DNA of 64,000 bases, taken from contig URDK01000004.1 of NCBI GenBank assembly GCA_900546485.1, positions 4,589 through 68,588 of the forward strand, written 5' to 3'. This DNA comes from an uncultured Eubacteriales bacterium. Lineage in GTDB: Bacteria; Bacillota; Clostridia; Oscillospirales; Oscillospiraceae. A model generated the notes under the pieces. It had not been told where the DNA came from. It searched no databases and saw nothing but the letters and a program-made list of their open reading frames with translations. Within the stretch, counting starts at the first letter, position 1; every line of letters begins with the position of its first letter. Both the position numbers and the translations under genes were made by a program. Positions 1 through 64,000 of this stretch are shown in pieces.

Positions 1-294
1 ATGAGCATGAGCGTAGTGATCGTAGGCGGCAACGAATGCATGGCGGGACAGTACGAGAGTATCTGCCGCGAGCACGGCTGCAAAGCTAAGGTATACACAA
101 AGCAGAACGGTTCGCTTAAGAAAAAAGTTGGAACACCGGATCTGCTGATACTTTTCATAAGTACGGTGTCGCACAAGATGGCCCTGAGTGTCATTCAGGA
201 GGCGAAAAAGAACAGCGTGCCCGTAGCACGGGTGCTCACAAGCAGTGGGACGGCCCTGCGCGCAGCTCTTGCCGAGCACGTTGCAACGGTCTGA
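1..294 (+). CDS. Small hypothetical protein, possibly DUF2325-like. It is complete only if the ATG at position 1 is the true start.
   Basis: ORF at the window edge with a compact alpha/beta-like composition (VVIVGGNE...LLILFISTVSH). The family assignment is from memory only. Confidence 0.4.
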   Translation: MSMSVVIVGGNECMAGQYESICREHGCKAKVYTKQNGSLKKKVGTPDLLILFISTVSHKMALSVIQEAKKNSVPVARVLTSSGTALRAALAEHVATV

Positions 295-302
295 GGGGCA
301 CC

Positions 303-860
303 ATGGCACCGCTGGAAAAGTACATGATAGAGCAGGGGGCTCCCACGCTTGCAAGCCTCAAGACCGGCACGCTCTTTTGCGTGGACACGGTGGAGACAGG
401 CGAACTGCTCCGGCAGATAGGCAGATGGGACAGAAACCTTGCAGATAAGGGCATTTCAATAACACTGCTGCGCTACAACGGTCACAGGGCTTTGGTGTAT
501 ATGTATCGCCGCACGCAGCTGCAGCGCGACCTAATGGCCGTGGGGGCTGCGGAGCTGCTGAAGCAGTGCGGCTATGTGTCGATTGAGTCGGAACATGCTA
601 TTTCAAAGCTGCGCGAGCGCTTCTGTGAGGGCGGCGAGTTCCCGCATGAGATCGGCCTGTTTTTGGGCTATCCATTGTGCGATGTGCTGGGCTATATCAA
701 GAACCGGGGCAGGAACAGCAAGCTCACCGGATGGTGGCAGGTGTATGGAGACGAACAGAGCGCTGCCCGTCAGTTCGAGCGCTTCCGCAGGTGTCGTGAT
801 ATCTACTCAAGGCTCTGGAGTGAGGGTAAAACGGTGCAGCAGCTTACTGTATGCGCCTGA
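303..860 (+). CDS. Hypothetical protein (DUF3793-like)
   Basis: 185-aa ORF, tightly spaced after the previous gene and in the same orientation as the flavodoxin gene. Confidence 0.4.
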   Translation: MAPLEKYMIEQGAPTLASLKTGTLFCVDTVETGELLRQIGRWDRNLADKGISITLLRYNGHRALVYMYRRTQLQRDLMAVGAAELLKQCGYVSIESEHAISKLRERFCEGGEFPHEIGLFLGYPLCDVLGYIKNRGRNSKLTGWWQVYGDEQSAARQFERFRRCRDIYSRLWSEGKTVQQLTVCA

Positions 861-889
861 GCAAAATTAATTGAAAAGAGGTAATAGTA

Positions 890-1312
890 ATGAGCAAGAT
901 CGCGGTCGTATATTGGAGCGGCACGGGCAACACTGAGGCCATGGCCAGAAGCGTTGCGGAGGGAGCACACTCCGCTGGTGCGGAGGTAGAGGTGCTTACA
1001 GCCGCTGAATTCGGTCCGGACAAGCTGGCGGCTTATGACGCCGCTGCCTTCGGTTGCCCGGCAATGGGGGCAGAACAGCTCGAGGAGGATGAGTTCGAAC
1101 CTATGTTCTCAGACTGCAAGGCTGCGCTGAAAGGCAAGAAGATAGCACTCTTCGGCTCCTACGGTTGGGGCGACGGAGAGTGGATGCGCTCCTGGGAGGC
1201 CACCGCAAAGTCTTATGGCGCCCTCCTCGCCTGCGACAGCGTCATATGCGCCGATGCGCCTGACGCCGCGGCTAAGTCCGCCTGCGAGGCGCTGGGCAAG
1301 GTGCTGGCATAG
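890..1312 (+). CDS. Flavodoxin (short-chain)
   Basis: MSKIAVVYWSGTGNTE FMN-binding N-terminal motif, 140 aa. An RBS-like aaaagaggtaa lies upstream. Confidence 0.8.
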   Translation: MSKIAVVYWSGTGNTEAMARSVAEGAHSAGAEVEVLTAAEFGPDKLAAYDAAAFGCPAMGAEQLEEDEFEPMFSDCKAALKGKKIALFGSYGWGDGEWMRSWEATAKSYGALLACDSVICADAPDAAAKSACEALGKVLA

Positions 1313-1350
1313 TTCGGCTGGCGCTGTGATGGCTTGCAGTAAAACAAAAA

Positions 1351-1377
1351 AGAGAGGGGAGACCCTCTCTTTTTTTA
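1351..1377. terminator. Bidirectional rho-independent terminator
   Basis: agagagggg-aga-cccctctct hairpin flanked by an A-run and a T-run. It sits between the convergent flavodoxin and DtxR-family genes. Confidence 0.7.
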
Positions 1378-1384
1378 TTTTCTA

Positions 1385-1762
1385 TCAATCGTTTTTTAGG
1401 CCGGAGGACACGTGGGCCTTGAGGGCCTCAAAGGTCTCGGCGCTGATGACGTGCTCGATACGGCAGGCGTCCTCGGCTGCTACCTCCGGGCTGACGCCCA
1501 TGGTTGTAAGCCAGTCTGTTATGAGTGTATGACGCTCGTATATCTTTTCGGCAATCTCCCGGCCCTTGTCGAGCAAGGTGATAAAGCCGTCCTTGTCGAC
1601 CTCGATATAGCCGTTTGTTCTGAGGTTTTTCATCGCCACGCTGACGCTCGGCTTGGAGAAGGAGAGCTCGTTCGCGATGTCTATGGAACGGACGTTTCCC
1701 TGTCTGTTGTGGAGTACCAGGATGGCCTCAAGGTAGTTTTCTGCTGACTCCTGAATCTTCAA
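1385..1762 (-). CDS. DtxR/MntR-family metal-dependent transcriptional repressor
   Basis: N-terminal HTH (ENYLEAILVL...SIDIANELSFSKPSVSVAMKNL) and a dimerisation/metal-binding region. 125 aa. Confidence 0.8.
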   Translation of the reverse strand: MKIQESAENYLEAILVLHNRQGNVRSIDIANELSFSKPSVSVAMKNLRTNGYIEVDKDGFITLLDKGREIAEKIYERHTLITDWLTTMGVSPEVAAEDACRIEHVISAETFEALKAHVSSGLKND

Positions 1763-1845
1763 GACGATTACACCCCATTGTGTGCCTTAATTTTTCTTAA
1801 TATAATACCACATTTCGTCCGTGCATATCAAGAGCCAAAACGCGG

Positions 1846-1874
1846 TTGACAATCGGTCTGCGCCGGGATAATAT
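1846..1874 (+). promoter_or_regulatory. Sigma-A-type promoter of tgt
   Basis: TTGACA - 17 nt - TAATAT, about 35 nt upstream of the tgt start. Confidence 0.55.
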
Positions 1875-1909
1875 TCAATGAGTGAATTAGTCATAACAGG
1901 GGGAAACAA

Positions 1910-3040
1910 ATGTTCAAGGTAATAAAGACAGAAGGCCGGGCTCGGCGTGGCGAATTCACCTGTCCGCACGGCACGGTCCAGACGCCGGTGTTCATGAATG
2001 TGGGCACTCAGGGCGCGATAAAGGGCGCGCTTTCGGCGAAGGACTTGAGCGAGATCGGATGCCAGATAGAGCTTTCGAACACTTACCATCTCCATGTCCG
2101 TCCGGGGGACGAGCTAATAAAGTCGCTTGGCGGGCTGCATAAGTTCATGACCTGGGACGGGCCCATCCTCACGGACAGCGGCGGGTTTCAGATATTCTCC
2201 CTTGCTCAGCTGCGCAAAATAGGGGAGGACGGCGTGCGCTTCAATTGCCATGTCGACGGCCGCCACATCTTCATGGGTCCCGAGGAGAGCATGAGAATAC
2301 AGTCCAATCTCGGCTCCGACATCGCCATGGCCTTTGATGAGTGCATCAAGATCCCCTCTCCATACGAGTACGTCAGACAGAGCTGTGACCGCACCGTTCG
2401 CTGGCTTGAGCGCTGCAAAAAGGCGCTTAATGAGTATAACTCCGAGTCTGATGCCGTGAACCCCGGTCAGGTGATCTTCGGAATCAACCAGGGCGCGGTA
2501 TTCCACGACATACGCATAGACCACATGAAGCGTATTGCAGACCTGGATCTGCCTGGGTATGCCATAGGCGGTCTCGCCGTGGGAGAGACAGCGGAGGAGA
2601 TGTACGACACCATAGAAGCCGTCGAGGAGCACATGCCAAAGGATCGCCCTCGCTATCTCATGGGCGTCGGCACCCCTGGAAACATCATTGAGTCCGTGTG
2701 GCGCGGCGTGGACTTCTTCGACTGCGTCATGCCCGCGCGTAACGGCAGACACGGCCATCTCTTCACCTGGGAGGGCATAATAAACATCAAAAACGCCAAA
2801 TACGAGCGTGATGAGGGCCCAATAGCCCCCGGCTGCGACTGCCCTGTGTGCCGCAGGTACTCCCGCGCTTACGTGAGGCATCTTTTCAAAGCGGAGGAGA
2901 TGCTGGCTATGCGCTTTGCCGTCACTCACAACCTCTGGTTCTATAACGACCTCATGCGCCGAATACGCACAGCGCTCGACGAGGGCCGCTTTGCGGAGTT
3001 CCGCGGCAGATACTCAAAGATTTTGGATACAAGGATATAA
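1910..3040 (+). CDS. tgt: Queuine tRNA-ribosyltransferase (tRNA-guanine transglycosylase)
   Basis: MFKVIKTEGRARRGEF...TPVFMNVGTQ and a C-terminal zinc site CDCPVCRRYSRAY. 376 aa. Confidence 0.9.
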   Translation: MFKVIKTEGRARRGEFTCPHGTVQTPVFMNVGTQGAIKGALSAKDLSEIGCQIELSNTYHLHVRPGDELIKSLGGLHKFMTWDGPILTDSGGFQIFSLAQLRKIGEDGVRFNCHVDGRHIFMGPEESMRIQSNLGSDIAMAFDECIKIPSPYEYVRQSCDRTVRWLERCKKALNEYNSESDAVNPGQVIFGINQGAVFHDIRIDHMKRIADLDLPGYAIGGLAVGETAEEMYDTIEAVEEHMPKDRPRYLMGVGTPGNIIESVWRGVDFFDCVMPARNGRHGHLFTWEGIINIKNAKYERDEGPIAPGCDCPVCRRYSRAYVRHLFKAEEMLAMRFAVTHNLWFYNDLMRRIRTALDEGRFAEFRGRYSKILDTRI

Positions 3041-3045
3041 TTTTC

Positions 3046-3074
3046 TTGCATTTAGGAGAATATGAGGTTATAAT
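3046..3074 (+). promoter_or_regulatory. Sigma-A-type promoter of yajC
   Basis: TTGCAT - 17 nt - TATAAT. Confidence 0.5.
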
Positions 3075-3112
3075 TGACACGCTGTACATTTTCTCAGGTT
3101 GGAGGTTATTAA

Positions 3113-3535
3113 ATGTTCTACAATGTCCTTACAGCAGACGCAGCTGCGACCGGCGGCCTCGGCGGAATGTCGTCGCTCCTGTTCCTGGTCATCATCTTCG
3201 TCGTCTTCTACTTCTTCCTCATTCGTCCGGAGAACAAGAGGAAAAAGAAACTCACCGAGATGCGCAACAACATCAGCATCGGCGATGAGATTGTTACCAT
3301 CGGCGGCATAATGGGTAAAGTCGTACAGGTCACCGAGGATACCATCACCTTCGAGACCGGTGAGGACCGCGTCCGCATGCAGGTCACCAAGTGGGCCATC
3401 TCCTCCAACGTCCGCGAGGAGAAGCAGCGCGCTGCGCAGGAGGCTGCCGCCAGGGCCGCCAAGAGCAAGGGCAAGAAGAACGCTGCCAAGACCTCCGGCG
3501 AGGAAAACAAAATAGACGAGGGCAAGGGCGAATAA
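3113..3535 (+). CDS. yajC: Preprotein translocase subunit YajC
   Basis: Single TM followed by IRPENKRKK...GDEIVTIGGIMGKV. It lies immediately after tgt, as in many Firmicutes. Confidence 0.85.
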   Translation: MFYNVLTADAAATGGLGGMSSLLFLVIIFVVFYFFLIRPENKRKKKLTEMRNNISIGDEIVTIGGIMGKVVQVTEDTITFETGEDRVRMQVTKWAISSNVREEKQRAAQEAAARAAKSKGKKNAAKTSGEENKIDEGKGE

Positions 3536-3557
3536 GTCTGGGCCAAGTCATTAAATT

Positions 3558-3600
3558 CCCCCCGACGCAATAGGATGTACAAAACATCCGCGTCGGGGGG
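3558..3600 (+). terminator. Rho-independent terminator after yajC
   Basis: ccccccgacgc...gcgtcgggggg hairpin. Confidence 0.6.
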
Positions 3601-3608
3601 AATTTTAT

Positions 3609-4037
3609 ATGCAGACAAGTGTTGAAAGGAAAGGGAAGAAGAGGTCACGGCTGAGATGGTACATATTCGGTCCTGTGCTTGGCGCTGTGGTCACGATCCT
3701 GCTGCTGTATCTTACGGCGATGCTGCTAGAAAGGCAGATACTGCCTTATTCGCTTGCGCGTGAGTTTGTCATAGCCTGCCTGTTCCTGGGCTCGGCGGCT
3801 GGCGGAGCGGCGGCGGCCAAGAGACGCGGCTCTGCGGCTCTACCGTCGGGCCTTGCTGCAGGTGCGGCAATCGCGGCGGCTGTGGTCATCCTCTCACTGA
3901 TGGTGCAGGGGGAGAGAGCCGTATCAGCAAACTGCCTTCGCAACGTGATCGCCGCGGTTGCGGGCGGCGCCTTTGGAGGAGCCCTTTGCCTTGACCGCGG
4001 GCGAGGGAAACGTAAAAAGCACGCACGCAAAAGATAG
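3609..4037 (+). CDS. Small membrane protein (TIGR04086-like), function unknown
   Basis: Basic N-terminus followed by 3-4 hydrophobic Gly/Ala-rich helices. Confidence 0.5.
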   Translation: MQTSVERKGKKRSRLRWYIFGPVLGAVVTILLLYLTAMLLERQILPYSLAREFVIACLFLGSAAGGAAAAKRRGSAALPSGLAAGAAIAAAVVILSLMVQGERAVSANCLRNVIAAVAGGAFGGALCLDRGRGKRKKHARKR

Positions 4038-4341
4038 GAATATAACAGATAGTAATATTTTGCTCAGGTAGACATAATTGCAAAATGATTACCAACATGT
4101 TGTTATCATGCAGAAAGAAGCTCACCAAATATTGTGATTATGCCAGTGCTTTCAAGCATTTTTCCGATGAGTGGTAGCGGTAGTTGACATAATACAGTTA
4201 ACATAATACATAGGCATAATTCACAAAAATGCACTTATTTTGACAAAGGACTTGATTACTGATGGAATTTGTATTATATTGTGCCTACTTGAATTATGTA
4301 AATTGCGGCATTATCCCCCTGCGCTGCCGGGGTGAGCTTCG

Positions 4342-4938
4342 GTGAAGCCGGGGCGCCGTCTTCCACATATTGATACGGCCCGCTTGATGCGTCAGGGCGG
4401 TGAGGCGTTTGTCCTGCTCATCATAGCCGCGGCCTTTATAGCCGGTGCCGTCGGCGGTTCATTGCTAGGCTCCGGGGAGCTTTCCGCAGCTGAGGGCGTT
4501 TTGCCCGGAGACGGAAGTGTATACGGCTTCGATTCCTATTTTTCCCTGCTTTTTTCCTGCGCGAAGTATCATCTAATCGTATTGCTTTTTTCCACCTCGC
4601 TTGCCGGGGTGCTGCTTATACCGGCGACGCTTGCCTTCAGGGGCTTTGCCCTTTCATGCACGGCAGCCTGCGTTGTTTCTGCCTATCCAGAACAGGGCAC
4701 GGCGCTTGTTCTGGTCGTGCTGGGGTTGCCTGCGCTCCTGACAGTGCCAAGCCTGTTTATTGTCGCTTTCAGCGGCGAGCTGTTTTCGGCGCGGCTCGTT
4801 TCGCACTTTGTCCGCCGGCCTTTGCCGCCGCGCTATCGCCGCGGTGAGGACAGGGCTCTGGCCGTTGCCGTTATGCTTTTGGCTGCGGCGGCGATAGAGT
4901 GTTTTGCCGTACCGCCGCTCGTGCGGCTGCTTATTTAG
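4342..4938 (+). CDS. spoIIM: Stage II sporulation protein M
   Basis: Polytopic membrane protein of about 200 aa directly upstream of xerD, which is the conserved spoIIM-xerD arrangement. The start is uncertain (GTG at 4342, or the ATG at 4387). Confidence 0.6.
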   Translation: MKPGRRLPHIDTARLMRQGGEAFVLLIIAAAFIAGAVGGSLLGSGELSAAEGVLPGDGSVYGFDSYFSLLFSCAKYHLIVLLFSTSLAGVLLIPATLAFRGFALSCTAACVVSAYPEQGTALVLVVLGLPALLTVPSLFIVAFSGELFSARLVSHFVRRPLPPRYRRGEDRALAVAVMLLAAAAIECFAVPPLVRLLI

Positions 4939-4966
4939 AGATTGGGGAAAAGGGGGGAGACGTGTT

Positions 4967-5857
4967 TTGCAGGATGTCGTCTGTCTTGAGAAATTTGAAA
5001 AATACCTGACAGATGTTAAGAAGGCATCGGCCAACACGCTCGCCTCCTACATGCGTGACGTCAGGCAGCTGAGCGACTATGTTGCCGCGCACGACCTGCC
5101 GGAGCTTGATGAGCTGGATGACGATGAGCTCACTGCCTATATTTCCTGGCTCAGACACAACGGCAAGTCTCCCGCCACCGTCAGCCGCTGCATAGCCTCG
5201 CTCAAGAGCTTCTATTCGCTGCTGCTCACGCAGGGCATTGTCGATCACAACCCGGCTGCTGGACTGGTTCCGGAGAAGGCGGTGCAGAAGCTGCCGCAGA
5301 TACTGACCAGCAAAGAGGTCGAGCTCCTGCTCGAGCAGCCGGAGTGCACCGATATGAAGGGCTACCGGGACCGCGCAATGCTGGAGCTGCTGTACGCCAC
5401 CGGCATAAGGGTCAGCGAACTCATCTCGCTTGATATAACGGATGTGAATATACCCGCGGGCTTCATCCGCTGCAGAAGCAAAGACAAGGAAAGGATGATA
5501 CCACTTTATCCCGCTGCAATCAAGGCCCTTTCGGAATATGTCGAATTTATTCGCCCGCAGATGATAGCCTCTCCGGATGAGCCGTCGCTTTTTGTGAACA
5601 TCAGCGGAGAGCGCATGAGCCGCCAGGGATTCTGGAAGATAATCAAGACCTATCAGAAAAAAGCGGGCATCGAGAAGGACATCACTCCTCACACCCTGCG
5701 CCACAGCTTTGCGGCGCACCTGCTGGAAAACGGCGCGGATCTGCGCTCCATCCAGGAGATGCTGGGACATGCGGACATCTCCTCTACGCAGGTCTACTCA
5801 CACATCGTAAAAAAGCAGCTCAAGGATGTCTACAACAAGGCGCACCCGAGGGCATAA
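4967..5857 (+). CDS. xerD: Site-specific tyrosine recombinase XerD
   Basis: ARGTPTEL-type N-terminus (NTLASYMRDV) and C-terminal R..HxxR..Y (HTLRHSFAAHLL...TQVYSH). TTG start with an AAAGGGGGGA RBS. Confidence 0.85.
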   Translation: MQDVVCLEKFEKYLTDVKKASANTLASYMRDVRQLSDYVAAHDLPELDELDDDELTAYISWLRHNGKSPATVSRCIASLKSFYSLLLTQGIVDHNPAAGLVPEKAVQKLPQILTSKEVELLLEQPECTDMKGYRDRAMLELLYATGIRVSELISLDITDVNIPAGFIRCRSKDKERMIPLYPAAIKALSEYVEFIRPQMIASPDEPSLFVNISGERMSRQGFWKIIKTYQKKAGIEKDITPHTLRHSFAAHLLENGADLRSIQEMLGHADISSTQVYSHIVKKQLKDVYNKAHPRA

Positions 5858-5960
5858 GAGAGAGGAATTCCAAACAAAACCGGCGCGGTCTCCGCGCCGG
5901 TTTTGCGTTGCGCATATGACGGCGCCATGGTAAAATAGGCACACGGAAGGTGGCGGCAAT

Positions 5961-6692
5961 ATGAGAAAGCCCAAGATGATGATATTCGACTACGGCCACA
6001 CGCTCTGCTATGAGCCGGAGCAGGATTACGAGCGCGGTTGGTGCGCCGCCATGGAGCACGCAGTGCGCAACCCCCGTGGCATAAGTGCACATGAACTGCA
6101 TGAGTACAGCCGCGGCATATACGCTGACCTCTTTGGAAAAATGCGGCCTCTGGAGCTCGAGACGGACGGATTGAAGCTCGATGAGAGCATCTTTGACGCG
6201 CTGGGTCTTGAGTTCGACGTGTCAATGCAGGAGCTTGAGTACATCCGCTGGTGCGCCACGGAGCCGATCTTCCCCATGGAGGGAATTGAGGAGTTCCTGG
6301 CCCTCTGCCGCGAGCTGGGCATCCGCACGGGCGTCATAAGCAATCTCTCGTTTTCCGGAGCCACGCTGATACGGCGCATAAACGAGTGCCTGCCCTTCCA
6401 CAGCTTTGAATTCATCGTTGCCTCCAGCGAGTGCGTGTTTAGAAAGCCCTCGGAGCACATTTTCCGCCGTGCGCTTGGACTTGCCGGACTGGAACCCACG
6501 GACTGCTGGTTCGCCGGAGACGACGTGGAGTGCGACGTGGAGGGCGCCGCGCGTTCGGGACTGTACCCCATCTGGTTCAAGTGTCCGCTAAAGTGCACAT
6601 ATAAGCTCGAATGCCCGCATCCGCCCAGGTGCGAGCACCTTAAAGTCAGCTCATGGGCCGAGCTGAGAGAGCTGCTGTGCGGCTGCGAGTGA
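5961..6692 (+). CDS. HAD-superfamily hydrolase
   Basis: Motif I FDYGHTL, motif III K, and motif IV GDDVECD. It has an unusual Cys-rich C-terminal tail (CPLKCTYKLECPHPPRCEH...CGCE). Confidence 0.7.
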   Translation: MRKPKMMIFDYGHTLCYEPEQDYERGWCAAMEHAVRNPRGISAHELHEYSRGIYADLFGKMRPLELETDGLKLDESIFDALGLEFDVSMQELEYIRWCATEPIFPMEGIEEFLALCRELGIRTGVISNLSFSGATLIRRINECLPFHSFEFIVASSECVFRKPSEHIFRRALGLAGLEPTDCWFAGDDVECDVEGAARSGLYPIWFKCPLKCTYKLECPHPPRCEHLKVSSWAELRELLCGCE

Positions 6693-6747
6693 GCTTGCGA
6701 AAGCCGACGCGCTGTGGTACAATATCAGGATGAAAGCGGGGCGGCAA

Positions 6748-7263
6748 ATGCGCATTTTAGGGATAGACCCCGGCATAGCCATAGTGGGCTTCGGCGTCAT
6801 AGATTCAGACCGGGGAAAGCAGAGCTATGTCCGCTGCGGAGTGATAACAACGCCGGCGGGGACGAGCCTCTCAAGCCGGCTCGACCGCATCTACGCGGAC
6901 ATGGGCGAGGTCATACGCACCTTCAAGCCCGACGTAGCGGCAATAGAAGAGCTCTTTTTCAACACCAATATAACTACCGGCATCTCCGTCGCGCAGGGCA
7001 GGGGAGTCATACTGCTCGCCTGCTACCACGCGGGACTGCCGGTGTACGAGTATACGCCCCTCCAGGTTAAGCAGGCTGTCGTCGGCTATGGCCGGGCGGA
7101 AAAGCGTCAGGTCATCGACATGGTAAAGCGCATACTCTCTCTCAAATCGGCCCCGAAGCCGGACGATGCGGCGGATGCGGTGGCCATAGCGCTCTGCCAT
7201 GCGCGCAGCTCCACCTCGCTCATGGCTGACAAAACAGGAGGCAGCGTATGTTCTACCATCTAG
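6748..7263 (+). CDS. ruvC: Holliday junction resolvase RuvC
   Basis: MRILGIDPG start. The catalytic Asp/Glu context is conserved. Confidence 0.85.
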   Translation: MRILGIDPGIAIVGFGVIDSDRGKQSYVRCGVITTPAGTSLSSRLDRIYADMGEVIRTFKPDVAAIEELFFNTNITTGISVAQGRGVILLACYHAGLPVYEYTPLQVKQAVVGYGRAEKRQVIDMVKRILSLKSAPKPDDAADAVAIALCHARSSTSLMADKTGGSVCSTI

Positions 7264-7847
7264 ACGGAAAAGTCGCCGAGCTCGGCCAGGGGATGGCCGT
7301 CATTGACTGCAACGGCGTTGGATACCTTGTGAACGTGAGCCTGAACACCTTGGCGCAGCTGCGCAGCGGAGAACGGGCCAAGCTCTTTATATCGGAAAGC
7401 GTGAGGGAAGACGCCTTTGAGCTCTTCGGCTTTGCCTCAAAGAGCGAGAAGCGCAGCTTTGACCTGCTCATCGGCGTATCGGGCGTAGGCCCCAAGGCGG
7501 CGCTCTCTATACTCTCGGCGCACACGCCGGAGGCGCTGTCCATGGCAATCCTCTCGGGCGATGAGAAGGCCTTGACCGTCGCCCCTGGAATAGGTAAAAA
7601 GATCGCCCAGCGTGTCATCCTCGAGCTCAAGGACAAGCTTGCCAAGGAGAGCGCGGGCTTTGAGCTTCCGGTGAGGCCCGGAGTGTCCGTTCCTGTTGGA
7701 GAGGGCAAGCTGGCCGACGCGTCCTCCGCGCTCGGCGTCCTAGGCTACGGCCCTGCTGAGATATCCCAGGCCCTCAAGGGCGTGGATGTCTCCGTGCTTA
7801 GCACTGAGGAGATAATCAAGGCGGCACTTAAGAACATGATGAAGTGA
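7248..7847 (+). CDS. ruvA: Holliday junction branch migration protein RuvA
   Basis: MFYHLDGKV...GVGY; HhH motifs (GIGKKIAQRV). Confidence 0.85.
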   Translation: MFYHLDGKVAELGQGMAVIDCNGVGYLVNVSLNTLAQLRSGERAKLFISESVREDAFELFGFASKSEKRSFDLLIGVSGVGPKAALSILSAHTPEALSMAILSGDEKALTVAPGIGKKIAQRVILELKDKLAKESAGFELPVRPGVSVPVGEGKLADASSALGVLGYGPAEISQALKGVDVSVLSTEEIIKAALKNMMK

Positions 7848-7858
7848 GGTGAACACGC

Positions 7859-8905
7859 TTGAGTATCAGCTTTTCCGATGAGAATGAGGAGAGATTCATA
7901 ACCTCCACGACCATTCTGCCCGAGGATACGGCAGAGGTATCCCTCCGCCCAAGAACGCTCAGGGAATACATAGGTCAGCAGAAGGTTAAGGAGAACCTCA
8001 GCGTGTTCATCAAGGCCGCAAAGATGCGCGGCGAGCCGCTCGACCACGTGCTGCTGCACGGTCCCCCGGGACTTGGCAAGACAACTCTTGCCGAGGTCAT
8101 TGCAAACGAGATGGGCGTCAATATGCGCATGACCTCCGGCCCGTCAATAGCCAAAGCCGGAGACCTGGCCGCGCTACTGACCAACCTCCAGGAGAACGAC
8201 ATCCTCTTCGTGGACGAGATACACCGCCTTGACCGCGCGGTTGAGGAGATACTGTACCCTGCGATGGAGGACTACGCCATCGATATCATCATTGGCAAGG
8301 GCCCCTCGGCCAACTCCATAAGGCTCGACCTTCCGCGCTTCACGCTCATTGGCGCAACCACGCGCTCGGGCCAGCTCACCGCGCCTCTGCGTGACCGCTT
8401 CGGCGTTACGCTCAGGCTGGAGCTCTATACGATAGATGAGCTGCGCAGCATAATAACTCGAAGCGCCGGGATACTCGGCGTCGAGATAGAGCCTGACGGC
8501 GCGGACGAGATAGCCTCGCGCTCCCGCGGCACGCCGCGAATAGCCAACCGGATGCTCCGCCGCGTGCGGGATTTTGCGCAGGTCAACGCCGGCGGCGTCA
8601 TAACCCGCGAAGTGGCCAATGACGCTCTGCTGCGCCTCGAGGTCGACAAGGACGGCCTCGATTCCCTCGACCGACGCATGCTCCGCAGCATAATCGAGCT
8701 CTACGGCGGCGGGCCGGTCGGCCTCGATACTCTGGCTGCCACAATTAATGAGGAGACTGTCACAATAGAGGACGTCTATGAGCCGTATCTGCTCCAGCAG
8801 GGCTATCTCACGCGCACACCGCGCGGCCGCTGTGCCACCCGCCGCGCCTATGAGCACCTCGGTCTGGACTTCCCGGCACAGGAGCAGGAGCAGCTCTCGC
8901 TGTGA
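7859..8905 (+). CDS. ruvB: Holliday junction DNA helicase RuvB
   Basis: Walker [10 protein letters not shown], Walker [11 protein letters not shown] and a sensor region. 348 aa. Confidence 0.9.
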
Positions 8906-8961
8906 AATGAATCAACCTATAAAAAATTCTCGAAAATCGAGCATAAAAACGACATTTTGTC

Positions 8962-8989
8962 TTGACTTTCCAGAACTTTGTAATATAAT
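8962..8989 (+). promoter_or_regulatory. Strong sigma-A-type promoter of the sigma-factor gene
   Basis: TTGACT - 16 nt - TATAAT. Confidence 0.55.
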
Positions 8990-9007
8990 CATAAAGCAGA
9001 TTGTAAT

Positions 9008-9631
9008 ATGACAGATTATTTTGTACTAACAGACACAGAGCTGTGGCGTCTTGCTTCCAAAGGAGACGCTGGCGCGGAGGAGGAGCTCATAGAGCGATAC
9101 GCCCGTACCGTCCGCATTTGTGCCCGCCCGTACTTCCTTGCGGGAGGGGACAGCGAGGACCTCATTCAGGAGGGCATGCTCGGTTTGCTTTCCGCCATCC
9201 GCTGCTATGACGAAGCCTCTGGAGCGTCGTTCAAGACATTTGCAGAGACCTGCATACGCAATCGCGTGCTCGAGGCCGTGAAGGCCGCGTCGCGTAAGAA
9301 ACATGGCCCGCTGAATGACGGCGTGTCATTGGAATATATCATCCTCTCAGAAGAATCCCAAGTCGGCCCAGCGACCCAGCCGGAAATTTTCAGGCGTACC
9401 CCTGAGGAACAGGTTCTTGCCAGAGAGAGCGAAAAAGAGTTTTATTCCAACTTTTCACGGTGTTTGTCCGTGTTCGAGACAGAGGTTCTTTTCCACTTCC
9501 TCGACGGGCTTTCCTACCGTCAGATAGCCGAAGCCGTGGGGCGCACGGAAAAGGCTGTTGACAACGCCGTGCAGCGTATCCGCCGCAAACTGGCGAGACA
9601 ACCATTCCTAGGCGATATCAGCAGGAGCTGA
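9008..9631 (+). CDS. sigH: RNA polymerase sigma factor, SigH-like (sigma-70 family, regions 2 and 4)
   Basis: Close colinear similarity to Bacillus SigH in region 2 (YFLAGGDSEDLIQEGMLGL / FKTFAETCIRNRVLEAVKAA..KHGPLN) and region 4 (LDGLSYRQIAEAVGRTEKAVDNAVQRIRRKL). Confidence 0.65.
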   Translation: MTDYFVLTDTELWRLASKGDAGAEEELIERYARTVRICARPYFLAGGDSEDLIQEGMLGLLSAIRCYDEASGASFKTFAETCIRNRVLEAVKAASRKKHGPLNDGVSLEYIILSEESQVGPATQPEIFRRTPEEQVLARESEKEFYSNFSRCLSVFETEVLFHFLDGLSYRQIAEAVGRTEKAVDNAVQRIRRKLARQPFLGDISRS

Positions 9632-9678
9632 GCGCAATAAAGCCGAAAGGCGAGTATCATCAAAAGAGAGGGTAAAAA

Positions 9679-9966
9679 ATGTTCGAAGACAAAGTCTTGG
9701 TATGCAAAGAGTGCGGTCAGGAGTTCGTGTTCTCCGCCGGTGAGCAGGAGTTCTACGCTGAGCGTGGATTCCAGAACGAGCCCCAGCGCTGCAAGCCCTG
9801 CCGCGACGCCCGCAAGAACGCGGCCCGCGGTCCCCGCGAGTTCTTCACCGCTGTCTGCGCCATGTGCGGCGGCGAGGCGAAGGTTCCCTTCGAGCCCAAG
9901 TCCGACCGTCCCGTGTACTGCAGCGAGTGCTTTGCTAAGATTCGCGAGCAGCAGGACAACGCCTGA
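9679..9966 (+). CDS. Zinc-ribbon protein (zf-trcl-like, two CxxC...CxxC units)
   Basis: CKECG...CKPC and CAMCG...CSEC. Confidence 0.6.
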   Translation: MFEDKVLVCKECGQEFVFSAGEQEFYAERGFQNEPQRCKPCRDARKNAARGPREFFTAVCAMCGGEAKVPFEPKSDRPVYCSECFAKIREQQDNA

Positions 9967-9985
9967 ATAAGCGTACTGCCGTAGA

Positions 9986-10024
9986 AACGATTGGGTCGCC
10001 TTCAGGCGCCCAATCGTTTTAATT
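9986..10024 (+). terminator. Rho-independent terminator
   Basis: aacgattgggcgcc-ttcag-gcgcccaatcgtttt. Confidence 0.65.
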
Positions 10025-10050
10025 TTTAACATCTTTACGGAGGGAATACG

Positions 10051-10254
10051 ATGTTTGAGATCACCAAGAACACGATGATTTCCGAGATACTCGAGAACGC
10101 TCCCCAGGCCATGCCTGCGTTCCAGAGCATCGGGATGCACTGCATGGGCTGCGCCCTCTCCAGCGGTGAGACGCTCGAGCAGGCCTGCTACGCGCACGAG
10201 GTGGACCCCGATCAGTTCCTCGCCGACCTCAAGGCGTATCTCGCAATGTGCTGA
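10051..10254 (+). CDS. DUF1858-like small redox/disulfide protein
   Basis: 67 aa with CMGCAL...C spacing typical of hybrid-cluster-associated small proteins. Confidence 0.5.
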   Translation: MFEITKNTMISEILENAPQAMPAFQSIGMHCMGCALSSGETLEQACYAHEVDPDQFLADLKAYLAMC

Positions 10255-10260
10255 AAGGAA

Positions 10261-10286
10261 AAGCCGGCTGAGGCCGGCTTTTTTAA
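10261..10286 (+). terminator. Rho-independent terminator
   Basis: aagccggc-tgag-gccggcttttttaat. Confidence 0.7.
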
Positions 10287-10292
10287 TATATA

Positions 10293-10967
10293 ATGGACAA
10301 GGTAAAACTCACACCAAGACTGCTTGCGGCCGCCCGGCTTGTCGGGGAGAGCCGCTTTACCGTGGACGTCGGCACGGACCATGGCCATCTGGCCGTCTGG
10401 CTGCTCCAGAATGAAAAGGCCGCGCGCGTAGCCGCGACGGATATACGCCCAGGCCCGCTCTCCAGCGCCAGGGCCACGGCCGCAGAATACGGCCTGGAGG
10501 ACGCGATACGCTTTGAGCTTTGCGACGGGCTGGATTTTCCCGGAGCGGAGGAGGCGGACACCGTTGTCATAGCAGGCATGGGCGGAGAGACCATTGAGGG
10601 CATACTCAGGAGAGCGCCCTGGACGCTCTCCGGCACGCATCTCGTGCTCCAACCGCAGACGAAGGTAGACGAGCTGTGCGTCTGGCTGCGCGTGACGGGC
10701 TACGCGATAGATAACGCCGTCCTCGCCGCCGAGGGTGAACGGCTGTATGTGATAATCTCCGCCCGCGCCGGGAACAAGGGCGCGCTTTTTGCGGAGGACG
10801 CGCTTGCAGCCGCGAGCGACCCGCTGCTACAGCGCTGGCTGGACGCCAGGATAGCAAGCGTGCAGCGTGCCATCGACGGTATAGAGAGCTCGGGAAAAAA
10901 GCGGCGCGATACCTTTGAGCTGCGCCAGACTCTCAAACGCCTGCTTGAGCTGAGAAAGGAGCCGTAA
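10293..10967 (+). CDS. trmK: tRNA (adenine22-N1)-methyltransferase TrmK
   Basis: VDVGTDHGHLAVWL and AGMGGETI motifs. Confidence 0.75.
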   Translation: MDKVKLTPRLLAAARLVGESRFTVDVGTDHGHLAVWLLQNEKAARVAATDIRPGPLSSARATAAEYGLEDAIRFELCDGLDFPGAEEADTVVIAGMGGETIEGILRRAPWTLSGTHLVLQPQTKVDELCVWLRVTGYAIDNAVLAAEGERLYVIISARAGNKGALFAEDALAAASDPLLQRWLDARIASVQRAIDGIESSGKKRRDTFELRQTLKRLLELRKEP

Positions 10968-11741
10968 ATGGCGAAAGTAAGTGAAATATTTGAAAAGCTG
11001 GCCCTCCGCGCTCCTGTGGAGCTTAAGATGGGCTTTGATAACGTCGGCCACCTCGCCGGACGCGCCGACAGGGAAGTGAGCCGCGTCCTCGTCGCGCTTG
11101 ATATCACCGACGAGGTCATAGCGGAGGCAAAGGACATCGGCGCCGAGCTCATAGTCTCGCACCACCCGCTGACCTTTGAGGGCCTCAAGTCCGTGACGGA
11201 CGGCGACCCCACTGCGCGCAAGTTCGTGGCCATCATAGAGGGCGGCATGTCCGCTATCTGTATGCATACGAATCTTGACGCGGCCCAGGGCGGCGTGAAC
11301 GACGCACTCGCGGCGGCGCTCGGCGGCCGGGTCATCGGCATACTCAACACGGACGACGGCATAAGCCGCCTCTGCGAGCTGCCGGAGACGATGGACTTTG
11401 CTGATTTCCTGCGCCATGTCAAGGACAGCCTCGGCGCAAACGGTTTGCGCTATGCGGGGCCGGGAAGGCCCGTGCGCCGCTTCGGTATCTGCGGCGGCTC
11501 AGGCGCGGGTGACCTGCCGCTGGCCCTCGCCCAGGGCTGTGACACCTTCGTCACCGCCGACGTCAAGCACCACCAGTTCATACAGGCCAATGAGGAGCAC
11601 ATAAACCTCATAGATGCCGGACACTTCTCCACTGAGAACGTGGTCGTCCCTGTACTGAAAGCGTGGCTCTACGAGGACTTCCCCGAGCTAGACGTGCGCA
11701 TCTCCGAAAGGCATTGCCAGCCGGAAAAATTCTATGTATAA
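10968..11741 (+). CDS. Nif3-family dinuclear-metal-centre protein (YqfO-like)
   Basis: ELIVSHHP...MHTNLD...HF motifs. It pairs with trmK as in Bacillus. Confidence 0.75.
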   Translation: MAKVSEIFEKLALRAPVELKMGFDNVGHLAGRADREVSRVLVALDITDEVIAEAKDIGAELIVSHHPLTFEGLKSVTDGDPTARKFVAIIEGGMSAICMHTNLDAAQGGVNDALAAALGGRVIGILNTDDGISRLCELPETMDFADFLRHVKDSLGANGLRYAGPGRPVRRFGICGGSGAGDLPLALAQGCDTFVTADVKHHQFIQANEEHINLIDAGHFSTENVVVPVLKAWLYEDFPELDVRISERHCQPEKFYV

Positions 11742-11848
11742 TCAGGAGGGCCCGCCGTTGAAGCGGGCTTTCTTAATGAGAATTTAAAGAATTGCCCACT
11801 TTTATCTTAAATCGGCCCCGGGTTACAATAATGGCGTGAGGTGAGGAC

Positions 11849-12550
11849 ATGGCAAACATACTTATCTGTGACGACGACGTCGATATCGTCTCAGCGCTGA
11901 AGATCTACCTGTCGAACGAGGACTACAAGATATATACCGCGTTCACAGGCAAGCAGGCACTTGACTGCGTGAGGGAGCACGATATTGACCTGGTGCTCAT
12001 GGACGTCATGATGCCCGAGATGGACGGTATCGCGGCCACGGCGAAGCTGCGGGAGGAATACAACATCCCCGTCATCCTTCTCACGGCCAAGAGCGAGAGC
12101 TCCGACAAGGTGCTCGGCCTCAACGTGGGTGCGGACGACTATGTGACAAAGCCCTTCGACCCCATCGAGGTGCAGGCCCGCGTGCGGAGCCAGCTGCGGC
12201 GCTATACACGTCTCGGGGGACAGCAGAAGCGCGAGCCTCCGAAGGATACGATCACCATCGGCGGCGTGGAGCTCAACGACGCCGAAAAATCCGTCACCGT
12301 GGACGGCGAGCCCGTGCAGCTCACGCCCATCGAGTACAACATCCTCCACCTGCTGATGCGAAACCCGAACCGCGTCTTTTCGTCCACGCAGATCTATGAG
12401 CTCGTTTGGAACGAGAACGCCTACGGCTCGGAGAGCGCCGTCGCAGTCCATATCCGCCACCTCAGGGAGAAGATCGAGATTAACCCCAGCGAGCCGCGCT
12501 ACATAAAGGTCGTCTGGGGCCAGGGCTACAAGATGGAGGGCAAAAAGTAA
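11849..12550 (+). CDS. OmpR-family response regulator
   Basis: Receiver domain DDD...MDVMMP...LTAK and a winged-helix C-terminus. Confidence 0.85.
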   Translation: MANILICDDDVDIVSALKIYLSNEDYKIYTAFTGKQALDCVREHDIDLVLMDVMMPEMDGIAATAKLREEYNIPVILLTAKSESSDKVLGLNVGADDYVTKPFDPIEVQARVRSQLRRYTRLGGQQKREPPKDTITIGGVELNDAEKSVTVDGEPVQLTPIEYNILHLLMRNPNRVFSSTQIYELVWNENAYGSESAVAVHIRHLREKIEINPSEPRYIKVVWGQGYKMEGKK

Positions 12551-14232
12551 TGGACGACGAACTCATACCCGTTGAAACCGAAGAACCGCCGAAGGAGCGC
12601 GTGAAGCTCACGCACAACATCTGGGCCAAGGTCGGCGCCATAGTGCTGCTGTATGTGTTCGCGCTGTGCTTTTTAGCCTGCGCCGCCTGCTTTCTCTTAG
12701 GCGCCTATGGGGGCATATTAGAGGGCAACAACCTGAGCGGTACGCTTGAAAGCATCGACGTTGACCTCCCCGGCGGGCAGTTTGTGTATGACCTCGTACT
12801 GTTCTCGGCGAGCTTCAACTCTGCCTGTGTGCCGGTGGGCATAGTGTTAATCGCACTGGTGCTGGCATGCCTCATCTTCCTCTTTTGCGCCGCCGGGCAT
12901 CGCAAGGGCGAGACCGAGCCGCGGCTGAATCCGGTGGACCGTATCCCGCTCGACATCTACGCCGCCGCCGTGGTCATTGCCTGCATATTCATTGTTGCAT
13001 TCTGCACGGAATATTTGTTTTATACTAATGTATTCAACTATTCGATAGGCATCCAGCTCGTGCTGCTGGCGCTTGCGCTTGGCGGTTTGGCCTTCGGCCT
13101 CGTCCTCGCGCTGCTGCTGAGCTTTGCCACGCGCGTCAAGTGCGGCAAGTGGTGGAGGAACACCATCATATACCGCGTACTGCGCTTCTGCTGGCGCGTC
13201 GTCAAGGCTGTCTGGCACTGGTTTGGCCGCGTGGGCCGCATGATACCCATCGTCTGGCGCACGGCGCTCATAATGGCGGGACTGTTCTTTATTGCGTTCA
13301 TACTATTTTTACTGATGTATGACCAGAGTGGAGGCTGGCTGCTCGTAGGGCTCCTTTTTGCCATCGTCATCTACGCCGCCGCCATTTTCGGAGCCTGGCA
13401 GATGAAGGGCATCAAAAAGGCCGGGCAGCAGCTGGCCGAGGGCAATTTCAACGAGAAGATAGACACCACACACATGTACTGGGAGTTCAAGTCCCACGCC
13501 GAGAACCTCAACAGCATCGGCGATGGCCTCGCGAAGGAGGTCGCCCAGCGCATGAAGTCCGAGCGGCTCAAGACCGAGCTCATAACCAACGTCTCGCACG
13601 ACATCAAGACACCGCTCACGTCAATAATAAACTATGTCGACCTCCTGCAGAAGGCCAAGACGGAAGAAGAGCGCGCCGAGTATCTCGCGGTGCTCGACCG
13701 CCAGTCCCACCGCCTCAAGAAGCTGACTGAGGACCTCGTCGAGGCGTCCAAGGCCTCCACCGGCAACATGAATGTAAACCTTGAGCCGACGAACACGCAG
13801 GAGATAATCAACCAGTCCTTTGGTGAGTACAGCGCCAAGCTCGAGGCCGGACGGCTCAACACCGTCATCAGCATCCCCGAGCACGTACCCGTGGTAATGG
13901 CAGACGGGCGGCTGCTGTGGAGGGTCATAGATAACCTCTTCAACAACGTCGTCAAGTACGCCCTGCCCGAGACCCGCGTATACGTCGACGTGCGCGTCGA
14001 GGGTAGCGATGCGGTCATCTCGATGAAGAACATCTCCCGAGCGGCGCTCAACGTCAGCGTGGATGAGCTCCTGGAGCGCTTCGTCCGAGGCGACGCCTCC
14101 CGGACCACCGAGGGCAGCGGACTGGGCCTGAACATAGCCAAGAGCCTTACGGAGCTCCAGCACGGCACGTTCAGCATCAGCACCGATGGCGACCTGTTCA
14201 AAGCCGAGATAAGACTTCCACTGGCACAATAA
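12550..14232 (+). CDS. Sensor histidine kinase with a large polytopic membrane N-terminus
   Basis: H-box HDIKTPLTSI and an N/G1/G2 ATPase region. Its start overlaps the response-regulator stop. Confidence 0.8.
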   Translation: MDDELIPVETEEPPKERVKLTHNIWAKVGAIVLLYVFALCFLACAACFLLGAYGGILEGNNLSGTLESIDVDLPGGQFVYDLVLFSASFNSACVPVGIVLIALVLACLIFLFCAAGHRKGETEPRLNPVDRIPLDIYAAAVVIACIFIVAFCTEYLFYTNVFNYSIGIQLVLLALALGGLAFGLVLALLLSFATRVKCGKWWRNTIIYRVLRFCWRVVKAVWHWFGRVGRMIPIVWRTALIMAGLFFIAFILFLLMYDQSGGWLLVGLLFAIVIYAAAIFGAWQMKGIKKAGQQLAEGNFNEKIDTTHMYWEFKSHAENLNSIGDGLAKEVAQRMKSERLKTELITNVSHDIKTPLTSIINYVDLLQKAKTEEERAEYLAVLDRQSHRLKKLTEDLVEASKASTGNMNVNLEPTNTQEIINQSFGEYSAKLEAGRLNTVISIPEHVPVVMADGRLLWRVIDNLFNNVVKYALPETRVYVDVRVEGSDAVISMKNISRAALNVSVDELLERFVRGDASRTTEGSGLGLNIAKSLTELQHGTFSISTDGDLFKAEIRLPLAQ

Positions 14233-14237
14233 ACTCA

Positions 14238-14270
14238 AACGGCGCCGCTTGACATGCGGCGCCGTTCTGT
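14238..14270 (+). terminator. Hairpin after the HK gene
   Basis: aacggcgccgc-ttgacat-gcggcgccgtt, followed by a weak T tract. Confidence 0.45.
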
Positions 14271-14522
14271 TATACTGAAATAAATATTGTTCCCTTTCTT
14301 CGGAAACGAGAGTATTCTCTACTGGCGGTGAAAGCCCGCGAGCGAAAGCTAACCCGGTCATATCCCGGGGCCAACAGTTCAGGTCTGGATGGGAGAAGAA
14401 AGCCGCCAATGGTACCAAGCGGCGCTCCCCGGACTGTGGAAAAGGGAGACGTCGCAGTCGGTATTGTCATGCCGGCTGTTTTTTCATGCCCGGCGGCGCA
14501 GGGAGTCGGAAGGAGAAGCTGT

Positions 14523-15899
14523 ATGGAGGAGAGAACAAAAACCGCAAACCCGCTCGAGACCGAGCCTATATTCAGGCTGCTGCTCAAATACTCGGTGCCT
14601 ACGGCGCTGACTCTGATGGTCAACTACCTCTACAATATCGTTGACCAGATATTTGTCGGCCAGGGCGTGGGCATATCCGGCATGACCGCCACGAACGTGG
14701 CCTTCCCGCTGATGATTCTCGTGAACTCTATTGCTCTTCTGCTGGGCGATGGCTGCGCGGCCAACATGAGCCTCTGTCTGGGCCGCCGCCAGCAGGAGGA
14801 TGCGGACGCCACGGCGTCGCACGCGCTGACTCTGATAATCAGCAGCGGTCTGATATGCGCCCTAGGCTGCGGCATTTTTGCGCCTAGGCTGGTCGTGCTC
14901 TGCGGAACCACGGATACGGCCTACGACCAGGCCATTGCCTATCTGCGCGCGGTGGCCTGGGGCATACCGTTTCAGCTCATGTGTCCGGCCTTCACAGCTA
15001 TAATCCGTGCAGACGGCGCGCCGCAGTACACGATGAAGTGCATGATACTTGGCGCAGTCATAAACCTCATCCTGGACCCTGTATTCATCTTCATCTTCAA
15101 GATGGGCGTCGTCGGCGCCGGCATAGCAACGGCCATTGGCCAGTGTGCCGCCGGCTGCATGTGTCTCATGTATCTCAGGAACATGCGCACCGTAAAAATA
15201 CGCCGTCGTCACCTCAGGCCCACGCTCCGCATCACCTGGCGCATACTCAGCCTCGGCTTTCCAAGCCTTCTGACTCAGGCCATGACCGCGCTGGTGCAGA
15301 TAACGCTCAACAACCTCATGCGCAAGTACGGCGCTATGAGTATCTACGGCAGCGACATCGCCCTGTCGGTCTACGGCATGATGGTCAAGGTCTATCAGAT
15401 AGCACATTCGTTGTTCGTGGGCGTGTCCTCGGCGGTGCAGCCGATAAACGGCTTCAACTTCGGCGCGAAGCACTACGAGCGCGTACACAGCACGTACAGC
15501 CTCGCCATACGCGTCTCGCTGGGCATTTCGGTGGTGTGCTTTCTCGTGTTCATGCTGCTGCCCAGGCAGATAGGCTCGCTCTTTGTCTCCGACAGTGAGC
15601 TATACCTCGTCTGTTCAGCGCACGTGTTTCGTATATATATGATGGCCTTTTTTATCTACGGCTTCCACATGACCACAGCGTCCTTCTTCCAGGGCATAGG
15701 CAAGCCGGTGCGCTCTCTGCTCATCCCGCTGGTGAGGCAGGGCGTGTTTCTGATCCCGCTTGCGCTGCTGCTCTCCGGCCGCTATGGGCTCGACGGCGCG
15801 CTATACGCCGTGCCGATAGCCGATGTGCTGGTTTTCCTGCTGAGCGCCGTACTGGTCATCTTAGAATTTCGCGCCTGGCGGCGAGCCGGTTGGCTGTAA
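14523..15899 (+). CDS. MATE-family efflux transporter
   Basis: 12-TM profile and an N-terminal LLKYSVPTALTLMVNYLYNIVDQIFVGQGVG signature. The start was moved to an internal ATG with a GGAAGGAG RBS. Confidence 0.8.
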   Translation: MEERTKTANPLETEPIFRLLLKYSVPTALTLMVNYLYNIVDQIFVGQGVGISGMTATNVAFPLMILVNSIALLLGDGCAANMSLCLGRRQQEDADATASHALTLIISSGLICALGCGIFAPRLVVLCGTTDTAYDQAIAYLRAVAWGIPFQLMCPAFTAIIRADGAPQYTMKCMILGAVINLILDPVFIFIFKMGVVGAGIATAIGQCAAGCMCLMYLRNMRTVKIRRRHLRPTLRITWRILSLGFPSLLTQAMTALVQITLNNLMRKYGAMSIYGSDIALSVYGMMVKVYQIAHSLFVGVSSAVQPINGFNFGAKHYERVHSTYSLAIRVSLGISVVCFLVFMLLPRQIGSLFVSDSELYLVCSAHVFRIYMMAFFIYGFHMTTASFFQGIGKPVRSLLIPLVRQGVFLIPLALLLSGRYGLDGALYAVPIADVLVFLLSAVLVILEFRAWRRAGWL

Positions 15900-15975
15900 T
15901 ATTGTCGCGGAAGTCATATCCGGACGCCCGTCCTCATAGTCTCTAACAAGAGTTCACGGGAAAAGAGGGCGGAAC

Positions 15976-17454
15976 ATGACAAACACTTCCATTTATCAGG
16001 ACATAGCCCAGCGGACCGGCGGGGACATATATCTCGGGCTGGTCGGCCCGGTGCGGACTGGTAAGTCCACGTTCATCCGGCGGTTCATGGAGACGCTGGT
16101 AATACCCAACATAGAGGACGTGTACGCCCGGGAGCGGGCGAAGGATGAGCTGCCGCAGTCCGGCTCGGGCCGGACGATAATGACGGCGGAGCCGAAATTT
16201 GTGCCGGAGGACGCAGTAAACGTGACGCTCGAGGGCGGCGTATCGTTCTCTGTGCGCATGGTGGACTGCGTGGGTTACATGGTCGAGGGGGCATCCGGCC
16301 AGTTCGAGGACGGCGAGGAGCGCATGGTCGCCACGCCGTGGTTCGACGAGGAGGTCAGCATGAGCCGAGCCGCCGAGGAGGGGACCCGCCGCGTCATAGC
16401 CGAGCATTCGACCATCGGTATAGTCATGACGACGGACGGCAGCATCTGCGGCATACCGCGCGAGGGCTATGTCCCCGCCGAGGAACGCGTCGTGGCGGAG
16501 CTCAAGTCAATAGGGAAGCCATTTGTGCTCATCTTGAACAGCGCTGAGCCCTATTCCGAGAGCGCGCAGTCGCTCAGGAGCGAGCTGGCCGAAAAATACG
16601 GCGTCACCTGCGTTTGTGTGAACTGCCTCGACCTCTCCGGCGAGGACATCGAAGAGATATTGAAGTTTGCGCTCTACGAGTTCCCGATAGCGGAGCTCGG
16701 CATATATCTTCCGTCCTGGCTGGACGCCCTGCCCGCGGACGCGCCGCTCAAGGCTGGCATTTTCGAGGGCATCGCTGAGGCGGTGCAGAACATGAGCCGA
16801 GTGCGGGACGCCTTCGGCATAATGGACGCCCTAGGCTCGCGTGAGGACGTGAGCGCGGCGGGCGTAAAGAAGGTGGATATGGGCACCGGCAAGGTCACGG
16901 CGGAGCTGGAGCTTCCGCGCAGCCTCTACTATGATACGATCAGTGAACAGTCCGGCTTTGATATACGCGACGACGGCGACCTCATGACGCTGCTGACGCA
17001 TATCAAGGACATCAAGGCGGATTACGACCACGTCAGCGAGGCATTGCGTGACGTGCGCGAGAAGGGCTACGGCGTAGTCATGCCGCTTCCGGGCGAGCTT
17101 AGGCTTGAGGAGCCGCAGATCGTGCGCAGCGGAGGCCGGTACAGCGTGCGGCTCAAGGCCAGCGCGCCGAGCATACACATGATGATGACGAACATCGAGA
17201 CTGAGGTCACGCCCGCACTCGGCGGCGAGAAGGCCTCCGAGGAGATAATGGGTTTCCTGCTCCAGGGCTTCGACGGCGATGTGAGCCGCATTTGGGAGTC
17301 CAACATCTTCGGCAAGTCGCTCTACGACATCGCGGAGGAGGGACTAGAGGCCAAGATCAAGCGCATGCCTCCCAGTGTCCAGAATAAGCTGCGCAACACC
17401 ATGCAGCGCATAGTCAACGAGGGCAGCGGCGGACTCATATGCATAATCCTTTAA
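15976..17454 (+). CDS. spoIVA: Stage IV sporulation protein A (spore coat morphogenetic ATPase)
   Basis: N-terminal Walker A GPVRTGKST, 492 aa, colinear with SpoIVA. Confidence 0.9.
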   Translation: MTNTSIYQDIAQRTGGDIYLGLVGPVRTGKSTFIRRFMETLVIPNIEDVYARERAKDELPQSGSGRTIMTAEPKFVPEDAVNVTLEGGVSFSVRMVDCVGYMVEGASGQFEDGEERMVATPWFDEEVSMSRAAEEGTRRVIAEHSTIGIVMTTDGSICGIPREGYVPAEERVVAELKSIGKPFVLILNSAEPYSESAQSLRSELAEKYGVTCVCVNCLDLSGEDIEEILKFALYEFPIAELGIYLPSWLDALPADAPLKAGIFEGIAEAVQNMSRVRDAFGIMDALGSREDVSAAGVKKVDMGTGKVTAELELPRSLYYDTISEQSGFDIRDDGDLMTLLTHIKDIKADYDHVSEALRDVREKGYGVVMPLPGELRLEEPQIVRSGGRYSVRLKASAPSIHMMMTNIETEVTPALGGEKASEEIMGFLLQGFDGDVSRIWESNIFGKSLYDIAEEGLEAKIKRMPPSVQNKLRNTMQRIVNEGSGGLICIIL

Positions 17455-17461
17455 AAAAACA

Positions 17462-17496
17462 GGCTCCGTGGAGACCCACGGAGCCTGTTTTACTAT
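17462..17496. terminator. Bidirectional terminator
   Basis: aaacaggctccgtgg-agac-ccacggagcctgttt. Confidence 0.7.
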
Positions 17497-17499
17497 CAT

Positions 17500-17784
17500 T
17501 TATCGCTCAGTTTCGCGTATCCCGTCGTTTTTAAGGAGTTGCAGAGCTCCAAAAAGAAAAATCAGGGCGTAGCCAATGACGGGGAGGTAGAACTGCAAAA
17601 GCTTCATATCAGCGTCAGGACCGCCGCTGATCCTGTACATATAGACCAGCAAGCCGGCACTCACGCCGGAGAACAGCGAGGTAAGACCACCGCATATAGT
17701 CCTGAGCAGAAAGTGCTTTCCTGTAAAAGATGCAGCGAGACATATTAGCATCAGGACATTTGCTGCTATGAACAGCTCCGTCAT
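17500..17784 (-). CDS. Small two/three-TM membrane protein, unknown function
   Basis: 94 aa from the ATG that has a GGAGG RBS. Hydrophobic helices. Confidence 0.4.
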   Translation of the reverse strand: MTELFIAANVLMLICLAASFTGKHFLLRTICGGLTSLFSGVSAGLLVYMYRISGGPDADMKLLQFYLPVIGYALIFLFGALQLLKNDGIRETER

Positions 17785-17851
17785 GGCCAAACCTCCAGAT
17801 AACAAAGTCACAAGGCGCATATTACCACAGAAAGTTTGGCCAGTCAACAGA

Positions 17852-19933
17852 TTAGAGCCAAATCCTCGGCAGCCGTTTGCCGAGACGGCTGAGGATCTCA
17901 TTTGAAATGGTTCCGCAGTGCGCGGCGAGCTCCTCACAGGGCAGACCGGGACCTATCAGCACAACCGTGTCGCCGGGTTTTACGTCTCCGCAGTCCGTGA
18001 CGTCTACAAAGAGCTGGTCCATGCACACGCGGCCTATCACCGGTGCGCGATGCCCGTTAACCAGCGCCTCAGCGCCTTCGCACTCGCGCGGAAAGCCGTC
18101 GCCGTAGCCTATGGGCAGCACTGCCACGCAGCTCGGGCGGGCCGTGGTGTAGGCGAGACCGTAGCCGAGCCCGGCGCCCGCGTGCAGGGAGCGTACCTGC
18201 TCGACGCGAGCCTTCAGACTGAGCGCCGGGACCAGGTCCGGCCAGATGCCGGTGTCGTCCATGGCGGAGCTCTTGACGCCGTAGAGGGCTATGCCGACCC
18301 TCGCGTAGGCGCAGCGCGCGTCGGGGTAGTTCAGCAGGCCGTAGCTGCTCTGCGTGTGGAGTTTTCCCGGGTCATAGCCGTCCCGCCTTAGCGTGTCGGC
18401 CAGCGCAAAGAAACGCTCGACCTGCCCTTCGGTGAAGCTGCGGCTCTCATCCGAGAGACTGTCCGAGACGCAGAGGTGCGTGAACATGCCCGTCACACGC
18501 AGGTGGGGGAGGGAGAATATCTCTTCGATGCCTTTGATATCGCCCGGGTCGGTTCCGAGGCGGTGCATGCCGGTATCTATCTTGATGTGCACGTCGATGT
18601 TCCGCCCAAAGGCAGATAGGGAACGAGCGTAGTCCGGCTCGGTGACCGTCTGCGTGAGATGATAGCGCGCAAGGCACTCAAAGCTCTCGGGTGCGGTCCA
18701 GCCGAGGATGAGTATCACGCCCTTGACCCCGGCTCTCCGGAGCTGAACACCCTCTGCCGCGCAGGCCACGGCAAAGGCGCGCACGCCGCAGCTGTTCAAG
18801 AGCCTTGCAGCCTTCACCGCACCGTGCCCGTAGGCCTCGCACTTGAGGACGGCCATCAGCTCGCAGCCGCCAGGGAGAATGGAGCGCAGATTCTCAGCGT
18901 TCTGACGGAGCGTATCCGCGTCGACCTCGACCCAGGCACGACTCCTGTCATCGGGCTTGGCAGGTCTTATTCTGTGCCAGACAAGCAAAGTGACTGCTGC
19001 TGCCGCTGCGGAGCCGAGGCAAACTGCTATATAATGCCCCACGCTGTTTTCAACAAGCAGTTCCCAAAGACCGACCACGCGAGCGGCCCCGCGCACTATC
19101 ACTATCACCCAGGGGTGCAAAATATAGACAAGCAGCGAAAACGGAGAAAGCCAGCCGGACGCCTTTCCTTTTGGAATGAGCAGCAGCGCAAAGAGAAAAT
19201 ACATGACGGCGGGCAGGAAAACGTACATGCTGTCGTGTCTCTGCCAGTCGAGATGCCGCAAAATGAGTGCCTCCGCAAGCATGAGCGCAAAGGATGAGGC
19301 AAGCCCTGCGGCCGAAGCGCCCTTAGCGGGCAGCTTTACACTGCGCATCGACGCTCCCAGCAGCAGAAAGAGCGGAGCAAAGAACAGCCCGTTGCGTGTG
19401 TAGCCTGCGACACAGAAGATGACGCCGTAGACATCGGAAACCACCGGCACGCCGCTCACGAGGCCCCAGTAGCTGTCGCCGAGCAGCCCTAGCAGATACA
19501 GCGTTCCCGCAATGCCGAGTCCCGCCCTTGAGCGAGCCAGCAGCGAGGCTACAAGCACGCCCAGCAGCGCAGCTGGCAGGTACCAGAGGTGGTAAAAGGT
19601 TCCCTCGAAGAGCAACTGCGTTACAGCTGACGCGGGCGTAAGGCCCTTTAAGTTGCCTGCGTAAAGGTTGAGCGGCAGATAGAGCAAAATGCTTGCCAAA
19701 TATATGATGCCGGTCTTTTTGAGGAAATTTCTCGTCTTTTCCGGCTTACCAACGACGAAATAGCCTGTGACCATGAAGAAAAACGGTACCGCAACCCGCG
19801 CGAGCACACGAGTGAAGATGAAGTCCGCCGTCTCGCTGTAAGTCAGCAGGGGAGAGCAGTGTATGGCCACCACCAAAAACGCCGCGGCTACGCGGAAATA
19901 TTCGATGCCGACGAGTTTTCTTGCTGTTTTCAT
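17852..19933 (-). CDS. vanT: VanT-type membrane-bound serine/alanine racemase (acyltransferase-3 membrane domain fused to a PLP racemase)
   Basis: N-terminal ~330 aa of 10-TM acyltransferase-3 type (FRVAAAFLVVAIHC). The C-terminus has racemase motifs (AVLKCEAYGHG; ...MDQ). Its ATG overlaps the vanXY stop (ATGA). Confidence 0.8.
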   Translation of the reverse strand: MKTARKLVGIEYFRVAAAFLVVAIHCSPLLTYSETADFIFTRVLARVAVPFFFMVTGYFVVGKPEKTRNFLKKTGIIYLASILLYLPLNLYAGNLKGLTPASAVTQLLFEGTFYHLWYLPAALLGVLVASLLARSRAGLGIAGTLYLLGLLGDSYWGLVSGVPVVSDVYGVIFCVAGYTRNGLFFAPLFLLLGASMRSVKLPAKGASAAGLASSFALMLAEALILRHLDWQRHDSMYVFLPAVMYFLFALLLIPKGKASGWLSPFSLLVYILHPWVIVIVRGAARVVGLWELLVENSVGHYIAVCLGSAAAAAVTLLVWHRIRPAKPDDRSRAWVEVDADTLRQNAENLRSILPGGCELMAVLKCEAYGHGAVKAARLLNSCGVRAFAVACAAEGVQLRRAGVKGVILILGWTAPESFECLARYHLTQTVTEPDYARSLSAFGRNIDVHIKIDTGMHRLGTDPGDIKGIEEIFSLPHLRVTGMFTHLCVSDSLSDESRSFTEGQVERFFALADTLRRDGYDPGKLHTQSSYGLLNYPDARCAYARVGIALYGVKSSAMDDTGIWPDLVPALSLKARVEQVRSLHAGAGLGYGLAYTTARPSCVAVLPIGYGDGFPRECEGAEALVNGHRAPVIGRVCMDQLFVDVTDCGDVKPGDTVVLIGPGLPCEELAAHCGTISNEILSRLGKRLPRIWL

Positions 19934-20655
19934 GCCGGTTTTCTCCAAAGAGTATAGATGTAGCCGTCGACGTTATTTCCTGATACCTGATAAGGCGCGT
20001 CGGGCAGCCCTAGCGCGTCGCGCGCTCCGGCGAAGCCGACCTCTGCCTCGTATATCTCACCACGGACCTCAAGGAGCCGCTCGGGGTAGGGGTAGGAGCG
20101 CAGATATTCGACGTATTCCTCCAGGCAAAGCCCCATATCGCACATTATCCGAGCGTGTGGGCGACCGACATAGCGGAAGTGCCAGGGCTCGGCGGCGATA
20201 CCTGTGATATCCTCTTTGCCGCTCTGATAGCGCTCGACGAAGCCGTAGTCCGCTGCGAGGGCGCGGAAACGGCCGCAGATGCCGTCATAGGGAAACTCGG
20301 GGCGGATGAAGTCAATGCTGTCCGCACGGAGCGCAAGGTCGATGGCAAGACCTGTCTGGTGTTCGCTGCAGCCAGGGAGGGCGACGTATTTGCGCGTGAA
20401 CTCCGCTCCGTTTTCGCGCATGGAGCCGTCCCAAATCTCCTGCTGCTCCTCTGCGGAGCGCCATCCGCTTACCGGGACTATCTCGCCAGCGGCCCCAAGC
20501 CGGGAAATGAGCCCGGAGAGCATCGCTGCCGCTCTGGTGTCGAGCAGTATGTCGCTGCCCGGGACCGCCGGGGCGAGGACAGGGCGCTCCATGTGCTGTA
20601 TCGGGTGCTCGGAATTCACGAGGATGAGCAGTCCGCTGTGTATCCCACCACGCAT
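19930..20655 (-). CDS. vanXY: VanXY-type D,D-dipeptidase/D,D-carboxypeptidase
   Basis: Zn motifs SEHQTGLAIDL and EPWHFRYVG. Colinear with VanXYc/VanXYG. 241 aa. Confidence 0.8.
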   Translation of the reverse strand: MRGGIHSGLLILVNSEHPIQHMERPVLAPAVPGSDILLDTRAAAMLSGLISRLGAAGEIVPVSGWRSAEEQQEIWDGSMRENGAEFTRKYVALPGCSEHQTGLAIDLALRADSIDFIRPEFPYDGICGRFRALAADYGFVERYQSGKEDITGIAAEPWHFRYVGRPHARIMCDMGLCLEEYVEYLRSYPYPERLLEVRGEIYEAEVGFAGARDALGLPDAPYQVSGNNVDGYIYTLWRKPA

Positions 20656-20658
20656 GGC

Positions 20659-21714
20659 TCAGCCCTCCATGCCGTAGGCTACAAGCTCGTCCAGCAGGGT
20701 GGGGAAGTCGTAGCCAATGCCGCGCATCATGTTGGGAAAACGGCTGTGCGACGTGAAACCGGGTATGGTGTTGACCTCGTTGAACACCAGCCGCCCGGAA
20801 GGCTCAAGGAACATGTCAACGCGTGCAAATCCCCGGCAGCCGAGGGCGCGGTAAATGCGCTTGGCCGTCTCCTGGATGCGCCGCTCCGTCTCCGCATCTA
20901 CGCGCGCGGGCATGTGGATCTTGGAGGTTATGAGGTTGTACTTTTCAACGTAGTCAAAGAGGTCTCCCTGTATCTCTATCTCGTCCGCACGGCCCGCGGT
21001 CAGCTTTTGATTCCCCATGACGGCGCAGCCGACCTCAAAGCCTGTAATGGCCTCCTCTATTATGACGTCGCGGTCAAACTTGAGCGCCTCTTTAACAGCG
21101 GAGCGGAGACTTGCGGCGTTTTCAACGCGCGTTATGCCGAAGGACGAACCTGCACGCACGGGCTTTACAAAGACCGGCATGGGCAGCTCCGATGTGAGCT
21201 TCTCGAGCTCGTCGGGTGAGGGCATGCCTGTGAAGGTAACGGACTTCGGGACGTCGACACCGGCCAGAGAAGCCAGCTTGTGCGCGCGGTCCTTGTCCAT
21301 GCAGAGTGCTGAGGCAAGAGTGCCGCAGCCAATGACGGGAATGCCCGCCAGCTCGCAGAGTCCCTGAACGGTGCCATCCTCACCAAAACGCCCGTGCAGC
21401 ACGGGGAAGGCGGCGTCGAGCCGTGTGGTGCGCACTCCGTTCATGCGAAACTCAACTATGCCGTGCAGGTCACGGTCTGGCGAAATGACGGCTGGGACAC
21501 ACTTGGAGCGGTCGGTGCTCCAGCTGTCATCCTCAAGCGCCTCGGCGCCGCCGTAGAAGCGGAACCACTCGCCGCCTTTGGTGATGCCGAGCAGTATGAG
21601 CTCGTATTTGTCACGGTCCAGATTTGCGATGACTGAGTGCGCAGACTCCAGCGAAACCGGGTACTCAGGCGAGCAGCCGCCGAAAATTACCGCGATTTTA
21701 AGTTTCCTGTCCAT
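20659..21714 (-). CDS. vanG: D-alanine--D-serine ligase (VanG/VanC type)
   Basis: ATP-grasp Ddl fold. The DKDRAHKLASLAGVDVPKSVTF segment is near-identical to VanG. 351 aa. Confidence 0.8.
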   Translation of the reverse strand: MDRKLKIAVIFGGCSPEYPVSLESAHSVIANLDRDKYELILLGITKGGEWFRFYGGAEALEDDSWSTDRSKCVPAVISPDRDLHGIVEFRMNGVRTTRLDAAFPVLHGRFGEDGTVQGLCELAGIPVIGCGTLASALCMDKDRAHKLASLAGVDVPKSVTFTGMPSPDELEKLTSELPMPVFVKPVRAGSSFGITRVENAASLRSAVKEALKFDRDVIIEEAITGFEVGCAVMGNQKLTAGRADEIEIQGDLFDYVEKYNLITSKIHMPARVDAETERRIQETAKRIYRALGCRGFARVDMFLEPSGRLVFNEVNTIPGFTSHSRFPNMMRGIGYDFPTLLDELVAYGMEG

Positions 21715-21730
21715 ATATTAAGCCTCCTTG

Positions 21731-21783
21731 GTAAATAAAAAGCTCCGGGTTCTGACAGGTCATATCCTAGCAGAACCCGGAGC
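21731..21783 (-). terminator. Terminator/attenuator hairpin between vanS and the ligase gene
   Basis: Perfect 13-bp inverted repeat GCTCCGGGTTCTG...CAGAACCCGGAGC followed on the minus strand by TTTTTATTTACC. Confidence 0.55.
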
Positions 21784-21835
21784 GGAGTTTATCCGCAGGG
21801 GCTTTTGAAAAGCATGTGATTTTCAAATGAAATTC

Positions 21836-22945
21836 TTACGATTTTCTGACGTCGCCCAGGGGCAGGGTCACGCTGAATATGATCCTGTTGTCCACGCTCT
21901 GGGCGCTGATGCTGCCGCCGTGGAGCTCTACAATTTCCTTGGCGATGGCCAGTCCGAGCCCAGAGCCGCCGGTGCGGCTCCTTCGCGCGGAGTCCAGGCG
22001 GTAGAATTGCTCAAAGAGCCTGTCAAGCTGCGCGGCGGGAATGGTGTCACCGTGATTTATAACGGTGATATTGGCGTGGTCGCCCTCAATCGCAAGACTT
22101 ATACGTATTTCAGTGTTCTCATAGCTGTAATTGATGGCGTTGCGCAGGAGGTTGTCAAAGACTCGCTGGAGCTTGTCCGGGTCGCAGCTTATCATGGTCC
22201 CTGCGGGAGCGTTCACCGTGCAGGAGAGGCCGCGCTCGCGCAGCATGGGCGCAAATTCGTCGGCTATCTGCTCAAGCATCAGACTGAGGTTCACACTGCG
22301 GCGGTCGAGTGTCACGCTGGTGAGAGAAAAGCGCGTGATGTCAAAGAATTCGTTGATGAGGTCTTCCAGCCGCTCTGCCTTATCGAGTGCAATGCCGGTA
22401 TACTTGGCACGCTGGGCCTCAGGCAGGTCCTGTTCGTCCTGCAAAAGGCTGAGGTAGCCGATGACGGAGGCCAGAGGCGTCTTGAGGTCGTGAGCGAGGT
22501 ATACGACGAGGTCGTTTTTGCGCTTTTCCGCGTCCTCGGCTGCCCGGCGGGAGGCGAGCATGTCGCTCTTTATCTGGTTCATCTGGTTTTCAATGTCGTG
22601 CAGCGCGGCGGGGAGGACCACAGGGCCGTCACCGCCCTTGTATATCTGTTCAGTAGCGCGCACCACATCGCCGAGATAGCCCAGCGTCTTGCCCCAGTAT
22701 ATAAGGAAGATCACGATATAGCCGCAAACCAGGAAAATGGTCATGAAAAAGACCACGTTGTCGCGCACCATGATGAGCAGTTCGTATATGAGCCCGCCGT
22801 TCCACGGTATGGCATAGCAGACGAACATGCCGACGAAGAGCGCGACGATGCTGCCGATCGTGAACAGCACGCAGGCGACGACAAAGCGCGTCAGCACGCC
22901 GAGCGTCAGCGTTCTGCGGTACGCAGCTTTCTTTTCCTTATTCAA
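21836..22945 (-). CDS. vanS: VanS-type sensor histidine kinase
   Basis: Two TM helices, then HAMP, an H-box HDLKTPLASV and an ATPase domain. It overlaps vanR by 8 nt. Confidence 0.8.
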   Translation of the reverse strand: MNKEKKAAYRRTLTLGVLTRFVVACVLFTIGSIVALFVGMFVCYAIPWNGGLIYELLIMVRDNVVFFMTIFLVCGYIVIFLIYWGKTLGYLGDVVRATEQIYKGGDGPVVLPAALHDIENQMNQIKSDMLASRRAAEDAEKRKNDLVVYLAHDLKTPLASVIGYLSLLQDEQDLPEAQRAKYTGIALDKAERLEDLINEFFDITRFSLTSVTLDRRSVNLSLMLEQIADEFAPMLRERGLSCTVNAPAGTMISCDPDKLQRVFDNLLRNAINYSYENTEIRISLAIEGDHANITVINHGDTIPAAQLDRLFEQFYRLDSARRSRTGGSGLGLAIAKEIVELHGGSISAQSVDNRIIFSVTLPLGDVRKS

Positions 22946-23639
22946 CCTGATACCCCACTCCCCAGATGGTCTTTATGAAGCGCGGCTTGCGCGGCGGCTC
23001 GCCCAGCTTCTCGCGCAGACGGCCGATGTGCGCCATGACGGTGTTGTTATTGTCCAGAAACTTCTCGCCCCAGACGGCCTCAAAGAGCTCCTCCGAGGAC
23101 ACGACCTTGCCCTGATTCTCGCAGAGGTACCAGAGTATCGAGAATTCGATGGGCGTGAGCTGTACGGCCTTGCCGTAGAGCGTGCATTTGTGCGTCTCGC
23201 GGTTTATGACGAGGCCGCGGATGTCACGTTCAGCCTCGGTCGGCTTCTGATTCGCGGCATCGGCCTGGTTGTAGCGCGTGTAGCGCCGGAGCTGGGTCTT
23301 TACGCGGGCCGTGAGCTCCAGCGGGTTGAAGGGCTTGGTGATGTAGTCGTCCGCGCCGATCGTAAGGCCCATTATCTTGTCTATGTCCTCGACCTTGGCC
23401 GTGAGCATGATGATGGGCCAGAAATGCTCCTCGCGTATCCTTGCGCAGAGCGTGAAGCCGTCTATATCCGGAAGCATGACGTCAAGTATCGCGAGGTCAA
23501 GCTCCTCAGTGTTCACGCAGCCCAGGGCATCGCGTCCGTTATAGAACTTGCGGACTGCAAATCCCTCGTTTTTAAGGTATAGCTCCACGAGGTCAGCAAT
23601 TTCAACCTCGTCGTCGACCACCAGCACGGTTTGTCCCAT
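22938..23639 (-). CDS. vanR: VanR-type OmpR-family response regulator
   Basis: VLVVDDEVEIADLVELYL receiver domain and a winged helix. Start at the ATG with a GGAGG RBS. Confidence 0.8.
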   Translation of the reverse strand: MGQTVLVVDDEVEIADLVELYLKNEGFAVRKFYNGRDALGCVNTEELDLAILDVMLPDIDGFTLCARIREEHFWPIIMLTAKVEDIDKIMGLTIGADDYITKPFNPLELTARVKTQLRRYTRYNQADAANQKPTEAERDIRGLVINRETHKCTLYGKAVQLTPIEFSILWYLCENQGKVVSSEELFEAVWGEKFLDNNNTVMAHIGRLREKLGEPPRKPRFIKTIWGVGYQVE

Positions 23640-23709
23640 AAGTGCCTCCGTAATAAGCTGTTTAAGACAGTTTAGCACAAGGCGGAGCGCGTTTCAACGC
23701 CATTTGTGG

Positions 23710-23738
23710 TTGCAAGGGGCGGGTATAGGTATTATAAT
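23710..23738 (+). promoter_or_regulatory. Sigma-A-type promoter of the aminotransferase gene, in the region divergent from vanR
   Basis: TTGCAA - 17 nt - TATAAT. Confidence 0.5.
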
Positions 23739-23771
23739 GTAGTATATTTTTTAGGGAAGGTACGTCGTGAG

Positions 23772-24962
23772 ATGAAAGAGCTTTCAAAACTTGCAAAAAA
23801 TGTGAACCCTTCGACGACACTGGCCATTGATGCCATGGCAAAGCAGATGCGCGCCGATGGCCTCGACGTTATCGGCTTCGGCGCCGGCGAGCCGGATTTT
23901 GAAACTCCGGTCAATATCCAGGACGTGGGCGTAGATGCGATAAGAAAGGGCAAAACCAAATACACCCCCGCCGCCGGCATCGTGGAGCTGCGCAAGGCTG
24001 CCGCCGCACGTCTCAAGGCGGATTGCGGGCTTGACTATGACTACACTCAGATAGTTGTGGCCAGTGGAGCCAAACACAACGTTTACATCGCCCTCGCCGT
24101 GCTGATAAATCCCGGGGACGAGGTCATTGTTCCCGCTCCGTACTGGGTCAGCTACTGTGAGATGATCTCCATGCTGGGCGGCACCCCGGTTCCCGTGCTC
24201 GCGGAGGAGAGCCAGCACTTTAAGATCACCCCGGCCCAGCTCGAGGCCGCCATTACAGACAAGACCAAGGCCATCATGCTCAACAACCCCTCCAACCCGA
24301 CCGGCATGTTCTACACCAGGCCTGAGCTTGAGGCGCTGGCTGAGGTCTGCGTGAAACACGATCTCTACATCATAGCTGATGAGATATACTACAAGCTCCT
24401 CTACGATGGACTGGAGTTTACCAGCATTGCCTCACTCAGCGATGAGGTCAAGGAGCACACCATACTCATAAACGGCGTGTCCAAGTCCTACGCCATGACC
24501 GGCTGGAGAATAGGCTACGCCGCGGCGAACAAGGAGCTCGCCAAGGTCATGTCCAACTACCTGAGCCACTCCACCGGCGCCCCCTCCACCATCAGCCAGT
24601 GGGCAGCGGTCGAAGCGCTGAGCGGCCCGCAGGACACCATTGAGGACATGCGCAAGGTGTTTGAGGAGCGCCGCAACTACCTGGTCTCGCGGCTCAACAG
24701 CATACCCGGCGTGAGCTGCATCACGCCCAACGGCGCGTTCTACGTCATGATGAACATAGAGAAGCTCATTGGCCGAACCCTTGGCGGCAAGCTCATCGAA
24801 AACGACGATGACTTTGGCGTGGCCTTCCTCGAAAAGGGCCTTGTCGCCGTCGTGCCCTGCTCCGGCTTCGGCATAAAGAATTTCGTCCGTTGGACCTATG
24901 CCACTTCGATGGAGAATATCAAAGAGGGTCTCGACAGACTGGAAAAGTTCCTGGCCGAGTAG
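23772..24962 (+). CDS. Class I pyridoxal-phosphate aminotransferase (aspartate aminotransferase-like)
   Basis: PLP-lysine context SKSYAMTGWRIGY. 396 aa. Confidence 0.8.
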   Translation: MKELSKLAKNVNPSTTLAIDAMAKQMRADGLDVIGFGAGEPDFETPVNIQDVGVDAIRKGKTKYTPAAGIVELRKAAAARLKADCGLDYDYTQIVVASGAKHNVYIALAVLINPGDEVIVPAPYWVSYCEMISMLGGTPVPVLAEESQHFKITPAQLEAAITDKTKAIMLNNPSNPTGMFYTRPELEALAEVCVKHDLYIIADEIYYKLLYDGLEFTSIASLSDEVKEHTILINGVSKSYAMTGWRIGYAAANKELAKVMSNYLSHSTGAPSTISQWAAVEALSGPQDTIEDMRKVFEERRNYLVSRLNSIPGVSCITPNGAFYVMMNIEKLIGRTLGGKLIENDDDFGVAFLEKGLVAVVPCSGFGIKNFVRWTYATSMENIKEGLDRLEKFLAE

Positions 24963-25009
24963 TTAAAAGAGCCCGTCCCGCATAGAGTTTGAGGGAGGGG
25001 TGATGAGCA

Positions 25010-25741
25010 ATGGCGATTTCTATAAGGCTGAAGGACGTGCTTCCGCTGCTTCTGGCTCTGGTGTTGGTGGTGCTCTGCTTTGCACTGCCGCCCATCTACG
25101 CCGATGAGACGGAGCCGGTCACGGCTGAAGCGGAGACGACCCGTGTACTGATAATCGACGCAGGCCACGGCGGGGAGGACGGCGGAGCGACAACGGCCGA
25201 GGGCGTGCCGGAGAGCGGCATAAACCTTGCCATTGCGCAAAAGCTGGAGGCCCTCGCCGGCCTCTGCGGCGTTGAGAGCGTGATGACGCGGGAAAGCCAG
25301 GAGATCGACTATCCCGACAGCGCCTCCACGACCGCCCAGCGCAAGCAATCCGATCAGAAGGCGCGCATTGAGCTCATCAATTCTCAAAGCGACGCGGTGC
25401 TCATAAGCATTCACCAGAATTTCTTCCCGAATGCCAAACCATCCGGCTGTCAGGTGCTTTACGGCAAGCCGGACGGCAGCCGGGAGCTGGGCGAACTGAC
25501 ACACAGAAACCTCACAGAGGCGCTGTGCCCCACGAGCCGCCGCGTTGCCGCGCCGATTTCGGAGGACATATACCTCATGCGCTCGGCCAAGTGTACGTCC
25601 ATACTCGTCGAGTGCGGCTTTCTCTCCAACCCGAGCGAAGCGGCACTGCTGCAAACCGAGAGCTATCAGCTGAAAATATCGGCCCTGCTTATGGCGTCCT
25701 ATCTGCAATATGAGGCGGGGTCAGACGGAATGGTGTTATGA
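25010..25741 (+). CDS. cwlD: N-acetylmuramoyl-L-alanine amidase, CwlD-like (germination-specific, amidase_3)
   Basis: Signal/TM anchor, then IDAGHGGEDGGA and later zinc ligands. 243 aa. Confidence 0.7.
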   Translation: MAISIRLKDVLPLLLALVLVVLCFALPPIYADETEPVTAEAETTRVLIIDAGHGGEDGGATTAEGVPESGINLAIAQKLEALAGLCGVESVMTRESQEIDYPDSASTTAQRKQSDQKARIELINSQSDAVLISIHQNFFPNAKPSGCQVLYGKPDGSRELGELTHRNLTEALCPTSRRVAAPISEDIYLMRSAKCTSILVECGFLSNPSEAALLQTESYQLKISALLMASYLQYEAGSDGMVL

Positions 25742-27099
25742 AACAAAAGACAGTATTCTACTGCACAGAGTGCGGCAATGAGACGGCAAAGTGGTCGGGT
25801 CAGTGCCCCGCCTGCGGAGCCTGGAACACGCTGACCGAGGCACCGGTGCAGACCAAGTCCGGCAAGGCCGCCTCAGCGGCCTCGAGGCACAGCAGCGGCA
25901 AGCCCAAGCTGCTCTCGGAGCTGGATACGCAGGAGGAGATAAGGTTCACCACCGGTGTCGGCGAGCTGGACCGCGTGCTCGGCGGCGGAGCCGTCCGCGG
26001 CTCCGTTGTGCTTGTAGGCGGCGCGCCGGGCGTCGGTAAGTCCACGCTGCTCTTGCAGCTATGCGGCCTCATTGGAAAGAGCGAGCGCGTGCTCTATGTC
26101 ACAGGCGAGGAGAGCCGCCGCCAGCTCAAGATGCGTGCCCAGCGCCTCGGCGTCTCGGAGGGCGAGATCTACGTCCTCGCAGAGACGCAGCTCGCGGAGA
26201 TAGAGTCCCAGATTGAGGACTTACAGCCCACCGTGGTCATCGTGGACTCCATTCAGACCATGTTTGACACCGAGATTGCCGCCGCGCCCGGCAGCATCAG
26301 CCAGGTGCGCGAGTGCACGATGTCCATCATGCGCCTCGCCAAGGCCGACGGCTTCACGGCGTTTGTCGTCGGCCACATCAATAAGGAGGGCAACATCGCG
26401 GGACCCAAGGTGCTCGAGCACATGGTCGACTGCGTCCTCTACTTCGAGGGCGAGCAGAGTCTGAGCTATCGCATCCTCCGCGCGGCGAAGAACCGCTTCG
26501 GCTCTACTAACGAGATAGGCGTCTTTGAGATGGCCGATACCGGGCTTCGCGAGGTACCAAACCCCTCGGAGACTATGCTTTCCGGCCGTCCGCTGGACAC
26601 GCCGGGCACCTGCGTGACCTGCGTGATGGAGGGCACGCGCCCCATACTGGCCGAGATACAGGCCCTCGTGGCCCAGTCCGGCTACGGCAATCCCCGCCGC
26701 AACTCAAACGGCATCGACTATAATCGCGCGATGCTGCTGCTGGCCGTGCTGGAAAAGCGCGGCGGAATGAGTGTTGCGGGTTGTGACGCGTATATAAACG
26801 TCGTCGGCGGCCTGCAATTGGACGAGACCGCTGCGGACCTTGCCACGCTGTTGGCTGTGGCATCAAGTTGGAAGGACGTGGCCATAGGCTCCGACCTTGC
26901 CGCTGTGGGCGAAGTTGGACTTTCAGGCGAGGTTCGTTCTGTGACCCAGCTGGGCCACCGTCTCTCCGAGATCGCCCGCCTCGGCTTCAAGCGCTGCATT
27001 ATCCCCGCCCACGTCAAGGGCGAGTTGCCGAAGCCGAAGGGGCTCGAGCTTATAAGCGTCAAAAACGTCCGCGAGGCCATCCGGGAGGCGCTCGGATGA
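25738..27099 (+). CDS. radA: DNA repair protein RadA/Sms
   Basis: N-terminal C4 zinc finger (CTECG...CPACG), Walker A GAPGVGKST, a KNRFG motif and a Lon-like C-terminus. Confidence 0.9.
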   Translation: MKQKTVFYCTECGNETAKWSGQCPACGAWNTLTEAPVQTKSGKAASAASRHSSGKPKLLSELDTQEEIRFTTGVGELDRVLGGGAVRGSVVLVGGAPGVGKSTLLLQLCGLIGKSERVLYVTGEESRRQLKMRAQRLGVSEGEIYVLAETQLAEIESQIEDLQPTVVIVDSIQTMFDTEIAAAPGSISQVRECTMSIMRLAKADGFTAFVVGHINKEGNIAGPKVLEHMVDCVLYFEGEQSLSYRILRAAKNRFGSTNEIGVFEMADTGLREVPNPSETMLSGRPLDTPGTCVTCVMEGTRPILAEIQALVAQSGYGNPRRNSNGIDYNRAMLLLAVLEKRGGMSVAGCDAYINVVGGLQLDETAADLATLLAVASSWKDVAIGSDLAAVGEVGLSGEVRSVTQLGHRLSEIARLGFKRCIIPAHVKGELPKPKGLELISVKNVREAIREALG

Positions 27100-27845
27100 G
27101 CGCACGGCTGATAAAAACGCCCCACCTGCCGCAAGGCAAGGTGGGGCTGGCCGCGTTCGGGGCAAAGTACCGCGAAAGCCTCGAAGAGCCGCTGCAAAAC
27201 CTTGGCATAACCCCGCTCTGGCTGCCGGATAACGAGGCCGTCGACCCGCGCCTTTCAGGCCATGCTGATTTGATGCTGCTGCACCTAGGCGGCAACCGCG
27301 TCGTGACAAGCTGCGGCGGCGAGATACCGCAGGTGCTTAGCGCCCTCGGCTTTGAGGTCATCCGCGCGGCGGAGCAGGGGAGGGAATACCCAGCCGATGC
27401 CCGGCTCTGCGCCTGCGTGGTCGGTGTGCGCTGCATCCACAACTTCAAAATCAGCGACCCTGCCATCTCAGGTTTCGAGCGAGTGGACGTACGCCAGGGT
27501 TACGCCAAATGCTGTACCTGCGTCGTGGATGAGGGCTCGATCATCACATCCGACGCCGGAATAGCAAAGGCCGCAGCCCGGCACGGTATGGACGTGCTCG
27601 GGATACGGCCCGGATTTATTGAGCTCGAGGGCTTTGACACCGGATTCATAGGCGGAGCGGCGTTCAGGATATCGGAGCGCGCTCTCGCCTTCACCGGACA
27701 GCTGGACAACCACCCCGACAAAGCGAAAATTGAGGCTTACCTCCGCTCACGCGGCATAGAACCCGTATATCTGACGGAGCGACCGGCTTTTGATATTGGC
27801 TCGGCCGTGCTGCTCACCGAGGCGGAAGCGATATCTTCCCCATGA
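27096..27845 (+). CDS. Hypothetical protein translationally coupled to radA (ATGA overlap), function unknown
   Basis: 249 aa, with conserved-looking GHADLMLLHLGG and a Cys pair (KCCTC). It is not DisA. Confidence 0.5.
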   Translation: MSARLIKTPHLPQGKVGLAAFGAKYRESLEEPLQNLGITPLWLPDNEAVDPRLSGHADLMLLHLGGNRVVTSCGGEIPQVLSALGFEVIRAAEQGREYPADARLCACVVGVRCIHNFKISDPAISGFERVDVRQGYAKCCTCVVDEGSIITSDAGIAKAAARHGMDVLGIRPGFIELEGFDTGFIGGAAFRISERALAFTGQLDNHPDKAKIEAYLRSRGIEPVYLTERPAFDIGSAVLLTEAEAISSP

Positions 27846-29013
27846 CCGAAGCGTTTGTCGCCCCTGTGACACCCGGCAGGCTGTTCGGAAGCCCCGCAAG
27901 GCAGCGGTCTCCTAGTATGGCAAAGGCCACGGCCTCTTTTGCGTCGCTGCTGAATCCCAGATCCTCCTGAGTTTTGACCTCAACACCGAAGCGCTCAAAG
28001 CGCGCGGCGAGGCGGCCCAGGAGGGTTTTGTTATAACTGCCACCGCCGCCGACAAGCAGCTCGGAGGCTTTGTATTTCGGCAGTACATAGCGCTCGTAAG
28101 CGTCGGCTATCGACCAGGCCGTCAGCTCCGTGGCAGTAGCGGCGAGGTCCTCCCAGCTGAGTCCGTGCTCACGCCCCCAGGAGAAGATGCGCTCTGCGTA
28201 CTGTGTCCCAAAAAGCTCGCGGCCCGTAGACTTGGGCAGGGGGAGAGTGTAATAGGACTCCGCGCGGAGCTGAGCCAGCAGCCGCTCGTCAACGTGGCCG
28301 CGCGCGGCCATGGCCCCGCCCCTGTCATAGCGCTCGCGTCCCTCGGTGGCTGCGGAGACAACGGCGTCAATGAGCATATTTCCCGGCCCGGTGTCGAAGG
28401 CGTAAACATCCTCCGGCGCACAGCCGGCGGGCAGGACGGTCATGTTGCCGATGCCGCCTATATTCTGCAAAAGCCGCGTGCGCTCTGTGCTTCTATATAA
28501 CAGATACTCCGTAAACGGCACCAACGGCGCGCCCTGACCACCTGCCGCGAGGTCAGCGACACGGAAATCCGAGACCGTCACCAGCCCGGTCCGCTGTGCT
28601 ATGACTGCGCCCTCACCGATCTGTACCGTGCAGCGGGCGCTCTGGCCGCAGAACTGAACCTCATCAGGAGAATGCCAGATCGTCTGGCCGTGTGAGGCCA
28701 CAGCGTCAACCTCGGACGGGCTGAGCCCAGCTGCTCTGATGACAGAGAGCGCCGCTTCGGCATACAGTTCGCCAAGAACATAAGACATCCGTCCAAGTTT
28801 GTCGACCGTTGCTTTTACCGGGTCAAAGAGCTCAAAGATACCGGAACGCACGGCATCCGGGAAAGGGCGGTCCTCAAAGGCCAGCAGCCGCACCGAAGGA
28901 GCATCCTGCTCGCCGGAGAGCTCCACAAGAGCTGCGTCAATACCATCCACCGAGGTGCCGGACATCAAACCAACGATGCGGCGCACCGGTTTTTCTGCAA
29001 TATCTCTCAGCAT
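27814..29013 (-). CDS. anmK: Anhydro-N-acetylmuramic acid kinase
   Basis: VGLMSGTSVDGIDAALV N-terminus, an ASKHD-fold kinase. Start at the ATG with a GAGGTG RBS. Confidence 0.85.
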   Translation of the reverse strand: MLRDIAEKPVRRIVGLMSGTSVDGIDAALVELSGEQDAPSVRLLAFEDRPFPDAVRSGIFELFDPVKATVDKLGRMSYVLGELYAEAALSVIRAAGLSPSEVDAVASHGQTIWHSPDEVQFCGQSARCTVQIGEGAVIAQRTGLVTVSDFRVADLAAGGQGAPLVPFTEYLLYRSTERTRLLQNIGGIGNMTVLPAGCAPEDVYAFDTGPGNMLIDAVVSAATEGRERYDRGGAMAARGHVDERLLAQLRAESYYTLPLPKSTGRELFGTQYAERIFSWGREHGLSWEDLAATATELTAWSIADAYERYVLPKYKASELLVGGGGSYNKTLLGRLAARFERFGVEVKTQEDLGFSSDAKEAVAFAILGDRCLAGLPNSLPGVTGATNASVMGKISLPPR

Positions 29014-29163
29014 TTTTCTCACCTCTTGCCGTAGTGTCCAAAAAACATGCCCAATTAATTACACTTATGCACAGTTGCGCGGAAAAACAAGGCGTGATAT
29101 AATGTTACCAAATCAGCCGAAACAATGATACAATATTTCTTACCAAAAGAAAAGGGGTATTTT

Positions 29164-30159
29164 ATGCTTGCCGCAGAAAAGCTGCTGCTGCGCGGTGTGG
29201 AGGACGGGGTGTTCCCATATGCGGAGTGGGCAGTCTTTGGACCGGACGGTATTGTGCGTACGGGCGCCACGGAGGGCGGGGGAGGACGCTGGTTTGACCT
29301 CGCGTCTCTGACCAAGACTTTCACTGCAACCGCGCTGCTCGGCATGGTGAAGGCTGGAAAGCTGTATCTTGCACAGAGCGTTGGCGAGCTGCTTGAACCT
29401 GAATCTGCAAAACTGCGGCAATATCTCGATGGAATCAGCCTGTTTTCGCTCATGACACACACCTCCGGGCTTCCTGCCTGGTATCCGTTCTATGCGGACG
29501 GACGGCCGTTTTTCGAGGCACTGGAGGAATTCCTGGACTGTCGTGGGCTCGGAAGCGGGATGGTCTATAGTGACCTTGGCTATATGCTGCTGGGTTTGGT
29601 GCTGAGCAGCAAGGCCGGGGCACTGCTTGAGGAAGTAATTGACCCCATGGGCTTTGGTGTCCGGTACAGGCCGCCCCGCGACCTTGACTTTGCCCCGTCC
29701 TGCCGCGACAACGCAGTGGAGGAGGGGATGTGCGCAGAACTCGGTATGTGCTTTAGCGGCTTCAGGCTGCATCGTACGGACGTGGTCGGCGAGCCGAACG
29801 ACGGCAACGCGCACTATTTCTGGAACGATGTCAGCGGCCATGCTGGACTTTTCGGCACCGTTCAGGCCCTTGCAGGACTCGGCAGGTTTTACCTCACGAC
29901 AAACGACCCCGTGTACCTTGGCGGCGTGACCCCGCAGCCGGGCTGCGAGGGGCGCTGCCTCGTGTTCCACACAGGCGGGGCCTTCCCCACGGGCTGCGGA
30001 CACACCGGCTTTACCGGAACCAGCCTTTGGGTGGACCGCGAACACGGACTAGGCCTTGTGCTGCTGACAAATCGACTTTGCTATGACCATCTGCCGCAGG
30101 CAGATATGAACGCCTTCCGGCGCTCCGTGCACACGGCGCTGCTGGAGGAGCTTACTTGA
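29164..30159 (+). CDS. Serine hydrolase of the beta-lactamase/PBP (class C-like) family
   Basis: SxxK motif SLTK near the N-terminus. 331 aa. Confidence 0.65.
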   Translation: MLAAEKLLLRGVEDGVFPYAEWAVFGPDGIVRTGATEGGGGRWFDLASLTKTFTATALLGMVKAGKLYLAQSVGELLEPESAKLRQYLDGISLFSLMTHTSGLPAWYPFYADGRPFFEALEEFLDCRGLGSGMVYSDLGYMLLGLVLSSKAGALLEEVIDPMGFGVRYRPPRDLDFAPSCRDNAVEEGMCAELGMCFSGFRLHRTDVVGEPNDGNAHYFWNDVSGHAGLFGTVQALAGLGRFYLTTNDPVYLGGVTPQPGCEGRCLVFHTGGAFPTGCGHTGFTGTSLWVDREHGLGLVLLTNRLCYDHLPQADMNAFRRSVHTALLEELT

Positions 30160-30179
30160 GAGAAAGCGAGTAGAATCTG

Positions 30180-31082
30180 ATGATACAGCTCGACCAGCTC
30201 CCAACTGAACAGAGGAACCCCAACACTTCCCAAATAGACCGGCTTTCAACGCTGGAGATGGTACGCAGGATAAATGACGAGGACAAAAAAGTCGCCTTTG
30301 CAGTGGAAAAGGAGCTAGACAGCATTGCAGCGGCCGTGGACGCGATTTACGAGGCACTCAAGAGCGGCGGCAGGCTCATTTACTGCGGCTGCGGCACCTC
30401 AGGCAGACTTGGTATACTCGACGCTGTAGAGTGCCCGCCGACCTTCTCCACGGACCCTGAGATGGTACAGGGCGTGATAGCTGGAGGCGAGCCGGCCCTG
30501 TTCCGAGCCGTTGAGGGCGCTGAGGACAACGCGGACGGCGGCCGTGAGGACATGGTGAAGCTGAACCTGGAAAGCCGCGATATTCTCGTCGGCATAGCCG
30601 CCAGCGGAAGGACGCCCTATGTGCTGGGCGCCATGGCCTATGCCAAGGAGATAGGAGCCGTGACCGTAGCTGTGACCTGCAACAAACACTCACAGATGAA
30701 CGCACTGGCTGACATTTCCATAGGGGTGGAACCCGGTCCGGAGGTCATTACCGGCTCTACGCGGCTCAAATCCGGAACAGCGCAGAAAATGGTGCTGAAC
30801 ATGCTTTCCACCGGCGCAATGATACGCCTGGGTAAAGTATACGGCAACCTGATGGTGGATGTAAAGCCGACGAACGAGAAGCTCGTACGTCGAGCGATAA
30901 GCATAGTCGCAACGGCGGCAAAGGTAGACGAGGACGAGGCTCGCGAGGCCCTGGAGCAGTGCGGATATTCGGCTAAGACGGCCATCGTCATGCTGGTTAA
31001 GCGCCTACCGGCGGCGGAGGCCGAGCGCAGGTTGGCCGAGACGGGCGGGGTCGTCGCCCGCGCCCTTGACGAGGAGGAATGA
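30180..31082 (+). CDS. murQ: N-acetylmuramic acid 6-phosphate etherase
   Basis: SIS domain [16 protein letters not shown] and ...[12 protein letters not shown]. Confidence 0.85.
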
Positions 31083-32635
31083 CCGTGGACATCAAAATCG
31101 CCGCCGGCCAGCGCCTCATGGCAGGACTGCCCGGCACCGAACTTGACCCCGGATTCATCGCGCTCGTACGCGAGTGCAAGGTAGGCAACGTCATACTTTT
31201 TCGCCGCAACGTAAAGAGTGCAGCCCAGCTCGAGAGGCTGTGCACCTCGCTCCGCCGGCTCATTGTATCCGAGACCGGCATCGAGCCCTTTACAGCCATC
31301 GACCAGGAAGGCGGCGTTGTATCACGCTTTTCGCCCGACATGGCGATAACTCCCGGGGCTATGGCCCTTGCGGCAGTCGGAGGAGACGCTCCGTATAAGG
31401 CGGCCAAGATTACGGCCGAGCAGCTTCGAGCCGCGGGCGTAAACTTCGACCTTGCCCCTGTGCTGGACGTAAACTCTAACCCGCTCAACCCGGTCATTGG
31501 TGTTCGCAGCTTCGGCGACGTGCCCGAGAGGGCCGCTGAACGTGCGCTGGGCTTCATGCGGGGACTGCTTGATGGAGGAATAATGGCTTGCGGCAAGCAT
31601 TTCCCCGGACATGGCGACACCGATACCGATTCGCACATAGGTCTGCCAAAGGTCGAAAAGAGCCGCGAGGAACTGGAAAAGTGCGAACTTCTGCCGTTTC
31701 GTCGCGCAATCGAAGCGGGTATTCCCGCCATAATGACAAGTCACGTGCTTTTCCCGGCGATAGAGCCTGAAAAGCTGCCCGCTACTATGTCACGGCGCAT
31801 ACTGACAGGTCTGCTCAGACAGGAGCTGGGATTCGACGGAGTTATAATAAGCGACTGCATGGAGATGGATGCCGTGGCAAAGTATTACGGCACCGTGCAC
31901 GCTGCTACAACGGCCCTCGACGCAGGTGCCGACATAGTCTGTATTTCTCACACCGCGGCACTGGCGCGTGAGACAGCTGAAAAGCTCTGGCAGAGCTATG
32001 CCGCCGCCGAAGGAGAATATGCAGCCGAACTAGAGAGGGCAGGGGAGAGAATAGCTGCCGCAAAACAGCGTTTTACCGGCCTGCCCCAGACCGAGACGCG
32101 GATATTCAAGCTGCGCGAAGCAGCCAGAGAGCTGCTTGAGGAGAGCTTTGTGCTTCTCAACGGTCCACTGCCCGAGCTGGGCGAGCGCCCGTTCTTTACG
32201 GGATGCGCGGGAATACGGGCGAATCTTGCTTCCAGTGCAATGACAGGAACACCCTCTTTTCCCATGGTCATGGCCAGACGCTTCGGCGGCAGCTTTGCAA
32301 TCTGCTCTGATGACCCGGACTCTGAGGAGATAGCTGCTATCGTCAGAAAGGCGCGAGACGCCAGCTGCATAGTGCTCAACACCAGCAGTGCTCTGAGGAA
32401 CAGCGGACAGCTCATCTTGATGCTCGCCCTCGGAAAGCTAAAAAAGCCTATGCTGGTGGTGGCAATGCGCGAGCCATATGAGCTGCGCTATCTGCCAAAG
32501 CACGCGGCAGGCATTGCCGCCTGGGAATACAGCACCCGTTCCACCTCGGCGCTTGCGCACTGTCTGACCGGGCAGCTCCACTGCACTGGGAAGATGCCGC
32601 TTGAGTATTTCCCACTAGAAAGAATTAATCCATAA
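31079..32635 (+). CDS. nagZ: Beta-N-acetylhexosaminidase (GH3, NagZ-like)
   Basis: GH3 motifs [14 protein letters not shown] and CMEMD. 518 aa. ATGA-coupled to murQ. Confidence 0.8.
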
Positions 32636-32661
32636 TTTTTGTTAAAAAGAACTTTTATTTC

Positions 32662-32690
32662 TTTACATAAGAGAAAGCCCATGGTATAAT
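32662..32690 (+). promoter_or_regulatory. Sigma-A-type promoter of the ABC importer operon
   Basis: TTTACA - 17 nt - TATAAT. Confidence 0.5.
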
Positions 32691-32758
32691 GTGCCCAATA
32701 GGGCAGTTCGGGAGGAAGAACCGGACTGTGAGTGATAAATAAATTTAAGGAGGACGAC

Positions 32759-34057
32759 ATGAAGAAACTACTTGCGCTTATCCTTGTCGCTGCGCTCTGC
32801 GTGGCCCTGCTTGCCGGCTGCGGCACGACTGAGACCACCACCAGCGAGCCCCCCGCGGACGACGCGGCTGAGAGCCCGGCCGGCGGCGATACCGCTGCAA
32901 CTGAGCTGAAGCTCTGGCTGCCCGTCTATCAGTTTGGCGACGGCATCTCCGACGAGGAGTTCTGGAACGAAAAGCTCGATGCGTTCGAGGCCGAGAACAA
33001 CTGCACCGTCACCGTTGAGATCCAGGGCTGGACCGACTATGCTACCAACATCTACACCGGTCTGCTCTCCAACGAGGGTCCGGATGTTGTCTACGTCACC
33101 GAGACCTATGACATCATCAGCTCCGACCTCATTATCCCCCTCGACCCCTACCTGACTCAGGAGGACTATGACCTCTATATGTATCTCGAGCAGGGTGCCT
33201 ACAACTCTAACGGCGAGCTGTGCACCTTCCCGATGATGCCGGGCAACCCCTGCGTCATGTACTTCAACATGGATATGCTTGAGGCTGCCGGCATAACCGA
33301 GCTCCCCACGACCTGGGATGAGTTCTACGATGTCTGCGTTGCCCTCAAGGAGGCCAATCCCGACGTAATGCCCTTCACCTCCTCCTGGGGTGCCTCCAAC
33401 GGCGTTTCCGCGCTTCTGACCAGCTTCTGGCCCTTCTTCTTCCAGGCCGGCGGCACTGTCCTGACCGAGACCGGCGAGCTGAACATGGACAGCGAGGCCA
33501 CCCTCGAGGCCCTGAACTTCATCAAGAAGCTCCGTGACGCTGATATACTCGATGAGAGCGCCGTCTCCATGGATGATCCCGGCGGAAAGTTTGCCAACGG
33601 TGAGGCCGCTATAGTCATCGTCGGCACCGGCACCAGCGGCAGCTTCACCGAGGCCGGCATCAACTGGGAGTGCATCTTCGCTCTCGAGGGCCCCGGCGGC
33701 ACCGCCACCAACTTCTCCGTTGACTCCCTTGCCATCAGCAAGTACTGCGAGAACCCCGAGCTCGCTGCCAAGCTCATCAAGTACATAACCAGCGCCGAGT
33801 GCATGGATGACTTCCACACCCAGATCTACGGCATGCCTTCCATCACCACTGACGCCACCTACACTGAGCCCGAACCGTTCCAGAGCATGTACACTGACTA
33901 CGCTGACGCCATGTACGCCGTTCCCTCCTTCGAGGGCAGCGCCTCCTTCATGGACACCTTCCAGCAGAACGTCCAGGGCATGCTCATGGGCCAGCTCACT
34001 CCTGAGCAGGTCATCAGCGAGACCATGACTTACTACAACGAGCAGATAAAGCAGTAA
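32759..34057 (+). CDS. Sugar ABC transporter substrate-binding lipoprotein (family 1 SBP)
   Basis: Lipobox LLAGCG. 432 aa. Confidence 0.8.
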   Translation: MKKLLALILVAALCVALLAGCGTTETTTSEPPADDAAESPAGGDTAATELKLWLPVYQFGDGISDEEFWNEKLDAFEAENNCTVTVEIQGWTDYATNIYTGLLSNEGPDVVYVTETYDIISSDLIIPLDPYLTQEDYDLYMYLEQGAYNSNGELCTFPMMPGNPCVMYFNMDMLEAAGITELPTTWDEFYDVCVALKEANPDVMPFTSSWGASNGVSALLTSFWPFFFQAGGTVLTETGELNMDSEATLEALNFIKKLRDADILDESAVSMDDPGGKFANGEAAIVIVGTGTSGSFTEAGINWECIFALEGPGGTATNFSVDSLAISKYCENPELAAKLIKYITSAECMDDFHTQIYGMPSITTDATYTEPEPFQSMYTDYADAMYAVPSFEGSASFMDTFQQNVQGMLMGQLTPEQVISETMTYYNEQIKQ

Positions 34058-34073
34058 CCCAGTAACCTCTTGG

Positions 34074-34120
34074 AAACCGGGCATGGCCGGAGAACGACGA
34101 TGCCCGGTTTCTCCTATTTT
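34074..34120 (+). terminator. Intra-operon hairpin (partial terminator/attenuator) between the SBP and permease genes
   Basis: aaaccgggcat...atgcccggttt followed by a T-rich tract. Confidence 0.45.
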
Positions 34121-34141
34121 AAGCAAGGTGTGGTGAACGGT

Positions 34142-35038
34142 ATGAACAAAGCGAGGCGGCGCTCTCCTCTGATGCGCCGGCAGGCGGCCTACGGCATTGC
34201 CTATATAACACCTGGCATGCTGATTGTTATGGCCTTCTGCATCGTGCCCATCTTTATGACGCTGTATTACAGCTTCACTAGCTACAATCTGGCGCAGGAC
34301 CCGACTTTTATTGCGCTGGAAAACTATGAAAAGCTGTTTACAAACACGCAGCTGCGCAAGGCACTGTGGAACACGGTCATTTATGTCATCATAACTGTGC
34401 CGCTGCAGACGCTGCTGGCTATGTTTGTGGCTAACTTCCTGGCAGAGTATCTCAATAACCGCTATGGCCGCTTTCTGCGCAGCGTCATCTTCATTCCAAC
34501 GCTTGTGAGCTATGTGGCCGCGGCTACGGTGTGGAAGATAATACTCGCCGACAAAGGCGGACTTTTGAACGAGTTTCTCGCTCTGTTTGGTATCCAGGGA
34601 ATGAACTGGCTGGGTGACCAGAAAACGGCACTGATCTGTGTATCGTTGGTTGCCGTATGGAAGAGCGTTGGCTACTTCACTATCATCTTCTACGCCGGCA
34701 TAATGAACATATCCGTCGACGTCCGCGAGGCGTCGATCATAGACGGCGCAACGCCAAGGCAGAGATTCTGGCGCATAACGGCGCCGCTGCTCAAGCCCAT
34801 CACCTATATGAACGCTACACTGGGCATAATCTGGTCCTTCCAGGCCTTTGACATCGTATACAAGCTGACCGGCGGCGGGCCGTTTAACTCCACGTCGACG
34901 ATCGCCTACATTATATACGCCTACGGCTTCCAGGATTATCGTATAGGCTATGCCTGCGCGATAGCCATAATGCTGCTGATAGTTATCCTTATAATACATC
35001 TGATTCAGCAGCATTTCTTCGACGAAAAGGAGGAGTAA
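34142..35038 (+). CDS. Sugar ABC transporter permease (MalF/UgpA-like)
   Basis: 6 TM and an EAA loop. The start is uncertain (34100 or 34142). Confidence 0.75.
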   Translation: MNKARRRSPLMRRQAAYGIAYITPGMLIVMAFCIVPIFMTLYYSFTSYNLAQDPTFIALENYEKLFTNTQLRKALWNTVIYVIITVPLQTLLAMFVANFLAEYLNNRYGRFLRSVIFIPTLVSYVAAATVWKIILADKGGLLNEFLALFGIQGMNWLGDQKTALICVSLVAVWKSVGYFTIIFYAGIMNISVDVREASIIDGATPRQRFWRITAPLLKPITYMNATLGIIWSFQAFDIVYKLTGGGPFNSTSTIAYIIYAYGFQDYRIGYACAIAIMLLIVILIIHLIQQHFFDEKEE

Positions 35039-35040
35039 GC

Positions 35041-35865
35041 ATGGTAAAGTCGGATAGAAAACGCCCGAGCTTCTATATCGGTGTCGTACTCGTCACGCTC
35101 TTTGCAATGCTGTGCGTGATACCGCTCATATACATGGTTTGCGTCTCATTTGCGCATACCTCGACTATGTATATCAAGCTGGATGACATTGACTTCACCG
35201 ATTTTTCGAACTACATCTATCTTTTCGTCAACAAGGATTTCGGACGTCCGCTGCTCAACAGCATTATCGTTGTTATTGCAAGTGTGATTATCGTCGACAT
35301 AGTGTCCTGCTCCATGGCATATGGCTTCGAAAAAAAGCCTGTTCCGGGCAAAAAACCGCTGTTCAACATGGTGTTGGCGACTATGATGATACCCACTCAG
35401 GTCGTGTTCATCTCGCTCTATGTCATGATGCGCAAGGCCAACATGCTCAACACCTATGTCGCGCTTGTCATTCCGCTCATCGGAGCCTTCGGCGTTTTCA
35501 TGATGCGTCAGTTCATCAGGGGAGTGCCCAATGACTTCATCGAGGCTGCGCAGATAGACGGCTGTTCCGAGTTGCGTATATATTTCCGAGTGGTACTGCC
35601 CATGGTCAGGCCCGCGAGGATAACCCTTGCCGTGTTCACCTTCAACTCGGCCTGGAATATGTTCCTCTGGCCTCTGATCGCCACGACCAAGAACGAGATG
35701 CAGACACTTACGCTTGCCACGTCCTCGCTGACGAGCCACCTTGCCACAAACTACGGCTATCCCATGGCGGCGGCAACCATCTCGTTTATAGTTCCGTTTG
35801 TGCTCTACTGCCTGATGCAGAAGCAGTTCGTTGAAGGCATTGCCCTTGGAGGTGTCAAGGGCTGA
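35041..35865 (+). CDS. Sugar ABC transporter permease (MalG/UgpE-like)
   Basis: EAA-loop region IEAAQIDGCSELRIYFRVVLP. Confidence 0.8.
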   Translation: MVKSDRKRPSFYIGVVLVTLFAMLCVIPLIYMVCVSFAHTSTMYIKLDDIDFTDFSNYIYLFVNKDFGRPLLNSIIVVIASVIIVDIVSCSMAYGFEKKPVPGKKPLFNMVLATMMIPTQVVFISLYVMMRKANMLNTYVALVIPLIGAFGVFMMRQFIRGVPNDFIEAAQIDGCSELRIYFRVVLPMVRPARITLAVFTFNSAWNMFLWPLIATTKNEMQTLTLATSSLTSHLATNYGYPMAAATISFIVPFVLYCLMQKQFVEGIALGGVKG

Positions 35866-36692
35866 TGTACGGGCCGGACGTAAGAAGAATACTCTCACGC
35901 TGGCCATATCCTGATGCGGCGGTCGCGGCCTATTCCACGGCCATGACCGCCGCTTTCGGCAATTCCGAGGCCCGCTGCGAGATTGAGACAGCCGCTGCTG
36001 ATTATGAAGCAGGGAAGGAGATAGACGCGCGTGCTCTTCTCGCACGTATGGAGGAGCTGGCGCTGGACTGCGGCGTTTCTGCGTACACGATGAGGATGCT
36101 CCCGCTTATCGCTCTGCTCGACACAGCGGAGAAAAAATACAGCGAACGCGGGCTTTCCGAGGAAATGTTCCGCAATTCCTTCGCGGACCTGCTTTGGAAA
36201 ACGCTTGAGTGCGAGCGGTTTCACGGAATCTGGGGCTCAACAGCCGCACTGTGGACCTGGCGCTTTTTTGAGTTCCGTATCTTCGGGCTGGGCAGACTCC
36301 AATTTGAGCCCGTAGAGTTTGGAGGAAAGGCGGCGCTGAGCGTTCACATACCCTCGTCCGGACCGCTGATTTACGCTGACTGCCAGGACTCTTATGCGAG
36401 GGCTGCGGAGTTCTTCGGCTTTAGCCGCTTTTTCTGCGACTCATGGCTGCTGCACCCGGTTTGCCGGGGGCTGCCCGAAAACTCGGGCATTCGCCGCTTT
36501 GCCTCGGACTATGAGCTCCAGTTCGTGACCGATGACCCCAAATTTCTGGACGTTTGGAACATCTTTGGAACCGCTTGGACAGGCGACGCATCTGCCTTGC
36601 CAGCGGATACGAGCCTGCGGCGTCTCTGGCGTGAGCATCTGCTTTCAGGCGGCCTTCCAGGGCGTGGCAGCGGGCTGTATGAAAGTTTCTGA
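35865..36692 (+). CDS. Hypothetical protein, possibly an acyltransferase-like domain protein (DUF5596-like)
   Basis: 275 aa, no TM, ATGA-coupled to the permease gene. Confidence 0.45.
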   Translation: MYGPDVRRILSRWPYPDAAVAAYSTAMTAAFGNSEARCEIETAAADYEAGKEIDARALLARMEELALDCGVSAYTMRMLPLIALLDTAEKKYSERGLSEEMFRNSFADLLWKTLECERFHGIWGSTAALWTWRFFEFRIFGLGRLQFEPVEFGGKAALSVHIPSSGPLIYADCQDSYARAAEFFGFSRFFCDSWLLHPVCRGLPENSGIRRFASDYELQFVTDDPKFLDVWNIFGTAWTGDASALPADTSLRRLWREHLLSGGLPGRGSGLYESF

Positions 36693-36759
36693 GAAAGAAA
36701 GTTTCATTGCTGAGGTAATTGTGTTATACTGAGCTTAACAAGGCGTCAGGAGGCATGAC

Positions 36760-37620
36760 ATGACCGACATAGAAATTAAAACACGGAGCATATATGATCA
36801 GCTGAGCCCCGCGGAACAAAAGGTTGCCTGGTACTTCTTACAGAACCTCGGTTCTGTCTTTGACGACCCGATAGCCGTTCTGGCTGAGAAAAGCGGCGTA
36901 AGTCAGGTCATGTGGGTGCGTTTCTGCAAGGCGCTGGGCTTTTCCGGGCTGAAAGACATGAAGAAAAATCTTTTCTTCCAGCTCAGCCAGCAGCGTGCTG
37001 AGGCCTCAGCGCCAAGCATGGATTTCCTAGATACGCGCACATATTCAAGCGTTGAGGGCATCATCAGCGGCGTGGAGGCCGGAGCCCTGGAAGCAGTGCG
37101 CAGCACGGCCCAGATACAGGACGCAGCCCTGATAGAGACTGTGGCCGCCAAAATTGCCGAGGCCGACACCGTTCGCCTTTTTGGCGTAGGCGCTTCTGGA
37201 CTTGTGGCCAGCGATCTGTACTACAAGCTGCTGCGTGTGAATGTGAACGCCGTGTTCTGTACCGACCTGCATGTTCAGCTCACTTATATCACCGGCGCAA
37301 AGCCGGGAGATGTGACCATTTTCTTCTCGAACTCCGGCAACACCACTGAGATACTCGAGCTTGCACGAGCCGCGCGCGAGCGCGGCGCCTGCGTAGTTGC
37401 CGTGACCAAGTATGGACCGAATCAGCTTTCAGAGCTGGCCGACTACGTCCTGCCAACTTCGTCGCCGGAGCTTCAGTTCCGCAGCGGGGCAACGAGCAGC
37501 CGCCTGGCCGCGCTCTTTGTTGTGGACGTGCTTTTTACCACGCTGTGCAACAAGAACTATTCGACCGTGGCAAAGCCGCTGGCGGAGAGCTATTCCCAGT
37601 GCAGCAGGCACCACGCCTGA
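36760..37620 (+). CDS. murR: MurR/RpiR-family transcriptional regulator (HTH plus SIS)
   Basis: N-terminal HTH_6 (LSPAEQKVAWYFL) and a C-terminal SIS domain. Confidence 0.8.
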   Translation: MTDIEIKTRSIYDQLSPAEQKVAWYFLQNLGSVFDDPIAVLAEKSGVSQVMWVRFCKALGFSGLKDMKKNLFFQLSQQRAEASAPSMDFLDTRTYSSVEGIISGVEAGALEAVRSTAQIQDAALIETVAAKIAEADTVRLFGVGASGLVASDLYYKLLRVNVNAVFCTDLHVQLTYITGAKPGDVTIFFSNSGNTTEILELARAARERGACVVAVTKYGPNQLSELADYVLPTSSPELQFRSGATSSRLAALFVVDVLFTTLCNKNYSTVAKPLAESYSQCSRHHA

Positions 37621-37639
37621 TAAAAGAGAGGAGAGGCGC

Positions 37640-38728
37640 ATGAAGATAACAGGTTTTCGTATCGGCCTCGTATCTGCCAAGCTCCGGGTGCCGTTCAAGA
37701 CGGCGCTCAGGACTGTAAACAGCCTTGAGGACGTGATAGTCGAGCTTGAGACCTCAACAGGCCAAATCGGAAGGGGGGAGGCTCCTCCCACCGTGGCCAT
37801 AACAGGGGAAACGCTCGATTCGATCATCGCCGCGCTGAGGGACTGCATCTGTCCCAGACTTGTGGGGCGCGATATCTCAGATTTTGAGGCGCTCCAAAAC
37901 GCCGTGGAGACAGCAATAGTTGGTAACAGCAGCGCAAAAGCCGCTGCTGATATAGCGCTTTGGGATTTGTATGCTCAGGACTGCCGTCTGCCCTTGTACC
38001 GGTTGCTCGGAGGCGGGGCTCCGCGTCTGGAAACCGACCTCACGATAAGCGTAAATAGTCCTGATATTATGGCTAAAGACGCGGAATACGGCGTGAACAA
38101 TGGATATAATGTTCTGAAAATCAAGGTTGGCATAGACCCGGAGCTGGATTTTGCTCGACTCCGCTCCGTACGTGATGCGGCAAAAAACGCCAAAATCCGT
38201 ATAGATGCCAACCAGGCCTGGACTCCAAAGCAGGCTGTGCGGCTCCTTGACCGCATGCAGGACGCGGGACTCGATATAGAGCTGGTTGAGCAGCCTGTGA
38301 AGGCGCGCGACTTGGAAGGCCTCAAGTTTGTAACTGCTAACTCGCCGGTTCCTGTGCTGGCAGATGAGAGCGTATTTTCGCCACGCGACGCGCTGCACAT
38401 AATGCAGGAGCGTGCCGCCGATATGATAAATATCAAGCTGATGAAGTGCGGCGGTATAACCAACGCACTGAGGATAGCGTCTGCAGCTGAGGTATACGGC
38501 GTCGAGTGTATGATGGGCTGTATGCTGGAGGCCAAGGTCAGCGTAACTGCGGCGGCGCATCTGGCGTGTGCGAGAAACATTGTGACACGCATAGACCTGG
38601 ACGGTCCGGCGCTGTGTGTCGAGGACCCGGTCATTGGCGGAGCGCGGTTTAATGGACCGGAGATAAGTCTGACAGATACATACGGACTTGGAATAAGCGG
38701 CATAGAAGCTTTGCGTTACATTGTATAG
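37640..38728 (+). CDS. L-Ala-D/L-Glu dipeptide epimerase (enolase superfamily)
   Basis: MR/MLE fold with KxK (VLKIKVG) and metal ligands IDANQAW...ELVEQP...LADES. 362 aa. Confidence 0.75.
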   Translation: MKITGFRIGLVSAKLRVPFKTALRTVNSLEDVIVELETSTGQIGRGEAPPTVAITGETLDSIIAALRDCICPRLVGRDISDFEALQNAVETAIVGNSSAKAAADIALWDLYAQDCRLPLYRLLGGGAPRLETDLTISVNSPDIMAKDAEYGVNNGYNVLKIKVGIDPELDFARLRSVRDAAKNAKIRIDANQAWTPKQAVRLLDRMQDAGLDIELVEQPVKARDLEGLKFVTANSPVPVLADESVFSPRDALHIMQERAADMINIKLMKCGGITNALRIASAAEVYGVECMMGCMLEAKVSVTAAAHLACARNIVTRIDLDGPALCVEDPVIGGARFNGPEISLTDTYGLGISGIEALRYIV

Positions 38729-38794
38729 TAAGAGTATAGTAAAGGCGGCCCCGGAAGTTAAAAACAGCTTTTGGGGCCGTTTGGGCCTCCTCCA

Positions 38795-38824
38795 AATTAA
38801 ACAAAATTTTTATTTTGTTTAATT
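38795..38824. repeat. Perfect 13-bp AT-rich inverted repeat (AATTAAACAAAAT-tttt-ATTTTGTTTAATT)
   Basis: Read directly. It is a likely bidirectional terminator, or a protein-binding site, upstream of the xerC-like gene. Confidence 0.5.
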
Positions 38825-38841
38825 ATTTGTGCATTTCCAGG

Positions 38842-38870
38842 TTTACAATTTGCTCCCCTTGCCTTACAAT
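38842..38870 (+). promoter_or_regulatory. Sigma-A-type promoter of the xerC-like gene
   Basis: TTTACA - 17 nt - TACAAT. Confidence 0.45.
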
Positions 38871-38893
38871 ATAATAGCTGGAGGTGAATCAGT

Positions 38894-39910
38894 TTGGACT
38901 ACCGCAACGAGGCGCCGCCCGTACTCAGGGACTTCCTGAGCTACCACGAAACCATCAAGGGCCACTCACGCGCCACGGTTGATGAGTACTTCCTCGACTT
39001 GAGGAATTTCTTTAGATATCTTAAAATCGAACGCGGCCTCGTGCCGCGCTCTGCGGAGCTTGACGAGATATCCATCAAGGATGTGGACCTGGATCTTATA
39101 GCCTCCGTCACGCTGAACGACGTCTACGACTATATGGCCTTTCTATCACGGGACAAGGTAAAAAACGAGCGCAGCCGTGAGCCCGAGTACGGTCTCATGG
39201 CGTCGTCCCGAGCCAGAAAAATCGCCACGATCCGCAGTTTTTATAAGTATTTGACCGTAAAGACAAAGCAGCTGGAGGTTAACCCGGTCGAGGGGCTGGA
39301 TACGCCAAAAACCACCAAGTCTCTCCCCCGCTATCTGTCGCTTGACGAGTCCAGACGTTTGCTGGATGCCGTTGACGGAGTCAACAGCGAGCGCGATTAT
39401 TGCATAATTTGCCTTTTTCTTAACTGCGGGCTGCGCATATCCGAGATAGTCGGTCTGAATGTCGGGGACGTGCGCGAGGATTCCCTTCGCATACTCGGCA
39501 AGGGCAATAAAGAGCGCATTGTCTATCTGAACGAAGCCTGCCAAGCGGCCATTGAGGCTTATAAGCCGGTACGCTCACAGATGGCCGGAAGTTCGGTCAG
39601 CGCGTTTTTTGTCTCGAATCGACGAAAGCGCATGAGTCGTGAGACAGTTCACGCCATGGTTAAGAAAACTCTGCTGAAGGCCGGCCTGGACCCGGACAAG
39701 TACTCGTCTCACAAGCTGCGGCACACAGCGGCTACGCTCATGCTGCAAAACGGGGTCGACGTGCGCACATTACAGGAGGTGCTCGGGCACGAGCACTTGA
39801 ACACGACGCAGATATACACTCACGTAGATAACTCAGAGCTGCGCCTGGCTGCACAGGCCAATCCGCTGGCCGATTATATTTCGGAAAAAAGCGACGCTGA
39901 GGACAAATGA
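38894..39910 (+). CDS. xerC: Tyrosine recombinase XerC-like
   Basis: SAM-like N-domain and catalytic R...HKLRHTAATLMLQNG...TQIYTH. TTG start with a GGAGGTGA RBS. Confidence 0.75.
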   Translation: MDYRNEAPPVLRDFLSYHETIKGHSRATVDEYFLDLRNFFRYLKIERGLVPRSAELDEISIKDVDLDLIASVTLNDVYDYMAFLSRDKVKNERSREPEYGLMASSRARKIATIRSFYKYLTVKTKQLEVNPVEGLDTPKTTKSLPRYLSLDESRRLLDAVDGVNSERDYCIICLFLNCGLRISEIVGLNVGDVREDSLRILGKGNKERIVYLNEACQAAIEAYKPVRSQMAGSSVSAFFVSNRRKRMSRETVHAMVKKTLLKAGLDPDKYSSHKLRHTAATLMLQNGVDVRTLQEVLGHEHLNTTQIYTHVDNSELRLAAQANPLADYISEKSDAEDK

Positions 39911-40012
39911 TTTGCCCTTTTGTACAAATATTTCAGGCGATTTTTGAGAACATTTCCGACTCATTTTCGTCTTTTTGCATTGCGTGACCAATTCTAAAAC
40001 ATAGGAGAGAAA

Positions 40013-40735
40013 ATGATGAAGCTTACCCGACGCATAACCGCCCTTGCACTTGCGCTGCTGATGCTCACGGCTCTTGCGGCCTGCGGAAGTAGCTCCGACG
40101 ATCCCGCCTCCCCCAGTGACGAGGTCATAGGCGACGTCGCCTCCAGCGCGGCGCCAAGCGAAAGCCCCGAGGCGTCCGAGGAGCCTGAGGAGAGCGCCGA
40201 ACCCACTCCTACCCCGACGCCTGTTCCCACGCCCACTCCTACGCCTGTTCCGACACCGACTCCCGTTCCGTCTGTGCAGCCAACTGAGCAGCCTGTGGAT
40301 CCCAGTGAGACTCCCGGTGCTCAGCCCAGCGAAAATCCGGACGGCGAGAGCGTTGACCTCAGCGCGTTTTACGATACGGTGACGTCAAGCTATGAGTTTG
40401 CTTCCCTTTCTGACCTCGACAGCACTATGCTTGACACTTATTACCCGGGGCTTACCGCAGTTTCCACCCTCCAGCTTATTGCAAAAATGCCCATGATCAG
40501 TGCCAGCGGGCATGAGATAGTGCTCATTCAGTGCGAGAATTCCGACGACGTGGCGACTGTTCAGGCCATACTTGAGGCACGCAAGCAGACTCAGGTCGAT
40601 GGCGGTGCCTGGTATCCTGAGACAACGGCCATCTGGGAGGCCGCCCAGATCTGTGTCTCCGGCAATTATCTGATGCTCATCTCGCACGAGAACGCCGCCG
40701 ACATAGCCGACAGCTTTTACGCACTCTTTGCCTGA
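40013..40735 (+). CDS. DUF4358-domain lipoprotein with a Pro/Thr-rich linker
   Basis: Lipobox LAACGSS, a (TPTPVP)n linker and a C-terminal domain (...ICVSGNYLMLISHEN). Confidence 0.7.
   Translation: MMKLTRRITALALALLMLTALAACGSSSDDPASPSDEVIGDVASSAAPSESPEASEEPEESAEPTPTPTPVPTPTPTPVPTPTPVPSVQPTEQPVDPSETPGAQPSENPDGESVDLSAFYDTVTSSYEFASLSDLDSTMLDTYYPGLTAVSTLQLIAKMPMISASGHEIVLIQCENSDDVATVQAILEARKQTQVDGGAWYPETTAIWEAAQICVSGNYLMLISHENAADIADSFYALFA
40198..40272 (+). repeat. Imperfect tandem hexanucleotide-level repeat encoding the PT-rich linker (PTPTPVPTPTPTPVPTPTPVP)
   Basis: Read directly. Confidence 0.6.
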
Positions 40736-40765
40736 TAATTCTGACAGCCCGGAGGGACGCCGCAG

Positions 40766-42163
40766 ATGGTCTTTTCCAGCATACTGTTCATGTTCATATA
40801 TCTGCCCGTGGTGCTGTTTCTCTACTACATCTCCCCGGTCAGATGGCGCAATCCCATACTTTTTGTTGCAAACCTTGTGTTCTACGGCTGGGGCGAGCCT
40901 GTTTTCATCGTCCTCATGCTGTTTTCCATCACGATAAACTATATAAACGGCATGCTCATAGGCCGCTGGAGGCTTGAAAAGCAGAAAAAAGCCAAGACTG
41001 TCCTCGTGATAAACGTGGTCATAAACCTGGCCTTGCTGGGCTTTTTCAAGTACTACGATCTCATTGCCGAGACGCTCAGCCTCCTGCCGTTTATTGATAT
41101 CAAGCCCCTGGGCATCGCGCTGCCGATAGGTATCTCCTTCTACACCTTCCAGACGATGTCCTACCCGATTGACGTCTATCGCGGTGACGCAGACGTGCAG
41201 AGAAACTACGTCAGCTTCGGCACCTTTGTGGCGCTGTTTCCGCAGCTCATTGCGGGCCCCATCGTTCGCTACAAGGATGTGGCGGACCAGCTTAATTTCC
41301 GCGCGAGCAGCATCGACCAGTTCTCCTCCGGCGTCGAGCGCTTTATGGTAGGCGTTGCGAAAAAGGTGCTCATTGCAAACAGCCTCGGCAAGCTCTGGGA
41401 CTATTATGCCGCGGTGCCGGCGGGAGAGCTCACCTTCCTGGGTTCCTGGCTGGGCATAATAGCGTTCACGCTGCAGATATACTTTGATTTCTCCGGCTAC
41501 TCCGACATGGCCATAGGACTTGGCCGTATGATAGGCTTTGAGTTCGAGGAGAACTTCAACTACCCCTACATCTCAAAGAGCGTGACCGAATTCTGGCGTC
41601 GCTGGCACATGTCCCTCGGTACATGGTTCCGCGACTACCTGTATATTCCCCTTGGAGGCAACCGCTGCGGCAGAGCCAGACAGCTTTTGAATATCACCAT
41701 TGTATGGGCGGCCACCGGCATTTGGCATGGTGCGAATTGGACCTTCCTTCTCTGGGGACTGTACTACGCGGTGTTTTTGATGATTGAGAAGCTCTTCCTG
41801 CTAAAAAGGTTGGAAAAGCTGCCGGTATTGGGCCACATTTATACTATTATTGTGGTCATGTTTGGCTGGGTCATGTTCCAGCTCGACAGCCTTACCGCGA
41901 TCGGCAATTACACCAGCGCCATGCTCGGGTTCGGCGCGTCCAGCCTGGCGGAGTCGGCGGACCTGTACTATCTGAGCAGCTATGCGCTGACGTTTGTGAT
42001 AGCCATACTCGCCTCCTTGCCCCTGGGCAGCCGGCTGTTCGGCAAGCTGCCGGATAAAGTCAAGCGAGTTGCGGCTCCGACGCTCATCGTGCTGGCGCTG
42101 ATCCTGTCTACAGCCTATCTTGTGGACGCGACCTACAATCCGTTCATTTACTTCAATTTCTAA
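40766..42163 (+). CDS. MBOAT-family membrane O-acyltransferase (AlgI/DltB/PatA-like)
   Basis: Conserved His in WRRWHMSLGTWFRDYLYIPLGG. 465 aa, polytopic. Confidence 0.85.
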   Translation: MVFSSILFMFIYLPVVLFLYYISPVRWRNPILFVANLVFYGWGEPVFIVLMLFSITINYINGMLIGRWRLEKQKKAKTVLVINVVINLALLGFFKYYDLIAETLSLLPFIDIKPLGIALPIGISFYTFQTMSYPIDVYRGDADVQRNYVSFGTFVALFPQLIAGPIVRYKDVADQLNFRASSIDQFSSGVERFMVGVAKKVLIANSLGKLWDYYAAVPAGELTFLGSWLGIIAFTLQIYFDFSGYSDMAIGLGRMIGFEFEENFNYPYISKSVTEFWRRWHMSLGTWFRDYLYIPLGGNRCGRARQLLNITIVWAATGIWHGANWTFLLWGLYYAVFLMIEKLFLLKRLEKLPVLGHIYTIIVVMFGWVMFQLDSLTAIGNYTSAMLGFGASSLAESADLYYLSSYALTFVIAILASLPLGSRLFGKLPDKVKRVAAPTLIVLALILSTAYLVDATYNPFIYFNF

Positions 42164-42175
42164 GGAGGGCCCGGT

Positions 42176-43300
42176 ATGAACAAAAAAGCACTATGGGCCG
42201 AGGCCCTCATCTTTCTGGCGTTTATAGGAGTGTTTTTCATCCTGAATCTTGTACTGCCTGACCGGCAGTTTTCTGAGCAGGAGAATCGCTACCTGCAGCA
42301 GCGACCGGAGTTCAGTTTCAAGAGCCTGTTCAGCGGAGACTATACCTCCAAATTTGAGACCTATACCACAGACCAGTTTACCTTCCGGGACGAGTGGATA
42401 ACCCTCAAGGCTGCGAGCGAGCTTGCGCTTGGCAAGCAGGAGAACAATGACGTCCATCTCTGCGAGGGCGGCACACTGATAAAGGGCTTTGAGCGTCCCG
42501 ATGACTCGACTCTGGACTCAAATATGTCCGCGCTGAACGCGCTGGTTGAGAACACCGACGCTGATGTGTATTTTGCACTTATTCCCGACAAGTCCGACCT
42601 CTACGCCTCGCTTTTGCCTAATAATGCTCCTAATGACAGCGAAAAAGAAGTAATTGACTATTGCTATGATAAGTCCGGCGCCATAAACGTGGACATGTAT
42701 TCAGCGCTCAGCTCACACACTGACGAATATATCTTCTATCGCACCGACCACCACTGGACCAGCCTCGGCGCATACTATGGCCTTTCGGCCCTCGCCGAAA
42801 GCATGGGCCTCCCCTGCCCTGCGCTTGATTCCTACACTGACAGACATGTGGTCTCCGAGGAATTCTACGGTACAACCTGGTCGTCCTCCGGCTTCTCCTG
42901 GGTTGATCCGGATACTATGGAGATCTTTGTTGATGAGCCTGAAGGCCTGAAGGTCACCAGCTACCCCGAGGGCAGCCCGGTAGAGGGCAAGCTCTATGAT
43001 TTCAGCTTCCTTGAGAAGAAGGACAAGTACTCCATGTTCATGGGCGGCAACTGCCCGATGCACGTCATAGAGACCGGTGCTGAGGACAAGCCGAGTCTGC
43101 TCATTCTTCGTGACTCCTATACGGACAGTCTTATTCCCTTCCTTCTCGATGACTTCTCTGAGATACATGTACTCGACCTGCGCTATTACCGCGCCAGCCT
43201 CAAGGCATATATGGAGCAGAATGACTTTGATAACGTACTCGTTTGTTACAGTGCCTCGAACTTCTGCACTGACTCAAACATCTTCCTATTGGGTATGTGA
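42176..43300 (+). CDS. DHHW-family protein (AlgX/AlgJ/PatB-like extracytoplasmic O-acyltransferase partner)
   Basis: N-terminal TM, then the YRTDHHWT motif. 374 aa. Confidence 0.8.
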   Translation: MNKKALWAEALIFLAFIGVFFILNLVLPDRQFSEQENRYLQQRPEFSFKSLFSGDYTSKFETYTTDQFTFRDEWITLKAASELALGKQENNDVHLCEGGTLIKGFERPDDSTLDSNMSALNALVENTDADVYFALIPDKSDLYASLLPNNAPNDSEKEVIDYCYDKSGAINVDMYSALSSHTDEYIFYRTDHHWTSLGAYYGLSALAESMGLPCPALDSYTDRHVVSEEFYGTTWSSSGFSWVDPDTMEIFVDEPEGLKVTSYPEGSPVEGKLYDFSFLEKKDKYSMFMGGNCPMHVIETGAEDKPSLLILRDSYTDSLIPFLLDDFSEIHVLDLRYYRASLKAYMEQNDFDNVLVCYSASNFCTDSNIFLLGM

Positions 43301-43390
43301 GAAGATATGAATACTCACTGTCAGTGAAGGTAAACGCACTAAAAAAGCAGCCGTCCATTAGGACGGCTGCTTTGCTTTGGGTCCGTTTTT

Positions 43391-45373
43391 TTATCGTGCC
43401 TCGTGTTTGCCCTTGGGTACCCGAAGCTCGCCGTTGAAGGCGAGAATGGAAACAAGCGCAGCACCGACGATGGCTATGGAATCGATAAATACCGAGAACC
43501 ACAGCGTGGAGAGGCCGAAGCCCGCAAGCAGCATGAGCACCAGCTTCACGATGGCAGACGCGCCGATGACAGCCGTAGAGAGCATCTTGGCATAGCGCGA
43601 AACTGCAATGGCGAGGGATATCTTGTCCACACTGCCGCCAAAGACGGTGATGTCAGTGCCTACAGGCATTGTCAGCGCCTCGACGCCGGTCATCGCGATA
43701 TCTATGTCAGCCGCAGTGTGCGAGCCTCCAAAGGATTCGCCGCTGCCTACAAAGGTCAGCCCGCGTCCGGGGACGCAGCCGCCCTTGACTTCGGCAAGAG
43801 TTGCGCGCATCTTTTCGCGGTCGCACTCGGAATAGTACTCGGGAATGCTGAGCGCCGAGGCGGCTCGAGCCGCGGAATCACGGCTCTCATCCGTGAACAT
43901 GATGACGCTGTCTATACCGCAGGCTTTGAGCTCGGCGACACCCTCTGCGGCATCGGCACGCAGCTGGTCGGTCATCACGATGCGGCCCGCGTATTCGTCG
44001 CCGATTGAGATATAATATGAGAAGTCGTCTGAGATGTCCGCGTCGGGTACCGACACGCCCTTTATCATCATGAGGTCACGGCTGCCCACGCAGATGCGTA
44101 TGCCGTCAACCTTTACCTCCACCCCGCTGCCAGGTATCTCTACAAAGTTCTCTATGAGGTCAATGTAGATCGTGTCGCCGTAGCAGGCAATGACGGAACG
44201 GGCCTGCGGAGTGTTAGAGTATGCAAGGGCGTGTGCCGCTATCTTGAGCAGCACGTTGGACTCCATACGTTCTGACTTGATGGCAACGACCTTGGGACTG
44301 CCTTCGCTGAGAGTTCCCGCCTTGTCGAAGGCCACAGTGCCGGTGTTGGCAACGCTGTCCATGGCGTTGCAGCCGTCAAAGAGCACGCCGCTCTTGGCCG
44401 CGCCGCACATGGCGCACAGCCGGATAAGCGGAACGGCAACATTGAGTGCGCAGGGGCTTGCCAAAACGAGCAGCATGGCTGCACGACGTACGGATTCCTG
44501 AATCGTGATGTCGAAAATCAGCGGCAGCAGCACGAGCACGAGGATAGCCGCTACGGTCACGATGGGGGTAAGGTAAGTCTGTATCCAGCCGAAGGATTTG
44601 GGAACCACCTCTCCCCTCTTTGCGCCGTTTTCAACAGCGGCAAAGAGCGCGGCAGCAGCGGAATCCGAGGAAAGCGAAGTAACTTCGCAGCGGAGCTGGC
44701 CGTTCTGATTGAGGCATCCGGAAAGTATCTCGTCGCCTTCCTTTACCAAAACAGCGCCGGAGTAGTCGCCAAGAGCCGAGCGGTCAAGGCTGGACGTACC
44801 CTCAAGCACAATGCAGTCACAGGGTACGCGCTCACCGGGATAGATGACTATGGTGTCCCCGACCTCGATGGTGTCGGCCGGTACAGTCTCCTCCTCCCCG
44901 TCGCGCACTACGTGCGCGTCATCCGGTTCGCAGTAGATCTGGTCGAGCACGGAGCGGTAAGTGCGTATGTAAGCATACTCGACAAACAGGCAGCCTATCT
45001 GATAGAGCAGCACAAGCGCCGTGCCCTCGATAGCAAAGCCGAATATGAGCGCGAGAATGACGGAAAGCGTTATAAGCACCGTCTTGTCCAGATACCGGCC
45101 GCGCATAACGCTCAGCACCGCGCCAGCTGCGATATCCCAGCCGGCAATGAGAACCGAGACAATCAGCAGCACTGTCGGCCAGGGTGCAGGTATGGAACGT
45201 ACGAGCAAGGACACCGCAAACGCGGCGCAGGAAACGATGAGCCTTACTATGAAGACGATGTCAAGTCCAAGCTCGTCTGAGCCGCCCGGGCCGGAGCCGG
45301 CCGCTCCGGAGCAGTCTCCGGAGCAGCTGAACCGTCTCCCGACGGACTTTTCGAGGATTTCGGTAAAGTTCAT
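43391..45373 (-). CDS. P1B-type (heavy-metal) ATPase homologue with degenerate catalytic motifs, a putative pseudo-ATPase
   Basis: 8-TM P1B architecture with an SPC TM6 motif, colinear with CopA/CzcP. DKTGT is DKAGT, TGES is absent, TGDN is TDES, and GDGxND is GSGESF. Confidence 0.7.
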   Translation of the reverse strand: MNFTEILEKSVGRRFSCSGDCSGAAGSGPGGSDELGLDIVFIVRLIVSCAAFAVSLLVRSIPAPWPTVLLIVSVLIAGWDIAAGAVLSVMRGRYLDKTVLITLSVILALIFGFAIEGTALVLLYQIGCLFVEYAYIRTYRSVLDQIYCEPDDAHVVRDGEEETVPADTIEVGDTIVIYPGERVPCDCIVLEGTSSLDRSALGDYSGAVLVKEGDEILSGCLNQNGQLRCEVTSLSSDSAAAALFAAVENGAKRGEVVPKSFGWIQTYLTPIVTVAAILVLVLLPLIFDITIQESVRRAAMLLVLASPCALNVAVPLIRLCAMCGAAKSGVLFDGCNAMDSVANTGTVAFDKAGTLSEGSPKVVAIKSERMESNVLLKIAAHALAYSNTPQARSVIACYGDTIYIDLIENFVEIPGSGVEVKVDGIRICVGSRDLMMIKGVSVPDADISDDFSYYISIGDEYAGRIVMTDQLRADAAEGVAELKACGIDSVIMFTDESRDSAARAASALSIPEYYSECDREKMRATLAEVKGGCVPGRGLTFVGSGESFGGSHTAADIDIAMTGVEALTMPVGTDITVFGGSVDKISLAIAVSRYAKMLSTAVIGASAIVKLVLMLLAGFGLSTLWFSVFIDSIAIVGAALVSILAFNGELRVPKGKHEAR

Positions 45374-45415
45374 CGAACCCCCTCCTTAAAACTTGGGATA
45401 TGCGCCGGGAAGGTC

Positions 45416-46354
45416 TCAGTCGGCCTTGCCGTCGCAGCCGAGCACGTCAACTATCTTGTGCGCGACCATGGCCTTGATAGCGGCACGGGCGGGCTTGAGA
45501 TACTGACGGGGGTCAAAGTCGGCGGGATGCTCGGCGAAATACTTGCGGATGGAAGCGGTCATGGCAAGACGCAGGTCGGAGTCAATATTTATCTTGCAGA
45601 CAGCGCTGCGGGCAGCCTGACGAAGCTGATCCTCGGGCACGCCGATGGCGCCGGGCATGTTGCCGCCGTACTTGTTGATCTCAGCAACGAACTCCTGAGG
45701 CACGGAAGATGCGCCGTGCAGGACTATCGGGAAACCAGGCAGGTTCTTCTCGACGGCCTCGAGCACGTCGAAGCGCAGCTGCGGCTTCGTGCCGGGCTTG
45801 AACTTGTAGGCACCGTGGCTGGTGCCGATGGCGATGGCCAGGGAGTCGCAGCCAGTGCGCTCTACAAACTCCTGGACCTCCTCCGGACGGGTGTAGGAGG
45901 CGTGACCTTCCTCGACCTTGACCTCGTCCTCAATGCCGGCGAGGGTGCCCAGCTCGGCCTCGACGACAACACCGTGATCGTGAGCATACTCAACGACCTG
46001 CTTGGTGATGGCGATGTTCTCCTCGAAGGGCTTGGAGCTGGCGTCTATCATAACAGAGGTGAAGCCGCCGTCGATGCAGCTCTTGCACAGCTCAAAGCTG
46101 TCGCCGTGGTCAAGGTGCAGGCAGATGGGCAGGCCGGTCTCGATAACAGCGGCCTCGACGAGCTTCATGAGGTAAGTATGATTCGCGTAGGCGCGAGCGC
46201 CCTTGGAGACCTGGAGGATGAGCGGAGCGCGCAGCTCAGCGGCGGCTTCGGTGATGCCCTGGACGATCTCCATGTTATTCACGTTGAACGCGCCAATGGC
46301 GTACCCACCGTCGTAGGCTTTGCGGAACATTTCCTTGGATGTTACGAGGCTCAT
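45416..46354 (-). CDS. fba: Class II fructose-1,6-bisphosphate aldolase
   Basis: Zn/His motifs LHLDHG and HGASS. 312 aa. Confidence 0.9.
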   Translation of the reverse strand: MSLVTSKEMFRKAYDGGYAIGAFNVNNMEIVQGITEAAAELRAPLILQVSKGARAYANHTYLMKLVEAAVIETGLPICLHLDHGDSFELCKSCIDGGFTSVMIDASSKPFEENIAITKQVVEYAHDHGVVVEAELGTLAGIEDEVKVEEGHASYTRPEEVQEFVERTGCDSLAIAIGTSHGAYKFKPGTKPQLRFDVLEAVEKNLPGFPIVLHGASSVPQEFVAEINKYGGNMPGAIGVPEDQLRQAARSAVCKINIDSDLRLAMTASIRKYFAEHPADFDPRQYLKPARAAIKAMVAHKIVDVLGCDGKAD

Positions 46355-46462
46355 AAAAATTATCTCCTTTGCAAGCGGTAAATTTATGCTATTGCTTATT
46401 TATTATATCCCAAACGTGTGATATAATCAATAACACCTTTTTAAGAATTTGGAGGTAACAAT

Positions 46463-47704
46463 ATGGAAAAAACGCTCAGGGGAGCCTGCATCATAGGCCA
46501 GTCCGGAGGCCCGACCTCCGTCATCAACGCCAGCGCATACGGCGTTATCAGGACCGCGCTTGACACGGACTGCATCACCAAGGTCTACGGTGCGGCCCAC
46601 GGCATCAAGGGCGTGCTTGACGACAAGCTCTACGACATGGGCGAGGAGGACGCCTACGAGCTCAGCCTGCTTATGAATACACCCTCCTCCGAACTCGGCT
46701 CCTGCCGCTATAAGATGGCTGATCCCGAGAAGGACGACACCGACTATAAGCGTATCCTTGAGATCTTCAAGAAATACGACGTTCGCTACTTCTTCTATAA
46801 CGGCGGCAACGACTCCATGGACACCTGCGACAAGATCAGCCGCTACATGGAGAAGAGCGGCTATGAGTGCCGTGTCATGGGCGTGCCCAAGACCATCGAT
46901 AACGACCTCTACAATACTGACCACTGCCCCGGCTTCGGCAGCGCGGCGAAGTACATCGCCACCTCCTGCGCCGAGGTTTACAAGGACGCTCATGTCTACG
47001 ACACCGGCATGATCGTCATCATCGAGATCATGGGACGTCACGCCGGCTGGCTCGCGGCCAGCTCCGCCCTCGCTGGTCTCGTCGGCTGCGGTCCGGACCT
47101 CATCTACCTGCCTGAGACCGATTTCGATATGGACAAGTTCCTTGCCGATGCTACCCGTATTTATAAGGAAAAGGGCAACTGCATCGTAGCCGTCTCCGAG
47201 GGCATCCACTATGCCGACGGCAGCTTCGTTTCCGAGGCCAAGACCAGCGCGACCGACGGCTTCGGTCATGCTCAGCTCGGCGGCCTCGCCTCCCTGCTTG
47301 CCTCCGTCGTCAAGGAGAAGACCGGCGCCAAGGTCCGCGGCATAGAGCTCTCCCTGCTCCAGCGCTGCGGCGCCCACATCGCCTCCAAGGCGGACGTGAG
47401 CGAGGCTTTCATGGCCGGCGAAGTTGCGGTTCTCTCCGCAGTCGGTGGCGAGACCGGCAAGATGGTCGCCTTTGCGCGCGAGTATGTCGACGGCAAGTAT
47501 AACTGCGTGCCCAAGCTCGTGCCTCTTACCAGCGTTGCCAACTTTGAGAAGAAGGTTCCCGCCGAGTGGATACTGCCCGACGGCAAGGGCGTTACTCAGG
47601 ACTTCATTGATTATGCTCTGCCCCTCATCCAGGGAGAGCCCGAGCGCGCGACTGAGAACTCCCTGCCCCGCTACGCAAGGCTCAAGAAGGTCCTTGCGAA
47701 GTAA
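46463..47704 (+). CDS. pfkA: 6-phosphofructokinase (long-form, group III; possibly PPi-dependent)
   Basis: GGPTSVINAS and GGNDS...PKTIDND motifs. 413 aa. Confidence 0.8.
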   Translation: MEKTLRGACIIGQSGGPTSVINASAYGVIRTALDTDCITKVYGAAHGIKGVLDDKLYDMGEEDAYELSLLMNTPSSELGSCRYKMADPEKDDTDYKRILEIFKKYDVRYFFYNGGNDSMDTCDKISRYMEKSGYECRVMGVPKTIDNDLYNTDHCPGFGSAAKYIATSCAEVYKDAHVYDTGMIVIIEIMGRHAGWLAASSALAGLVGCGPDLIYLPETDFDMDKFLADATRIYKEKGNCIVAVSEGIHYADGSFVSEAKTSATDGFGHAQLGGLASLLASVVKEKTGAKVRGIELSLLQRCGAHIASKADVSEAFMAGEVAVLSAVGGETGKMVAFAREYVDGKYNCVPKLVPLTSVANFEKKVPAEWILPDGKGVTQDFIDYALPLIQGEPERATENSLPRYARLKKVLAK

Positions 47705-47724
47705 ATTCCATATACTTTAATGAT

Positions 47725-47758
47725 AGCGCAGCGCCGCCCTTTTGGGCGGCGCTGTTTT
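47725..47758 (+). terminator. Rho-independent terminator after pfk
   Basis: agcgcagcgccgccc-tttt-gggcggcgctgttttg. Confidence 0.7.
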
Positions 47759-47840
47759 GCATTTCACGGCCTGGTGGGCTTATGCATAACATGGGTTGAG
47801 GGCCTCCGCCCTCGCTACGACATTTAGGAGGCAACGAAAA

Positions 47841-48293
47841 TTGGAAAAAACCGATACACAGGGCACCTGCACCTATAAGCAGGGCAGCCTGCCTGAGTGC
47901 GCGCCGCTCGCGCTTGCTCAGATACCGGCGCAGCAGAGCAGCGAACCGGCATATAAGAGCGGCGAGGCGCTCACGCGCGGCACGCTTTTCCCGGGACTTG
48001 ATCTTCCCTTCAAGAACATCGTCAACCAGATGCCTGCCGAGACCACGGAGCTGCGTGAGCTCATGGCGCTTGACTTCGTTACGGATGAGCTGAACCTGTA
48101 TCTCGATACTCACTCCGAGGATACTCAGGCCTTCGAGACATTTAAAACCTTCCTCAAGCTCTACGACGAGGGCCGCAAGGAGTATGTGTCACGCTTTGGA
48201 CCTCTCAGTCTCTCCGACCTGGCCTCTGCAAAGAGCTATACCTGGCTGAACGACCCCTGGCCCTGGGAATATGTGAGCAGCAAGGAGGGCTGA
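47841..48293 (+). CDS. cotJB: Spore-coat-associated CotJA-CotJB fusion protein
   Basis: The N-terminal part matches CotJA (...EALTRGTLFPGLDLPF) and the C-terminal part matches CotJB (LMALDFVTDELNLYLDTH...NDPWPWEY), in one frame with no stop. TTG start with an AGGAGG RBS. Confidence 0.65.
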   Translation: MEKTDTQGTCTYKQGSLPECAPLALAQIPAQQSSEPAYKSGEALTRGTLFPGLDLPFKNIVNQMPAETTELRELMALDFVTDELNLYLDTHSEDTQAFETFKTFLKLYDEGRKEYVSRFGPLSLSDLASAKSYTWLNDPWPWEYVSSKEG

Positions 48294-48295
48294 AC

Positions 48296-48412
48296 ATGTT
48301 TGTATATGAGAAAAAGCTGCAGTATCCCGTAAAAATCAAGAACACTAACCCCGCCCTTGCCAAGTTCATAATCAGCCAATACGGCGGGCCTTATTGCAGT
48401 ATGCTGCAATAA
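48296..48412 (+). pseudogene. cotJC: Truncated cotJC (Mn-catalase-family spore coat protein). Only the first ~33 codons are present.
   Basis: MFVYEKKLQYPVKIKNTNPALAKFIISQYGGP matches the CotJC N-terminus. The frame then runs into a palindrome and stops. The expected ~150 further codons are absent from the window. Confidence 0.7.
48391..48412. repeat. Perfect 22-bp palindrome TTATTGCAG-TATG-CTGCAATAA at the cotJC truncation point, a candidate recombination (att) site
   Basis: Read directly. A GC-rich hairpin follows it (gccgcgg...ccgcggc, 48416-48446). Confidence 0.6.
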
Positions 48413-48451
48413 TCATGCCGCGGCTCACTAACTGTAAACCGCGGCAAATAA

Positions 48452-48700
48452 TTACTCTGACGTATAAAACCTTGCTCTTCCCTCAAAAAGCTTGTTGAGC
48501 AGCTCGGCTTTGAGCCATGTAGCCAGGCGAAGCTGCTGCTCTGGGCTCAGCTCCTTTGTGTCGGTCAGTTTACCGTTCACGCGAACAAAGGATACAGAGT
48601 TGATCGACAATTGCTTTTTCAAGCAAATCACCACCCAGTATCTATGATATTGTTCGCATATACTGTAAATGACCAGGCAGTCAACTTTTGCAGCCCGCAA
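48452..48700 (-). CDS. Small hypothetical protein overlapping the 3' end of the upstream gene
   Basis: 82-aa ORF with coding-like composition. No recognisable family. Confidence 0.3.
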   Translation of the reverse strand: MRAAKVDCLVIYSICEQYHRYWVVICLKKQLSINSVSFVRVNGKLTDTKELSPEQQLRLATWLKAELLNKLFEGRARFYTSE

Positions 48701-49928
48701 TAAGCCGCTCCATGCGGCAAAGGGTAAGTCGGTTTCTTATGGCAGCTGATATGGACAGCACTTCCCTGCCCATTCCGCCGTCAATGCCCAGTTCTTCAAG
48801 GCTGTGCTTTGCGCCTATGGCTTTGAAAAGCGCCTCAAGCTCAGCAGCTGGCGGTATTTCATCGATGATCTGCCGGATTTCCGGCCATTTATCCCGAATG
48901 TTTTCCGGCGGGAATGTGCCCAGCACATCATTTTTGTTTTCTTCAAGCACACCGTCGGCAAGCTCTCCAAAGATATATCGTACCCAATTATCATCGAGCG
49001 GCTCGAAAGGAAGAATTTCTATACTTTCTTTTTCAGCTAATGCGTGGTACTCCTTCGCACATATCAGTGTACCTACGCCGACGCACTCACCGTGAATACC
49101 TTTGGCATTCTCAAAGCCCCGAGGTTTCATTTCAACAAGGTGTGCAATCAGATGCTCTGCCCCTGAAGCTGCCCGGCTGTGCGAAAGCATCTGCATGGTA
49201 AGGCCGGAAAGCATTTGTGCATATGCCATTGCCTCATAATCCGGCTCACAGCCATCGGCAAGCTCCTTTGCACAGCGTGTCATGAGGTCCAGCGATTCCT
49301 GCGCCATATCGCACACGCGCTCACAGAAGTATTCCCCGGACACGAGATTAGCGATTTTCCAGTCAGCAATGGAGATGTGCTTTGCCAAGATATCCTGCAC
49401 GCCGGCCAGTGTAAGAAAGCGCGGAGCACCGGAGACAACGTTGAGGTCACATACAACGGCATCAGGGGCCTGCATTGGTATTGAGCGCTTCTGGCCGTCA
49501 ATGATTATGGAGCATATATTGGCTGTGAAGCCATCAGCAGAAACGAGCGTTGGTACTGCAACAAAAGGAATTCCCAGTTTGTATGCTGAATACCGACCAA
49601 AATCCATCAGCGTCCCGCTGCCTACAACAACTATGTAGTCCGGAGTTCGTTCAAAGAGCTTCATCATATCTTCGATCATGCCCTTTTCACTGTGGAGGCC
49701 CTCAGCCTTCAGCACGATCTCCTGACCAGCACATATGTGCTTGACAGAGGGTAATGCATAAGTGTTCGTGTCGTATATGACAGTCCTGAAACCGGACAGG
49801 CCGCAGTCCGACATGTAGCTGTCGAAACTATCCATGGCTCCATACTCACAGACGACCAGCTTTGTCCTGAGTTCGTGGACACGACCGCAGGAGCAAGGGC
49901 CTGCGTATTTGGAAGTGTCAAGAATCAT
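48681..49928 (-). CDS. Iron-containing ADH / sn-glycerol-1-phosphate dehydrogenase (AraM/EgsA)-like NAD(P) dehydrogenase
   Basis: VVVGSGTLMDFGRYSA...PFVAVPTLVSADGF nucleotide/metal motifs of the DHQS-like superfamily. Confidence 0.6.
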   Translation of the reverse strand: MILDTSKYAGPCSCGRVHELRTKLVVCEYGAMDSFDSYMSDCGLSGFRTVIYDTNTYALPSVKHICAGQEIVLKAEGLHSEKGMIEDMMKLFERTPDYIVVVGSGTLMDFGRYSAYKLGIPFVAVPTLVSADGFTANICSIIIDGQKRSIPMQAPDAVVCDLNVVSGAPRFLTLAGVQDILAKHISIADWKIANLVSGEYFCERVCDMAQESLDLMTRCAKELADGCEPDYEAMAYAQMLSGLTMQMLSHSRAASGAEHLIAHLVEMKPRGFENAKGIHGECVGVGTLICAKEYHALAEKESIEILPFEPLDDNWVRYIFGELADGVLEENKNDVLGTFPPENIRDKWPEIRQIIDEIPPAAELEALFKAIGAKHSLEELGIDGGMGREVLSISAAIRNRLTLCRMERLIAGCKS

Positions 49929-49957
49929 TTTATGCTCTCCATTCGATGGAGGCGTGG

Positions 49958-50245
49958 TCATACGATGGGGTCTTCGTACCTCTGGGCCACGGCCTTACCT
50001 TCGTAGTATTTTTTGAGCGCCTTAAAATCCACAGCATAGTGCGGATATTCTAAGTGTTTTGCTGCAGCTTCACTGTCGCGGAAGGTTTCAAACAGAGTAA
50101 GCTCACGTTCTTCAGCATTCCAGAAGGCGGTGTATTCCAGACAGCCAGGTTCTTTTCTGGTTGCAAGTATACAGGGCTTTATGTCATTGAGGTACGCCTC
50201 TTCCATGCCTGCAAGTATTTTAAATTTTACAACGATTTTGACCAT
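49958..50245 (-). CDS. ABM-domain (antibiotic biosynthesis monooxygenase-like) protein
   Basis: 95 aa, ferredoxin-like ABM fold (FKALKKYYEG...). Confidence 0.55.
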   Translation of the reverse strand: MVKIVVKFKILAGMEEAYLNDIKPCILATRKEPGCLEYTAFWNAEERELTLFETFRDSEAAAKHLEYPHYAVDFKALKKYYEGKAVAQRYEDPIV

Positions 50246-50262
50246 ATTCCCTCCATCAGACG

Positions 50263-51615
50263 TCAGTCTTTCTCAAGACCGTTTCTGCGTATCACATCGG
50301 CATACCATTTTCCACTGTCTTTCATGATGCGGCGCTGGTCTTTATAATCTACATACACAAGGCCAAAGCGCTTTTTATAGCCCAGCGCCCATTCAAAGTT
50401 GTCAAACGATGACCAAACCATATATCCACGGACATCAGCTCCGTCGGATATAGCCCTGTGCAACGCGGATAGGTGGCTCTCAAGATAACGGATCCGTTTT
50501 TCGTCTCTTACCAGCTCGTTCCGAATTACCTCGTCATCAAAAGCAGCTCCGTTTTCTGTTACTATTATCGGCTTGCCATAGTCTTTCCAGCAACGCATCA
50601 CGGTATCATAAAAGCCGTCAGGACAAATCGGCCAATTCATGGCGGTGTATTGCAGATTTGTGGGTTTTATGGACTTGACCATGAGCGGCCAACGATCATC
50701 GCCGGCGCCTATGAAGTAGCTGTAATAGTAATTCAAGCCGAAGAAATCAGTGGGGGTAGATATAAGCTCCATGTCACCGGGCGCTATGTCCGGAAGAACT
50801 ACACCGTGATTTTTGTACCAGTCCTGCATATCCGACGGATAGCATCCCTTGTATACGGCATCCAGAAACCAGCGATTCCAGCATCCATCCCAGCGCCTGC
50901 AGGCTTTAACGTCCTCGGGATCTGCCGATATGGCATAATGATGCGGCAAATAGTTGGTTATTCCTATCTGGCCGGATGAACCAGAGGCGCGGAAGGCTCT
51001 GACCATCTTGCCGTGAGCCAACAGTAGATTGTGAGCAGACAGCAAGGCGGATGAGAAATCGTGGATACCTGGCGCATGCTTTCCATCCCAAAAACCGTGA
51101 TAGGAAATGATTTGAGGCTCGAGGATAGTTCCCCAATACGGTACTTCTTTCGGAAACGCCGCAAACACACGCTCGGCTAGTTCAGCCAGCCGGTCAGAGG
51201 TATCGCGGTTGAGCCATCCGCCCCTCTCCTGCAGCTTCTGAGGCAGGTCCCAGTGATAGAGCATTATGAACGGGGCCACACCGTTTTCCAGCATTGAATC
51301 GACAACGCGCCTGTAAAAATCCAGACCCTTTTGATTGAATTTGCCGTCACCGTCGGGAATTATCCTGGGCCATGAAATGGAGATACGTTGGGTATGAAGC
51401 CCCAACTCCCCCATTATCTTGGCATCCTCAGCATACCGGTGGTAGAAATCGCAGGCTACATCACCGGTATCTCCATTTTCAATGTTCCCCGGAGTGCGGC
51501 AGAATCTGTCCCATATGCTCTCGCCTTTTCCGTCCTCGTTCCAAGCTCCCTCCGACTGGTACGACGACGCAGATGCTCCCCACATAAAGTTTTCTGGAAA
51601 TATCAGTTTCGCCAT
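50263..51615 (-). CDS. GH1 beta-glucosidase / 6-phospho-beta-glucosidase
   Basis: FMWGASASSYQSEG, the catalytic TENG acid/base (IIVTENGAA) and nucleophile regions. 450 aa. Confidence 0.85.
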   Translation of the reverse strand: MAKLIFPENFMWGASASSYQSEGAWNEDGKGESIWDRFCRTPGNIENGDTGDVACDFYHRYAEDAKIMGELGLHTQRISISWPRIIPDGDGKFNQKGLDFYRRVVDSMLENGVAPFIMLYHWDLPQKLQERGGWLNRDTSDRLAELAERVFAAFPKEVPYWGTILEPQIISYHGFWDGKHAPGIHDFSSALLSAHNLLLAHGKMVRAFRASGSSGQIGITNYLPHHYAISADPEDVKACRRWDGCWNRWFLDAVYKGCYPSDMQDWYKNHGVVLPDIAPGDMELISTPTDFFGLNYYYSYFIGAGDDRWPLMVKSIKPTNLQYTAMNWPICPDGFYDTVMRCWKDYGKPIIVTENGAAFDDEVIRNELVRDEKRIRYLESHLSALHRAISDGADVRGYMVWSSFDNFEWALGYKKRFGLVYVDYKDQRRIMKDSGKWYADVIRRNGLEKD

Positions 51616-51631
51616 GCACGCCTCTCCTTCT

Positions 51632-52690
51632 TCAAAGGCTTATAGCGGTGCCAAGCCTGTCAGAATCGTATATAGCATTCAGCATACGCTGGACAGTCAG
51701 GCCGTCCTCTGCAGGTGAAATAGGTCTTTTACCCTCGAGAATGCAGTTTACAAAGTGAGCAGTTTCTCTTTCAAATGCGGGCTGCCAGCTGTCTTCCGGG
51801 ACGAGCACCGGCACAGTATCCGTGAGAAAGCCGTCTTCCTCCCCATACAGCTCCAGCGGGCGGAAACAAGCTCCGCCCTTGGTCCCGTAAATCTTGGAAA
51901 ACATTTTTTCCTCGCGACCGTTTATTGCCCAGCTTATGTCCACGCTCATCGAAGCACCGTTTTCAAAGCGAATAAGTGCAGATGCCGCTTCCTCATTGTC
52001 GAACACGCCATTCTTGGCGCCGGCCGCGGCCCAACCCTTTACGCTTCTTGTTTCATAGCTTCCTATATGTCTGTGCGTGACACCCGTAACCAAAACCGGC
52101 TTTGGGCGGCCCATTAGGTACCAAGTTAGGTCAATGACGTGAACCCCAATGTCAAGAACTGCGCCGCCTCCAGACTTGGACTTATCCGTGAACCATCCGC
52201 TCGGTGTGCCTCGGCGTCTTATCCAACCGCAGCGCGCATGATAAATATCGCCGAAACGTCCAGCTTCTCTCAGTTCGGAGAGCATAATGCTTTCCTGCCT
52301 GAAGCGGTTTACAAAGGCCATCATAAACGTTACGCCGTTCTCGTCGGCGGCTCGCTTCATGTTTTCGGCCTCCTGGACACTAATGGCCATAGGCTTTTCG
52401 CAAAGTATGTGTTTACCTGCCTTAGCTGCGGCCACTGCAAGGCTTTCGTGCGACACATTGCCTGTACATATGCTTATGCAGTCAATGTCAGCATCGCTGA
52501 GCACATCCTCGTATTTATCATACGCCTTAGGTATACCGAACCTGGTGCACAGGGCCTGAGCACGATCCAGGTGCCTGTCGAACACAGCGGCCACCTGAGC
52601 GTTTTCGCATTTCAGGAAGGCCGGAATCTGATTGTCTCTGGCCACTGTTCCAGCCCCGATTATGGCAACTCTTACCTTATTTTCTGTCAT
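51632..52690 (-). CDS. Gfo/Idh/MocA-family NAD(P)-dependent oxidoreductase (1 of 3)
   Basis: VRVAIIGAGTVA Rossmann fold and EKP motif. Confidence 0.8.
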   Translation of the reverse strand: MTENKVRVAIIGAGTVARDNQIPAFLKCENAQVAAVFDRHLDRAQALCTRFGIPKAYDKYEDVLSDADIDCISICTGNVSHESLAVAAAKAGKHILCEKPMAISVQEAENMKRAADENGVTFMMAFVNRFRQESIMLSELREAGRFGDIYHARCGWIRRRGTPSGWFTDKSKSGGGAVLDIGVHVIDLTWYLMGRPKPVLVTGVTHRHIGSYETRSVKGWAAAGAKNGVFDNEEAASALIRFENGASMSVDISWAINGREEKMFSKIYGTKGGACFRPLELYGEEDGFLTDTVPVLVPEDSWQPAFERETAHFVNCILEGKRPISPAEDGLTVQRMLNAIYDSDRLGTAISL

Positions 52691-52701
52691 TAGTGCCTCC
52701 A

Positions 52702-53727
52702 TCAGAGCACTTCGCTCATTTCAACTGGCCTGTCCTCTGCAATGGACTTGAGCGCGGCAAAGCTTACCGCGAGGCTGTTTAGATTATCAAATACAGTAGG
52801 AACGCAGCCTTCCTCACCAGACAGCTGACCTTTTATATCATGAAGCACACCGGCTCTGTCCTTCCCGGGGAAGGCAAAATCTTCGCACAGAGCGCCGTCA
52901 ACGCCTACGGACATGTCGAGGCGGTTCGGCTCGTCATTCTCCCACTTGACAGCGCCTTTGTCGGTCTGAAGTATCCAGTCACACTGATATCCGGTCGGGA
53001 AACCTATGGATTTCTCGGCAACGGAGTAGCTTGCCTTGAAGCCGTTTTCAAACTCTATAAGTGCAAAAGCGGCGCCCAGACCGTTTATATCACTCCACTC
53101 CGGATTCCAGCCTCTTGCGTATATGGATTTGACATTGGAACCGCTTATAAAGCGGAGCATATCAAAGTGATGAATAGCGACCTCCAGCATGAGGAGGCTG
53201 GTCTGCTCACGGCGCCAGTCCTTTCTCTGCCACGCAGTCTTTTCGCTGTTCTTTTCATTGGATATACCATGACGGAAAACAACATTAGCCCACGCCGGCT
53301 CGCCAATGCCGGTTTCTCCAAACGAGGCCTTCATCTGCCACAACTGGGGGCGGAAACGATAGTTTTGGCTTACCCACGCCCTTTCAGAACGTCCCTCCAT
53401 AAAGCCGCAGAACTCTTTTGCCTCCTCCAGATTGTCGCAGAGAGGCTTTTCAATAAGAACGTTCTTCCCCGCCAGGACGGCCTTTTTTGCATATTCCACA
53501 TGGAATTTGTGAGGAAGCGCAACAATGACCAGATCAGCTTCACATTTTAGCGCCTCATCATAGTCTGTGTAGCAAATCTCGTCCCGGATACCCCACTTTT
53601 CTTTTGCAGCTGCGAGACTTGCTCCACCTCGGCTGACAAGGGCAACAAGCTCACAGTCGGGCTCGTTGTGTATGTATTCCAGCCAACCTGCGGCCCAGCC
53701 GCTGCTTCCAACCTGAATTACTTTCAT
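52702..53727 (-). CDS. Gfo/Idh/MocA-family oxidoreductase (2 of 3)
   Basis: MKVIQVGSSGWAAGW and EKPL motifs. Confidence 0.75.
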   Translation of the reverse strand: MKVIQVGSSGWAAGWLEYIHNEPDCELVALVSRGGASLAAAKEKWGIRDEICYTDYDEALKCEADLVIVALPHKFHVEYAKKAVLAGKNVLIEKPLCDNLEEAKEFCGFMEGRSERAWVSQNYRFRPQLWQMKASFGETGIGEPAWANVVFRHGISNEKNSEKTAWQRKDWRREQTSLLMLEVAIHHFDMLRFISGSNVKSIYARGWNPEWSDINGLGAAFALIEFENGFKASYSVAEKSIGFPTGYQCDWILQTDKGAVKWENDEPNRLDMSVGVDGALCEDFAFPGKDRAGVLHDIKGQLSGEEGCVPTVFDNLNSLAVSFAALKSIAEDRPVEMSEVL

Positions 53728-53750
53728 ATGACTCTCCTTAACGCAGTTGC

Positions 53751-54866
53751 TCAATCCTCAAGCTGATCTAGGCCAATCGGAGTAAAGCTTGTCTTGAGCT
53801 CGATAGTCTTGCCTGTACGCATAGACTCAAAGCCCGCCTCAATTATTTCAATGACGTGGCAGGCCTGTTCCGCGGTGCCAAGCGGTGCCTTGTCTTCGCG
53901 TACATAGTCGATTAGCTCCATGACATCCCGGTAAACGAAGGGCTCGTGCATTTTGAGGTGTACCGGAGGAATGCTCTTTGCGGCCATGCCCATTATGGGA
54001 TTTTCAAAGAGTTGCTGGTCGTTGAATTTTCCCTTTTCTATTTTACCTTCAGTACCGTAGATTGAAGGAGACATCATATTCTCTCCGCCGGCAAGTGCTG
54101 AATAAAACATGCCGTAAACGTTGTCGCCGAAGTCGAGGAGAAAAGCAAAGTTATCTTCAACTTCACTTTCTATTATCTGCTCACCAAACTTGAACTCCTT
54201 CATAATCTGGCCGCCCATGCAAGACACGCGCTTTACAGGGCCAAGTATGCCGGTCATAGAAGTGAGACCATATACTGCGTGGTCGTACTGAGGTCCGCCG
54301 TCTGGCTTCTTGTAATACCAGGTGGGGACGAGCGGCTCCGAGCCATAGTTTTCCTGACGGTATCCTTCGCGGAGATGATACAGCAGAACTCCACGAACGC
54401 CACCGATGGCATAAGTCAGTCTGCCGAGCTTGTTTTCGAGAACCATGCGCCTGGAAATGCGGTTGATGGGCATGGCCATCATACCGGGCGAGGCCGTGAT
54501 CTTAACATTCATGCGCTTGGCTTCTTCTATAAGTTCGGCTGCCTCGGCGCTGGTCATGGACATGGTTTTGTTAAAGTGTACATGCTTTCCTGCGCGGATC
54601 GCCTTCATGCCCTGCTCATAGTGAAATCTGATGGGTGAGCAGATAGAAACCGCGTCGACATTGGGGTCGGCGAGCAGCTCGTCGTCGGTCATATACCAAT
54701 TCTTTATCCCGTACTGCTTTGCCATGGCCTCAGCTCGTCCGGGAACGGGGTCGCATACAGCGGCAAGATAGACCTTATCCGTGGAGTCCCCAAGTTCAAG
54801 GTGCTTGAATATAGAATTTATTGCTATTTCGCCCGAGCCTATGGCTCCAAGTCCCAACGGTTTCAC
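53751..54866 (-). CDS. Gfo/Idh/MocA-family oxidoreductase (3 of 3)
   Basis: GLGAIGSGEIA...AVCDP...HVHFNKTMSMT. Confidence 0.75.
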   Translation of the reverse strand: MKPLGLGAIGSGEIAINSIFKHLELGDSTDKVYLAAVCDPVPGRAEAMAKQYGIKNWYMTDDELLADPNVDAVSICSPIRFHYEQGMKAIRAGKHVHFNKTMSMTSAEAAELIEEAKRMNVKITASPGMMAMPINRISRRMVLENKLGRLTYAIGGVRGVLLYHLREGYRQENYGSEPLVPTWYYKKPDGGPQYDHAVYGLTSMTGILGPVKRVSCMGGQIMKEFKFGEQIIESEVEDNFAFLLDFGDNVYGMFYSALAGGENMMSPSIYGTEGKIEKGKFNDQQLFENPIMGMAAKSIPPVHLKMHEPFVYRDVMELIDYVREDKAPLGTAEQACHVIEIIEAGFESMRTGKTIELKTSFTPIGLDQLED

Positions 54867-54892
54867 AACTGCATCCTCCTATCTTTCTCTTG

Positions 54893-55888
54893 TCAAAAGC
54901 CCTCTACAATTTCCAGCATTTTGGCCACATACTGCCGTGAAATCTTCCTGTTGTATTCCACGCGGTCATCACGTTCCGCGTCATTGGTAGGCAGCTTGAA
55001 CGCCGGTTCCGCCAGCAGCGGCATTCCATGAGGAGTCGGAGCTTTCTCGATGATCGTTCTTAGTATACGTTCAAAATCGATGTATCCATCGCCCAGATAG
55101 CACCCAGTAGTCACCATTGGCATGTCCGGGTACAACTTGGTTCGCAGCGGATTGTCAACGACGGCAAAGTCCTTGAAATGAGCCGCAACAGCATATGGAG
55201 CTAGATACTCCAGATCCTCCATGGGGTCACAGCAAGCGACAGCACCGTTTCCAAAGTCATAAAGAGCCCGTATATTTTTAGAGCCAATGTCTTCGATTAT
55301 TGAGGCAATTTCTCGCCCATTGAAGTCACAGTGGTTTTCGTAAGCAAATACGAGTCCTGTTCCCTCAAGCATTTCCGCCATTATCTTTAGGTTTGCTGTT
55401 ATGAACTTTCTCTGCTCAGAAAATGGAAACGCCTTATTATAACGGCTGGTTGCCACATTGTTGTGACCGTAGCCTCCACACAAAAAACGGCTGTTAAGTG
55501 CAAGGGCCATTTTTATAGTCCTTTCCACACCTTTCGCAGCCACGGAGCTGTCCGGTGCGTCATCCGGCGCTGAAACTCCCATTGCAGCTCCCGCAGCTCC
55601 CCAGGAATCAACTCGCAGAGGGAGCCCGGCGAGGCCCCATACTGTGAACGGATATAGAAGCAGCTCAACATCGCGTTCTCTGGCTATTCCGGCCATCTCG
55701 CTTAATGTATCCGAGCTCAGCTCCTTTGGTATCATGTGCGGGAACAGTGAAACGGCGCGCGCTCCAAGTCTGGAGCATTCCTCCAGAGTCCATATATATG
55801 ACTCCATGCCGGCAGGAGTGCCGGCAGGAGGCATTAGGTTAAATGGTTGAAAACCGACTCTGAAATCATATGTATTTCCCATCGGCAC
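54893..55888 (-). CDS. Sugar phosphate isomerase/epimerase (xylose-isomerase-like TIM barrel)
   Basis: 331 aa TIM-barrel protein with the metal-ligand pattern typical of IolE/DgpB-like enzymes. Confidence 0.65.
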   Translation of the reverse strand: MPMGNTYDFRVGFQPFNLMPPAGTPAGMESYIWTLEECSRLGARAVSLFPHMIPKELSSDTLSEMAGIARERDVELLLYPFTVWGLAGLPLRVDSWGAAGAAMGVSAPDDAPDSSVAAKGVERTIKMALALNSRFLCGGYGHNNVATSRYNKAFPFSEQRKFITANLKIMAEMLEGTGLVFAYENHCDFNGREIASIIEDIGSKNIRALYDFGNGAVACCDPMEDLEYLAPYAVAAHFKDFAVVDNPLRTKLYPDMPMVTTGCYLGDGYIDFERILRTIIEKAPTPHGMPLLAEPAFKLPTNDAERDDRVEYNRKISRQYVAKMLEIVEGF

Positions 55889-55903
55889 ACCCCTTACCCT
55901 ATA

Positions 55904-56611
55904 TTACTTAAGGCCAAGGACTATCGGCGTGGATTTGAATCCGATACCCATTCTGTCAATGCCCATATCAATGAGCTTAAGGAATTTTTCTCTGTCGCGT
56001 ATTCCGCCGGCTCCCTTGATCTTGCAGCGGCCGTCGGCTGCCTCCATCATGGCCTCGATGACCTCGTAGGTGGCACCCTCATTCTTGCCGCCGGTAAAGA
56101 AGCCGGTGGAGGTTTTTACGAAGTCCGCGCCGGCCGCTATAGCAACTTCAGTGGCCTTCTTGACTTCATCAATAGTGAGCGCATCTACCTCGAAGATGAC
56201 CTTCACATTGGTGCCGTACTTGTGGCAGACATCGCAAACCGCCTTTATATCAGCCTGTACGTCATCCCACTTTCCGCTGCGAATCCAACCATAGTTGGCG
56301 ACAATGTCCAGATCCTCAATGTCGCCATCACGGCAAATGATTTCAGCCTGCATGACCTTTGATTCTGTGCTGGAAAGTCCAAAGGGGAAGTCACAGACCA
56401 CGCATATTCCGGTGTCGGTGCCCTTGGTCAGCTCTCTGGCAATTGGAAGCGACGCAGGATTGATGCACACCGTGGCGCAATGATAATCGATACCCTCCTG
56501 GATGTACTTCCTGATGTCGTCCTGAGTAAACTCAGGCTTGAGCACGGACTGGTCTATATACCTTCCGAGCTCTTCAACACTCATCTCACAGGCTTTTTTA
56601 GTAGGTTTCAT
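55904..56611 (-). CDS. DeoC/LacD-family class I aldolase (deoxyribose-phosphate aldolase-like)
   Basis: Schiff-base lysine context ADFVKTSTGF. The start could instead be 56647. Confidence 0.7.
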   Translation of the reverse strand: MKPTKKACEMSVEELGRYIDQSVLKPEFTQDDIRKYIQEGIDYHCATVCINPASLPIARELTKGTDTGICVVCDFPFGLSSTESKVMQAEIICRDGDIEDLDIVANYGWIRSGKWDDVQADIKAVCDVCHKYGTNVKVIFEVDALTIDEVKKATEVAIAAGADFVKTSTGFFTGGKNEGATYEVIEAMMEAADGRCKIKGAGGIRDREKFLKLIDMGIDRMGIGFKSTPIVLGLK

Positions 56612-56676
56612 ACTGAATCTCGGCGCTTTGCGCCTGGCTCCTTTCACAAAAGAAATATCGGTTAAGTTAAAGATGA

Positions 56677-57657
56677 TTATTTGTTGCCCTTTTTGCTCCT
56701 AACAACGTCGATATAAACCGCGATGAGGAGCAGCGCACCTTTGACAAGAGACTGAGCGTAGGTGTTCATGCTAAGGAGGTTCATGCCGTTGGCAAGTACG
56801 GAGAAGAACAGCATGCCGAGCAGAGTGCCGACAATGTTGCCTTTGCCGCCTGCGACGGAGAGACCACCTATGATGACGGCTGCGATAGCGTCCATATCAG
56901 CGCCGGAGCCCTGGTTCGGAACGGCGACATAGCCCTGAGCTATGTAGAGAATGGTTGCCAGACCGGCGCAGCCGCCGGAGATCATAAAGGCTACTGCCCT
57001 GGTCTTCTTAACATTGATACCGGACAGATACGCCGCTTCTTCGCTGCCGCCAACAGAAATAACGTTCCGTCCGAAGCGCGTATATTTCAATACAATACCT
57101 ATGACCACATAGACTATCGCCGCAATCACTATCATAGTGGGTATGCCAAGAATGTCGCCACGGCCTATCCATTTGATGAAGTCGTCGCTTATCTGGATCA
57201 TGTTGCCGTCCGAAACTATGTACGCAAGCGCGCGGAACACAAGCTGCGTGCCCAGCGTAGTGATGATTGGCGAGATGTGCATGTAGTTCATTACGAGGCC
57301 GTTGCAGATACCGCAGGCCACGCCAACGGCGACAGCGACCAGCAGGAGCACGGGCCCGGATACGCCGGCGTTGTAAGCCACACCGACGACCATGCCGCTG
57401 AAAGCCATTATTGACATCTGTGACAGGTCAAGTCCACCAAGCAGCATGGATACCGTCACGCCGGCCGCGATGATGCCGGATGCGGACATGTATACGCCAA
57501 TATTTTTTATGTTCGACGCCGACAGGAAGTAGGGCGACGCAAAAGACCAAACAATTGACAGAGCAATTACTGCTATCAGCACGCTGCCATATGAGTTGAA
57601 TGCGTTCTTGCCCGCTCCCTTAAGACGGGCGCCGAATCCATTTCCGGTGTTTTCCAT
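56677..57657 (-). CDS. Ribose-type (RbsC-like) ABC transporter permease
   Basis: 10-TM profile, family-2 monosaccharide permease. Confidence 0.8.
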   Translation of the reverse strand: MENTGNGFGARLKGAGKNAFNSYGSVLIAVIALSIVWSFASPYFLSASNIKNIGVYMSASGIIAAGVTVSMLLGGLDLSQMSIMAFSGMVVGVAYNAGVSGPVLLLVAVAVGVACGICNGLVMNYMHISPIITTLGTQLVFRALAYIVSDGNMIQISDDFIKWIGRGDILGIPTMIVIAAIVYVVIGIVLKYTRFGRNVISVGGSEEAAYLSGINVKKTRAVAFMISGGCAGLATILYIAQGYVAVPNQGSGADMDAIAAVIIGGLSVAGGKGNIVGTLLGMLFFSVLANGMNLLSMNTYAQSLVKGALLLIAVYIDVVRSKKGNK

Positions 57658-57660
57658 CTG

Positions 57661-59145
57661 TTACTCTCCTATTGCGCTCTTTACTATATTCACCTGGGTA
57701 ATCTCATCGCCCTCATATTCAGCGACCAGTTTGCCCTCGTGCACAACATATACTCTGTCAGCTATGCCGAGCAGCTCCGGCAGCTCCGCTGCCACATACA
57801 GCACCCCGCACCCAGCCTTGCACAGCGCTTCGATGTCCTTGTAGATCTCAACTTTTGCGCCTACGTCAATGCCTTTTGTCGGATCATTGAGCATAAATAC
57901 CTTGGGCCTTGTGGCAACCCATTTCGAGATGACAATCTTCTGCTGGTTTCCGCCGGAAAGCGAGGATGCCGGAGTATAGGGCGAAGGGGTTTTTATCCGG
58001 TAGTTACTTATCCATTTCAGCGCTGTTTCCCTTTCGCGCTTCAGGTCAATAAACAGGCCTCTTACAAAGTCCTTAAGAGTCACAATGGTCAGGTTGCTGA
58101 GCACCGAGTGACCGAGCATCAGACCTTCGCGTTTTCTCTCCGCGGGAACATAGGCCAGTCCGGCCTTTTTGGCGTCCATTGGCTGGTGGATTTCTGTTTT
58201 CTGTCCCTGTACGTAGAACTCACCTTTACGGTATTTACGGACGCCGAACGCACACTGGATTATCTCCGAGCAACCAGAGCCCATAAGTCCGTACAATCCA
58301 ACAATCTCATGGCGGCGAACGTTCAGAGAAATATCGTGCAGGAAACCGTCATCCAGACCTTTGATCTCAAACACGACGTCGCCGAGCTCACGTTTGGACA
58401 CTGGATACATATCCTTCAACTCGCGCCCACACATGCTGTTGATTATGGCATCTTTAGTTGTGTCCTTTATTCCACCTTCGTAGACACTTTCGCCATTTCG
58501 CAGGACCTGTACGCGGTCAGCTATGGCAAACACCTCATCAAGCTTGTGTGAGATATAGATGATACCCTTGCCCTCGGACTTTAGCTTGCGGATTATATCC
58601 ATGAGCTTGTCCGTTTCTTCCTGGTTAAGAGCGGATGTGGGCTCATCCATTATGATAACTTTAAGTTCCTTGGAGTAGGCTCTGCCTATCTCAACAAGCT
58701 GCTGCTCTGCGGTAGACAGCTGACCCAACAAGGTGGAGGGGCGAAGATGCCCCAATCCAACCTGTTCCTGAATGTTCATGCTGTCGGCGTACAGCTTCTT
58801 GTAATCTATCAATCCACCGTGAGTTGGCTGAGAACCGAGAAATATATTTTCGGCAATTGAAAGCCCTTTAACATTGGTCAACTCTTGGTATATTGCCGTT
58901 ATACCCAGAGCCAGAGCCCTTGAGGGAATCATTTTGCCTTCATCTTTTTCTTCAAAAAGTATCTGGCCCTCGTCCTGCTGATAAGCACCGGACATTATCT
59001 TGATAAGCGTGGACTTACCTGCCCCGTTCTCTCCAACTACGGCAAGAACTTCGCCACTGTTCACTTTCAAGCTGACGTTGTTCAGTGCTATAACACCAGG
59101 GAACCGCTTGGTAATTCCCTTCATTTCAAGCAGGGTATTGCTCAA
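57661..59145 (-). CDS. Sugar ABC transporter ATP-binding protein with duplicated ATPase domains (RbsA-like)
   Basis: Two Walker A motifs (GENGAGKST and a degenerate second one) plus LSGGNQQK. Confidence 0.85.
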   Translation of the reverse strand: MSNTLLEMKGITKRFPGVIALNNVSLKVNSGEVLAVVGENGAGKSTLIKIMSGAYQQDEGQILFEEKDEGKMIPSRALALGITAIYQELTNVKGLSIAENIFLGSQPTHGGLIDYKKLYADSMNIQEQVGLGHLRPSTLLGQLSTAEQQLVEIGRAYSKELKVIIMDEPTSALNQEETDKLMDIIRKLKSEGKGIIYISHKLDEVFAIADRVQVLRNGESVYEGGIKDTTKDAIINSMCGRELKDMYPVSKRELGDVVFEIKGLDDGFLHDISLNVRRHEIVGLYGLMGSGCSEIIQCAFGVRKYRKGEFYVQGQKTEIHQPMDAKKAGLAYVPAERKREGLMLGHSVLSNLTIVTLKDFVRGLFIDLKRERETALKWISNYRIKTPSPYTPASSLSGGNQQKIVISKWVATRPKVFMLNDPTKGIDVGAKVEIYKDIEALCKAGCGVLYVAAELPELLGIADRVYVVHEGKLVAEYEGDEITQVNIVKSAIGE

Positions 59146-59207
59146 TTTTGCAACACCTCCAAATTCGCTGTTACCTGCATGGAAAAGTTGGTACTCCTTA
59201 TACCTTG

Positions 59208-60236
59208 TTATTCGGCGGGGTAGTAATCATACACGTTGGCAGCGGTAACCATAACGCCGCTGTGCTCCGTGAAGGCTTCAGGGTTTTCACCGTTCATGAT
59301 GGCGTTAACCTTATCAAGCAGCTTGTAGCCGTAAGTGGAAGTCTGAAGGTCAATAGAGCCGTACCAAGTGCTGTACTCACCGGAGTCTGCATACTGCTTG
59401 ATGTGATTGAGGAAGGTCTCAGTGCAGTCGCAGGAGAGCAGCATGACGTTCTCAGAAGCTCCAGCGTCAGCGACAGCATTGACTATTACAGGGGCAAAGG
59501 TGTCGGTGCAAGTGATGTAAAGAATGTTCTTAGCGTCGGGATGAGAGGTAAGGACACTGGCGGTATTGGCTCCGATGGTGCTGGTGTCAAGGCCGGTGTC
59601 AATCTTGACCCACTCAACGTCTGCAAGATACTCATATCCGGGAGTAGCCATAAGCGTTTCAACAGCCTTGTCGGTGCGAGAGGCCATTGCGGGGACAGCA
59701 TTGTAAGCGTTGGCAGTGATGATAAGATCAATCTTGCCGCCCCACTCCTCGGTAACGGCCTCAGCTGCAAAGTTTCCAAAGAACTCACCGAGACCGTCAT
59801 TAGAAGTGCCGTAGCTGTATGCACCCTCAACCGGGCAATTAAAGGCAACCGCCATAAAGGGCATGCCGGATTCAACAGCTTCCTCAGCATACGCATTGGC
59901 CACTTCTTCAATGGAATAGCCGTCAACGATGATATCTACGTCCTGAGCTATGAGAGAATCATAGGCGGAGCGCATACCGGCGCTATCCTTAGCAATCTGA
60001 TAGACCATTTCAACGCCCTGCTCCTCACAAGCAGCAGTAAAGCTCTCAAGGACCTCTTTCCAGAAGCCGTCGGAAGGATCGGAAGTTATGTATCCAATTT
60101 TGTAGCTCGAGGTGTTCTCGCCGTCAGTTGCGGGGGCGTCGCTTGCCTGTGCATCTGCGGGCTCTGAACCACAGCCGGACAATACTAGGCAAAAGAGCAT
60201 AACGATAGCCAGCAGCATAGACAGTTTCTTTTTCAT
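59208..60236 (-). CDS. Sugar ABC transporter substrate-binding lipoprotein (RbsB-like, PBP type I)
   Basis: Lipobox LSGCGS. 342 aa. Confidence 0.8.
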   Translation of the reverse strand: MKKKLSMLLAIVMLFCLVLSGCGSEPADAQASDAPATDGENTSSYKIGYITSDPSDGFWKEVLESFTAACEEQGVEMVYQIAKDSAGMRSAYDSLIAQDVDIIVDGYSIEEVANAYAEEAVESGMPFMAVAFNCPVEGAYSYGTSNDGLGEFFGNFAAEAVTEEWGGKIDLIITANAYNAVPAMASRTDKAVETLMATPGYEYLADVEWVKIDTGLDTSTIGANTASVLTSHPDAKNILYITCTDTFAPVIVNAVADAGASENVMLLSCDCTETFLNHIKQYADSGEYSTWYGSIDLQTSTYGYKLLDKVNAIMNGENPEAFTEHSGVMVTAANVYDYYPAE

Positions 60237-60510
60237 TTGTTTCTCCTCCTGTTTAAATTAATTCTTCTACTCATTTAAATTTAATGAGCTTATGCGACAC
60301 ATTAATAGCTTTCACAATTTTGCAATTTGCATCAATATCGATTACTTACTGATGACATGATAACCGAGAATTTTGCAATTATCAACATTATTTTGCGTTT
60401 TCTTGCGCTTACTTTGCAATTTTGTGACTTTAAACAGATTTAGGTTCAAATTTTCTCCCTAAAGAAACAGATAACTGTTAATTATTGTTATTTCAAAGTG
60501 AAGATTAATT

Positions 60511-60544
60511 AAAAAAGCAGGCCGTGAACAAGCACGGCCTGCTT
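60511..60544 (-). terminator. Rho-independent terminator after the DeoR gene
   Basis: agcaggccgtg-aacaagc-acggcctgct preceded on the plus strand by an A6 tract. Confidence 0.7.
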
Positions 60545-60565
60545 TCAGATAAGCTGTATACAAAT

Positions 60566-61324
60566 TTATACTACGTCAAAATTGTCAGGGACATTGACCA
60601 ACTTCGGGCACTTATCACAAATTACCCGTTCAAAATTGTTTAGCGTATCCAACTTACAGAAACTACGGCGATTTAACTTTCCGGAGTCTAAAAGAAGGTA
60701 ACAATGATCTCCATTTTGCCTGGCCAAATTTTTAATGGCAAGCGTATCAAGTTCATTTGTGTATGCCAAGCCCTCATTAAGATCGGCACAAGTACAACTA
60801 ATAAATACCCGATCGAAGTGAAACTGTTCCAACATCTGCTGAGTAAGAGTACCCACGCTCATGGCATAATGCGTGAGGTATGTGCCCCCTATCAGAACAA
60901 TGTCAGCTACAGGATTGTTCATCGATCGAACAAACAGCTCACTGTGTGTGACAATCTTCACATTACGCTTTTCCAGGAACTTTGCCAGCGCGGCAGCGCT
61001 GGTACCGCCGTCAACAAATATACATTCTCCATCTTGAATATACTCATTGGCTTTTTGGGCCACGCGGAGTTTTCCCTCAAAATTGAGAGACTTTTTGGCG
61101 CGCATGGTCAGCTCTGCGTCATTACTGGATTCGTCGGCTTTTTCGTTCAACTTGGCCCCGCCGGTAACTCTTTTGAGCTTGCCTTCATTTTCAAGCTTTT
61201 CAAAATCTCTTCTGACTGTTGCCTCGGAGATGCCAAGTTCTTTTGCGACGTCCTTTAGGTTAATTATACCTTTCTCATTGAGTTGAGAAATAATATATCT
61301 TGTTCTTTCTGAAGCAAGCACCAT
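60566..61324 (-). CDS. DeoR/GlpR-family transcriptional regulator
   Basis: N-terminal HTH (INLKDVAKELGISEATVRRD) and a C-terminal sugar-phosphate-sensor domain. Confidence 0.85.
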   Translation of the reverse strand: MVLASERTRYIISQLNEKGIINLKDVAKELGISEATVRRDFEKLENEGKLKRVTGGAKLNEKADESSNDAELTMRAKKSLNFEGKLRVAQKANEYIQDGECIFVDGGTSAAALAKFLEKRNVKIVTHSELFVRSMNNPVADIVLIGGTYLTHYAMSVGTLTQQMLEQFHFDRVFISCTCADLNEGLAYTNELDTLAIKNLARQNGDHCYLLLDSGKLNRRSFCKLDTLNNFERVICDKCPKLVNVPDNFDVV

Positions 61325-61400
61325 GTGCTCCCCCTCACATTTTGAGTACTTCTATAATTTAGATACTACTACGTATTTTGCCAAATGTCCACAGAAAATG

Positions 61401-62249
61401 TCAAGTTTTAATTGGATTAAGCGCAAAATACTCATAAAACAGCTTCAGCAGAGCGGGCTTGTTGCAGTCCCACTCAATGTTGAAGCGCGAAGCAGGTACA
61501 ACGACCATCCAACCGCCGCAAGCGGCACGAAGATCATCCACACTCATGTCGCAGAGCTTGGCGTACTCGCTCTCATAAGCTCTAACAAAACGCTTAATAC
61601 TGCCGCGAGCGCTTTGCATTCTTTCCGCACGCTCGGGATCGACCTTCCCCGGCTCGATATTTCCTCCGAAGTCAAACATTTGGATTGTGCGCGCAACGTC
61701 AGCAAATGGATCTCCCGCGCTGGCATCACTCCAGTCAATGGTGAAAATACCGCGTTCATTATAAATCAGATTGCCAGGATGATAGTCGTTGTGGCAGAGA
61801 CTGTTTCCGTCCGGAAGTTTTTCAAGAAGACGCAGCATCCTGTTGGTGAGATCTGAGCCAAGGTTGTATTCTGAAAGCCGCAGCAGCCGCTCATACCTCA
61901 CTTTGCTGTCCTCAAGTCCATCCACTGGACAGCTATGCATATCAAAGTGAACCTTTGCAAATCCCACAGCCAGCTCTTCAGGAGAAGCTTCACCTGTAAC
62001 GAGAAGCTTCATCATGCTCTCTCCTTTTATGTATTCCTGGAGCATGGCACGTTTACCTTCATGGTTGTTCAGATATCCCCTGTATTCAGGCACAAGAATA
62101 CCACAGCTCTGAACGGTCTGGGTGCAGAGGATTTCTCTTTCTATATCTGCCTGAGGTACATAGTCTCTGTATATCTTGATGATGTTATCGGCGCCATATA
62201 ACTCTACATCAGCCGTGAACCCTGTTGTGTTGCGCTCATTATTTTCCAT
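61401..62249 (-). CDS. APH-fold small-molecule phosphotransferase (aminoglycoside/sugar-kinase family)
   Basis: Brenner motif CHNDYHPGNLI and IDWSDASAGDP. The second ATG was chosen as the start. Confidence 0.65.
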   Translation of the reverse strand: MENNERNTTGFTADVELYGADNIIKIYRDYVPQADIEREILCTQTVQSCGILVPEYRGYLNNHEGKRAMLQEYIKGESMMKLLVTGEASPEELAVGFAKVHFDMHSCPVDGLEDSKVRYERLLRLSEYNLGSDLTNRMLRLLEKLPDGNSLCHNDYHPGNLIYNERGIFTIDWSDASAGDPFADVARTIQMFDFGGNIEPGKVDPERAERMQSARGSIKRFVRAYESEYAKLCDMSVDDLRAACGGWMVVVPASRFNIEWDCNKPALLKLFYEYFALNPIKT

Positions 62250-62267
62250 GTGCACATCCCTTTCAGT

Positions 62268-62290
62268 ATATTGCAACATTCTGCAAATAT
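62268..62290. repeat. Near-palindromic motif ATATTGCAACATTCTGCAAATAT next to the recombinase gene, related to the cotJC palindrome
   Basis: Read directly. It shares TATTGCA...CTGCAA(A)TA with the 48391-48412 site. Confidence 0.4.
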
Positions 62291-64000
62291 TCTATATCAA
62301 TTTTGAAAATCCGTCAAGTATTTGCACGTGAGCAAACTAATTTTGCTGACGAAAATTGAATACAATTAAGTAAGACTATTGTTGGGGGGATGAGCTTGCA
62401 AAAACGTATGGCCGCTGCGTACATAAGAGTATCGACTGAGGAGCAGGCCGAACTTTCACCTGAAAGCCAAATAGAAGAAATACGACGTTATGCGGAGCGC
62501 GAAAACATTGAACTTCTTGATGAGTATATCTATATAGACTCAGGGATATCTGGGAAAAAAGCCGGCAATCGGCCGGAATTTATGCGCATGATATCAGTTG
62601 CCAAGAGCGCTGGCTGTCCATTTTCAGTGATACTATTATGGAAGTATTCGCGATTTGCGCGCAATCAAGAAGAGAGTGTGTTCTACAAATCTATACTTCG
62701 TTCAAGATGCAGCATAGATGTCATAAGTGTTACTGAACCGCTCATAGACGGTCCTTTTGGAAGCCTGATTGAGCGGATAATTGAATGGATGGATGAGTTC
62801 TACTCAATTCGCCTTAGTCAGGAAGTTAAACGCAGCATGAAGGTTAATGCTGAGCGCGGCAAGCTTCAATGCCCGGCCGCATATGGGTATAAAGCCATTA
62901 ATGGAGAACTGATTCCAAATGAACTTGAGGCTGAATTTGTGAGGCTAATTTTCAGCAGGTTTAACTCTGGAAAGGGCACATATAACATCGCACGGGAACT
63001 TAATGCTGCCGGGGCAAGGACGCATAGAGGAAATCGATTTGAAAGCCGTACTGTTGAGTACATATTGAGAAACCCGGTTTATATCGGCCGCCTTCGCTGG
63101 AATCCATACGGACATACGGGTAGAGATTTTTCAAAGCCGGGCTTAATAATCTCAGAATCCGGTCATGAGCCTATCATAAGCATAGCAGACTTTGATGCGG
63201 CTCAAGTGCGGTTAAATAGTAAAGATTCATCAGGCCCTCACTCTTTGAGTCAAAAAGGTGAATTAAAGAGTTGGGCATCAGGACTAATACGATGCGCAAG
63301 CTGTGGAGCTAGGCTGGTATTCTCCAAGCCCGACTATTTCAGATGCAGCAATTACATAAGGGGTCGTTGTCCAAGCTCTCAGCATATCAGAGCCAATCTA
63401 TTGGAAGGAGCGCTTTTATCTCTGCTTATGTCCGATTCCAGCGGCTCGGCTCCCCTGCTGTTCAATCTGGTTGAGCGCAAGGAACATATGGGAGAAGAAC
63501 AGTCCCTGCTTGAGGCCTCCCTGCGAGCTGCAACCTCAAGGCGACGGCGTCTGCGCGACATATACCTGGAAGGAGAAATAGAAATTGAAGAGTTTTCCCG
63601 GCTTAATCGTCAGTTTGATACCGAGATTAAACAGACGCTTGCTAAGATGAATGCACTTCGTTCACAAAAAAGAGAGCCTGATTGGCAGAATTACCTGCAG
63701 AAGTTGGCTTTATCCACTCAATTAAGCTTTGAGCCAGACTTGTATGACATTAAGACACTTAATCAAGCCGTTCAAGCGGTTATTGAGGAATGTGTTTTTG
63801 ACAAAAAGGATATGACTTTGGTGATTATGTATCGTCTTGACTTATAGCCTACAATTGCAACCTTATGCCATAAGGCGGACCGGATGGTGAGCTGGGAGCA
63901 TCTATTCGGTATTTGAGCCAGAGGTATGCTATGCCCAGCCCCGAGCTCAAGGGGCTTCTGACGGATATCGGTACCGAGGAACTGGGACACCTCGAGATGA
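62280..64000 (+). mobile_element. Left end of an integrated or intervening element (low-GC, serine-recombinase-bearing) that continues beyond the window
   Basis: Marked drop in GC by eye from about 61.9 kb onward. A recombinase gene lies at the boundary. Confidence 0.5.
62390..63847 (+). CDS. Large serine recombinase (resolvase/invertase N-domain, recombinase domain and zinc ribbon)
   Basis: YIRVSTEEQ catalytic serine region and a C-terminal CASCGARL...C ribbon. 485 aa. Confidence 0.85.
   Translation: MSLQKRMAAAYIRVSTEEQAELSPESQIEEIRRYAERENIELLDEYIYIDSGISGKKAGNRPEFMRMISVAKSAGCPFSVILLWKYSRFARNQEESVFYKSILRSRCSIDVISVTEPLIDGPFGSLIERIIEWMDEFYSIRLSQEVKRSMKVNAERGKLQCPAAYGYKAINGELIPNELEAEFVRLIFSRFNSGKGTYNIARELNAAGARTHRGNRFESRTVEYILRNPVYIGRLRWNPYGHTGRDFSKPGLIISESGHEPIISIADFDAAQVRLNSKDSSGPHSLSQKGELKSWASGLIRCASCGARLVFSKPDYFRCSNYIRGRCPSSQHIRANLLEGALLSLLMSDSSGSAPLLFNLVERKEHMGEEQSLLEASLRAATSRRRRLRDIYLEGEIEIEEFSRLNRQFDTEIKQTLAKMNALRSQKREPDWQNYLQKLALSTQLSFEPDLYDIKTLNQAVQAVIEECVFDKKDMTLVIMYRLDL

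Follow-up and report, generated by a model that had tools for sequence, protein, structure and literature searches.

A conserved, catalytically degenerate P1B-type ATPase homologue, probably a non-pumping pseudo-enzyme, encoded behind fba in uncultured Oscillospiraceae

The gene directly downstream of the class II fructose-bisphosphate aldolase gene (fba) in the 64,000-nucleotide stretch of DNA analysed here (the window) encodes a membrane protein that is best explained as a conserved pseudo-enzyme, derived from a Zn2+/Cd2+ (P1B-2-like) ATPase, which no longer runs a pump cycle and acts by binding or regulation. We put the probability of this explanation as a whole at about 0.6. Its parts differ in strength: that the protein is non-pumping and selected for is highly probable, and the binding or regulatory mechanism is the most probable of several, at a little under an even chance. 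In the textbook picture of P-type ATPases the catalytic motifs count as invariant and, by the established enzymology of the family, no member is known to work without the catalytic residues discussed below. As judged by comparison of related sequences, the gene is under strong purifying selection in related gut Clostridia and has been repurposed, not broken.

Fold, homology and catalytic motifs

The reading frame (Table 1) has an ATG start and the length of 660 aa that a sequence-only reading of the same DNA had given it. Two Pfam models recognise the product: E1-E2_ATPase (PF00122) at aa 150-327, with E = 3.4e-32 and 111.9 bits against a cut-off of 28.1, and Hydrolase (PF00702), ending at aa 516, with E = 2.1e-11 and 45 bits against a cut-off of 26.4. 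By these profile scores the homology to P-type ATPases is far above chance level, and the architecture, an actuator (A) domain with transmembrane (TM) helices and HAD-like P and N domains in a multi-pass membrane protein, is that of the superfamily. The best solved relative by sequence is ZntA, to which HMMER aligns the query in a single collinear stretch (query 46-636, ZntA 132-719; E = 5e-48). For every NCBIfam model of heavy-metal ATPases the whole-protein score is under the cut-off, including TIGR01525 (heavy metal translocating P-type ATPase; 293.4 bits, trusted cut-off 346.25) and TIGR01512 (234 bits, cut-off 313.5). Where the earlier reading named Co/Zn/Cu-type pumps, the nearest functional class is Zn/Cd (P1B-2; TIGR01512, ZntA), not Co or Cu.

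The AF2 model of the protein (pLDDT 85.4, pTM 0.78) has eight TM helices and the A, P and N domains, which bears out the P1B layout read from the sequence. Foldseek matches the model best to a P1B structure, the E1-state copper pump 7r0g (TM-score 0.75), and also to ZntA (E = 2e-35). The N-terminus is short and has no HMA domain, as in the closest canonical Oscillospiraceae relatives (L036 and L040); an N-terminal NCBIfam match to the StsA sactipeptide family (E = 0.016, under the cut-off) was rejected as chance, and the cysteines there vary among orthologues. In databases such proteins are labelled "HAD-IC family P-type ATPase" or "Cd2+/Zn2+-exporting ATPase". No second P-type ATPase was found among the large ORFs checked in the window.

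Each catalytic motif carries at least one substitution. By sequence and by alignment with ZntA, TGES is missing from the A domain and replaced by GDYS (within LGDYSG, aa 201-206); DKTGT reads DKAGT, the adenine-binding motif SEHP reads SNTP, TGDN reads TDES (aa 494-497), and GDGxND reads GSGESF, in which both Mg2+-site residues, Asp544 and Asp548, are replaced. These substitutions are just those listed by the sequence-only reading, but its statement that every catalytic motif is degenerate holds for the motifs and not for every residue, as Asp350 and Lys351 are kept. Neither direct reading nor a profile- and structure-guided alignment with ZntA revealed an intact DKTGT, TGD or GDGxND elsewhere in the 660-aa protein, or a second, intact copy of any motif. 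The query thus lacks the DKTGT, TGES, TGD/GDGxND and SEHP sequences of catalytically competent pumps.

Table 1. Features of the pseudo-P1B-ATPase gene and its surroundings (positions in the window; aa, residues of the pseudo-ATPase unless stated otherwise)
Feature	Position	Strand	Landmarks and basis
Pseudo-P1B-ATPase CDS, 660 aa	43391..45373	-	ATG 45371-45373, TAA 43391-43393; ORF, Pfam, ZntA alignment, AF2, Foldseek
TM helices MA, MB, M1, M2, aa 39-146	44936..45259	-	AF2 helices and conservation counts
Actuator (A) domain homologue, aa 147-258	44600..44935	-	GDYS aa 202-205, 44759-44770; Pfam E1-E2_ATPase
M3-M4, aa 259-329	44387..44599	-	Former CPC site, SPC aa 306-308, 44450-44458; ASPCAL aa 305-310
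P-domain, first half, aa 330-368	44270..44386	-	DKAGT aa 350-354, 44312-44326; read from sequence
N-domain homologue, aa 369-470	43964..44269	-	SNTP aa 386-389, 44207-44218; omega and conservation counts
P-domain, second half, aa 471-582	43628..43963	-	TDE aa 494-496, within 43883-43894; GSGESF aa 543-548, 43730-43747
M5-M6, aa 583-648	43430..43627	-	Lys610, Asp631 and Trp625-Phe626 retained
fba, class II fructose-bisphosphate aldolase, 312 aa	45416..46354	-	Directly upstream; ORF, PF01116
Spacer between fba and pseudo-ATPase, 42 nt	45374..45415	-	Shine-Dalgarno AAGGAGGGGG, GGAGG 45381-45385; no hairpin
Sigma-70-like promoter candidate	46402..46430	-	TTGATT-17 nt-TATAAT, 10/12 matches; consensus scan only
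Intrinsic terminator 3' of the pseudo-ATPase stop	43341..43373	-	13-bp stem, 4-nt loop, U6 tract

Nine diagnostic residues (E204, D350, T352, H388, G495, D496, D544, N547 and D548) were scored in 62 members of the degenerate clade and in 68 canonical pumps. All nine are present in 68/68 of the pumps; the query retains one, the phospho-acceptor Asp350, and any one member of the clade has at most six. Asp350 is the most persistent of those counted singly (45/62), followed by Gly495 of TGD (16/62), Asp548 (15/62), Thr352 of DKTGT (12/62), the His of SEHP (9/62), Asp544 and the TGES Glu (6/62 each, the latter being lost in 56/62) and Asn547 (about 3%). The loss is graded, basal members retaining two or three of five scored motifs. 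Scatomorpha-type orthologues have D, S, N, E or A at position 350, and the former GDGxND loop is deleted in frame in a 99%-identical variant. Asp350, Lys351, Gly353, Thr354, Thr/Ser494 and Asp/Glu496 are kept oftener than pure drift would suggest, and the old active site may have preserved some phosphate chemistry or binding.

Conservation, selection and linkage to fba

Among uncultured Oscillospiraceae (Ca. Scatomorpha, Ca. Limivicinus and others), 46 species-level genomes contain a degenerate orthologue, with an uninterrupted reading frame in 46/46 of these loci. The motif degeneracy is common to the whole clade, at identities ranging from 99% to about 26%, none of its members being intact; in the scan's remaining 33 homologues every motif is intact. 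Values of dN/dS are 0.05-0.19 for Scatomorpha-type pairs, compared with 0.01-0.10 for most neighbouring-gene comparisons, and 0.02-0.13 for sub-type iii. Degeneracy across the clade, open frames and dN/dS of 0.02-0.19 together mark a conserved degenerate clade and not noise or a dying gene, and this agrees with the earlier view of the protein as a non-pumping derivative rather than sequencing noise.

The gene has nevertheless evolved far more quickly than those around it: its omega mostly amounts to 1.5-4 times that of the neighbouring genes, and its identity falls to 26-31% where that of Fba is 76-87% and that of Pfk 72-80%. Its GC content is 0.54-0.59, compared with about 0.55-0.60 for the surrounding window. 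An NJ tree contains one all-degenerate clade of 45 tips sharing His381, Tyr398 and Phe626, which suggests a single origin of the degenerate lineage, and long-branch attraction could inflate this clade. The degenerate orthologues fall into three sub-types. Sub-type iii lacks the whole A domain and is still predicted to fold as a P1B body; in the query, the A domain contains a Cys triad (C185, C187 and C229).

In every degenerate locus with upstream sequence available fba lies directly upstream, with full-length matches 76-99% identical across loci, and it is near 0/33 of the canonical homologues. The co-orientation with fba noticed in the window is therefore real, and it is conserved in this lineage; the distance of 42 nt on the same strand and the gene's own GGAGG ribosome binding site were also read correctly, the GGAGG standing 7 nt ahead of the ATG. 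No hairpin was found in the 42-nt spacer (fold z-score +1.9), and the scan showed no terminator-like site separating the two genes. The terminator downstream of the stop codon, which is common to the convergent DHHW gene, was missed by the pattern scan, since A-U pairing carries the stem on into the U-tract, and was confirmed by folding (MFE -31.5 kcal/mol, z = -7.1; 0/200 shuffles fold as well). This layout of promoter-like site, unstructured spacer, own ribosome binding site and terminator fits a two-gene unit with fba, and we infer from it that the two genes are co-transcribed.

How much this linkage means is another matter. The gene lies in a collinear block of the core genome (cotJ, pfk, fba, MBOAT/DHHW, xer-type integrase and radA), so that its position next to fba could reflect inherited synteny and not functional coupling. 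Linkage to fba was also rejected as a definition of the whole degenerate family, as four remote relatives are without it: P0140 lies in the same cotJ/DHHW-MBOAT block lacking pfk/fba, P0130 adjoins spoIIR, the basal P0133 comes after an ArsR-type metal regulator gene, and P0139 lies about 150 nt downstream of DHHW in the same direction.

Candidate functions

What, then, could such a protein do? The distribution of constraint provides a clue. The N-domain is the most constrained part of the protein, with omega values of 0.011, 0.047 and 0.053 in three pairwise comparisons, below the whole-gene value each time. It is also the only domain with higher conservation in the clade than in the pumps (mean column conservation 0.54 vs 0.46), and conservation is lower in the TM domains. 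Most of the newly conserved residues of the clade are concentrated there, those of the N-domain being His381 (59/62), Tyr398 (53/62), Lys377 (48/62), Tyr385 and Tyr454, and its GxG (Gly415/Gly417) is retained, with Gly417 in 60/62 members. A cytoplasmic head with a binding or regulatory role fits this pattern better than a retained metal pathway does. In the mechanism that we propose, the protein would be a static, E1-like membrane body, held by the retained M5 Lys/M6 Asp pair, that acts by binding and not by catalysis. At the membrane, its remodelled N-domain would bind either another protein or a small ligand, phosphorylated or a nucleotide, perhaps together with what is left of the phosphate cradle in the P-domain (Gly353, Thr354, Thr/Ser494 and Lys522), and the role, regulatory or scaffolding, would be tied to expression of the glycolytic gene fba. 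A more specific proposal is a membrane receptor whose dead HAD/N-domain head binds a glycolytic metabolite (e.g. a sugar phosphate) or the aldolase, coupling the glycolytic state to a membrane process; in this specific form we consider it unlikely.

The old ion site could instead have remained in use as a passive pathway for metals, cations or protons, or as a metal sensor, the protein being a facilitator, channel or receptor that possibly supplies or senses Zn2+, Co2+, Fe2+ or Mn2+ for the putatively co-transcribed aldolase, class II aldolases being metal-dependent. Descent from Zn/Cd pumps, the ArsR-type regulator still ahead of the basal P0133 and the tight fba linkage in this lineage would suit such a role, as would the near-invariant membrane core: Lys610 in M5 (61/62), Trp625 (60/62), Asp631 in M6 (52/62, with Glu in 6) and Pro307 in M4 (50/62). 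Lys610 and Asp631 align with ZntA K693 and D714, respectively. Elsewhere in the TM region, Asp80 is conserved in 58/62 members and Arg44 in 95% of the clade, the latter being found in the closest canonical relatives too. The thiolate ligands, however, vary. The SPC motif described as retained is indeed present in the query but is not conserved, since 92%-identical orthologues have SPS; the clade has N, S, T or C at position 306, and Cys308 is kept in 27/62 members vs 68/68 pumps. The M1 Met/Gly, M3 Tyr and M6 Gly/Asn, each found in more than 90% of the canonical set, are lost in the clade, with the M6 Gly of DxG in 2% vs 94%, and the M2 carboxylate position (q128), Glu in 34/68 of the canonical pumps, is Cys128 in the query and variable across the clade. 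Set against the P1B-2 signature, the query has a conserved M5 Lys and M6 Asp, SPC with a variable Cys in place of CPC, and a replaced M6 Gly, a mixture that points to P1B-2 descent and not to functional membership. Conservation of the Lys-Asp pair may be purely structural, because it reportedly forms a salt bridge in metal-free ZntA, according to the structure paper of 2014. In addition, the N-domain and not the TM region is the better conserved part, and we know of no natural channel derived from a P-type ATPase. Overall, a metal pathway or sensor seems unlikely.

A partner other than fba has also been considered. The protein may be a membrane scaffold or regulator of the adjacent MBOAT/DHHW pair, a cell-envelope O-acyltransferase pair, in a role unrelated to fba. 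MBOAT-DHHW adjoins the gene, convergently, in all Scatomorpha-type loci whose downstream sequence is available and unrearranged, and it also adjoins the remote relatives P0140 (convergent, no fba) and P0139 (co-directional). However, the genes are convergent in the window with the terminator between them, so that the pseudo-ATPase and MBOAT/DHHW would not be co-transcribed, and the collinear core block can account for the adjacency. MBOAT/DHHW is absent nearby in sub-types ii and iii, P0130 and P0133, and no conserved downstream partner gene was found in sub-types ii and iii, which have only core neighbours there (xer-type integrase, radA, amidase_3 and spoIVA). Such a partnership is quite improbable.

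It is very improbable that the protein is a still-active pump running on non-canonical motifs. The query retains Asp350, Lys351, Gly353, Thr354 and Thr494, and basal relatives such as P0133, which show only conservative changes (TGDP and SDGLSE), may still work. Against this, the phospho-acceptor Asp is swapped for S, N, E or A in orthologues of 50-70% identity, each Mg2+-site Asp is absent from more than 75% of the clade members, the TGES Glu is lost in nearly all of them, and sub-type iii has no A domain at all. Gene decay, or an error of assembly or sequencing, is the last alternative. The fast evolution and raised omega would suit decay, but the comparative data have already refuted this alternative: 46 independent species-level assemblies have the frame open, at omega of 0.02-0.19, the AF2 folds are confident, the start with its ribosome binding site is conserved, a terminator follows, and the GC content matches that of the window.

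Significance and comparison with known systems

If the pseudo-enzyme explanation is correct, the family would be a rare natural experiment on the P-type scaffold without its engine, including a variant without an A domain and a re-specialised N-domain. Metal-resistance annotations in gut metagenomes would need correcting, and a membrane function would be linked to glycolytic gene expression in abundant uncultured Oscillospiraceae. The graded series of motif loss would be useful for reconstructing the route from pump to pseudo-enzyme. Should the receptor proposal hold, a non-transport function would for the first time be defined for a bacterial pseudo-P-type-ATPase family, one whose sister lineage has dispensed with the actuator. 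A literature search, in which subscription journals were thinly covered, found no description of a catalytically dead bacterial P1B-ATPase.

Among characterised systems, the ZntA/CadA-type Zn2+/Cd2+/Pb2+ pumps of P1B-2, represented by Shigella sonnei ZntA (4umv/4umw), are the best match in both sequence and fold. They share with the query the eight-helix topology with MA/MB, the order of the A, P and N domains, the M5 Lys and the M6 Asp. In the query, however, TGES, the Thr of DKTGT, HP, TGD and GDGxND are all substituted, CPC has become an SPC that varies in the clade, the Gly of the M6 DxG is lost, and the gene sits behind fba and is not paired with a metal regulator. The P1B-4 ATPases, among them PfeT, CzcP and CtpD, are SPC-type pumps for Co2+/Fe2+, and the SPC in M4 and the short N-terminus of the query, from which the earlier assignment to a Co type arose, recall this group. 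The likeness ends there: the HEGxT present in M6 of a canonical Paenibacillus homologue (L045) is absent from the query, whose M6 reads FIDSIAIV, SPC is a feature of the query only and varies even among its 92%-identical orthologues, and its catalytic motifs are lost. A precedent for keeping a P-type body for non-pumping use is found in apicomplexan guanylate cyclases, which carry degenerate P4-ATPase-like domains. Those domains are eukaryotic, of the P4 type and fused to a cyclase, whereas the protein described here is a free-standing bacterial derivative of a P1B-ATPase.

Loss of catalytic motifs within a pump fold

The 660-aa protein encoded directly behind the class II fructose-bisphosphate aldolase gene (fba) is P1B-2-like (ZntA/CadA-like) by descent. 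It matches the Pfam models E1-E2_ATPase (residues 150-327, E = 3.4e-32) and HAD-like Hydrolase (residues 346-516, E = 2.1e-11), and its closest solved structure by sequence is the zinc pump ZntA (4umv, E = 5e-48), with which it is collinear over residues 46-636. The top NCBIfam models are heavy-metal and cadmium-type P1B families, all scoring below their trusted cut-offs (TIGR01525, 293 bits vs 346; TIGR01512, 234 bits vs 313.5). The sequence-only reading had called every catalytic motif degenerate. Each substitution that it listed is present in both the ZntA alignment and the raw sequence (see the table), and no intact copy of any catalytic motif occurs elsewhere in the protein, but the phospho-acceptor Asp350 and Lys351 are still in place. 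With each catalytic signature motif altered and the NCBIfam scores under their cut-offs, 'heavy-metal ATPase' is the wrong label for this protein.

An AlphaFold2 model with the clade alignment as input is confident (pLDDT 85.4, pTM 0.78) and comprises eight membrane helices (MA, MB and M1-M6), an actuator (A) domain β-barrel and the phosphorylation (P) and nucleotide-binding (N) domains. Foldseek retrieves P1B pumps first (ZntA, E = 2e-35); the top TM-score, 0.75, belongs to the E1-state structure of a copper pump, 7r0g.

Features of the pseudo-ATPase, its surroundings and two intermediate relatives (window coordinates unless otherwise marked)
Feature	Position	Strand	Content
Pseudo-ATPase (ORF call)	43391..45373	-	660 aa
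TGES	aa 202-205		GDYS
CPC	aa 306-308		SPC
DKTGT	aa 350-354		DKAGT
SEHP	aa 386-389		SNTP
TGD	aa 494-496		TDE
GDGxND	aa 543-548		GSGESF
A-domain Cys triad	44687..44821 (aa 185-229)	-	C185, C187, C229
Three-gene unit convergent on pseudo-ATPase	40013..43300	+	DUF4358 protein, MBOAT acyltransferase, DHHW/AlgX-like protein
CotJA + CotJB	47796..48293 (within 47796..48412)	+	one ORF
cotJC (Mn-catalase family)	48296..48412	+	38-aa N-terminal remnant
698-aa ORF	17852..19948	-	membrane Acyl_transf_3 (aa 13-319), complete alanine racemase (aa 342-696)
748-aa ORF	32768..35014	-	
ORFs overlapping the 748-aa ORF	32732..34057, 34070..35038	+	
Relative P0133	L091 6001..7992		keeps DKTGT, HP, TGD
Relative P0139	L092 4632..6569		keeps TGE, HP, TGD

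A diverse family of degenerate relatives

In a search of 5.8 billion proteins, the full-length relatives form a graded series from 99% down to about 35% identity, all without TGES, HP, TGD and GDGxND, and below it come canonical pumps with every motif intact. A species-level scan (one genome per GTDB species), with motifs and neighbours tabulated for all 79 loci, divides completely into 46 degenerate and 33 canonical loci. A divergent pfk and a same-strand fba (usually 29-125 nt off) lie directly upstream in all degenerate loci with upstream sequence available; neither is found near any of the 33 canonical loci. Orthologues thus share the losses, and the earlier proposal of a non-pumping derivative, rather than noise or strain-specific decay, is borne out by this series. 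The hosts are uncultured Oscillospiraceae of chicken, human and ruminant guts, and the presence of cotJ, spoIVA, spoIIR, yunB and sigF-operon genes in their loci suggests that they are spore formers. Among the 140 new best hits that came from profile-searching 1.84 billion representatives at 50% identity, 54 are missing two or more of five motifs, which shows the degenerate group to be a varied one and larger than a few sequences.

Three sub-types are linked to fba: (i) a Scatomorpha type (L010-L035; about 640-665 aa, with identity to the query ranging from 92% down to 34%), (ii) the 634-aa proteins of L037 and L038, and (iii) proteins of about 550 aa from Ca. Limivicinus and ruminal or caecal 'Ruminococcaceae' MAGs, in which the region aligned to query residues 147-236, most of the A-domain, is deleted. 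The sub-type iii protein P0075 gives a confident model (pLDDT 80.5) with the same membrane core and P/N head as the query and two short helices at the place of the A-domain; its best structural matches are again ZntA and 7r0g. To our knowledge no P-type cycle operates without an actuator domain, and the existence of this sister sub-type is therefore an independent argument that the function of the family needs no E1/E2 cycle.

When 62 degenerate and 68 canonical proteins are aligned (query numbering), E204, D350, T352, H388, G495, D496, D544, N547 and D548 are present in all 68 canonical proteins; no degenerate protein keeps more than six of these nine, and the query keeps one. Asp350 is kept in 45/62; Scatomorpha-type orthologues have D, S, N, E or A at this position. 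Several residues of the phosphate cradle survive (Gly353 57/62, Thr354 42/62, Thr/Ser494 58/62, Lys522 39/62). In P0001, an ENA-contig protein 99% identical to the query, an in-frame 7-aa deletion removes exactly GSGESFG, the former Mg2+ hinge, which could be an assembly artefact, as the contig is a single one of 2 kb. Among the 53 degenerate proteins having an A-domain, 46 have Cys187 where the P(V/A)DG strand of canonical pumps has Gly, and 22 have the full Cys triad (vs 0/68 pumps; absent from sub-type iii). The triad may form a new metal or redox site.

In a neighbour-joining tree built from 171 proteins, the query falls in one all-degenerate clade of 45 tips, together with all three sub-types linked to fba and several degenerate representatives that lack this link. 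This clade agrees with shared derived residues, and its monophyly could be exaggerated by long-branch attraction. Basal members keep two or three of five scored motifs, GDGxND being lost in all and the TGES Glu in most. P0133, whose gene follows an ArsR-type (ArsR/HTH_5) regulator beside the spoIIAA-spoIIAB-sigF operon, otherwise has only conservative changes (TGDP, SDGLSE) and may still be active. P0139, encoded directly after the same integrase-MBOAT-DHHW block that adjoins the query, has lost CPC (TYT) and GDGxND. Such intermediate states can help to establish in what order the motifs were lost. The overall pattern resembles a single early inactivation, after which motifs no longer of use drifted in a mosaic fashion.

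Selection, membrane core and gene context

Pairwise dN/dS (Nei-Gojobori) is 0.05-0.19 in Scatomorpha-type pairs and 0.02-0.13 in sub-type iii and the L034/L035 pair, far below neutrality and somewhat higher than in most comparisons of the neighbours fba, pfk, DHHW and MBOAT for those pairs (0.01-0.10). Constraint is strongest in the N-domain homologue (aa 369-470; omega 0.011, 0.047 and 0.053 in three comparisons), which is also the sole domain with higher mean column conservation in the degenerate clade (0.54 vs 0.46 in pumps; A-domain, 0.39 vs 0.56; second half of the P-domain, 0.39 vs 0.62). Residues conserved in the clade and not in pumps cluster there (His381 59/62, Tyr398 53/62, Lys377 48/62, Tyr454, Tyr385); Phe626 (M6) and Cys187 (A-domain) are newly conserved outside it.

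The membrane residues bear on a passive cation path or metal sensor, which we regard as unlikely. M5 Lys (61/62), M6 Asp (52/62, Glu in six more), M4 Pro (50/62) and Trp625 (60/62) persist in the degenerate set. The second Cys of CPC is found in 27/62 (>90% in the canonical set), M1 Met and Gly, M3 Tyr and M6 Gly and Asn, each >90% in canonical proteins, are lost, and the position of the M2 carboxylate, where half of the canonical proteins have Glu, varies.

As described from the sequence alone, 42 nt separate the end of fba from the co-oriented pseudo-ATPase gene, which is preceded by a GGAGG; the distance from this GGAGG to the ATG is 7 nt. A sigma-70-like site (TTGATT, 17 nt, TATAAT) stands some 48 nt ahead of fba, folding finds no secondary structure in the 42-nt spacer (z = +1.9), and past the pseudo-ATPase stop codon comes a GC-rich hairpin of 13 bp with a U6 tract (-31.5 kcal/mol, z = -7.1). 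These promoter-like, spacer and terminator signals fit a putative two-gene transcription unit. A functional link to fba is only possible, because the neighbourhood is a collinear core-genome block (cotJ, pfk, fba, pseudo-ATPase, DHHW-MBOAT-DUF4358, xer-type integrase, DUF6873, radA, amidase_3) and remote degenerate relatives occur without fba. The MBOAT-DHHW pair also adjoins such relatives, and even so a partnership with the MBOAT/DHHW system is quite improbable. The GC content of the gene is in line with that of the surrounding window.

Elsewhere in the window, the DUF4358 protein carries a long Pro/Thr/Glu-rich linker. The product of cotJC has 198-199 aa in the relatives L001, L002, L006 and L009, and L003 and L005 have a 60-aa remnant; the 38-aa remnant here suggests that this spore-coat gene, beside an inserted Fe-ADH/glycosidase block, was truncated in a lineage-specific manner. 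The acyltransferase-racemase fusion has an architecture that we take to be that of VanT-type membrane-bound serine/alanine racemases. No Pfam model matches the 748-aa ORF, which the GC-rich DNA probably leaves open as a shadow ORF and which is then not a gene.

A probable pseudo-enzyme and its known relatives

The query is a conserved, selected protein in which the pump fold is intact but the residues that would carry out Mg2+-dependent phosphoryl transfer and dephosphorylation and bind adenine are missing. We consider it a non-pumping, functional pseudo-enzyme with a probability of about 0.85-0.9; an active pump is essentially excluded, and a decaying gene or artefact still more firmly so. 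Both the original observation and its interpretation stand, and what began as a single odd protein is now a conserved family that comes in three architectures, includes a branch without the A-domain and has a re-specialised N-domain.

Within the pseudo-enzyme reading, a binding, regulatory or scaffold role of the head has somewhat less than an even chance. The protein would act through binding, the selected surfaces being the remodelled N-domain and the membrane core. A phosphate cradle without Mg2+ ligands would fit a non-catalytic phosphate or ligand pocket, or plain fold maintenance. Lys610 and Asp631, an invariant pair, may hold the membrane bundle locked. The family would surprise P-type ATPase specialists and would correct an error of annotation, related proteins being labelled 'HAD-IC family P-type ATPase' or 'Cd2+/Zn2+-exporting ATPase' at source.

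No catalytically dead P1B family from bacteria is described in the full-text literature searched, outside which most subscription journals lie so that an earlier mention is possible. The sole functional analogy known to us comes from apicomplexan guanylate cyclases, which carry a degenerate P4-ATPase-like domain. The SPC tripeptide recalls P1B-4 pumps, but it is not conserved in the clade and their M6 HEGxT signature is absent from the query. Descent is shared with ZntA/CadA-type P1B-2 pumps, and the closest canonical Oscillospiraceae relatives (L036, L040) have a short N-terminus like that of the query.

Follow-up and report, generated by a model that had tools for sequence, protein, structure and literature searches.

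A serine-recombinase element splits the spore coat gene cotJC of a human-gut Oscillospiraceae bacterium and is probably excised at sporulation

How does a bacterium that probably forms spores, given that its SpoIVA is intact, come to carry a cotJC reading frame that departs from the CotJC sequence after only some 32 codons? The question arises in a stretch of 64,000 nucleotides (the window), which includes both SpoIVA and the cotJ locus. Mother-cell expression of the cotJ operon under sigma-E is established for B. subtilis only and is carried over here by assumption. The first gene of the locus is a fusion of cotJA and cotJB (47841..48293, + strand; TTG start, AGGAGG 9 nt upstream), and Pfam places CotJA (PF11007) at residues 22-57 and CotJB (PF12652) at residues 71-143 of its 150-aa product. 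A first-pass annotation, made from the sequence alone, had correctly recognised both proteins in this single ORF, but had listed the fusion as an anomaly. Of its 5068 homologues, the best 120 almost all have both domains in a protein of 144-155 aa; these best matches come from Oscillospiraceae and Clostridiales genomes, and the fused gene also lies upstream of intact cotJC in contigs L104-L111. Going by these homologues, the fused gene is the normal form in the clade.

A called ORF of 38 aa (48296-48412, + strand) starts 2 bases after cotJAB, reads into element DNA and stops at 48412. It begins as a canonical CotJC, as the first-pass annotation had held: its first 32-33 residues align with the Mn_catalase profile at positions 1-33, and residues 1-32 are 100% identical to the intact CotJC of a sister species, which together delimit native codons 1-32 (48296..48391, + strand). 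The same annotation had stated that the Mn-catalase core was absent from the window, and here it was mistaken. When the intact sister CotJC was used as a tblastn query against the window, residues 1-32 matched at 48296-48391 and residues 30-71 at 63874-63999, both on the + strand. The second match, 93% identical to the intact orthologue, belongs to a 3' part of cotJC that runs from codon 30 onward (63874..64000, + strand); 42 codons are visible before the frame runs off the window end, and it continues to codon 198. The missing part, for which a search had been advised, is thus found 15.5 kb downstream on the same strand, with a recombinase gene before it. The two halves are co-oriented and broken at codons Gly30-Gly31-Pro32. 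cotJC is split by an integrated element of ~15.5 kb, and is neither truncated nor decayed.

In contigs of sister species that share the upstream gene order, cotJAB is directly followed by an intact cotJC of 198 aa; the CotJAB of two of them is 88% (L011) and 80% (L014) identical to that of the window. The joined 198-aa protein is 86-94% identical to proteins with PF05067 and, by this similarity, is a full-length member of the CotJC/Mn-catalase family (PF05067), with predicted catalase activity.

The element is bounded at both ends by the sequence GGCGG(G/A)CC, the two copies of which lie 15,491 bp apart. By direct reading, the left copy, GGCGGGCC (48383..48390), forms the core of attL, which reads ...CAATAC GGCGGGCC TTATTGCAGTATGCTGCAATAA..., and the right copy, GGCGGACC (63874..63881), forms the core of attR, which reads ...CCTTATGCCATAA GGCGGACC GGATGGTGAG...; the A/G position of the attR core varies among strains, and the variation is synonymous. 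We infer that crossover occurs at the GG at 48386-48387. When the element ends are joined, the reconstructed attP is an imperfect dyad of ~50 bp, in which 19 of 29 positions are mirrored around the central GG and the inner arms, ATAAGGC-GG-GCCTTAT, are perfect. When the gene ends are joined, the resulting attB is CGGC-GG-ACCG, and the 8-bp core is common to attP and attB. A dyad attP, with a short stretch of identity to attB around a central dinucleotide, is the usual design of serine integrases.

The first-pass annotation had placed the break exactly at a perfect 22-bp palindrome and had interpreted it as an insertion or attachment junction rather than as random decay. Both the position and the interpretation are borne out: divergence sets in at codon 33, where an inverted repeat (48391..48412) begins, the ORF stops inside this repeat, and the junction at 48391 is the attL site of a serine-recombinase element. 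The repeat falls short of a perfect palindrome, as it consists of 9-bp arms around a non-palindromic 4-nt spacer (TTATTGCAG-TATG-CTGCAATAA). All of it belongs to the P' half-site of attL, which stems from the element, and it spans +4 to +25 from the presumed crossover; divergence from cotJC therefore begins exactly there. In itself the repeat is unremarkable, and its location is what counts: the window holds about 11 distinct loci with perfect arms of at least 9 bp and loops of up to 10 nt, and related elements have the same half-site layout without the internal hairpin, which is thus not a feature of the family. At the other end of the element, the element-derived P half-site of attR (CCTACAATTGCAACCTTATGCCATAA, 63845..63873) mirrors the P' half-site at attL. 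Just past the 38-aa ORF lies a G+C-rich, terminator-like stem-loop with a weak T tail (48416..48446, - strand); a sigma-70/terminator scan of the junction did not report the 48391-48412 repeat itself as terminator-like.

The gene adjoining the 3' half of cotJC encodes a large serine recombinase of 483 aa (62396..63847, + strand); it has the same orientation as cotJC, and its stop lies 26 nt before attR. The protein contains Resolvase (PF00239), Recombinase (PF07508) and Zn_ribbon_recom (PF13408) domains, belongs to PHROG 95 (integrase), and carries the motif YIRVSTEEQ at residues 9-17. The frame is open from 62390, but a 485-aa start was rejected, as an exact look-up of this form matched nothing; the TTG six bases downstream, at 62396, gives the 483-aa form, which is present exactly on 14 contigs. 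The frame is open in 11 of 11 copies, with a pN/pS of 0.30. The nearest solved relatives of the recombinase are the integrases of TP901-1, A118 and SPbeta (SprA), with the SprA similarity found by sequence search covering only recombinase residues 152-307, and it reaches no NCBIfam equivalog model. A search of cultured-phage genomes found no close relative; the best match, with 47% identity over 69% of the query, was to a metagenomic virus.

Beside the 5' half of cotJC lies a conserved ORF of 56 aa on the - strand (48452..48622; TTG start at 48622), which gene callers lengthen to 82 aa, out to 48700. Some 45 representative relatives, 52-103 aa long, share its start point, and polymorphism amounts to 3 synonymous and 1 non-synonymous changes in the 56 codons, compared with 1:4 in the upstream 26 codons. 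Because the homologues begin at 48622 and the upstream 26 codons evolve as non-coding sequence, we adopt the 56-aa start. The conserved core of ~50 residues reads IKtvSYVhVGdkLVnTdDLtpEQ..LAtWLK.TYLN.LF.GkA.F; the protein has no match in Pfam, PHROGs or NCBIfam, and its AF2 model (pLDDT 94), a beta-hairpin and a helix, has no PDB match in Foldseek. This small ORF is the only gene besides the recombinase that is common to related elements, occurring with it in 23 genome and 25 viral loci (48), always on the opposite strand. Its co-occurrence with the recombinase makes the 56-aa protein a candidate recombination directionality factor. It has no homology or fold match to known directionality factors, which themselves have no common fold (PMC12286644).

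The small ORF and all cargo genes are on the - strand, between the 5' half of cotJC and the recombinase. The cargo is a carbohydrate-catabolism island of ~13 kb (48681..62279, - strand), annotated with Pfam and NCBIfam. Its enzymes comprise a glycerol-1-P-dehydrogenase-like Fe-ADH, an ABM protein, a GH1 glycosidase, three Gfo/Idh/MocA oxidoreductases, a xylose-isomerase-like TIM barrel and a DeoC/LacD aldolase, and they are accompanied by the permease, ATPase and binding protein of a sugar ABC transporter, a DeoR regulator and an APH-like kinase. The GC content of the element interval is 0.41-0.53, compared with 0.55-0.61 in the flank. By Pfam annotation, all cargo genes belong to metabolism, transport or regulation, and none is a phage structural, packaging or lysis gene; nor do the element genes include any relaxase, mobilisation or conjugation Pfam family. 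We considered two established classes and rejected both: prophage, as phage genes are absent from the element, and Tn4451/TnpX-type mobilisable transposon or ICE, as the mobilisation and conjugation families are absent.

Does the split gene still matter to its host? In 10 of 10 strain contigs (L015-L024), the 3' part of cotJC is an open frame of 169 codons with a normal stop. Compared with intact orthologues, the joined gene has 93-95% amino-acid and 83% nucleotide identity, and the dN/dS of the 3' part is 0.02-0.04. Among element-bearing strains, the 3' half has 17 synonymous segregating sites and 1 non-synonymous site (V/I); of the changes private to the element-bearing subclade, 12 are synonymous and 1 is non-synonymous (binomial P = 2e-7 against neutrality). 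Five of the 18 segregating sites also occur in element-free strains, so recombination with intact alleles could add to the selection signal. Some of the synonymous changes fall in codons 34-38, which precede the first in-frame Met (codon 49), and this stretch is thus translatable only once the halves are joined. The split cotJC is still under strong purifying selection. The first-pass annotation had named two outcomes that would refute it, a short cotJC-like ORF in related genomes with no downstream fragment anywhere, and a decayed paralogue of an intact cotJC elsewhere in the genome. Both fail: related genomes have an intact cotJC at this same locus, and element-bearing strains keep an intact 3' fragment under selection. 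Across the 10 element-bearing strains, diversity is 0.91% for the element and 0.96% for the flank, and 13.3 kb of element sequence are free of indels. As the element is as diverse as its flank, it is a long-term resident and not the product of a recent sweep; it has been in place throughout the time in which the host subclade built up its diversity.

We think it likely that the 15,491 bp inserted in cotJC are a skin-like serine-recombinase element, excised at sporulation with the 56-aa protein as directionality factor. The element entered through recombination between its attP and the attB of cotJC, catalysed by the large serine recombinase. During sporulation, the recombinase, with the 56-aa protein as its directionality factor, would excise it from the chromosome of the terminally differentiated mother cell. 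This would allow transcription of intact cotJC along with cotJAB when the coat is assembled, and the forespore would keep the element together with its sugar-use operon. The element may descend from a temperate-phage family that uses the cotJC site, having lost its phage genes and carrying metabolic cargo. We infer both the sporulation-timed excision in the mother cell and the directionality-factor role by analogy with skin/sigK, SPbeta/spsM and gin/gerE, in which a serine recombinase acts with a small directionality factor (PMC4191935, PMC5025042, PMC5499854, PMC5595907). Promoter sequences lend weak support to sporulation control. Regular-expression scans found almost no strict sigma-E/K promoter matches upstream of the small ORFs; the recombinase is preceded by a loose sigma-E/K-like AATACAAT element with CTAATTT before it, and a shared looser motif, [CA]ATAGGAC-N13-RWATRGNT, was spotted by eye upstream of the small ORF in relatives.

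The main rival to sporulation-timed excision is an ordinary integrative mobile element, such as a degenerate prophage or mobilisable island, that inactivates cotJC and excises sporadically for transfer with no link to sporulation, cotJC being dispensable or covered by a paralogue. In B. subtilis, cotJC is not essential for sporulation, and plain disruption might therefore be tolerated for some time. The species occurs both with and without the insertion, as would be expected of such an element (in the contig collection, the intact CotJC protein is indexed in 61 blocks and the exact 38-aa stub in 50), but an element whose diversity equals that of its flanks is no recent arrival. Cover by a paralogue is conceivable, given that C. 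difficile has several CotJC-like paralogues (PMC11222575), yet the 3' half is under strong purifying selection, with its 12:1 ratio of private synonymous to non-synonymous changes, and many species retain full-length 3' halves beside such recombinases, even in compact elements of 4-7 kb. Relatives of the element are found in real tailed phages, whereas phage, conjugation and mobilisation genes are all absent from the element itself. The looseness of the upstream sigma-E/K-like motifs also suits an ordinary mobile element, while the placement of the recombinase beside the 3' fragment fits skin elements (bioRxiv 10.1101/2022.02.25.481979). On balance, the selection data and the absent transfer genes disfavour this rival, and we regard it as rather unlikely.

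Contigs in which cotJC is uninterrupted bear on the remaining alternatives. A protein identical to the joined CotJC has been recorded (P0241, 41 contigs), and most of the intact-cotJC contigs displayed belong to a sister subclade that is 3-5% diverged and has other genes downstream. In one empty-site contig, L111 (Logan ERR11473724), the genes downstream of cotJC are those of the element-bearing subclade; compared with the window strain, it shows no difference in 1584 nt upstream and a single one in 7450 nt downstream. Its junction, ...CAATACGGCGG-ACCGGATGG..., combines the left side of attL with the right side of attR; its attB is the predicted excision product to the base, and precise excision restores the 198-codon cotJC frame. 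The element thus leaves, or enters, precisely, although the empty site does not tell when. An exact-pattern search for the attP junction of the excised circle found none in JGI metagenome contigs or IMG/VR and is uninformative, the species being known from ENA and Logan human-gut data.

A deletion or ancient pseudogenisation, in which the 3' five-sixths of cotJC were lost at a rearrangement breakpoint, the sugar operon is native and the hairpin is the terminator of that operon, is highly improbable. The gap from the small ORF to the stub does contain terminator-like stem-loops on the - strand, and the genes downstream of cotJC do vary between sister species, but a serine recombinase and duplicated core sequences bound the interval, and the scenario is refuted by the missing part, which lies intact and co-oriented 15.5 kb away, and by the isogenic empty site. 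The chance that two unrelated contigs were joined at a short repeat is negligible: the window does match a metagenome contig (ENA ERZ27251922 k141_31007, base for base over the 33 kb compared), but both junctions are seen again, with variation between strains, in tens of independent assemblies that different studies produced with different assemblers (the stub context is identical in 10 of 10 contigs displayed, which are independent and from different studies, and the right-hand junction likewise recurs across contigs), and the split arrangement is not an assembly artefact.

Among known systems, skin/sigK (B. subtilis SpoIVCA/Skr; Clostridioides difficile CD1231/CD1234) likewise consists of a serine-recombinase element that splits a mother-cell sporulation gene into co-oriented halves, with the recombinase gene (spoIVCA) at the element edge beside the 3' fragment and with excision restoring the frame; skin has a small directionality factor, and one would be expected here too. 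In contrast to skin, the target here is a coat gene and not a sigma factor, so that excision would not gate a regulatory cascade; moreover, the two recombinases are only distant relatives, and a sugar-catabolism operon takes the place of prophage remnants as cargo. The gin/gerE element of Bacillus cereus (GirC/GirX; PMC5595907) is, like ours, a non-prophage gene-intervening element that lacks phage genes, uses a serine recombinase and a partner of ~6.5 kDa, and has a short shared core in the middle of a dyad attachment site. It differs in its target gene and bacterial class (ours being Clostridia, Oscillospiraceae), in having three recombinases where there is one here, and in the 13-kb metabolic island found here; the 56-aa ORF, which lies outside Pfam, PHROGs and NCBIfam families, is set beside GirX by description only. 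SPbeta/spsM of B. subtilis (SprA/SprB; PMC4191935, PMC5499854) offers a third parallel, in that active phages and degenerate derivatives use one attB in a sporulation gene, and the integrase and small partner ORF flank attP when free and take opposite ends once integrated, although SPbeta spans 134 kb and the window element 15.5 kb, with no phage genes.

Skin-like elements are well known, and two earlier works already name cotJC as a target: Abe et al. (2013 Mol Microbiol 90:415), cited to this effect in bioRxiv 10.1101/2021.11.22.469490, and Galperin et al. (bioRxiv 10.1101/2022.02.25.481979), for an element that interrupts cotJC in Laceyella sacchari. These earlier cases share with ours the target gene and the skin-like idea; they are brief bioinformatic mentions in Bacilli. 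Our literature search found no experimental study of a cotJC element, and no account of the recombinase and its partner as a family, of the attachment sites, of how widely they occur in gut Clostridia or of a metabolic island as cargo. The case turns an apparent pseudogene into a testable instance of programmed DNA rearrangement in uncultured human-gut Oscillospiraceae, whose sporulation biology is barely studied, and it serves as a warning that annotation pipelines label such split coat genes truncated or absent. It also suggests that insertion into a sporulation gene may be a safe harbour for metabolic islands, beyond prophages. For genome engineering, a serine integrase with defined attB, attP, attL and attR, a candidate directionality factor and dozens of natural variants is raw material.

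The natural variants emerged from a scan of 185,579 species genomes with the recombinase, which yielded 79 loci of 36-58% identity across Oscillospiraceae, Lachnospiraceae, Eubacteriales and Christensenellales. The source species itself was not among the loci recovered; its neighbours point to Oscillospiraceae, Candidatus Scatomorpha. In about 50 of the 79, a cotJC fragment broken at residues ~28-33 abuts the recombinase gene, in one of two layouts: after the recombinase comes either the 3' half or, on the opposite strand, the 5' half. On contigs that contain both halves (L035, L037, L039, L040, L041, L046), these lie 3.9-8.4 kb apart, and many 3' halves in relatives reach residue 197-198 without stops. 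A further 78 related loci are in IMG/VR. Several viral contigs of ~40 kb encode tail fibres as well as the small ORF, and in them an intact dyad attP immediately follows the stop codon of the recombinase; their attP cores mimic cotJC (GAGTACGGCGGACCAGAC in L115, GTATGGCCCACCATAC in L120). In L115 and L117-L119, attP lies between the recombinase gene and the small ORF; integration therefore leaves one of the two at each end of the element, as in the window.

We tentatively propose, as a possibility somewhat short of probable, that in gut Clostridia the conserved QYGGP codons of cotJC serve as a general landing pad, used by a large and uncharacterised family of serine integrases with 55-65-aa partners, that this family spans active tailed phages, minimal elements of 4-7 kb and metabolic islands, and that programmed mother-cell excision makes integration cost-free. 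If so, whole catabolic operons, such as the 13-kb glycoside/inositol-like pathway here, would be carried in the germ line inside a sporulation gene. In some genomes, two or three different recombinase elements are stacked in cotJC, at residues ~30, ~64 and ~136.

Across the genomes that carry relatives of the window recombinase, cotJC looks like a multi-site hotspot for interruption. Interruptions occur at additional positions in the gene: it is broken after approximately CotJC residue 64 in five of these loci (L027, L031, L033, L037, and L081), where a different serine-recombinase gene, encoding a protein 25-28% identical to the window recombinase, lies near the break. In four loci (L037, L040, L072, and L103), cotJC is broken after approximately residue 136, and in L037, which has both breaks, cotJC is split into three or more fragments. 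In L039, the module of recombinase and small ORF (the candidate recombination directionality factor) is duplicated in tandem (7145-8944 and 11378-13177) within a single cotJC insertion. In C. difficile R20291, the phi027 prophage adjoins a CotJC-like gene, CDR20291_1465 (PMC11222575), and it may be another phage whose attachment site lies in a cotJC-family gene.

Within the host species, two subclades differ by a block 3' of cotJC, which consists of a 209-aa ORF, a 4Fe-4S protein, a CitMHS transporter, and a CoA-transferase. One subclade comprises the contigs L104-L110, with intact cotJC, and the other comprises the element-bearing strains (L015-L024) together with the near-identical strain whose site is empty (L111). 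In this set of contigs, the element within cotJC is confined to the latter, block-bearing subclade.

The cargo of the window element (48681-62279) is a complete-looking carbohydrate pathway that resembles glycoside 3-oxidation or inositol-type catabolism: it includes DeoR, a kinase, an ABC transporter, an aldolase, a TIM-barrel isomerase/dehydratase, three Gfo/Idh/MocA dehydrogenases, GH1, ABM, and a glycerol-1-P-dehydrogenase-like enzyme. The kinase and DeoR of two loci from other genomes, L025 and L026, share 78-88% identity with their window counterparts, whereas the recombinase shares only 58%. Thus, the cargo and the integration module have separate histories.

Despite this divergence of the recombinases, an invariant 17-bp block, TCCGTCAAGTATTTGCA, is kept in all three elements (alignment A2, aligned columns 52-68). 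In the window it lies at 62311-62327, in the divergent region separating the kinase gene from the recombinase gene, and it may be an operator. Two other conserved sequences may be promoters recognised by a sigma factor of sporulation. The first, a bipartite motif, [CA]ATAGGAC-N13-RWATRGNT, is found upstream of the small ORF, 15-25 nt 5' of the ribosome-binding site, in L029, L031, L034, L035, L037, L040, L043, and L044; the second, GAATA(C/G)(A/G)AT, precedes the recombinase gene and is conserved among the window, L025, and L026.

Elsewhere in the window, SpoIVA (15976-17454, + strand) is intact with all three domains present, which supports a sporulating lifestyle of the host. A sigma-70-family factor with two sigma-70 domains is also encoded, at 9008-9631, as is an Amidase_3 protein, at 25010-25741. 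A 338-aa tyrosine recombinase (38894-39910, + strand), whose synteny is conserved in L011, L014, and L104, contigs from sister species with intact cotJC, is probably a housekeeping Xer-type enzyme rather than a component of a mobile element.

Follow-up and report, generated by a model that had tools for sequence, protein, structure and literature searches.

A serine-recombinase element with a sugar-catabolism operon splits the spore-coat gene cotJC in a gut Oscillospiraceae bacterium

To our knowledge, experiments on sporulation-gene intervening elements have been confined to C. difficile, C. botulinum and a small number of Bacilli, and nearly all such elements are relics of prophages. Developmental excision in a terminal cell type also occurs with the cyanobacterial heterocyst elements (nifD, fdxN/XisF, hupL), and XisF is a serine recombinase. 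Here we describe a locus in a 64,000-nt stretch of contig URDK01000004.1 (the window) from an uncultured gut Oscillospiraceae bacterium, in which the spore-coat gene cotJC is split by an element carrying a large serine recombinase. Further likenesses to the heterocyst elements are a weak XisF NCBIfam match, far under the cut-off (83 vs 375 bits), and some relatives in which a single gene holds two elements; the two systems differ in phylum, cell type and genes. C. difficile's skin element (sigK; recombinase CD1231 and CD1234) is also a large serine recombinase element in a mother-cell sporulation gene of a Clostridium, and CD1234, which gives it directionality, is an orphan protein of small size controlled in the mother cell by sigmaE and SpoIIID (PMC5025042); a candidate small ORF may be its counterpart here. 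The two differ in target (sigK vs cotJC) and in content (prophage remnants vs a sugar-catabolism operon), and excision and its regulation are established in C. difficile but predicted here. Judged by the lack of a Pfam, PHROG or NCBIfam match, the candidate factor probably belongs to an unannotated family separate from CD1234. In Bacillus cereus ATCC 10987, the gin element of gerE (GirC/GirX) is likewise a non-prophage element in a small mother-cell gene, with a serine recombinase, a small accessory factor and att sites in which imperfect inverted repeats flank a short common core (PMC5595907); it differs in gene, host class (Clostridia here) and cargo, which is extra recombinases in gin and a 13-kb metabolic operon here. 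In B. subtilis, SPbeta in spsM (SprA/SprB) and skin in sigK (SpoIVCA) are phage-derived elements whose excision by a serine recombinase rebuilds a gene for the spore envelope or for regulation (PMC4191935, PMC5499854). Among the members of the clade described below are likewise a real phage (L044) and remnants of lysis cassettes, whereas the element in the window is without any phage genes and its recombinase shows only about 26% identity to integrases of Bacillus phages in the phage collection.

The gene cotJC has been named as a target before. Abe et al. (2013) listed it as an integration target, as cited in bioRxiv 10.1101/2021.11.22.469490, and its interruption in Laceyella sacchari (Bacilli) was noted by Galperin et al. 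(2022; bioRxiv 10.1101/2022.02.25.481979). Each mention is a single line on a skin-like or mobile element in the same gene. A cotJC-interrupting element, which with metabolic cargo an earlier note on this DNA had called an undescribed variant, is thus not wholly undescribed. For cotJC elements, the literature searched does not describe the junctions, the recombinase clade, a directionality factor, the cargo or how widely they occur in gut Clostridia. The features of the locus are listed below in window coordinates, with the basis of each assignment in brackets.

47841..48293, + strand: host cotJA-cotJB fused gene (150 aa), directly 5' of cotJC (Pfam CotJA and CotJB on one ORF)
48296..48388, + strand: cotJC 5' fragment, codons 1-31 (tblastn and ORF translation)
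48365..48412, no strand: attL, made of host B arm, core GGCGG (48383-48387) and element P' arm GCCTTATTGCAGTATGCTGCAATAA (empty-site comparison)
48417..48445, - strand: GC-rich hairpin (GCCGCGG...CCGCGGC) 3' of the small ORF, a possible terminator (read from sequence)
48452..48622, - strand: conserved 56-aa ORF with TTG start and RBS GGTGGTGA (HMM family)
48681..62279, - strand: cargo block (Pfam)
62268..62290, no strand: near-palindrome ATATTGCAACATTCTGCAAATAT, located where the cargo promoter starts transcription or in the 5' UTR; no att site
62390..63847, + strand: large serine recombinase, 485 aa, or 483 aa from TTG 62396 (Pfam Resolvase, Recombinase, Zn_ribbon_recom)
63848..63900, no strand: attR, made of element P arm TACAATTGCAACCTTATGCCATAA, core GGCGG (63874-63878) and host B' arm ACCGGATGGTGAG (sequence)
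63874..64000, + strand: cotJC 3' fragment from codon 30 on, truncated at the window end (tblastn)
Predicted attB: ...CAATACGGCGGACCGGATGG... (in silico junction)
Predicted attP: ...GCCATAAGGCGGGCCTTATTGC... (in silico junction)

The element spans 48388-63878 (15,491 bp) between direct GGCGG cores, and the core can also be given as the 8-bp GGNGGNCC. GC content is 0.55-0.61 in the host flank and drops to 0.41-0.53 inside, in agreement with the lower-GC DNA remarked on in the earlier note. The 150-aa cotJA-cotJB gene is also called in related contigs. The 5' fragment of cotJC (MFVYEKKLQYPVKIKNTNPALAKFIISQYGG) reads into foreign DNA at the junction, as had been noticed, and its ORF stops at 48412; in L098-L103 the fragment is annotated as a 38-aa Mn_catalase fragment. 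The note had placed the 3' portion of cotJC and the right end of the element beyond the window and proposed a search for them. Both were found inside it, from 63874: the right end is the core at 63874-63878, and tblastn places the 3' part (GGPDGELGASIRYLSQRYAMPSPELKGLLTDIGTEELGHLEM) at 63874-63999 on the + strand, running off the window end. This part begins 27 nt past the recombinase stop and on the same strand as that gene. Contig L001, identical to the window over the overlap compared (63801-63990), carries the full 169-codon remainder, to codon 198. The gene is broken after codon 31 (QYGG/PDGEL), with the halves collinear and in direct orientation. Joining them in silico at the core gives an in-frame 198-aa CotJC that aligns to intact homologues without gaps and is identical to the intact protein P0247 at 190 of 198 residues; the exact reconstituted protein is absent from the protein collection searched.

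Strains of a sister species have an intact cotJC with the same flanks and no island, and their identical flanks fix the element boundaries; a comparison with strains lacking the island was among the checks suggested earlier. The empty-site contigs (L093-L097, 84-186 kb) carry ATPase, FBA, PFK, cotJAB, an intact cotJC and then TPP/POR genes, and the whole cargo block is missing from these strains. The window matches L093 at 85.3%, ending at 48390, and the element-bearing contig L002 matches it at 98.2%, beginning exactly at the right junction; the cotJC 3' fragment of L002 agrees with P0247 at 170/170 residues. About 30 loci share the left break point and about 45 share the right one. The near-palindrome reported at the cotJC junction is present at 48391-48412 (TTATTGCAG-TATG-CTGCAATAA). 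The two arms on the element side are imperfect inverted repeats of each other (reconstructed attP ...GCCATAAGGC-GG-GCCTTATTGC..., 16/22 complementary), and the 22-bp arms of the intact L044 attP, around GGTCCACC, are complementary at 22/22. From the symmetry of the latter, we infer that crossover would take place at the GG dinucleotides 48386-48387 (attL) and 63877-63878 (attR). In the reading that we favour, the recombinase, encoded at the right end of the element, inserted it into the conserved QYGG/PDGEL codons of cotJC.

The recombinase lies at the far side of the block, as the earlier note had it, and contains PF00239, PF07508 and PF13408. Its ORF is full length and keeps the clade-conserved residues, including the serine motif R13-V14-S15-T16, which is invariant in 30 relatives; its stop codon is 27 nt upstream of the attR core. 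The PHROG match is to integrase (E = 3e-99). An exact look-up of the 485-aa protein gave no match, since the publicly called gene product is 483 aa long. The nearest GenBank phage integrase, from bajarodcaudo virus 3, is 47% identical over two thirds of the protein, and that virus has no obvious cotJC-like attP. The recombinase has 477 relatives. Those of 38-58% identity occur in Oscillospiraceae and Lachnospiraceae, and at 58 loci a cotJC fragment broken at codons 28-33 lies less than 400 nt from the recombinase 3' end, at least 50 of these being among 79 species-representative genome loci. The clade includes 3-kb prophage remnants, one tandem dimer (L022, with attP as the middle junction) and one free phage with an intact palindromic attP (the phage contig L044); phage genes are carried by L044, L063 and L086. 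The dimer and the phage attP are evidence of activity within the clade.

Thirteen minus-strand ORFs fill 48452-62279, which bears out the uniformly minus-strand accessory block of the earlier description: 12 are cargo genes with Pfam matches and one is the small ORF without a match. The cargo comprises Fe-ADH_2, ABM, a GH1 glycosidase, three GFO/IDH/MocA oxidoreductases, a xylose-isomerase-like TIM barrel, a DeoC/LacD aldolase, an ABC permease, ATPase and binding protein, a DeoR regulator and an APH-family kinase. All 12 have metabolic, transport or regulator domains. Gene order is conserved in L002-L007, with 77.6% DNA identity to L002, and a sigma-70-like promoter (TTGACG-17-TAGAAT) is found at 62317-62289 on the minus strand. 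Pfam and PHROG searches found no phage structural, packaging or lysis genes in the element, with a PHROG match for the integrase only, and Pfam found no relaxase, coupling protein or type IV secretion genes among its ORFs. By gene content, this is a non-phage integrative element, neither a prophage nor an ICE or mobilizable element.

The small ORF next to attL, which is co-inherited with the recombinase, belongs to an HMM family with members at 40 loci, in every case on the other strand from the recombinase, and with 48 cluster representatives among 1.84 billion proteins. Public assemblies annotate it as a gene (P0255, P0256), and it has no family match in Pfam, PHROG or NCBIfam; a word-based homologue search returned only two near-identical proteins. 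Of 35 distinct regions upstream of the small ORF, 18 contain the motif TAGGACR, where 0.005 would be expected. In B. subtilis the SpoIIID consensus is TAGGACAAGC (PMC11180830), and the small ORFs of most relatives have a SpoIIID-like TAGGACA box together with a CATA-type (mother-cell-type) -10. In the window, the small-ORF promoter is without the canonical TAGGACA; all it has is CATAGATAC, with GAACAA close by. No TAGGAC box precedes the recombinase genes, where sigmaE-like motifs are tentative at most. The box and the mother-cell-type -10 in the relatives make the 56-aa protein a candidate recombination directionality factor.

Expression of cotJC is in the mother cell in B. subtilis and is presumed to be so in the present host by analogy; sporulation markers are the cotJ genes in the host and a YunB gene in relatives. 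The locus has the anatomy of a sporulation-gene intervening element, as read from the split cotJC, the recombinase beside its att site and the frame that can be restored in silico. On balance we favour excision of the element in the sporulating mother cell to rebuild cotJC, with the small protein as directionality factor. During sporulation, a SpoIIID/sigmaE-K-type promoter would drive synthesis of the small protein in the mother cell, and this protein would direct the recombinase to recombine attL with attR; the island would then leave as a circle and cotJC would be rebuilt for coat assembly. The forespore chromosome would retain the island and its sugar-catabolism operon, and the cargo would therefore be inherited. 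The whole scheme, mother-cell specificity included, is inferred, the promoter motifs of relatives being indirect evidence for that specificity.

The strongest competing explanation, which we regard as unlikely but well short of negligible, is that of an ordinary genomic island that uses the cotJC sequence as attB, knocks the gene out and excises only for horizontal transfer. In B. subtilis cotJC is not known to be essential for spore formation, and an inactivating insertion might therefore be tolerated. The presence of the island is polymorphic among closely related strains, its cargo is purely metabolic under its own sigma-70-like promoter, the small-ORF promoter in the window is non-canonical, and no excision product was found, either as the predicted attP (CCTTATGCCATAAGGCGGNCCTTATTGCAG; 0 matches in JGI metagenome contigs) or as CotJC in the protein collection. 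Yet an island of this kind would have no conjugation, relaxase or phage machinery to move it, and the clade-wide partner gene has the SpoIIID-like box and mother-cell-type -10. Both cotJC halves are intact and under strong purifying selection in many lineages: the interrupted 3' fragments have dN/dS of 0.02-0.04, and 18/18 of those checked are open for 168-170 codons with no stops or frameshifts, although the selection possibly comes from element-free ancestors because the element is polymorphic among strains. All studied serine-recombinase elements inside mother-cell genes excise during sporulation (PMC5025042, PMC5595907, PMC4191935).

It is improbable that the insertion is decayed and immobile, with a dead recombinase or dead att sites and cotJC as a young pseudogene. 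The att arms of the window are less perfect than those of the L044 phage attP, and between this element and its sister element the recombinases share only 58% identity, although the cargo DNA is 78% identical. Such decay is at odds with the full-length recombinase ORF and its conserved residues, with the unbroken frames of the cotJC fragments, and with identical junctions in several independent samples at 93-98% identity.

The earlier note had paired the near-palindrome at 62268-62290, as a second site, with the one at cotJC, in inverted orientation. The two do share half-sites, and TTGCA-N6-TGCAA occurs in the window only there (0.13 expected, for a pattern picked post hoc), but the internal site is not a junction and the second att site lies directly 3' of the recombinase stop. 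As a recombinase site it was rejected on three grounds: the att arms and the internal region do not co-vary across 51 loci (own arm 13.3/24, other loci's arms 13.1), L002 and L008 conserve the cargo promoter and not the palindrome, and the palindrome sits at the sigma-70-like promoter. A segment flipped between the two near-palindromes, for which their shared motif speaks, is already contradicted and has hardly any likelihood left, given direct cotJC halves and cores at 48383 and 63874 that would lead recombination to excise the segment rather than invert it, an internal site at the cargo promoter that sister elements lack and that does not co-vary with the att arms, and no contig with the inverted arrangement. 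Of the proposal that island and recombinase form one element in cotJC, the core stands on the split gene and the empty-site strains; its right end, second att site and inversion do not.

Returning to excision in the mother cell, the island probably has to leave during spore formation for cotJC to be rebuilt, and an accessory sugar-use trait is predicted to be physically tied to the integrity of a spore-coat gene. What is new here is metabolic cargo in a non-phage element of known intervening-element architecture, with a working-looking operon, in common human-gut Oscillospiraceae. In such genomes, annotation pipelines and MAG sporulation-gene censuses will wrongly score cotJC as missing or as a pseudogene. 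The recombinase and its candidate directionality factor, with the 8-bp core, could be a new orthogonal serine-integrase system. The island is one member of a large, barely described element family, whose clade comprises dozens to hundreds of elements that target cotJC. More tentatively, and with slightly less than even confidence, we suggest that gut Clostridia may have in cotJC a hot spot for development-excised elements that form a large, undescribed clade and have their own new directionality-factor family under SpoIIID/sigmaE-K control. These would range from whole phages through lysis-cassette remnants to a sugar-catabolism operon, some genomes stacking two independent recombinase elements in the 600-bp cotJC and sister recombinases splitting a second, peptidoglycan-binding gene; since only the terminal mother cell would lose them, they may act as heritable 'safe-harbour' carriers.

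The cotJC gene is present in the window in two pieces. It starts at 48296, directly after a fused cotJA-cotJB gene, and its 31 codons matching CotJC (MFVYEKKLQYPVKIKNTNPALAKFIISQYGG) are followed by unrelated sequence with a stop at 48412. The 3' fragment (GGPDGELGASIRYLSQRYAMPSPELKGLLTDIGTEELGHLEM) was located by tblastn with a CotJC query at 63874-63999, on the same strand as the 5' part; it begins 27 nt past the stop of a large serine recombinase ORF and runs off the window end. The earlier note had placed both this 3' portion and the true right end beyond the window, but part of the former and the right core (63874-63878) lie inside it. The rest of CotJC, to residue 198, was read from public contig L001, which has a 99%-identical recombinase and shows no DNA difference across the part of the overlap that was compared (window 63801-63990). 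As the earlier note had described, the block between the cotJC junction and the recombinase is on the minus strand, with 13 minus-strand ORFs between the cotJC halves. The GC content is 0.41-0.53 in the element vs 0.55-0.61 in the host flank. The features, assigned by Pfam except for the promoter, are:

47841-48293, fused cotJA-cotJB (CotJA and CotJB), a single 150-aa ORF here and in every relative inspected
48452-48622, minus strand, small 56-aa ORF without a Pfam match (TTG start, ribosome-binding site GGTGGTGA)
between the cotJC halves, minus strand, Fe-ADH_2
between the cotJC halves, minus strand, ABM
between the cotJC halves, minus strand, GH1 glycosidase
between the cotJC halves, minus strand, three GFO/IDH/MocA oxidoreductases
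between the cotJC halves, minus strand, xylose-isomerase-like TIM-barrel protein
between the cotJC halves, minus strand, DeoC/LacD-type aldolase
between the cotJC halves, minus strand, sugar ABC transporter (three genes)
between the cotJC halves, minus strand, DeoR regulator
between the cotJC halves, minus strand, APH-family kinase
62317-62289, minus strand, sigma-70-like promoter TTGACG-17-TAGAAT (10/12 matches)
62390-63847, plus strand, large serine recombinase (Resolvase, Recombinase, Zn_ribbon_recom)

The left junction reads ...CAATAC GGCGG GCCTTATTGCAGTATGCTGCAATAA... and the right junction ...TACAATTGCAACCTTATGCCATAA GGCGG ACCGGATGGTGAG...; the GGCGG cores (the left one at 48383-48387) are direct repeats spaced by 15,491 bp. 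Because the element-side arms TTGCAaCcTtaTGCcATAAGGC and TTGCAgCaTacTGCaATAAGGC are mutual inverted repeats (16/22), attP was reconstructed as ...GCCATAAGGC-GG-GCCTTATTGC...; the reconstructed attB, ...CAATACGGC-GG-ACCGGATGG..., codes in frame for QYGGPDG. With the reconstituted 198-aa CotJC as query, many intact 198-aa homologues were found in Candidatus Scatomorpha relatives. One of these, P0247, matches the cotJC 3' fragment of a sister species (L002-L007), which carries the same island in unchanged gene order, at 170/170 residues. The contigs encoding P0247 (L093-L097, 84-186 kb) have the order E1-E2 ATPase, FBA, PFK, cotJAB, intact cotJC and TPP/POR genes, that is, the left flank of the window fused straight to the right flank of L002 without the island. 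L002 and L093 are 98.2% identical in a match beginning precisely at the right junction of L002, and the window and L093 are 85.3% identical in a match ending at 48390. The entire 15.5-kb block, cargo included, is therefore a single insertion. The comparison with island-less relatives, suggested in the earlier note, thus bears out its view of the catabolic block and recombinase as one element in cotJC. Six other public assemblies also contain the window-type element (93-98% identity); their left junctions are the same or nearly so, one deviating at two P' arm positions, and an assembly artefact is therefore ruled out. We concluded that a serine-recombinase integrative element occupies cotJC at window 48388-63878, which we regard as essentially certain.

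A second near-palindrome sharing half-sites with the cotJC palindrome had been proposed as a further recombination site. Its sequence was confirmed at 62268-62290, and TTGCA-N6-TGCAA occurs in the window only there and at attL (0.13 expected, for a pattern picked after seeing both sites), but this site does not mark a junction. Homology to the host restarts 1.6 kb farther on, the site is unconserved in sister elements though the flanking promoter is kept, and the recombinase-upstream region matched the own att arm at 13.3/24 and the arms of other loci at 13.1/24 (51 loci). It lies directly downstream of the conserved sigma-70-like promoter, which probably drives the APH, DeoR and cargo genes; the -35 block CGTCAAGTATTTGCA (62303-62317) is invariant across the window, L002 and L008. 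This position puts the near-palindrome where the APH/cargo transcript begins, and it may be an operator or a chance occurrence. Upstream of the recombinase, TAATTTT-N14-AATACAAT (~62331-62359) resembles G(T/C)ATTTTTAT...CATACAAT, seen upstream of many Lachnospiraceae-type recombinases, and may tentatively be a sigmaE-type promoter.

A recombinase-profile scan of one genome per species gave 477 relatives, for which 79 loci were retrieved. Overall, 58 loci, including at least 50 of these 79 genome loci, have cotJC broken at codons 28-33 with the fragment no more than 400 nt from the recombinase 3' end. Every left junction breaks at CAGTAYGGNGG| and every right junction at |GGNGGNCCNGAYGG; the recombinase stands either beside the cotJC 3' half, as in the window, or, on the opposite strand, beside the 5' half. 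The elements recovered in full measure 3.1-8.5 kb. The Lachnospiraceae minimal forms, with an Amidase_2 endolysin, a Hol44 holin, a small ORF and the recombinase, are prophage lysis-cassette relics; the 3.1-kb examples were noted at L063 8369-9850, L064 8108-9727 and L086 8338-9596 (Hol44 family assigned in L063, the L086 endolysin from sequence only). If the mother cell releases or expresses such a lysis cassette, this could matter for its own lysis. In L022 (4749-13215), a 4,233-bp element forms a head-to-tail dimer in cotJC, with copies 4231/4233 identical and a middle junction equal to the predicted attP; it reflects a genuine tandem integration, or else the assembler merged integrated and circular forms. 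L044, a phage contig of 41 kb (40.9) with tail-fibre, endolysin and methyltransferase genes (PHROGs), encodes a 47%-identical recombinase and the small ORF, and looks like a free or unintegrated cotJC-targeting member of the clade. Its intact attP (~11445-11492), directly after the recombinase, is ATTGTAGCAAGATGGAGTATGG-TCCA-CCATACTCCATCTTGCTACAAT, a perfect palindrome (arms 22/22 complementary) whose 8-bp core GGTCCACC is the reverse complement of GGTGGACC in cotJC. Because the symmetry centre falls there, this site identifies the GG opening the Gly31 codon (window 48386-48387 and 63877-63878) as the predicted crossover dinucleotide.

The window recombinase is 47% identical to that of the nearest GenBank phage and only ~26% to Bacillus phage integrases; its NCBIfam matches, CcrB and XisF, are far under the family cut-offs. 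Cargo DNA of the window and L002 is 77.6% identical, with homology reaching ~490 nt into the recombinase gene; the remaining, DNA-binding part is too diverged for blastn, and the two proteins (window 62390-63847, L002 10001-11476) are 58% identical overall. Because this homology fades within the recombinase and the att arms differ, the recognition module and sites appear to have been swapped or to have quickly co-evolved.

Clustering of ORFs across complete elements gave one family besides the recombinase, of ~55-70 aa with the motif V.YV..G..L....L..EQ+..LA.WLK..YLN.LF.G+A.F. By iterated HMM search it occurs in 40 loci, on the strand opposite the recombinase every time; the window copy comes first inside attL and has a GC-rich hairpin after it. 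The small ORF had no family match in PHROG or NCBIfam either, and 48 matches, nearly all of 52-103 aa, were obtained when 1.84 billion cluster representatives were searched exhaustively. Upstream, most Oscillospiraceae elements have TAGGAC(A/G), 12 nt, (C/A)ATA(G/C)NNT, a ribosome-binding site and the start codon; TAGGACR was found in 18/35 distinct regions, vs 0.005 expected per 120 nt. A CATA-type -10 is a usual feature of sigmaE and sigmaK promoters. The window copy is less canonical, with a -10-like CATAGATAC and GAACAA four nucleotides upstream, but it lacks TAGGACA at the customary spacing. For SpoIIID of B. subtilis the consensus is TAGGACAAGC (PMC11180830). In C. difficile, sigmaE and SpoIIID control CD1234, a small orphan protein that serves as directionality factor of the skin element and limits its excision to the mother cell (PMC5025042), and the partner protein is likewise small with a SpoIIID-like box upstream in relatives.

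In nine loci (L010, L014, L016, L020, L062, L063, L064, L066 and L070) cotJC is broken again at about codon 62-65 and lies in three pieces. The second element encodes one or more large serine recombinases of its own, and its cargo, with two-component systems and an AAA ATPase, is unrelated; one of the L020 recombinases adjoins a sigma-70 region 3/4 fragment:

L020 11462-11581, then 15911-16135, doubly split cotJC
L020 12497-13960 (minus strand) and 14291-15892 (plus strand), second-element recombinases
L064 11434-11550, then 20685-21092, doubly split cotJC
L064 14186-15787, minus strand, second-element recombinase

Recombinase relatives of 37-41% identity outside cotJC adjoin fragments of a gene with a SpoIID/LytB-like tail and a PG_binding_1 domain (L068, L080 and L082, downstream of the recombinase on the plus strand; L069, L071 and L078, minus strand). 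This gene, perhaps for an enzyme of the cortex or of peptidoglycan, may also be split, as a second target. In L087-L092, from a relative with a 93%-identical CotJC, the PFK, FBA and ATPase genes come downstream of an intact cotJC, unlike the window, where they are upstream of cotJAB (43391-48293); the cotJ neighbourhood has therefore been rearranged between related species.

From the anatomy, the clade-wide conservation, the promoter motif and precedent, we infer that the mother cell would excise the element from cotJC during sporulation, with the small protein as directionality factor, and consider this fairly probable. The main rival, an ordinary genomic island whose insertion knocks out a coat gene that the cell can spare, is possible but rather doubtful, and a dead, immobile insertion is improbable. 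The search for excision products gave none: the predicted attP had no match in JGI contigs, and the exact reconstituted CotJC no record in the protein collection. The 3' fragments of the window species, L002 and L008 have dS ~1-2, dN ~0.03-0.05 and dN/dS 0.02-0.04, and in 18/18 interrupted fragments examined the frame stays open over 168-170 codons, as far as the normal C-terminus, which fits a gene still in use; because the element is polymorphic, part of this purifying selection may have acted in element-free ancestors. An invertible segment, also raised in the earlier note, is hardly credible, inversion being excluded by the cores and the cotJC halves, which are direct repeats.

Elements of the same kind include skin, SPbeta, vfbin, vrin, gin and yin (PMC4191935, PMC5595907, PMC5025042, PMC10747680). 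cotJC is named as a target in the survey of Abe et al. (2013), as quoted in a citing paper (bioRxiv 10.1101/2021.11.22.469490), and is mentioned for Laceyella sacchari (bioRxiv 10.1101/2022.02.25.481979). The literature search gave no account of these Clostridia elements, their att sites, partner gene or metabolic cargo, so the proposal of an undescribed variant holds for the Clostridia form with metabolic cargo but not for cotJC as a target. What is new is a non-phage element with catabolic cargo in a gut Clostridium; the kind itself is already known. The window element provides a way into a large uncharacterised clade.
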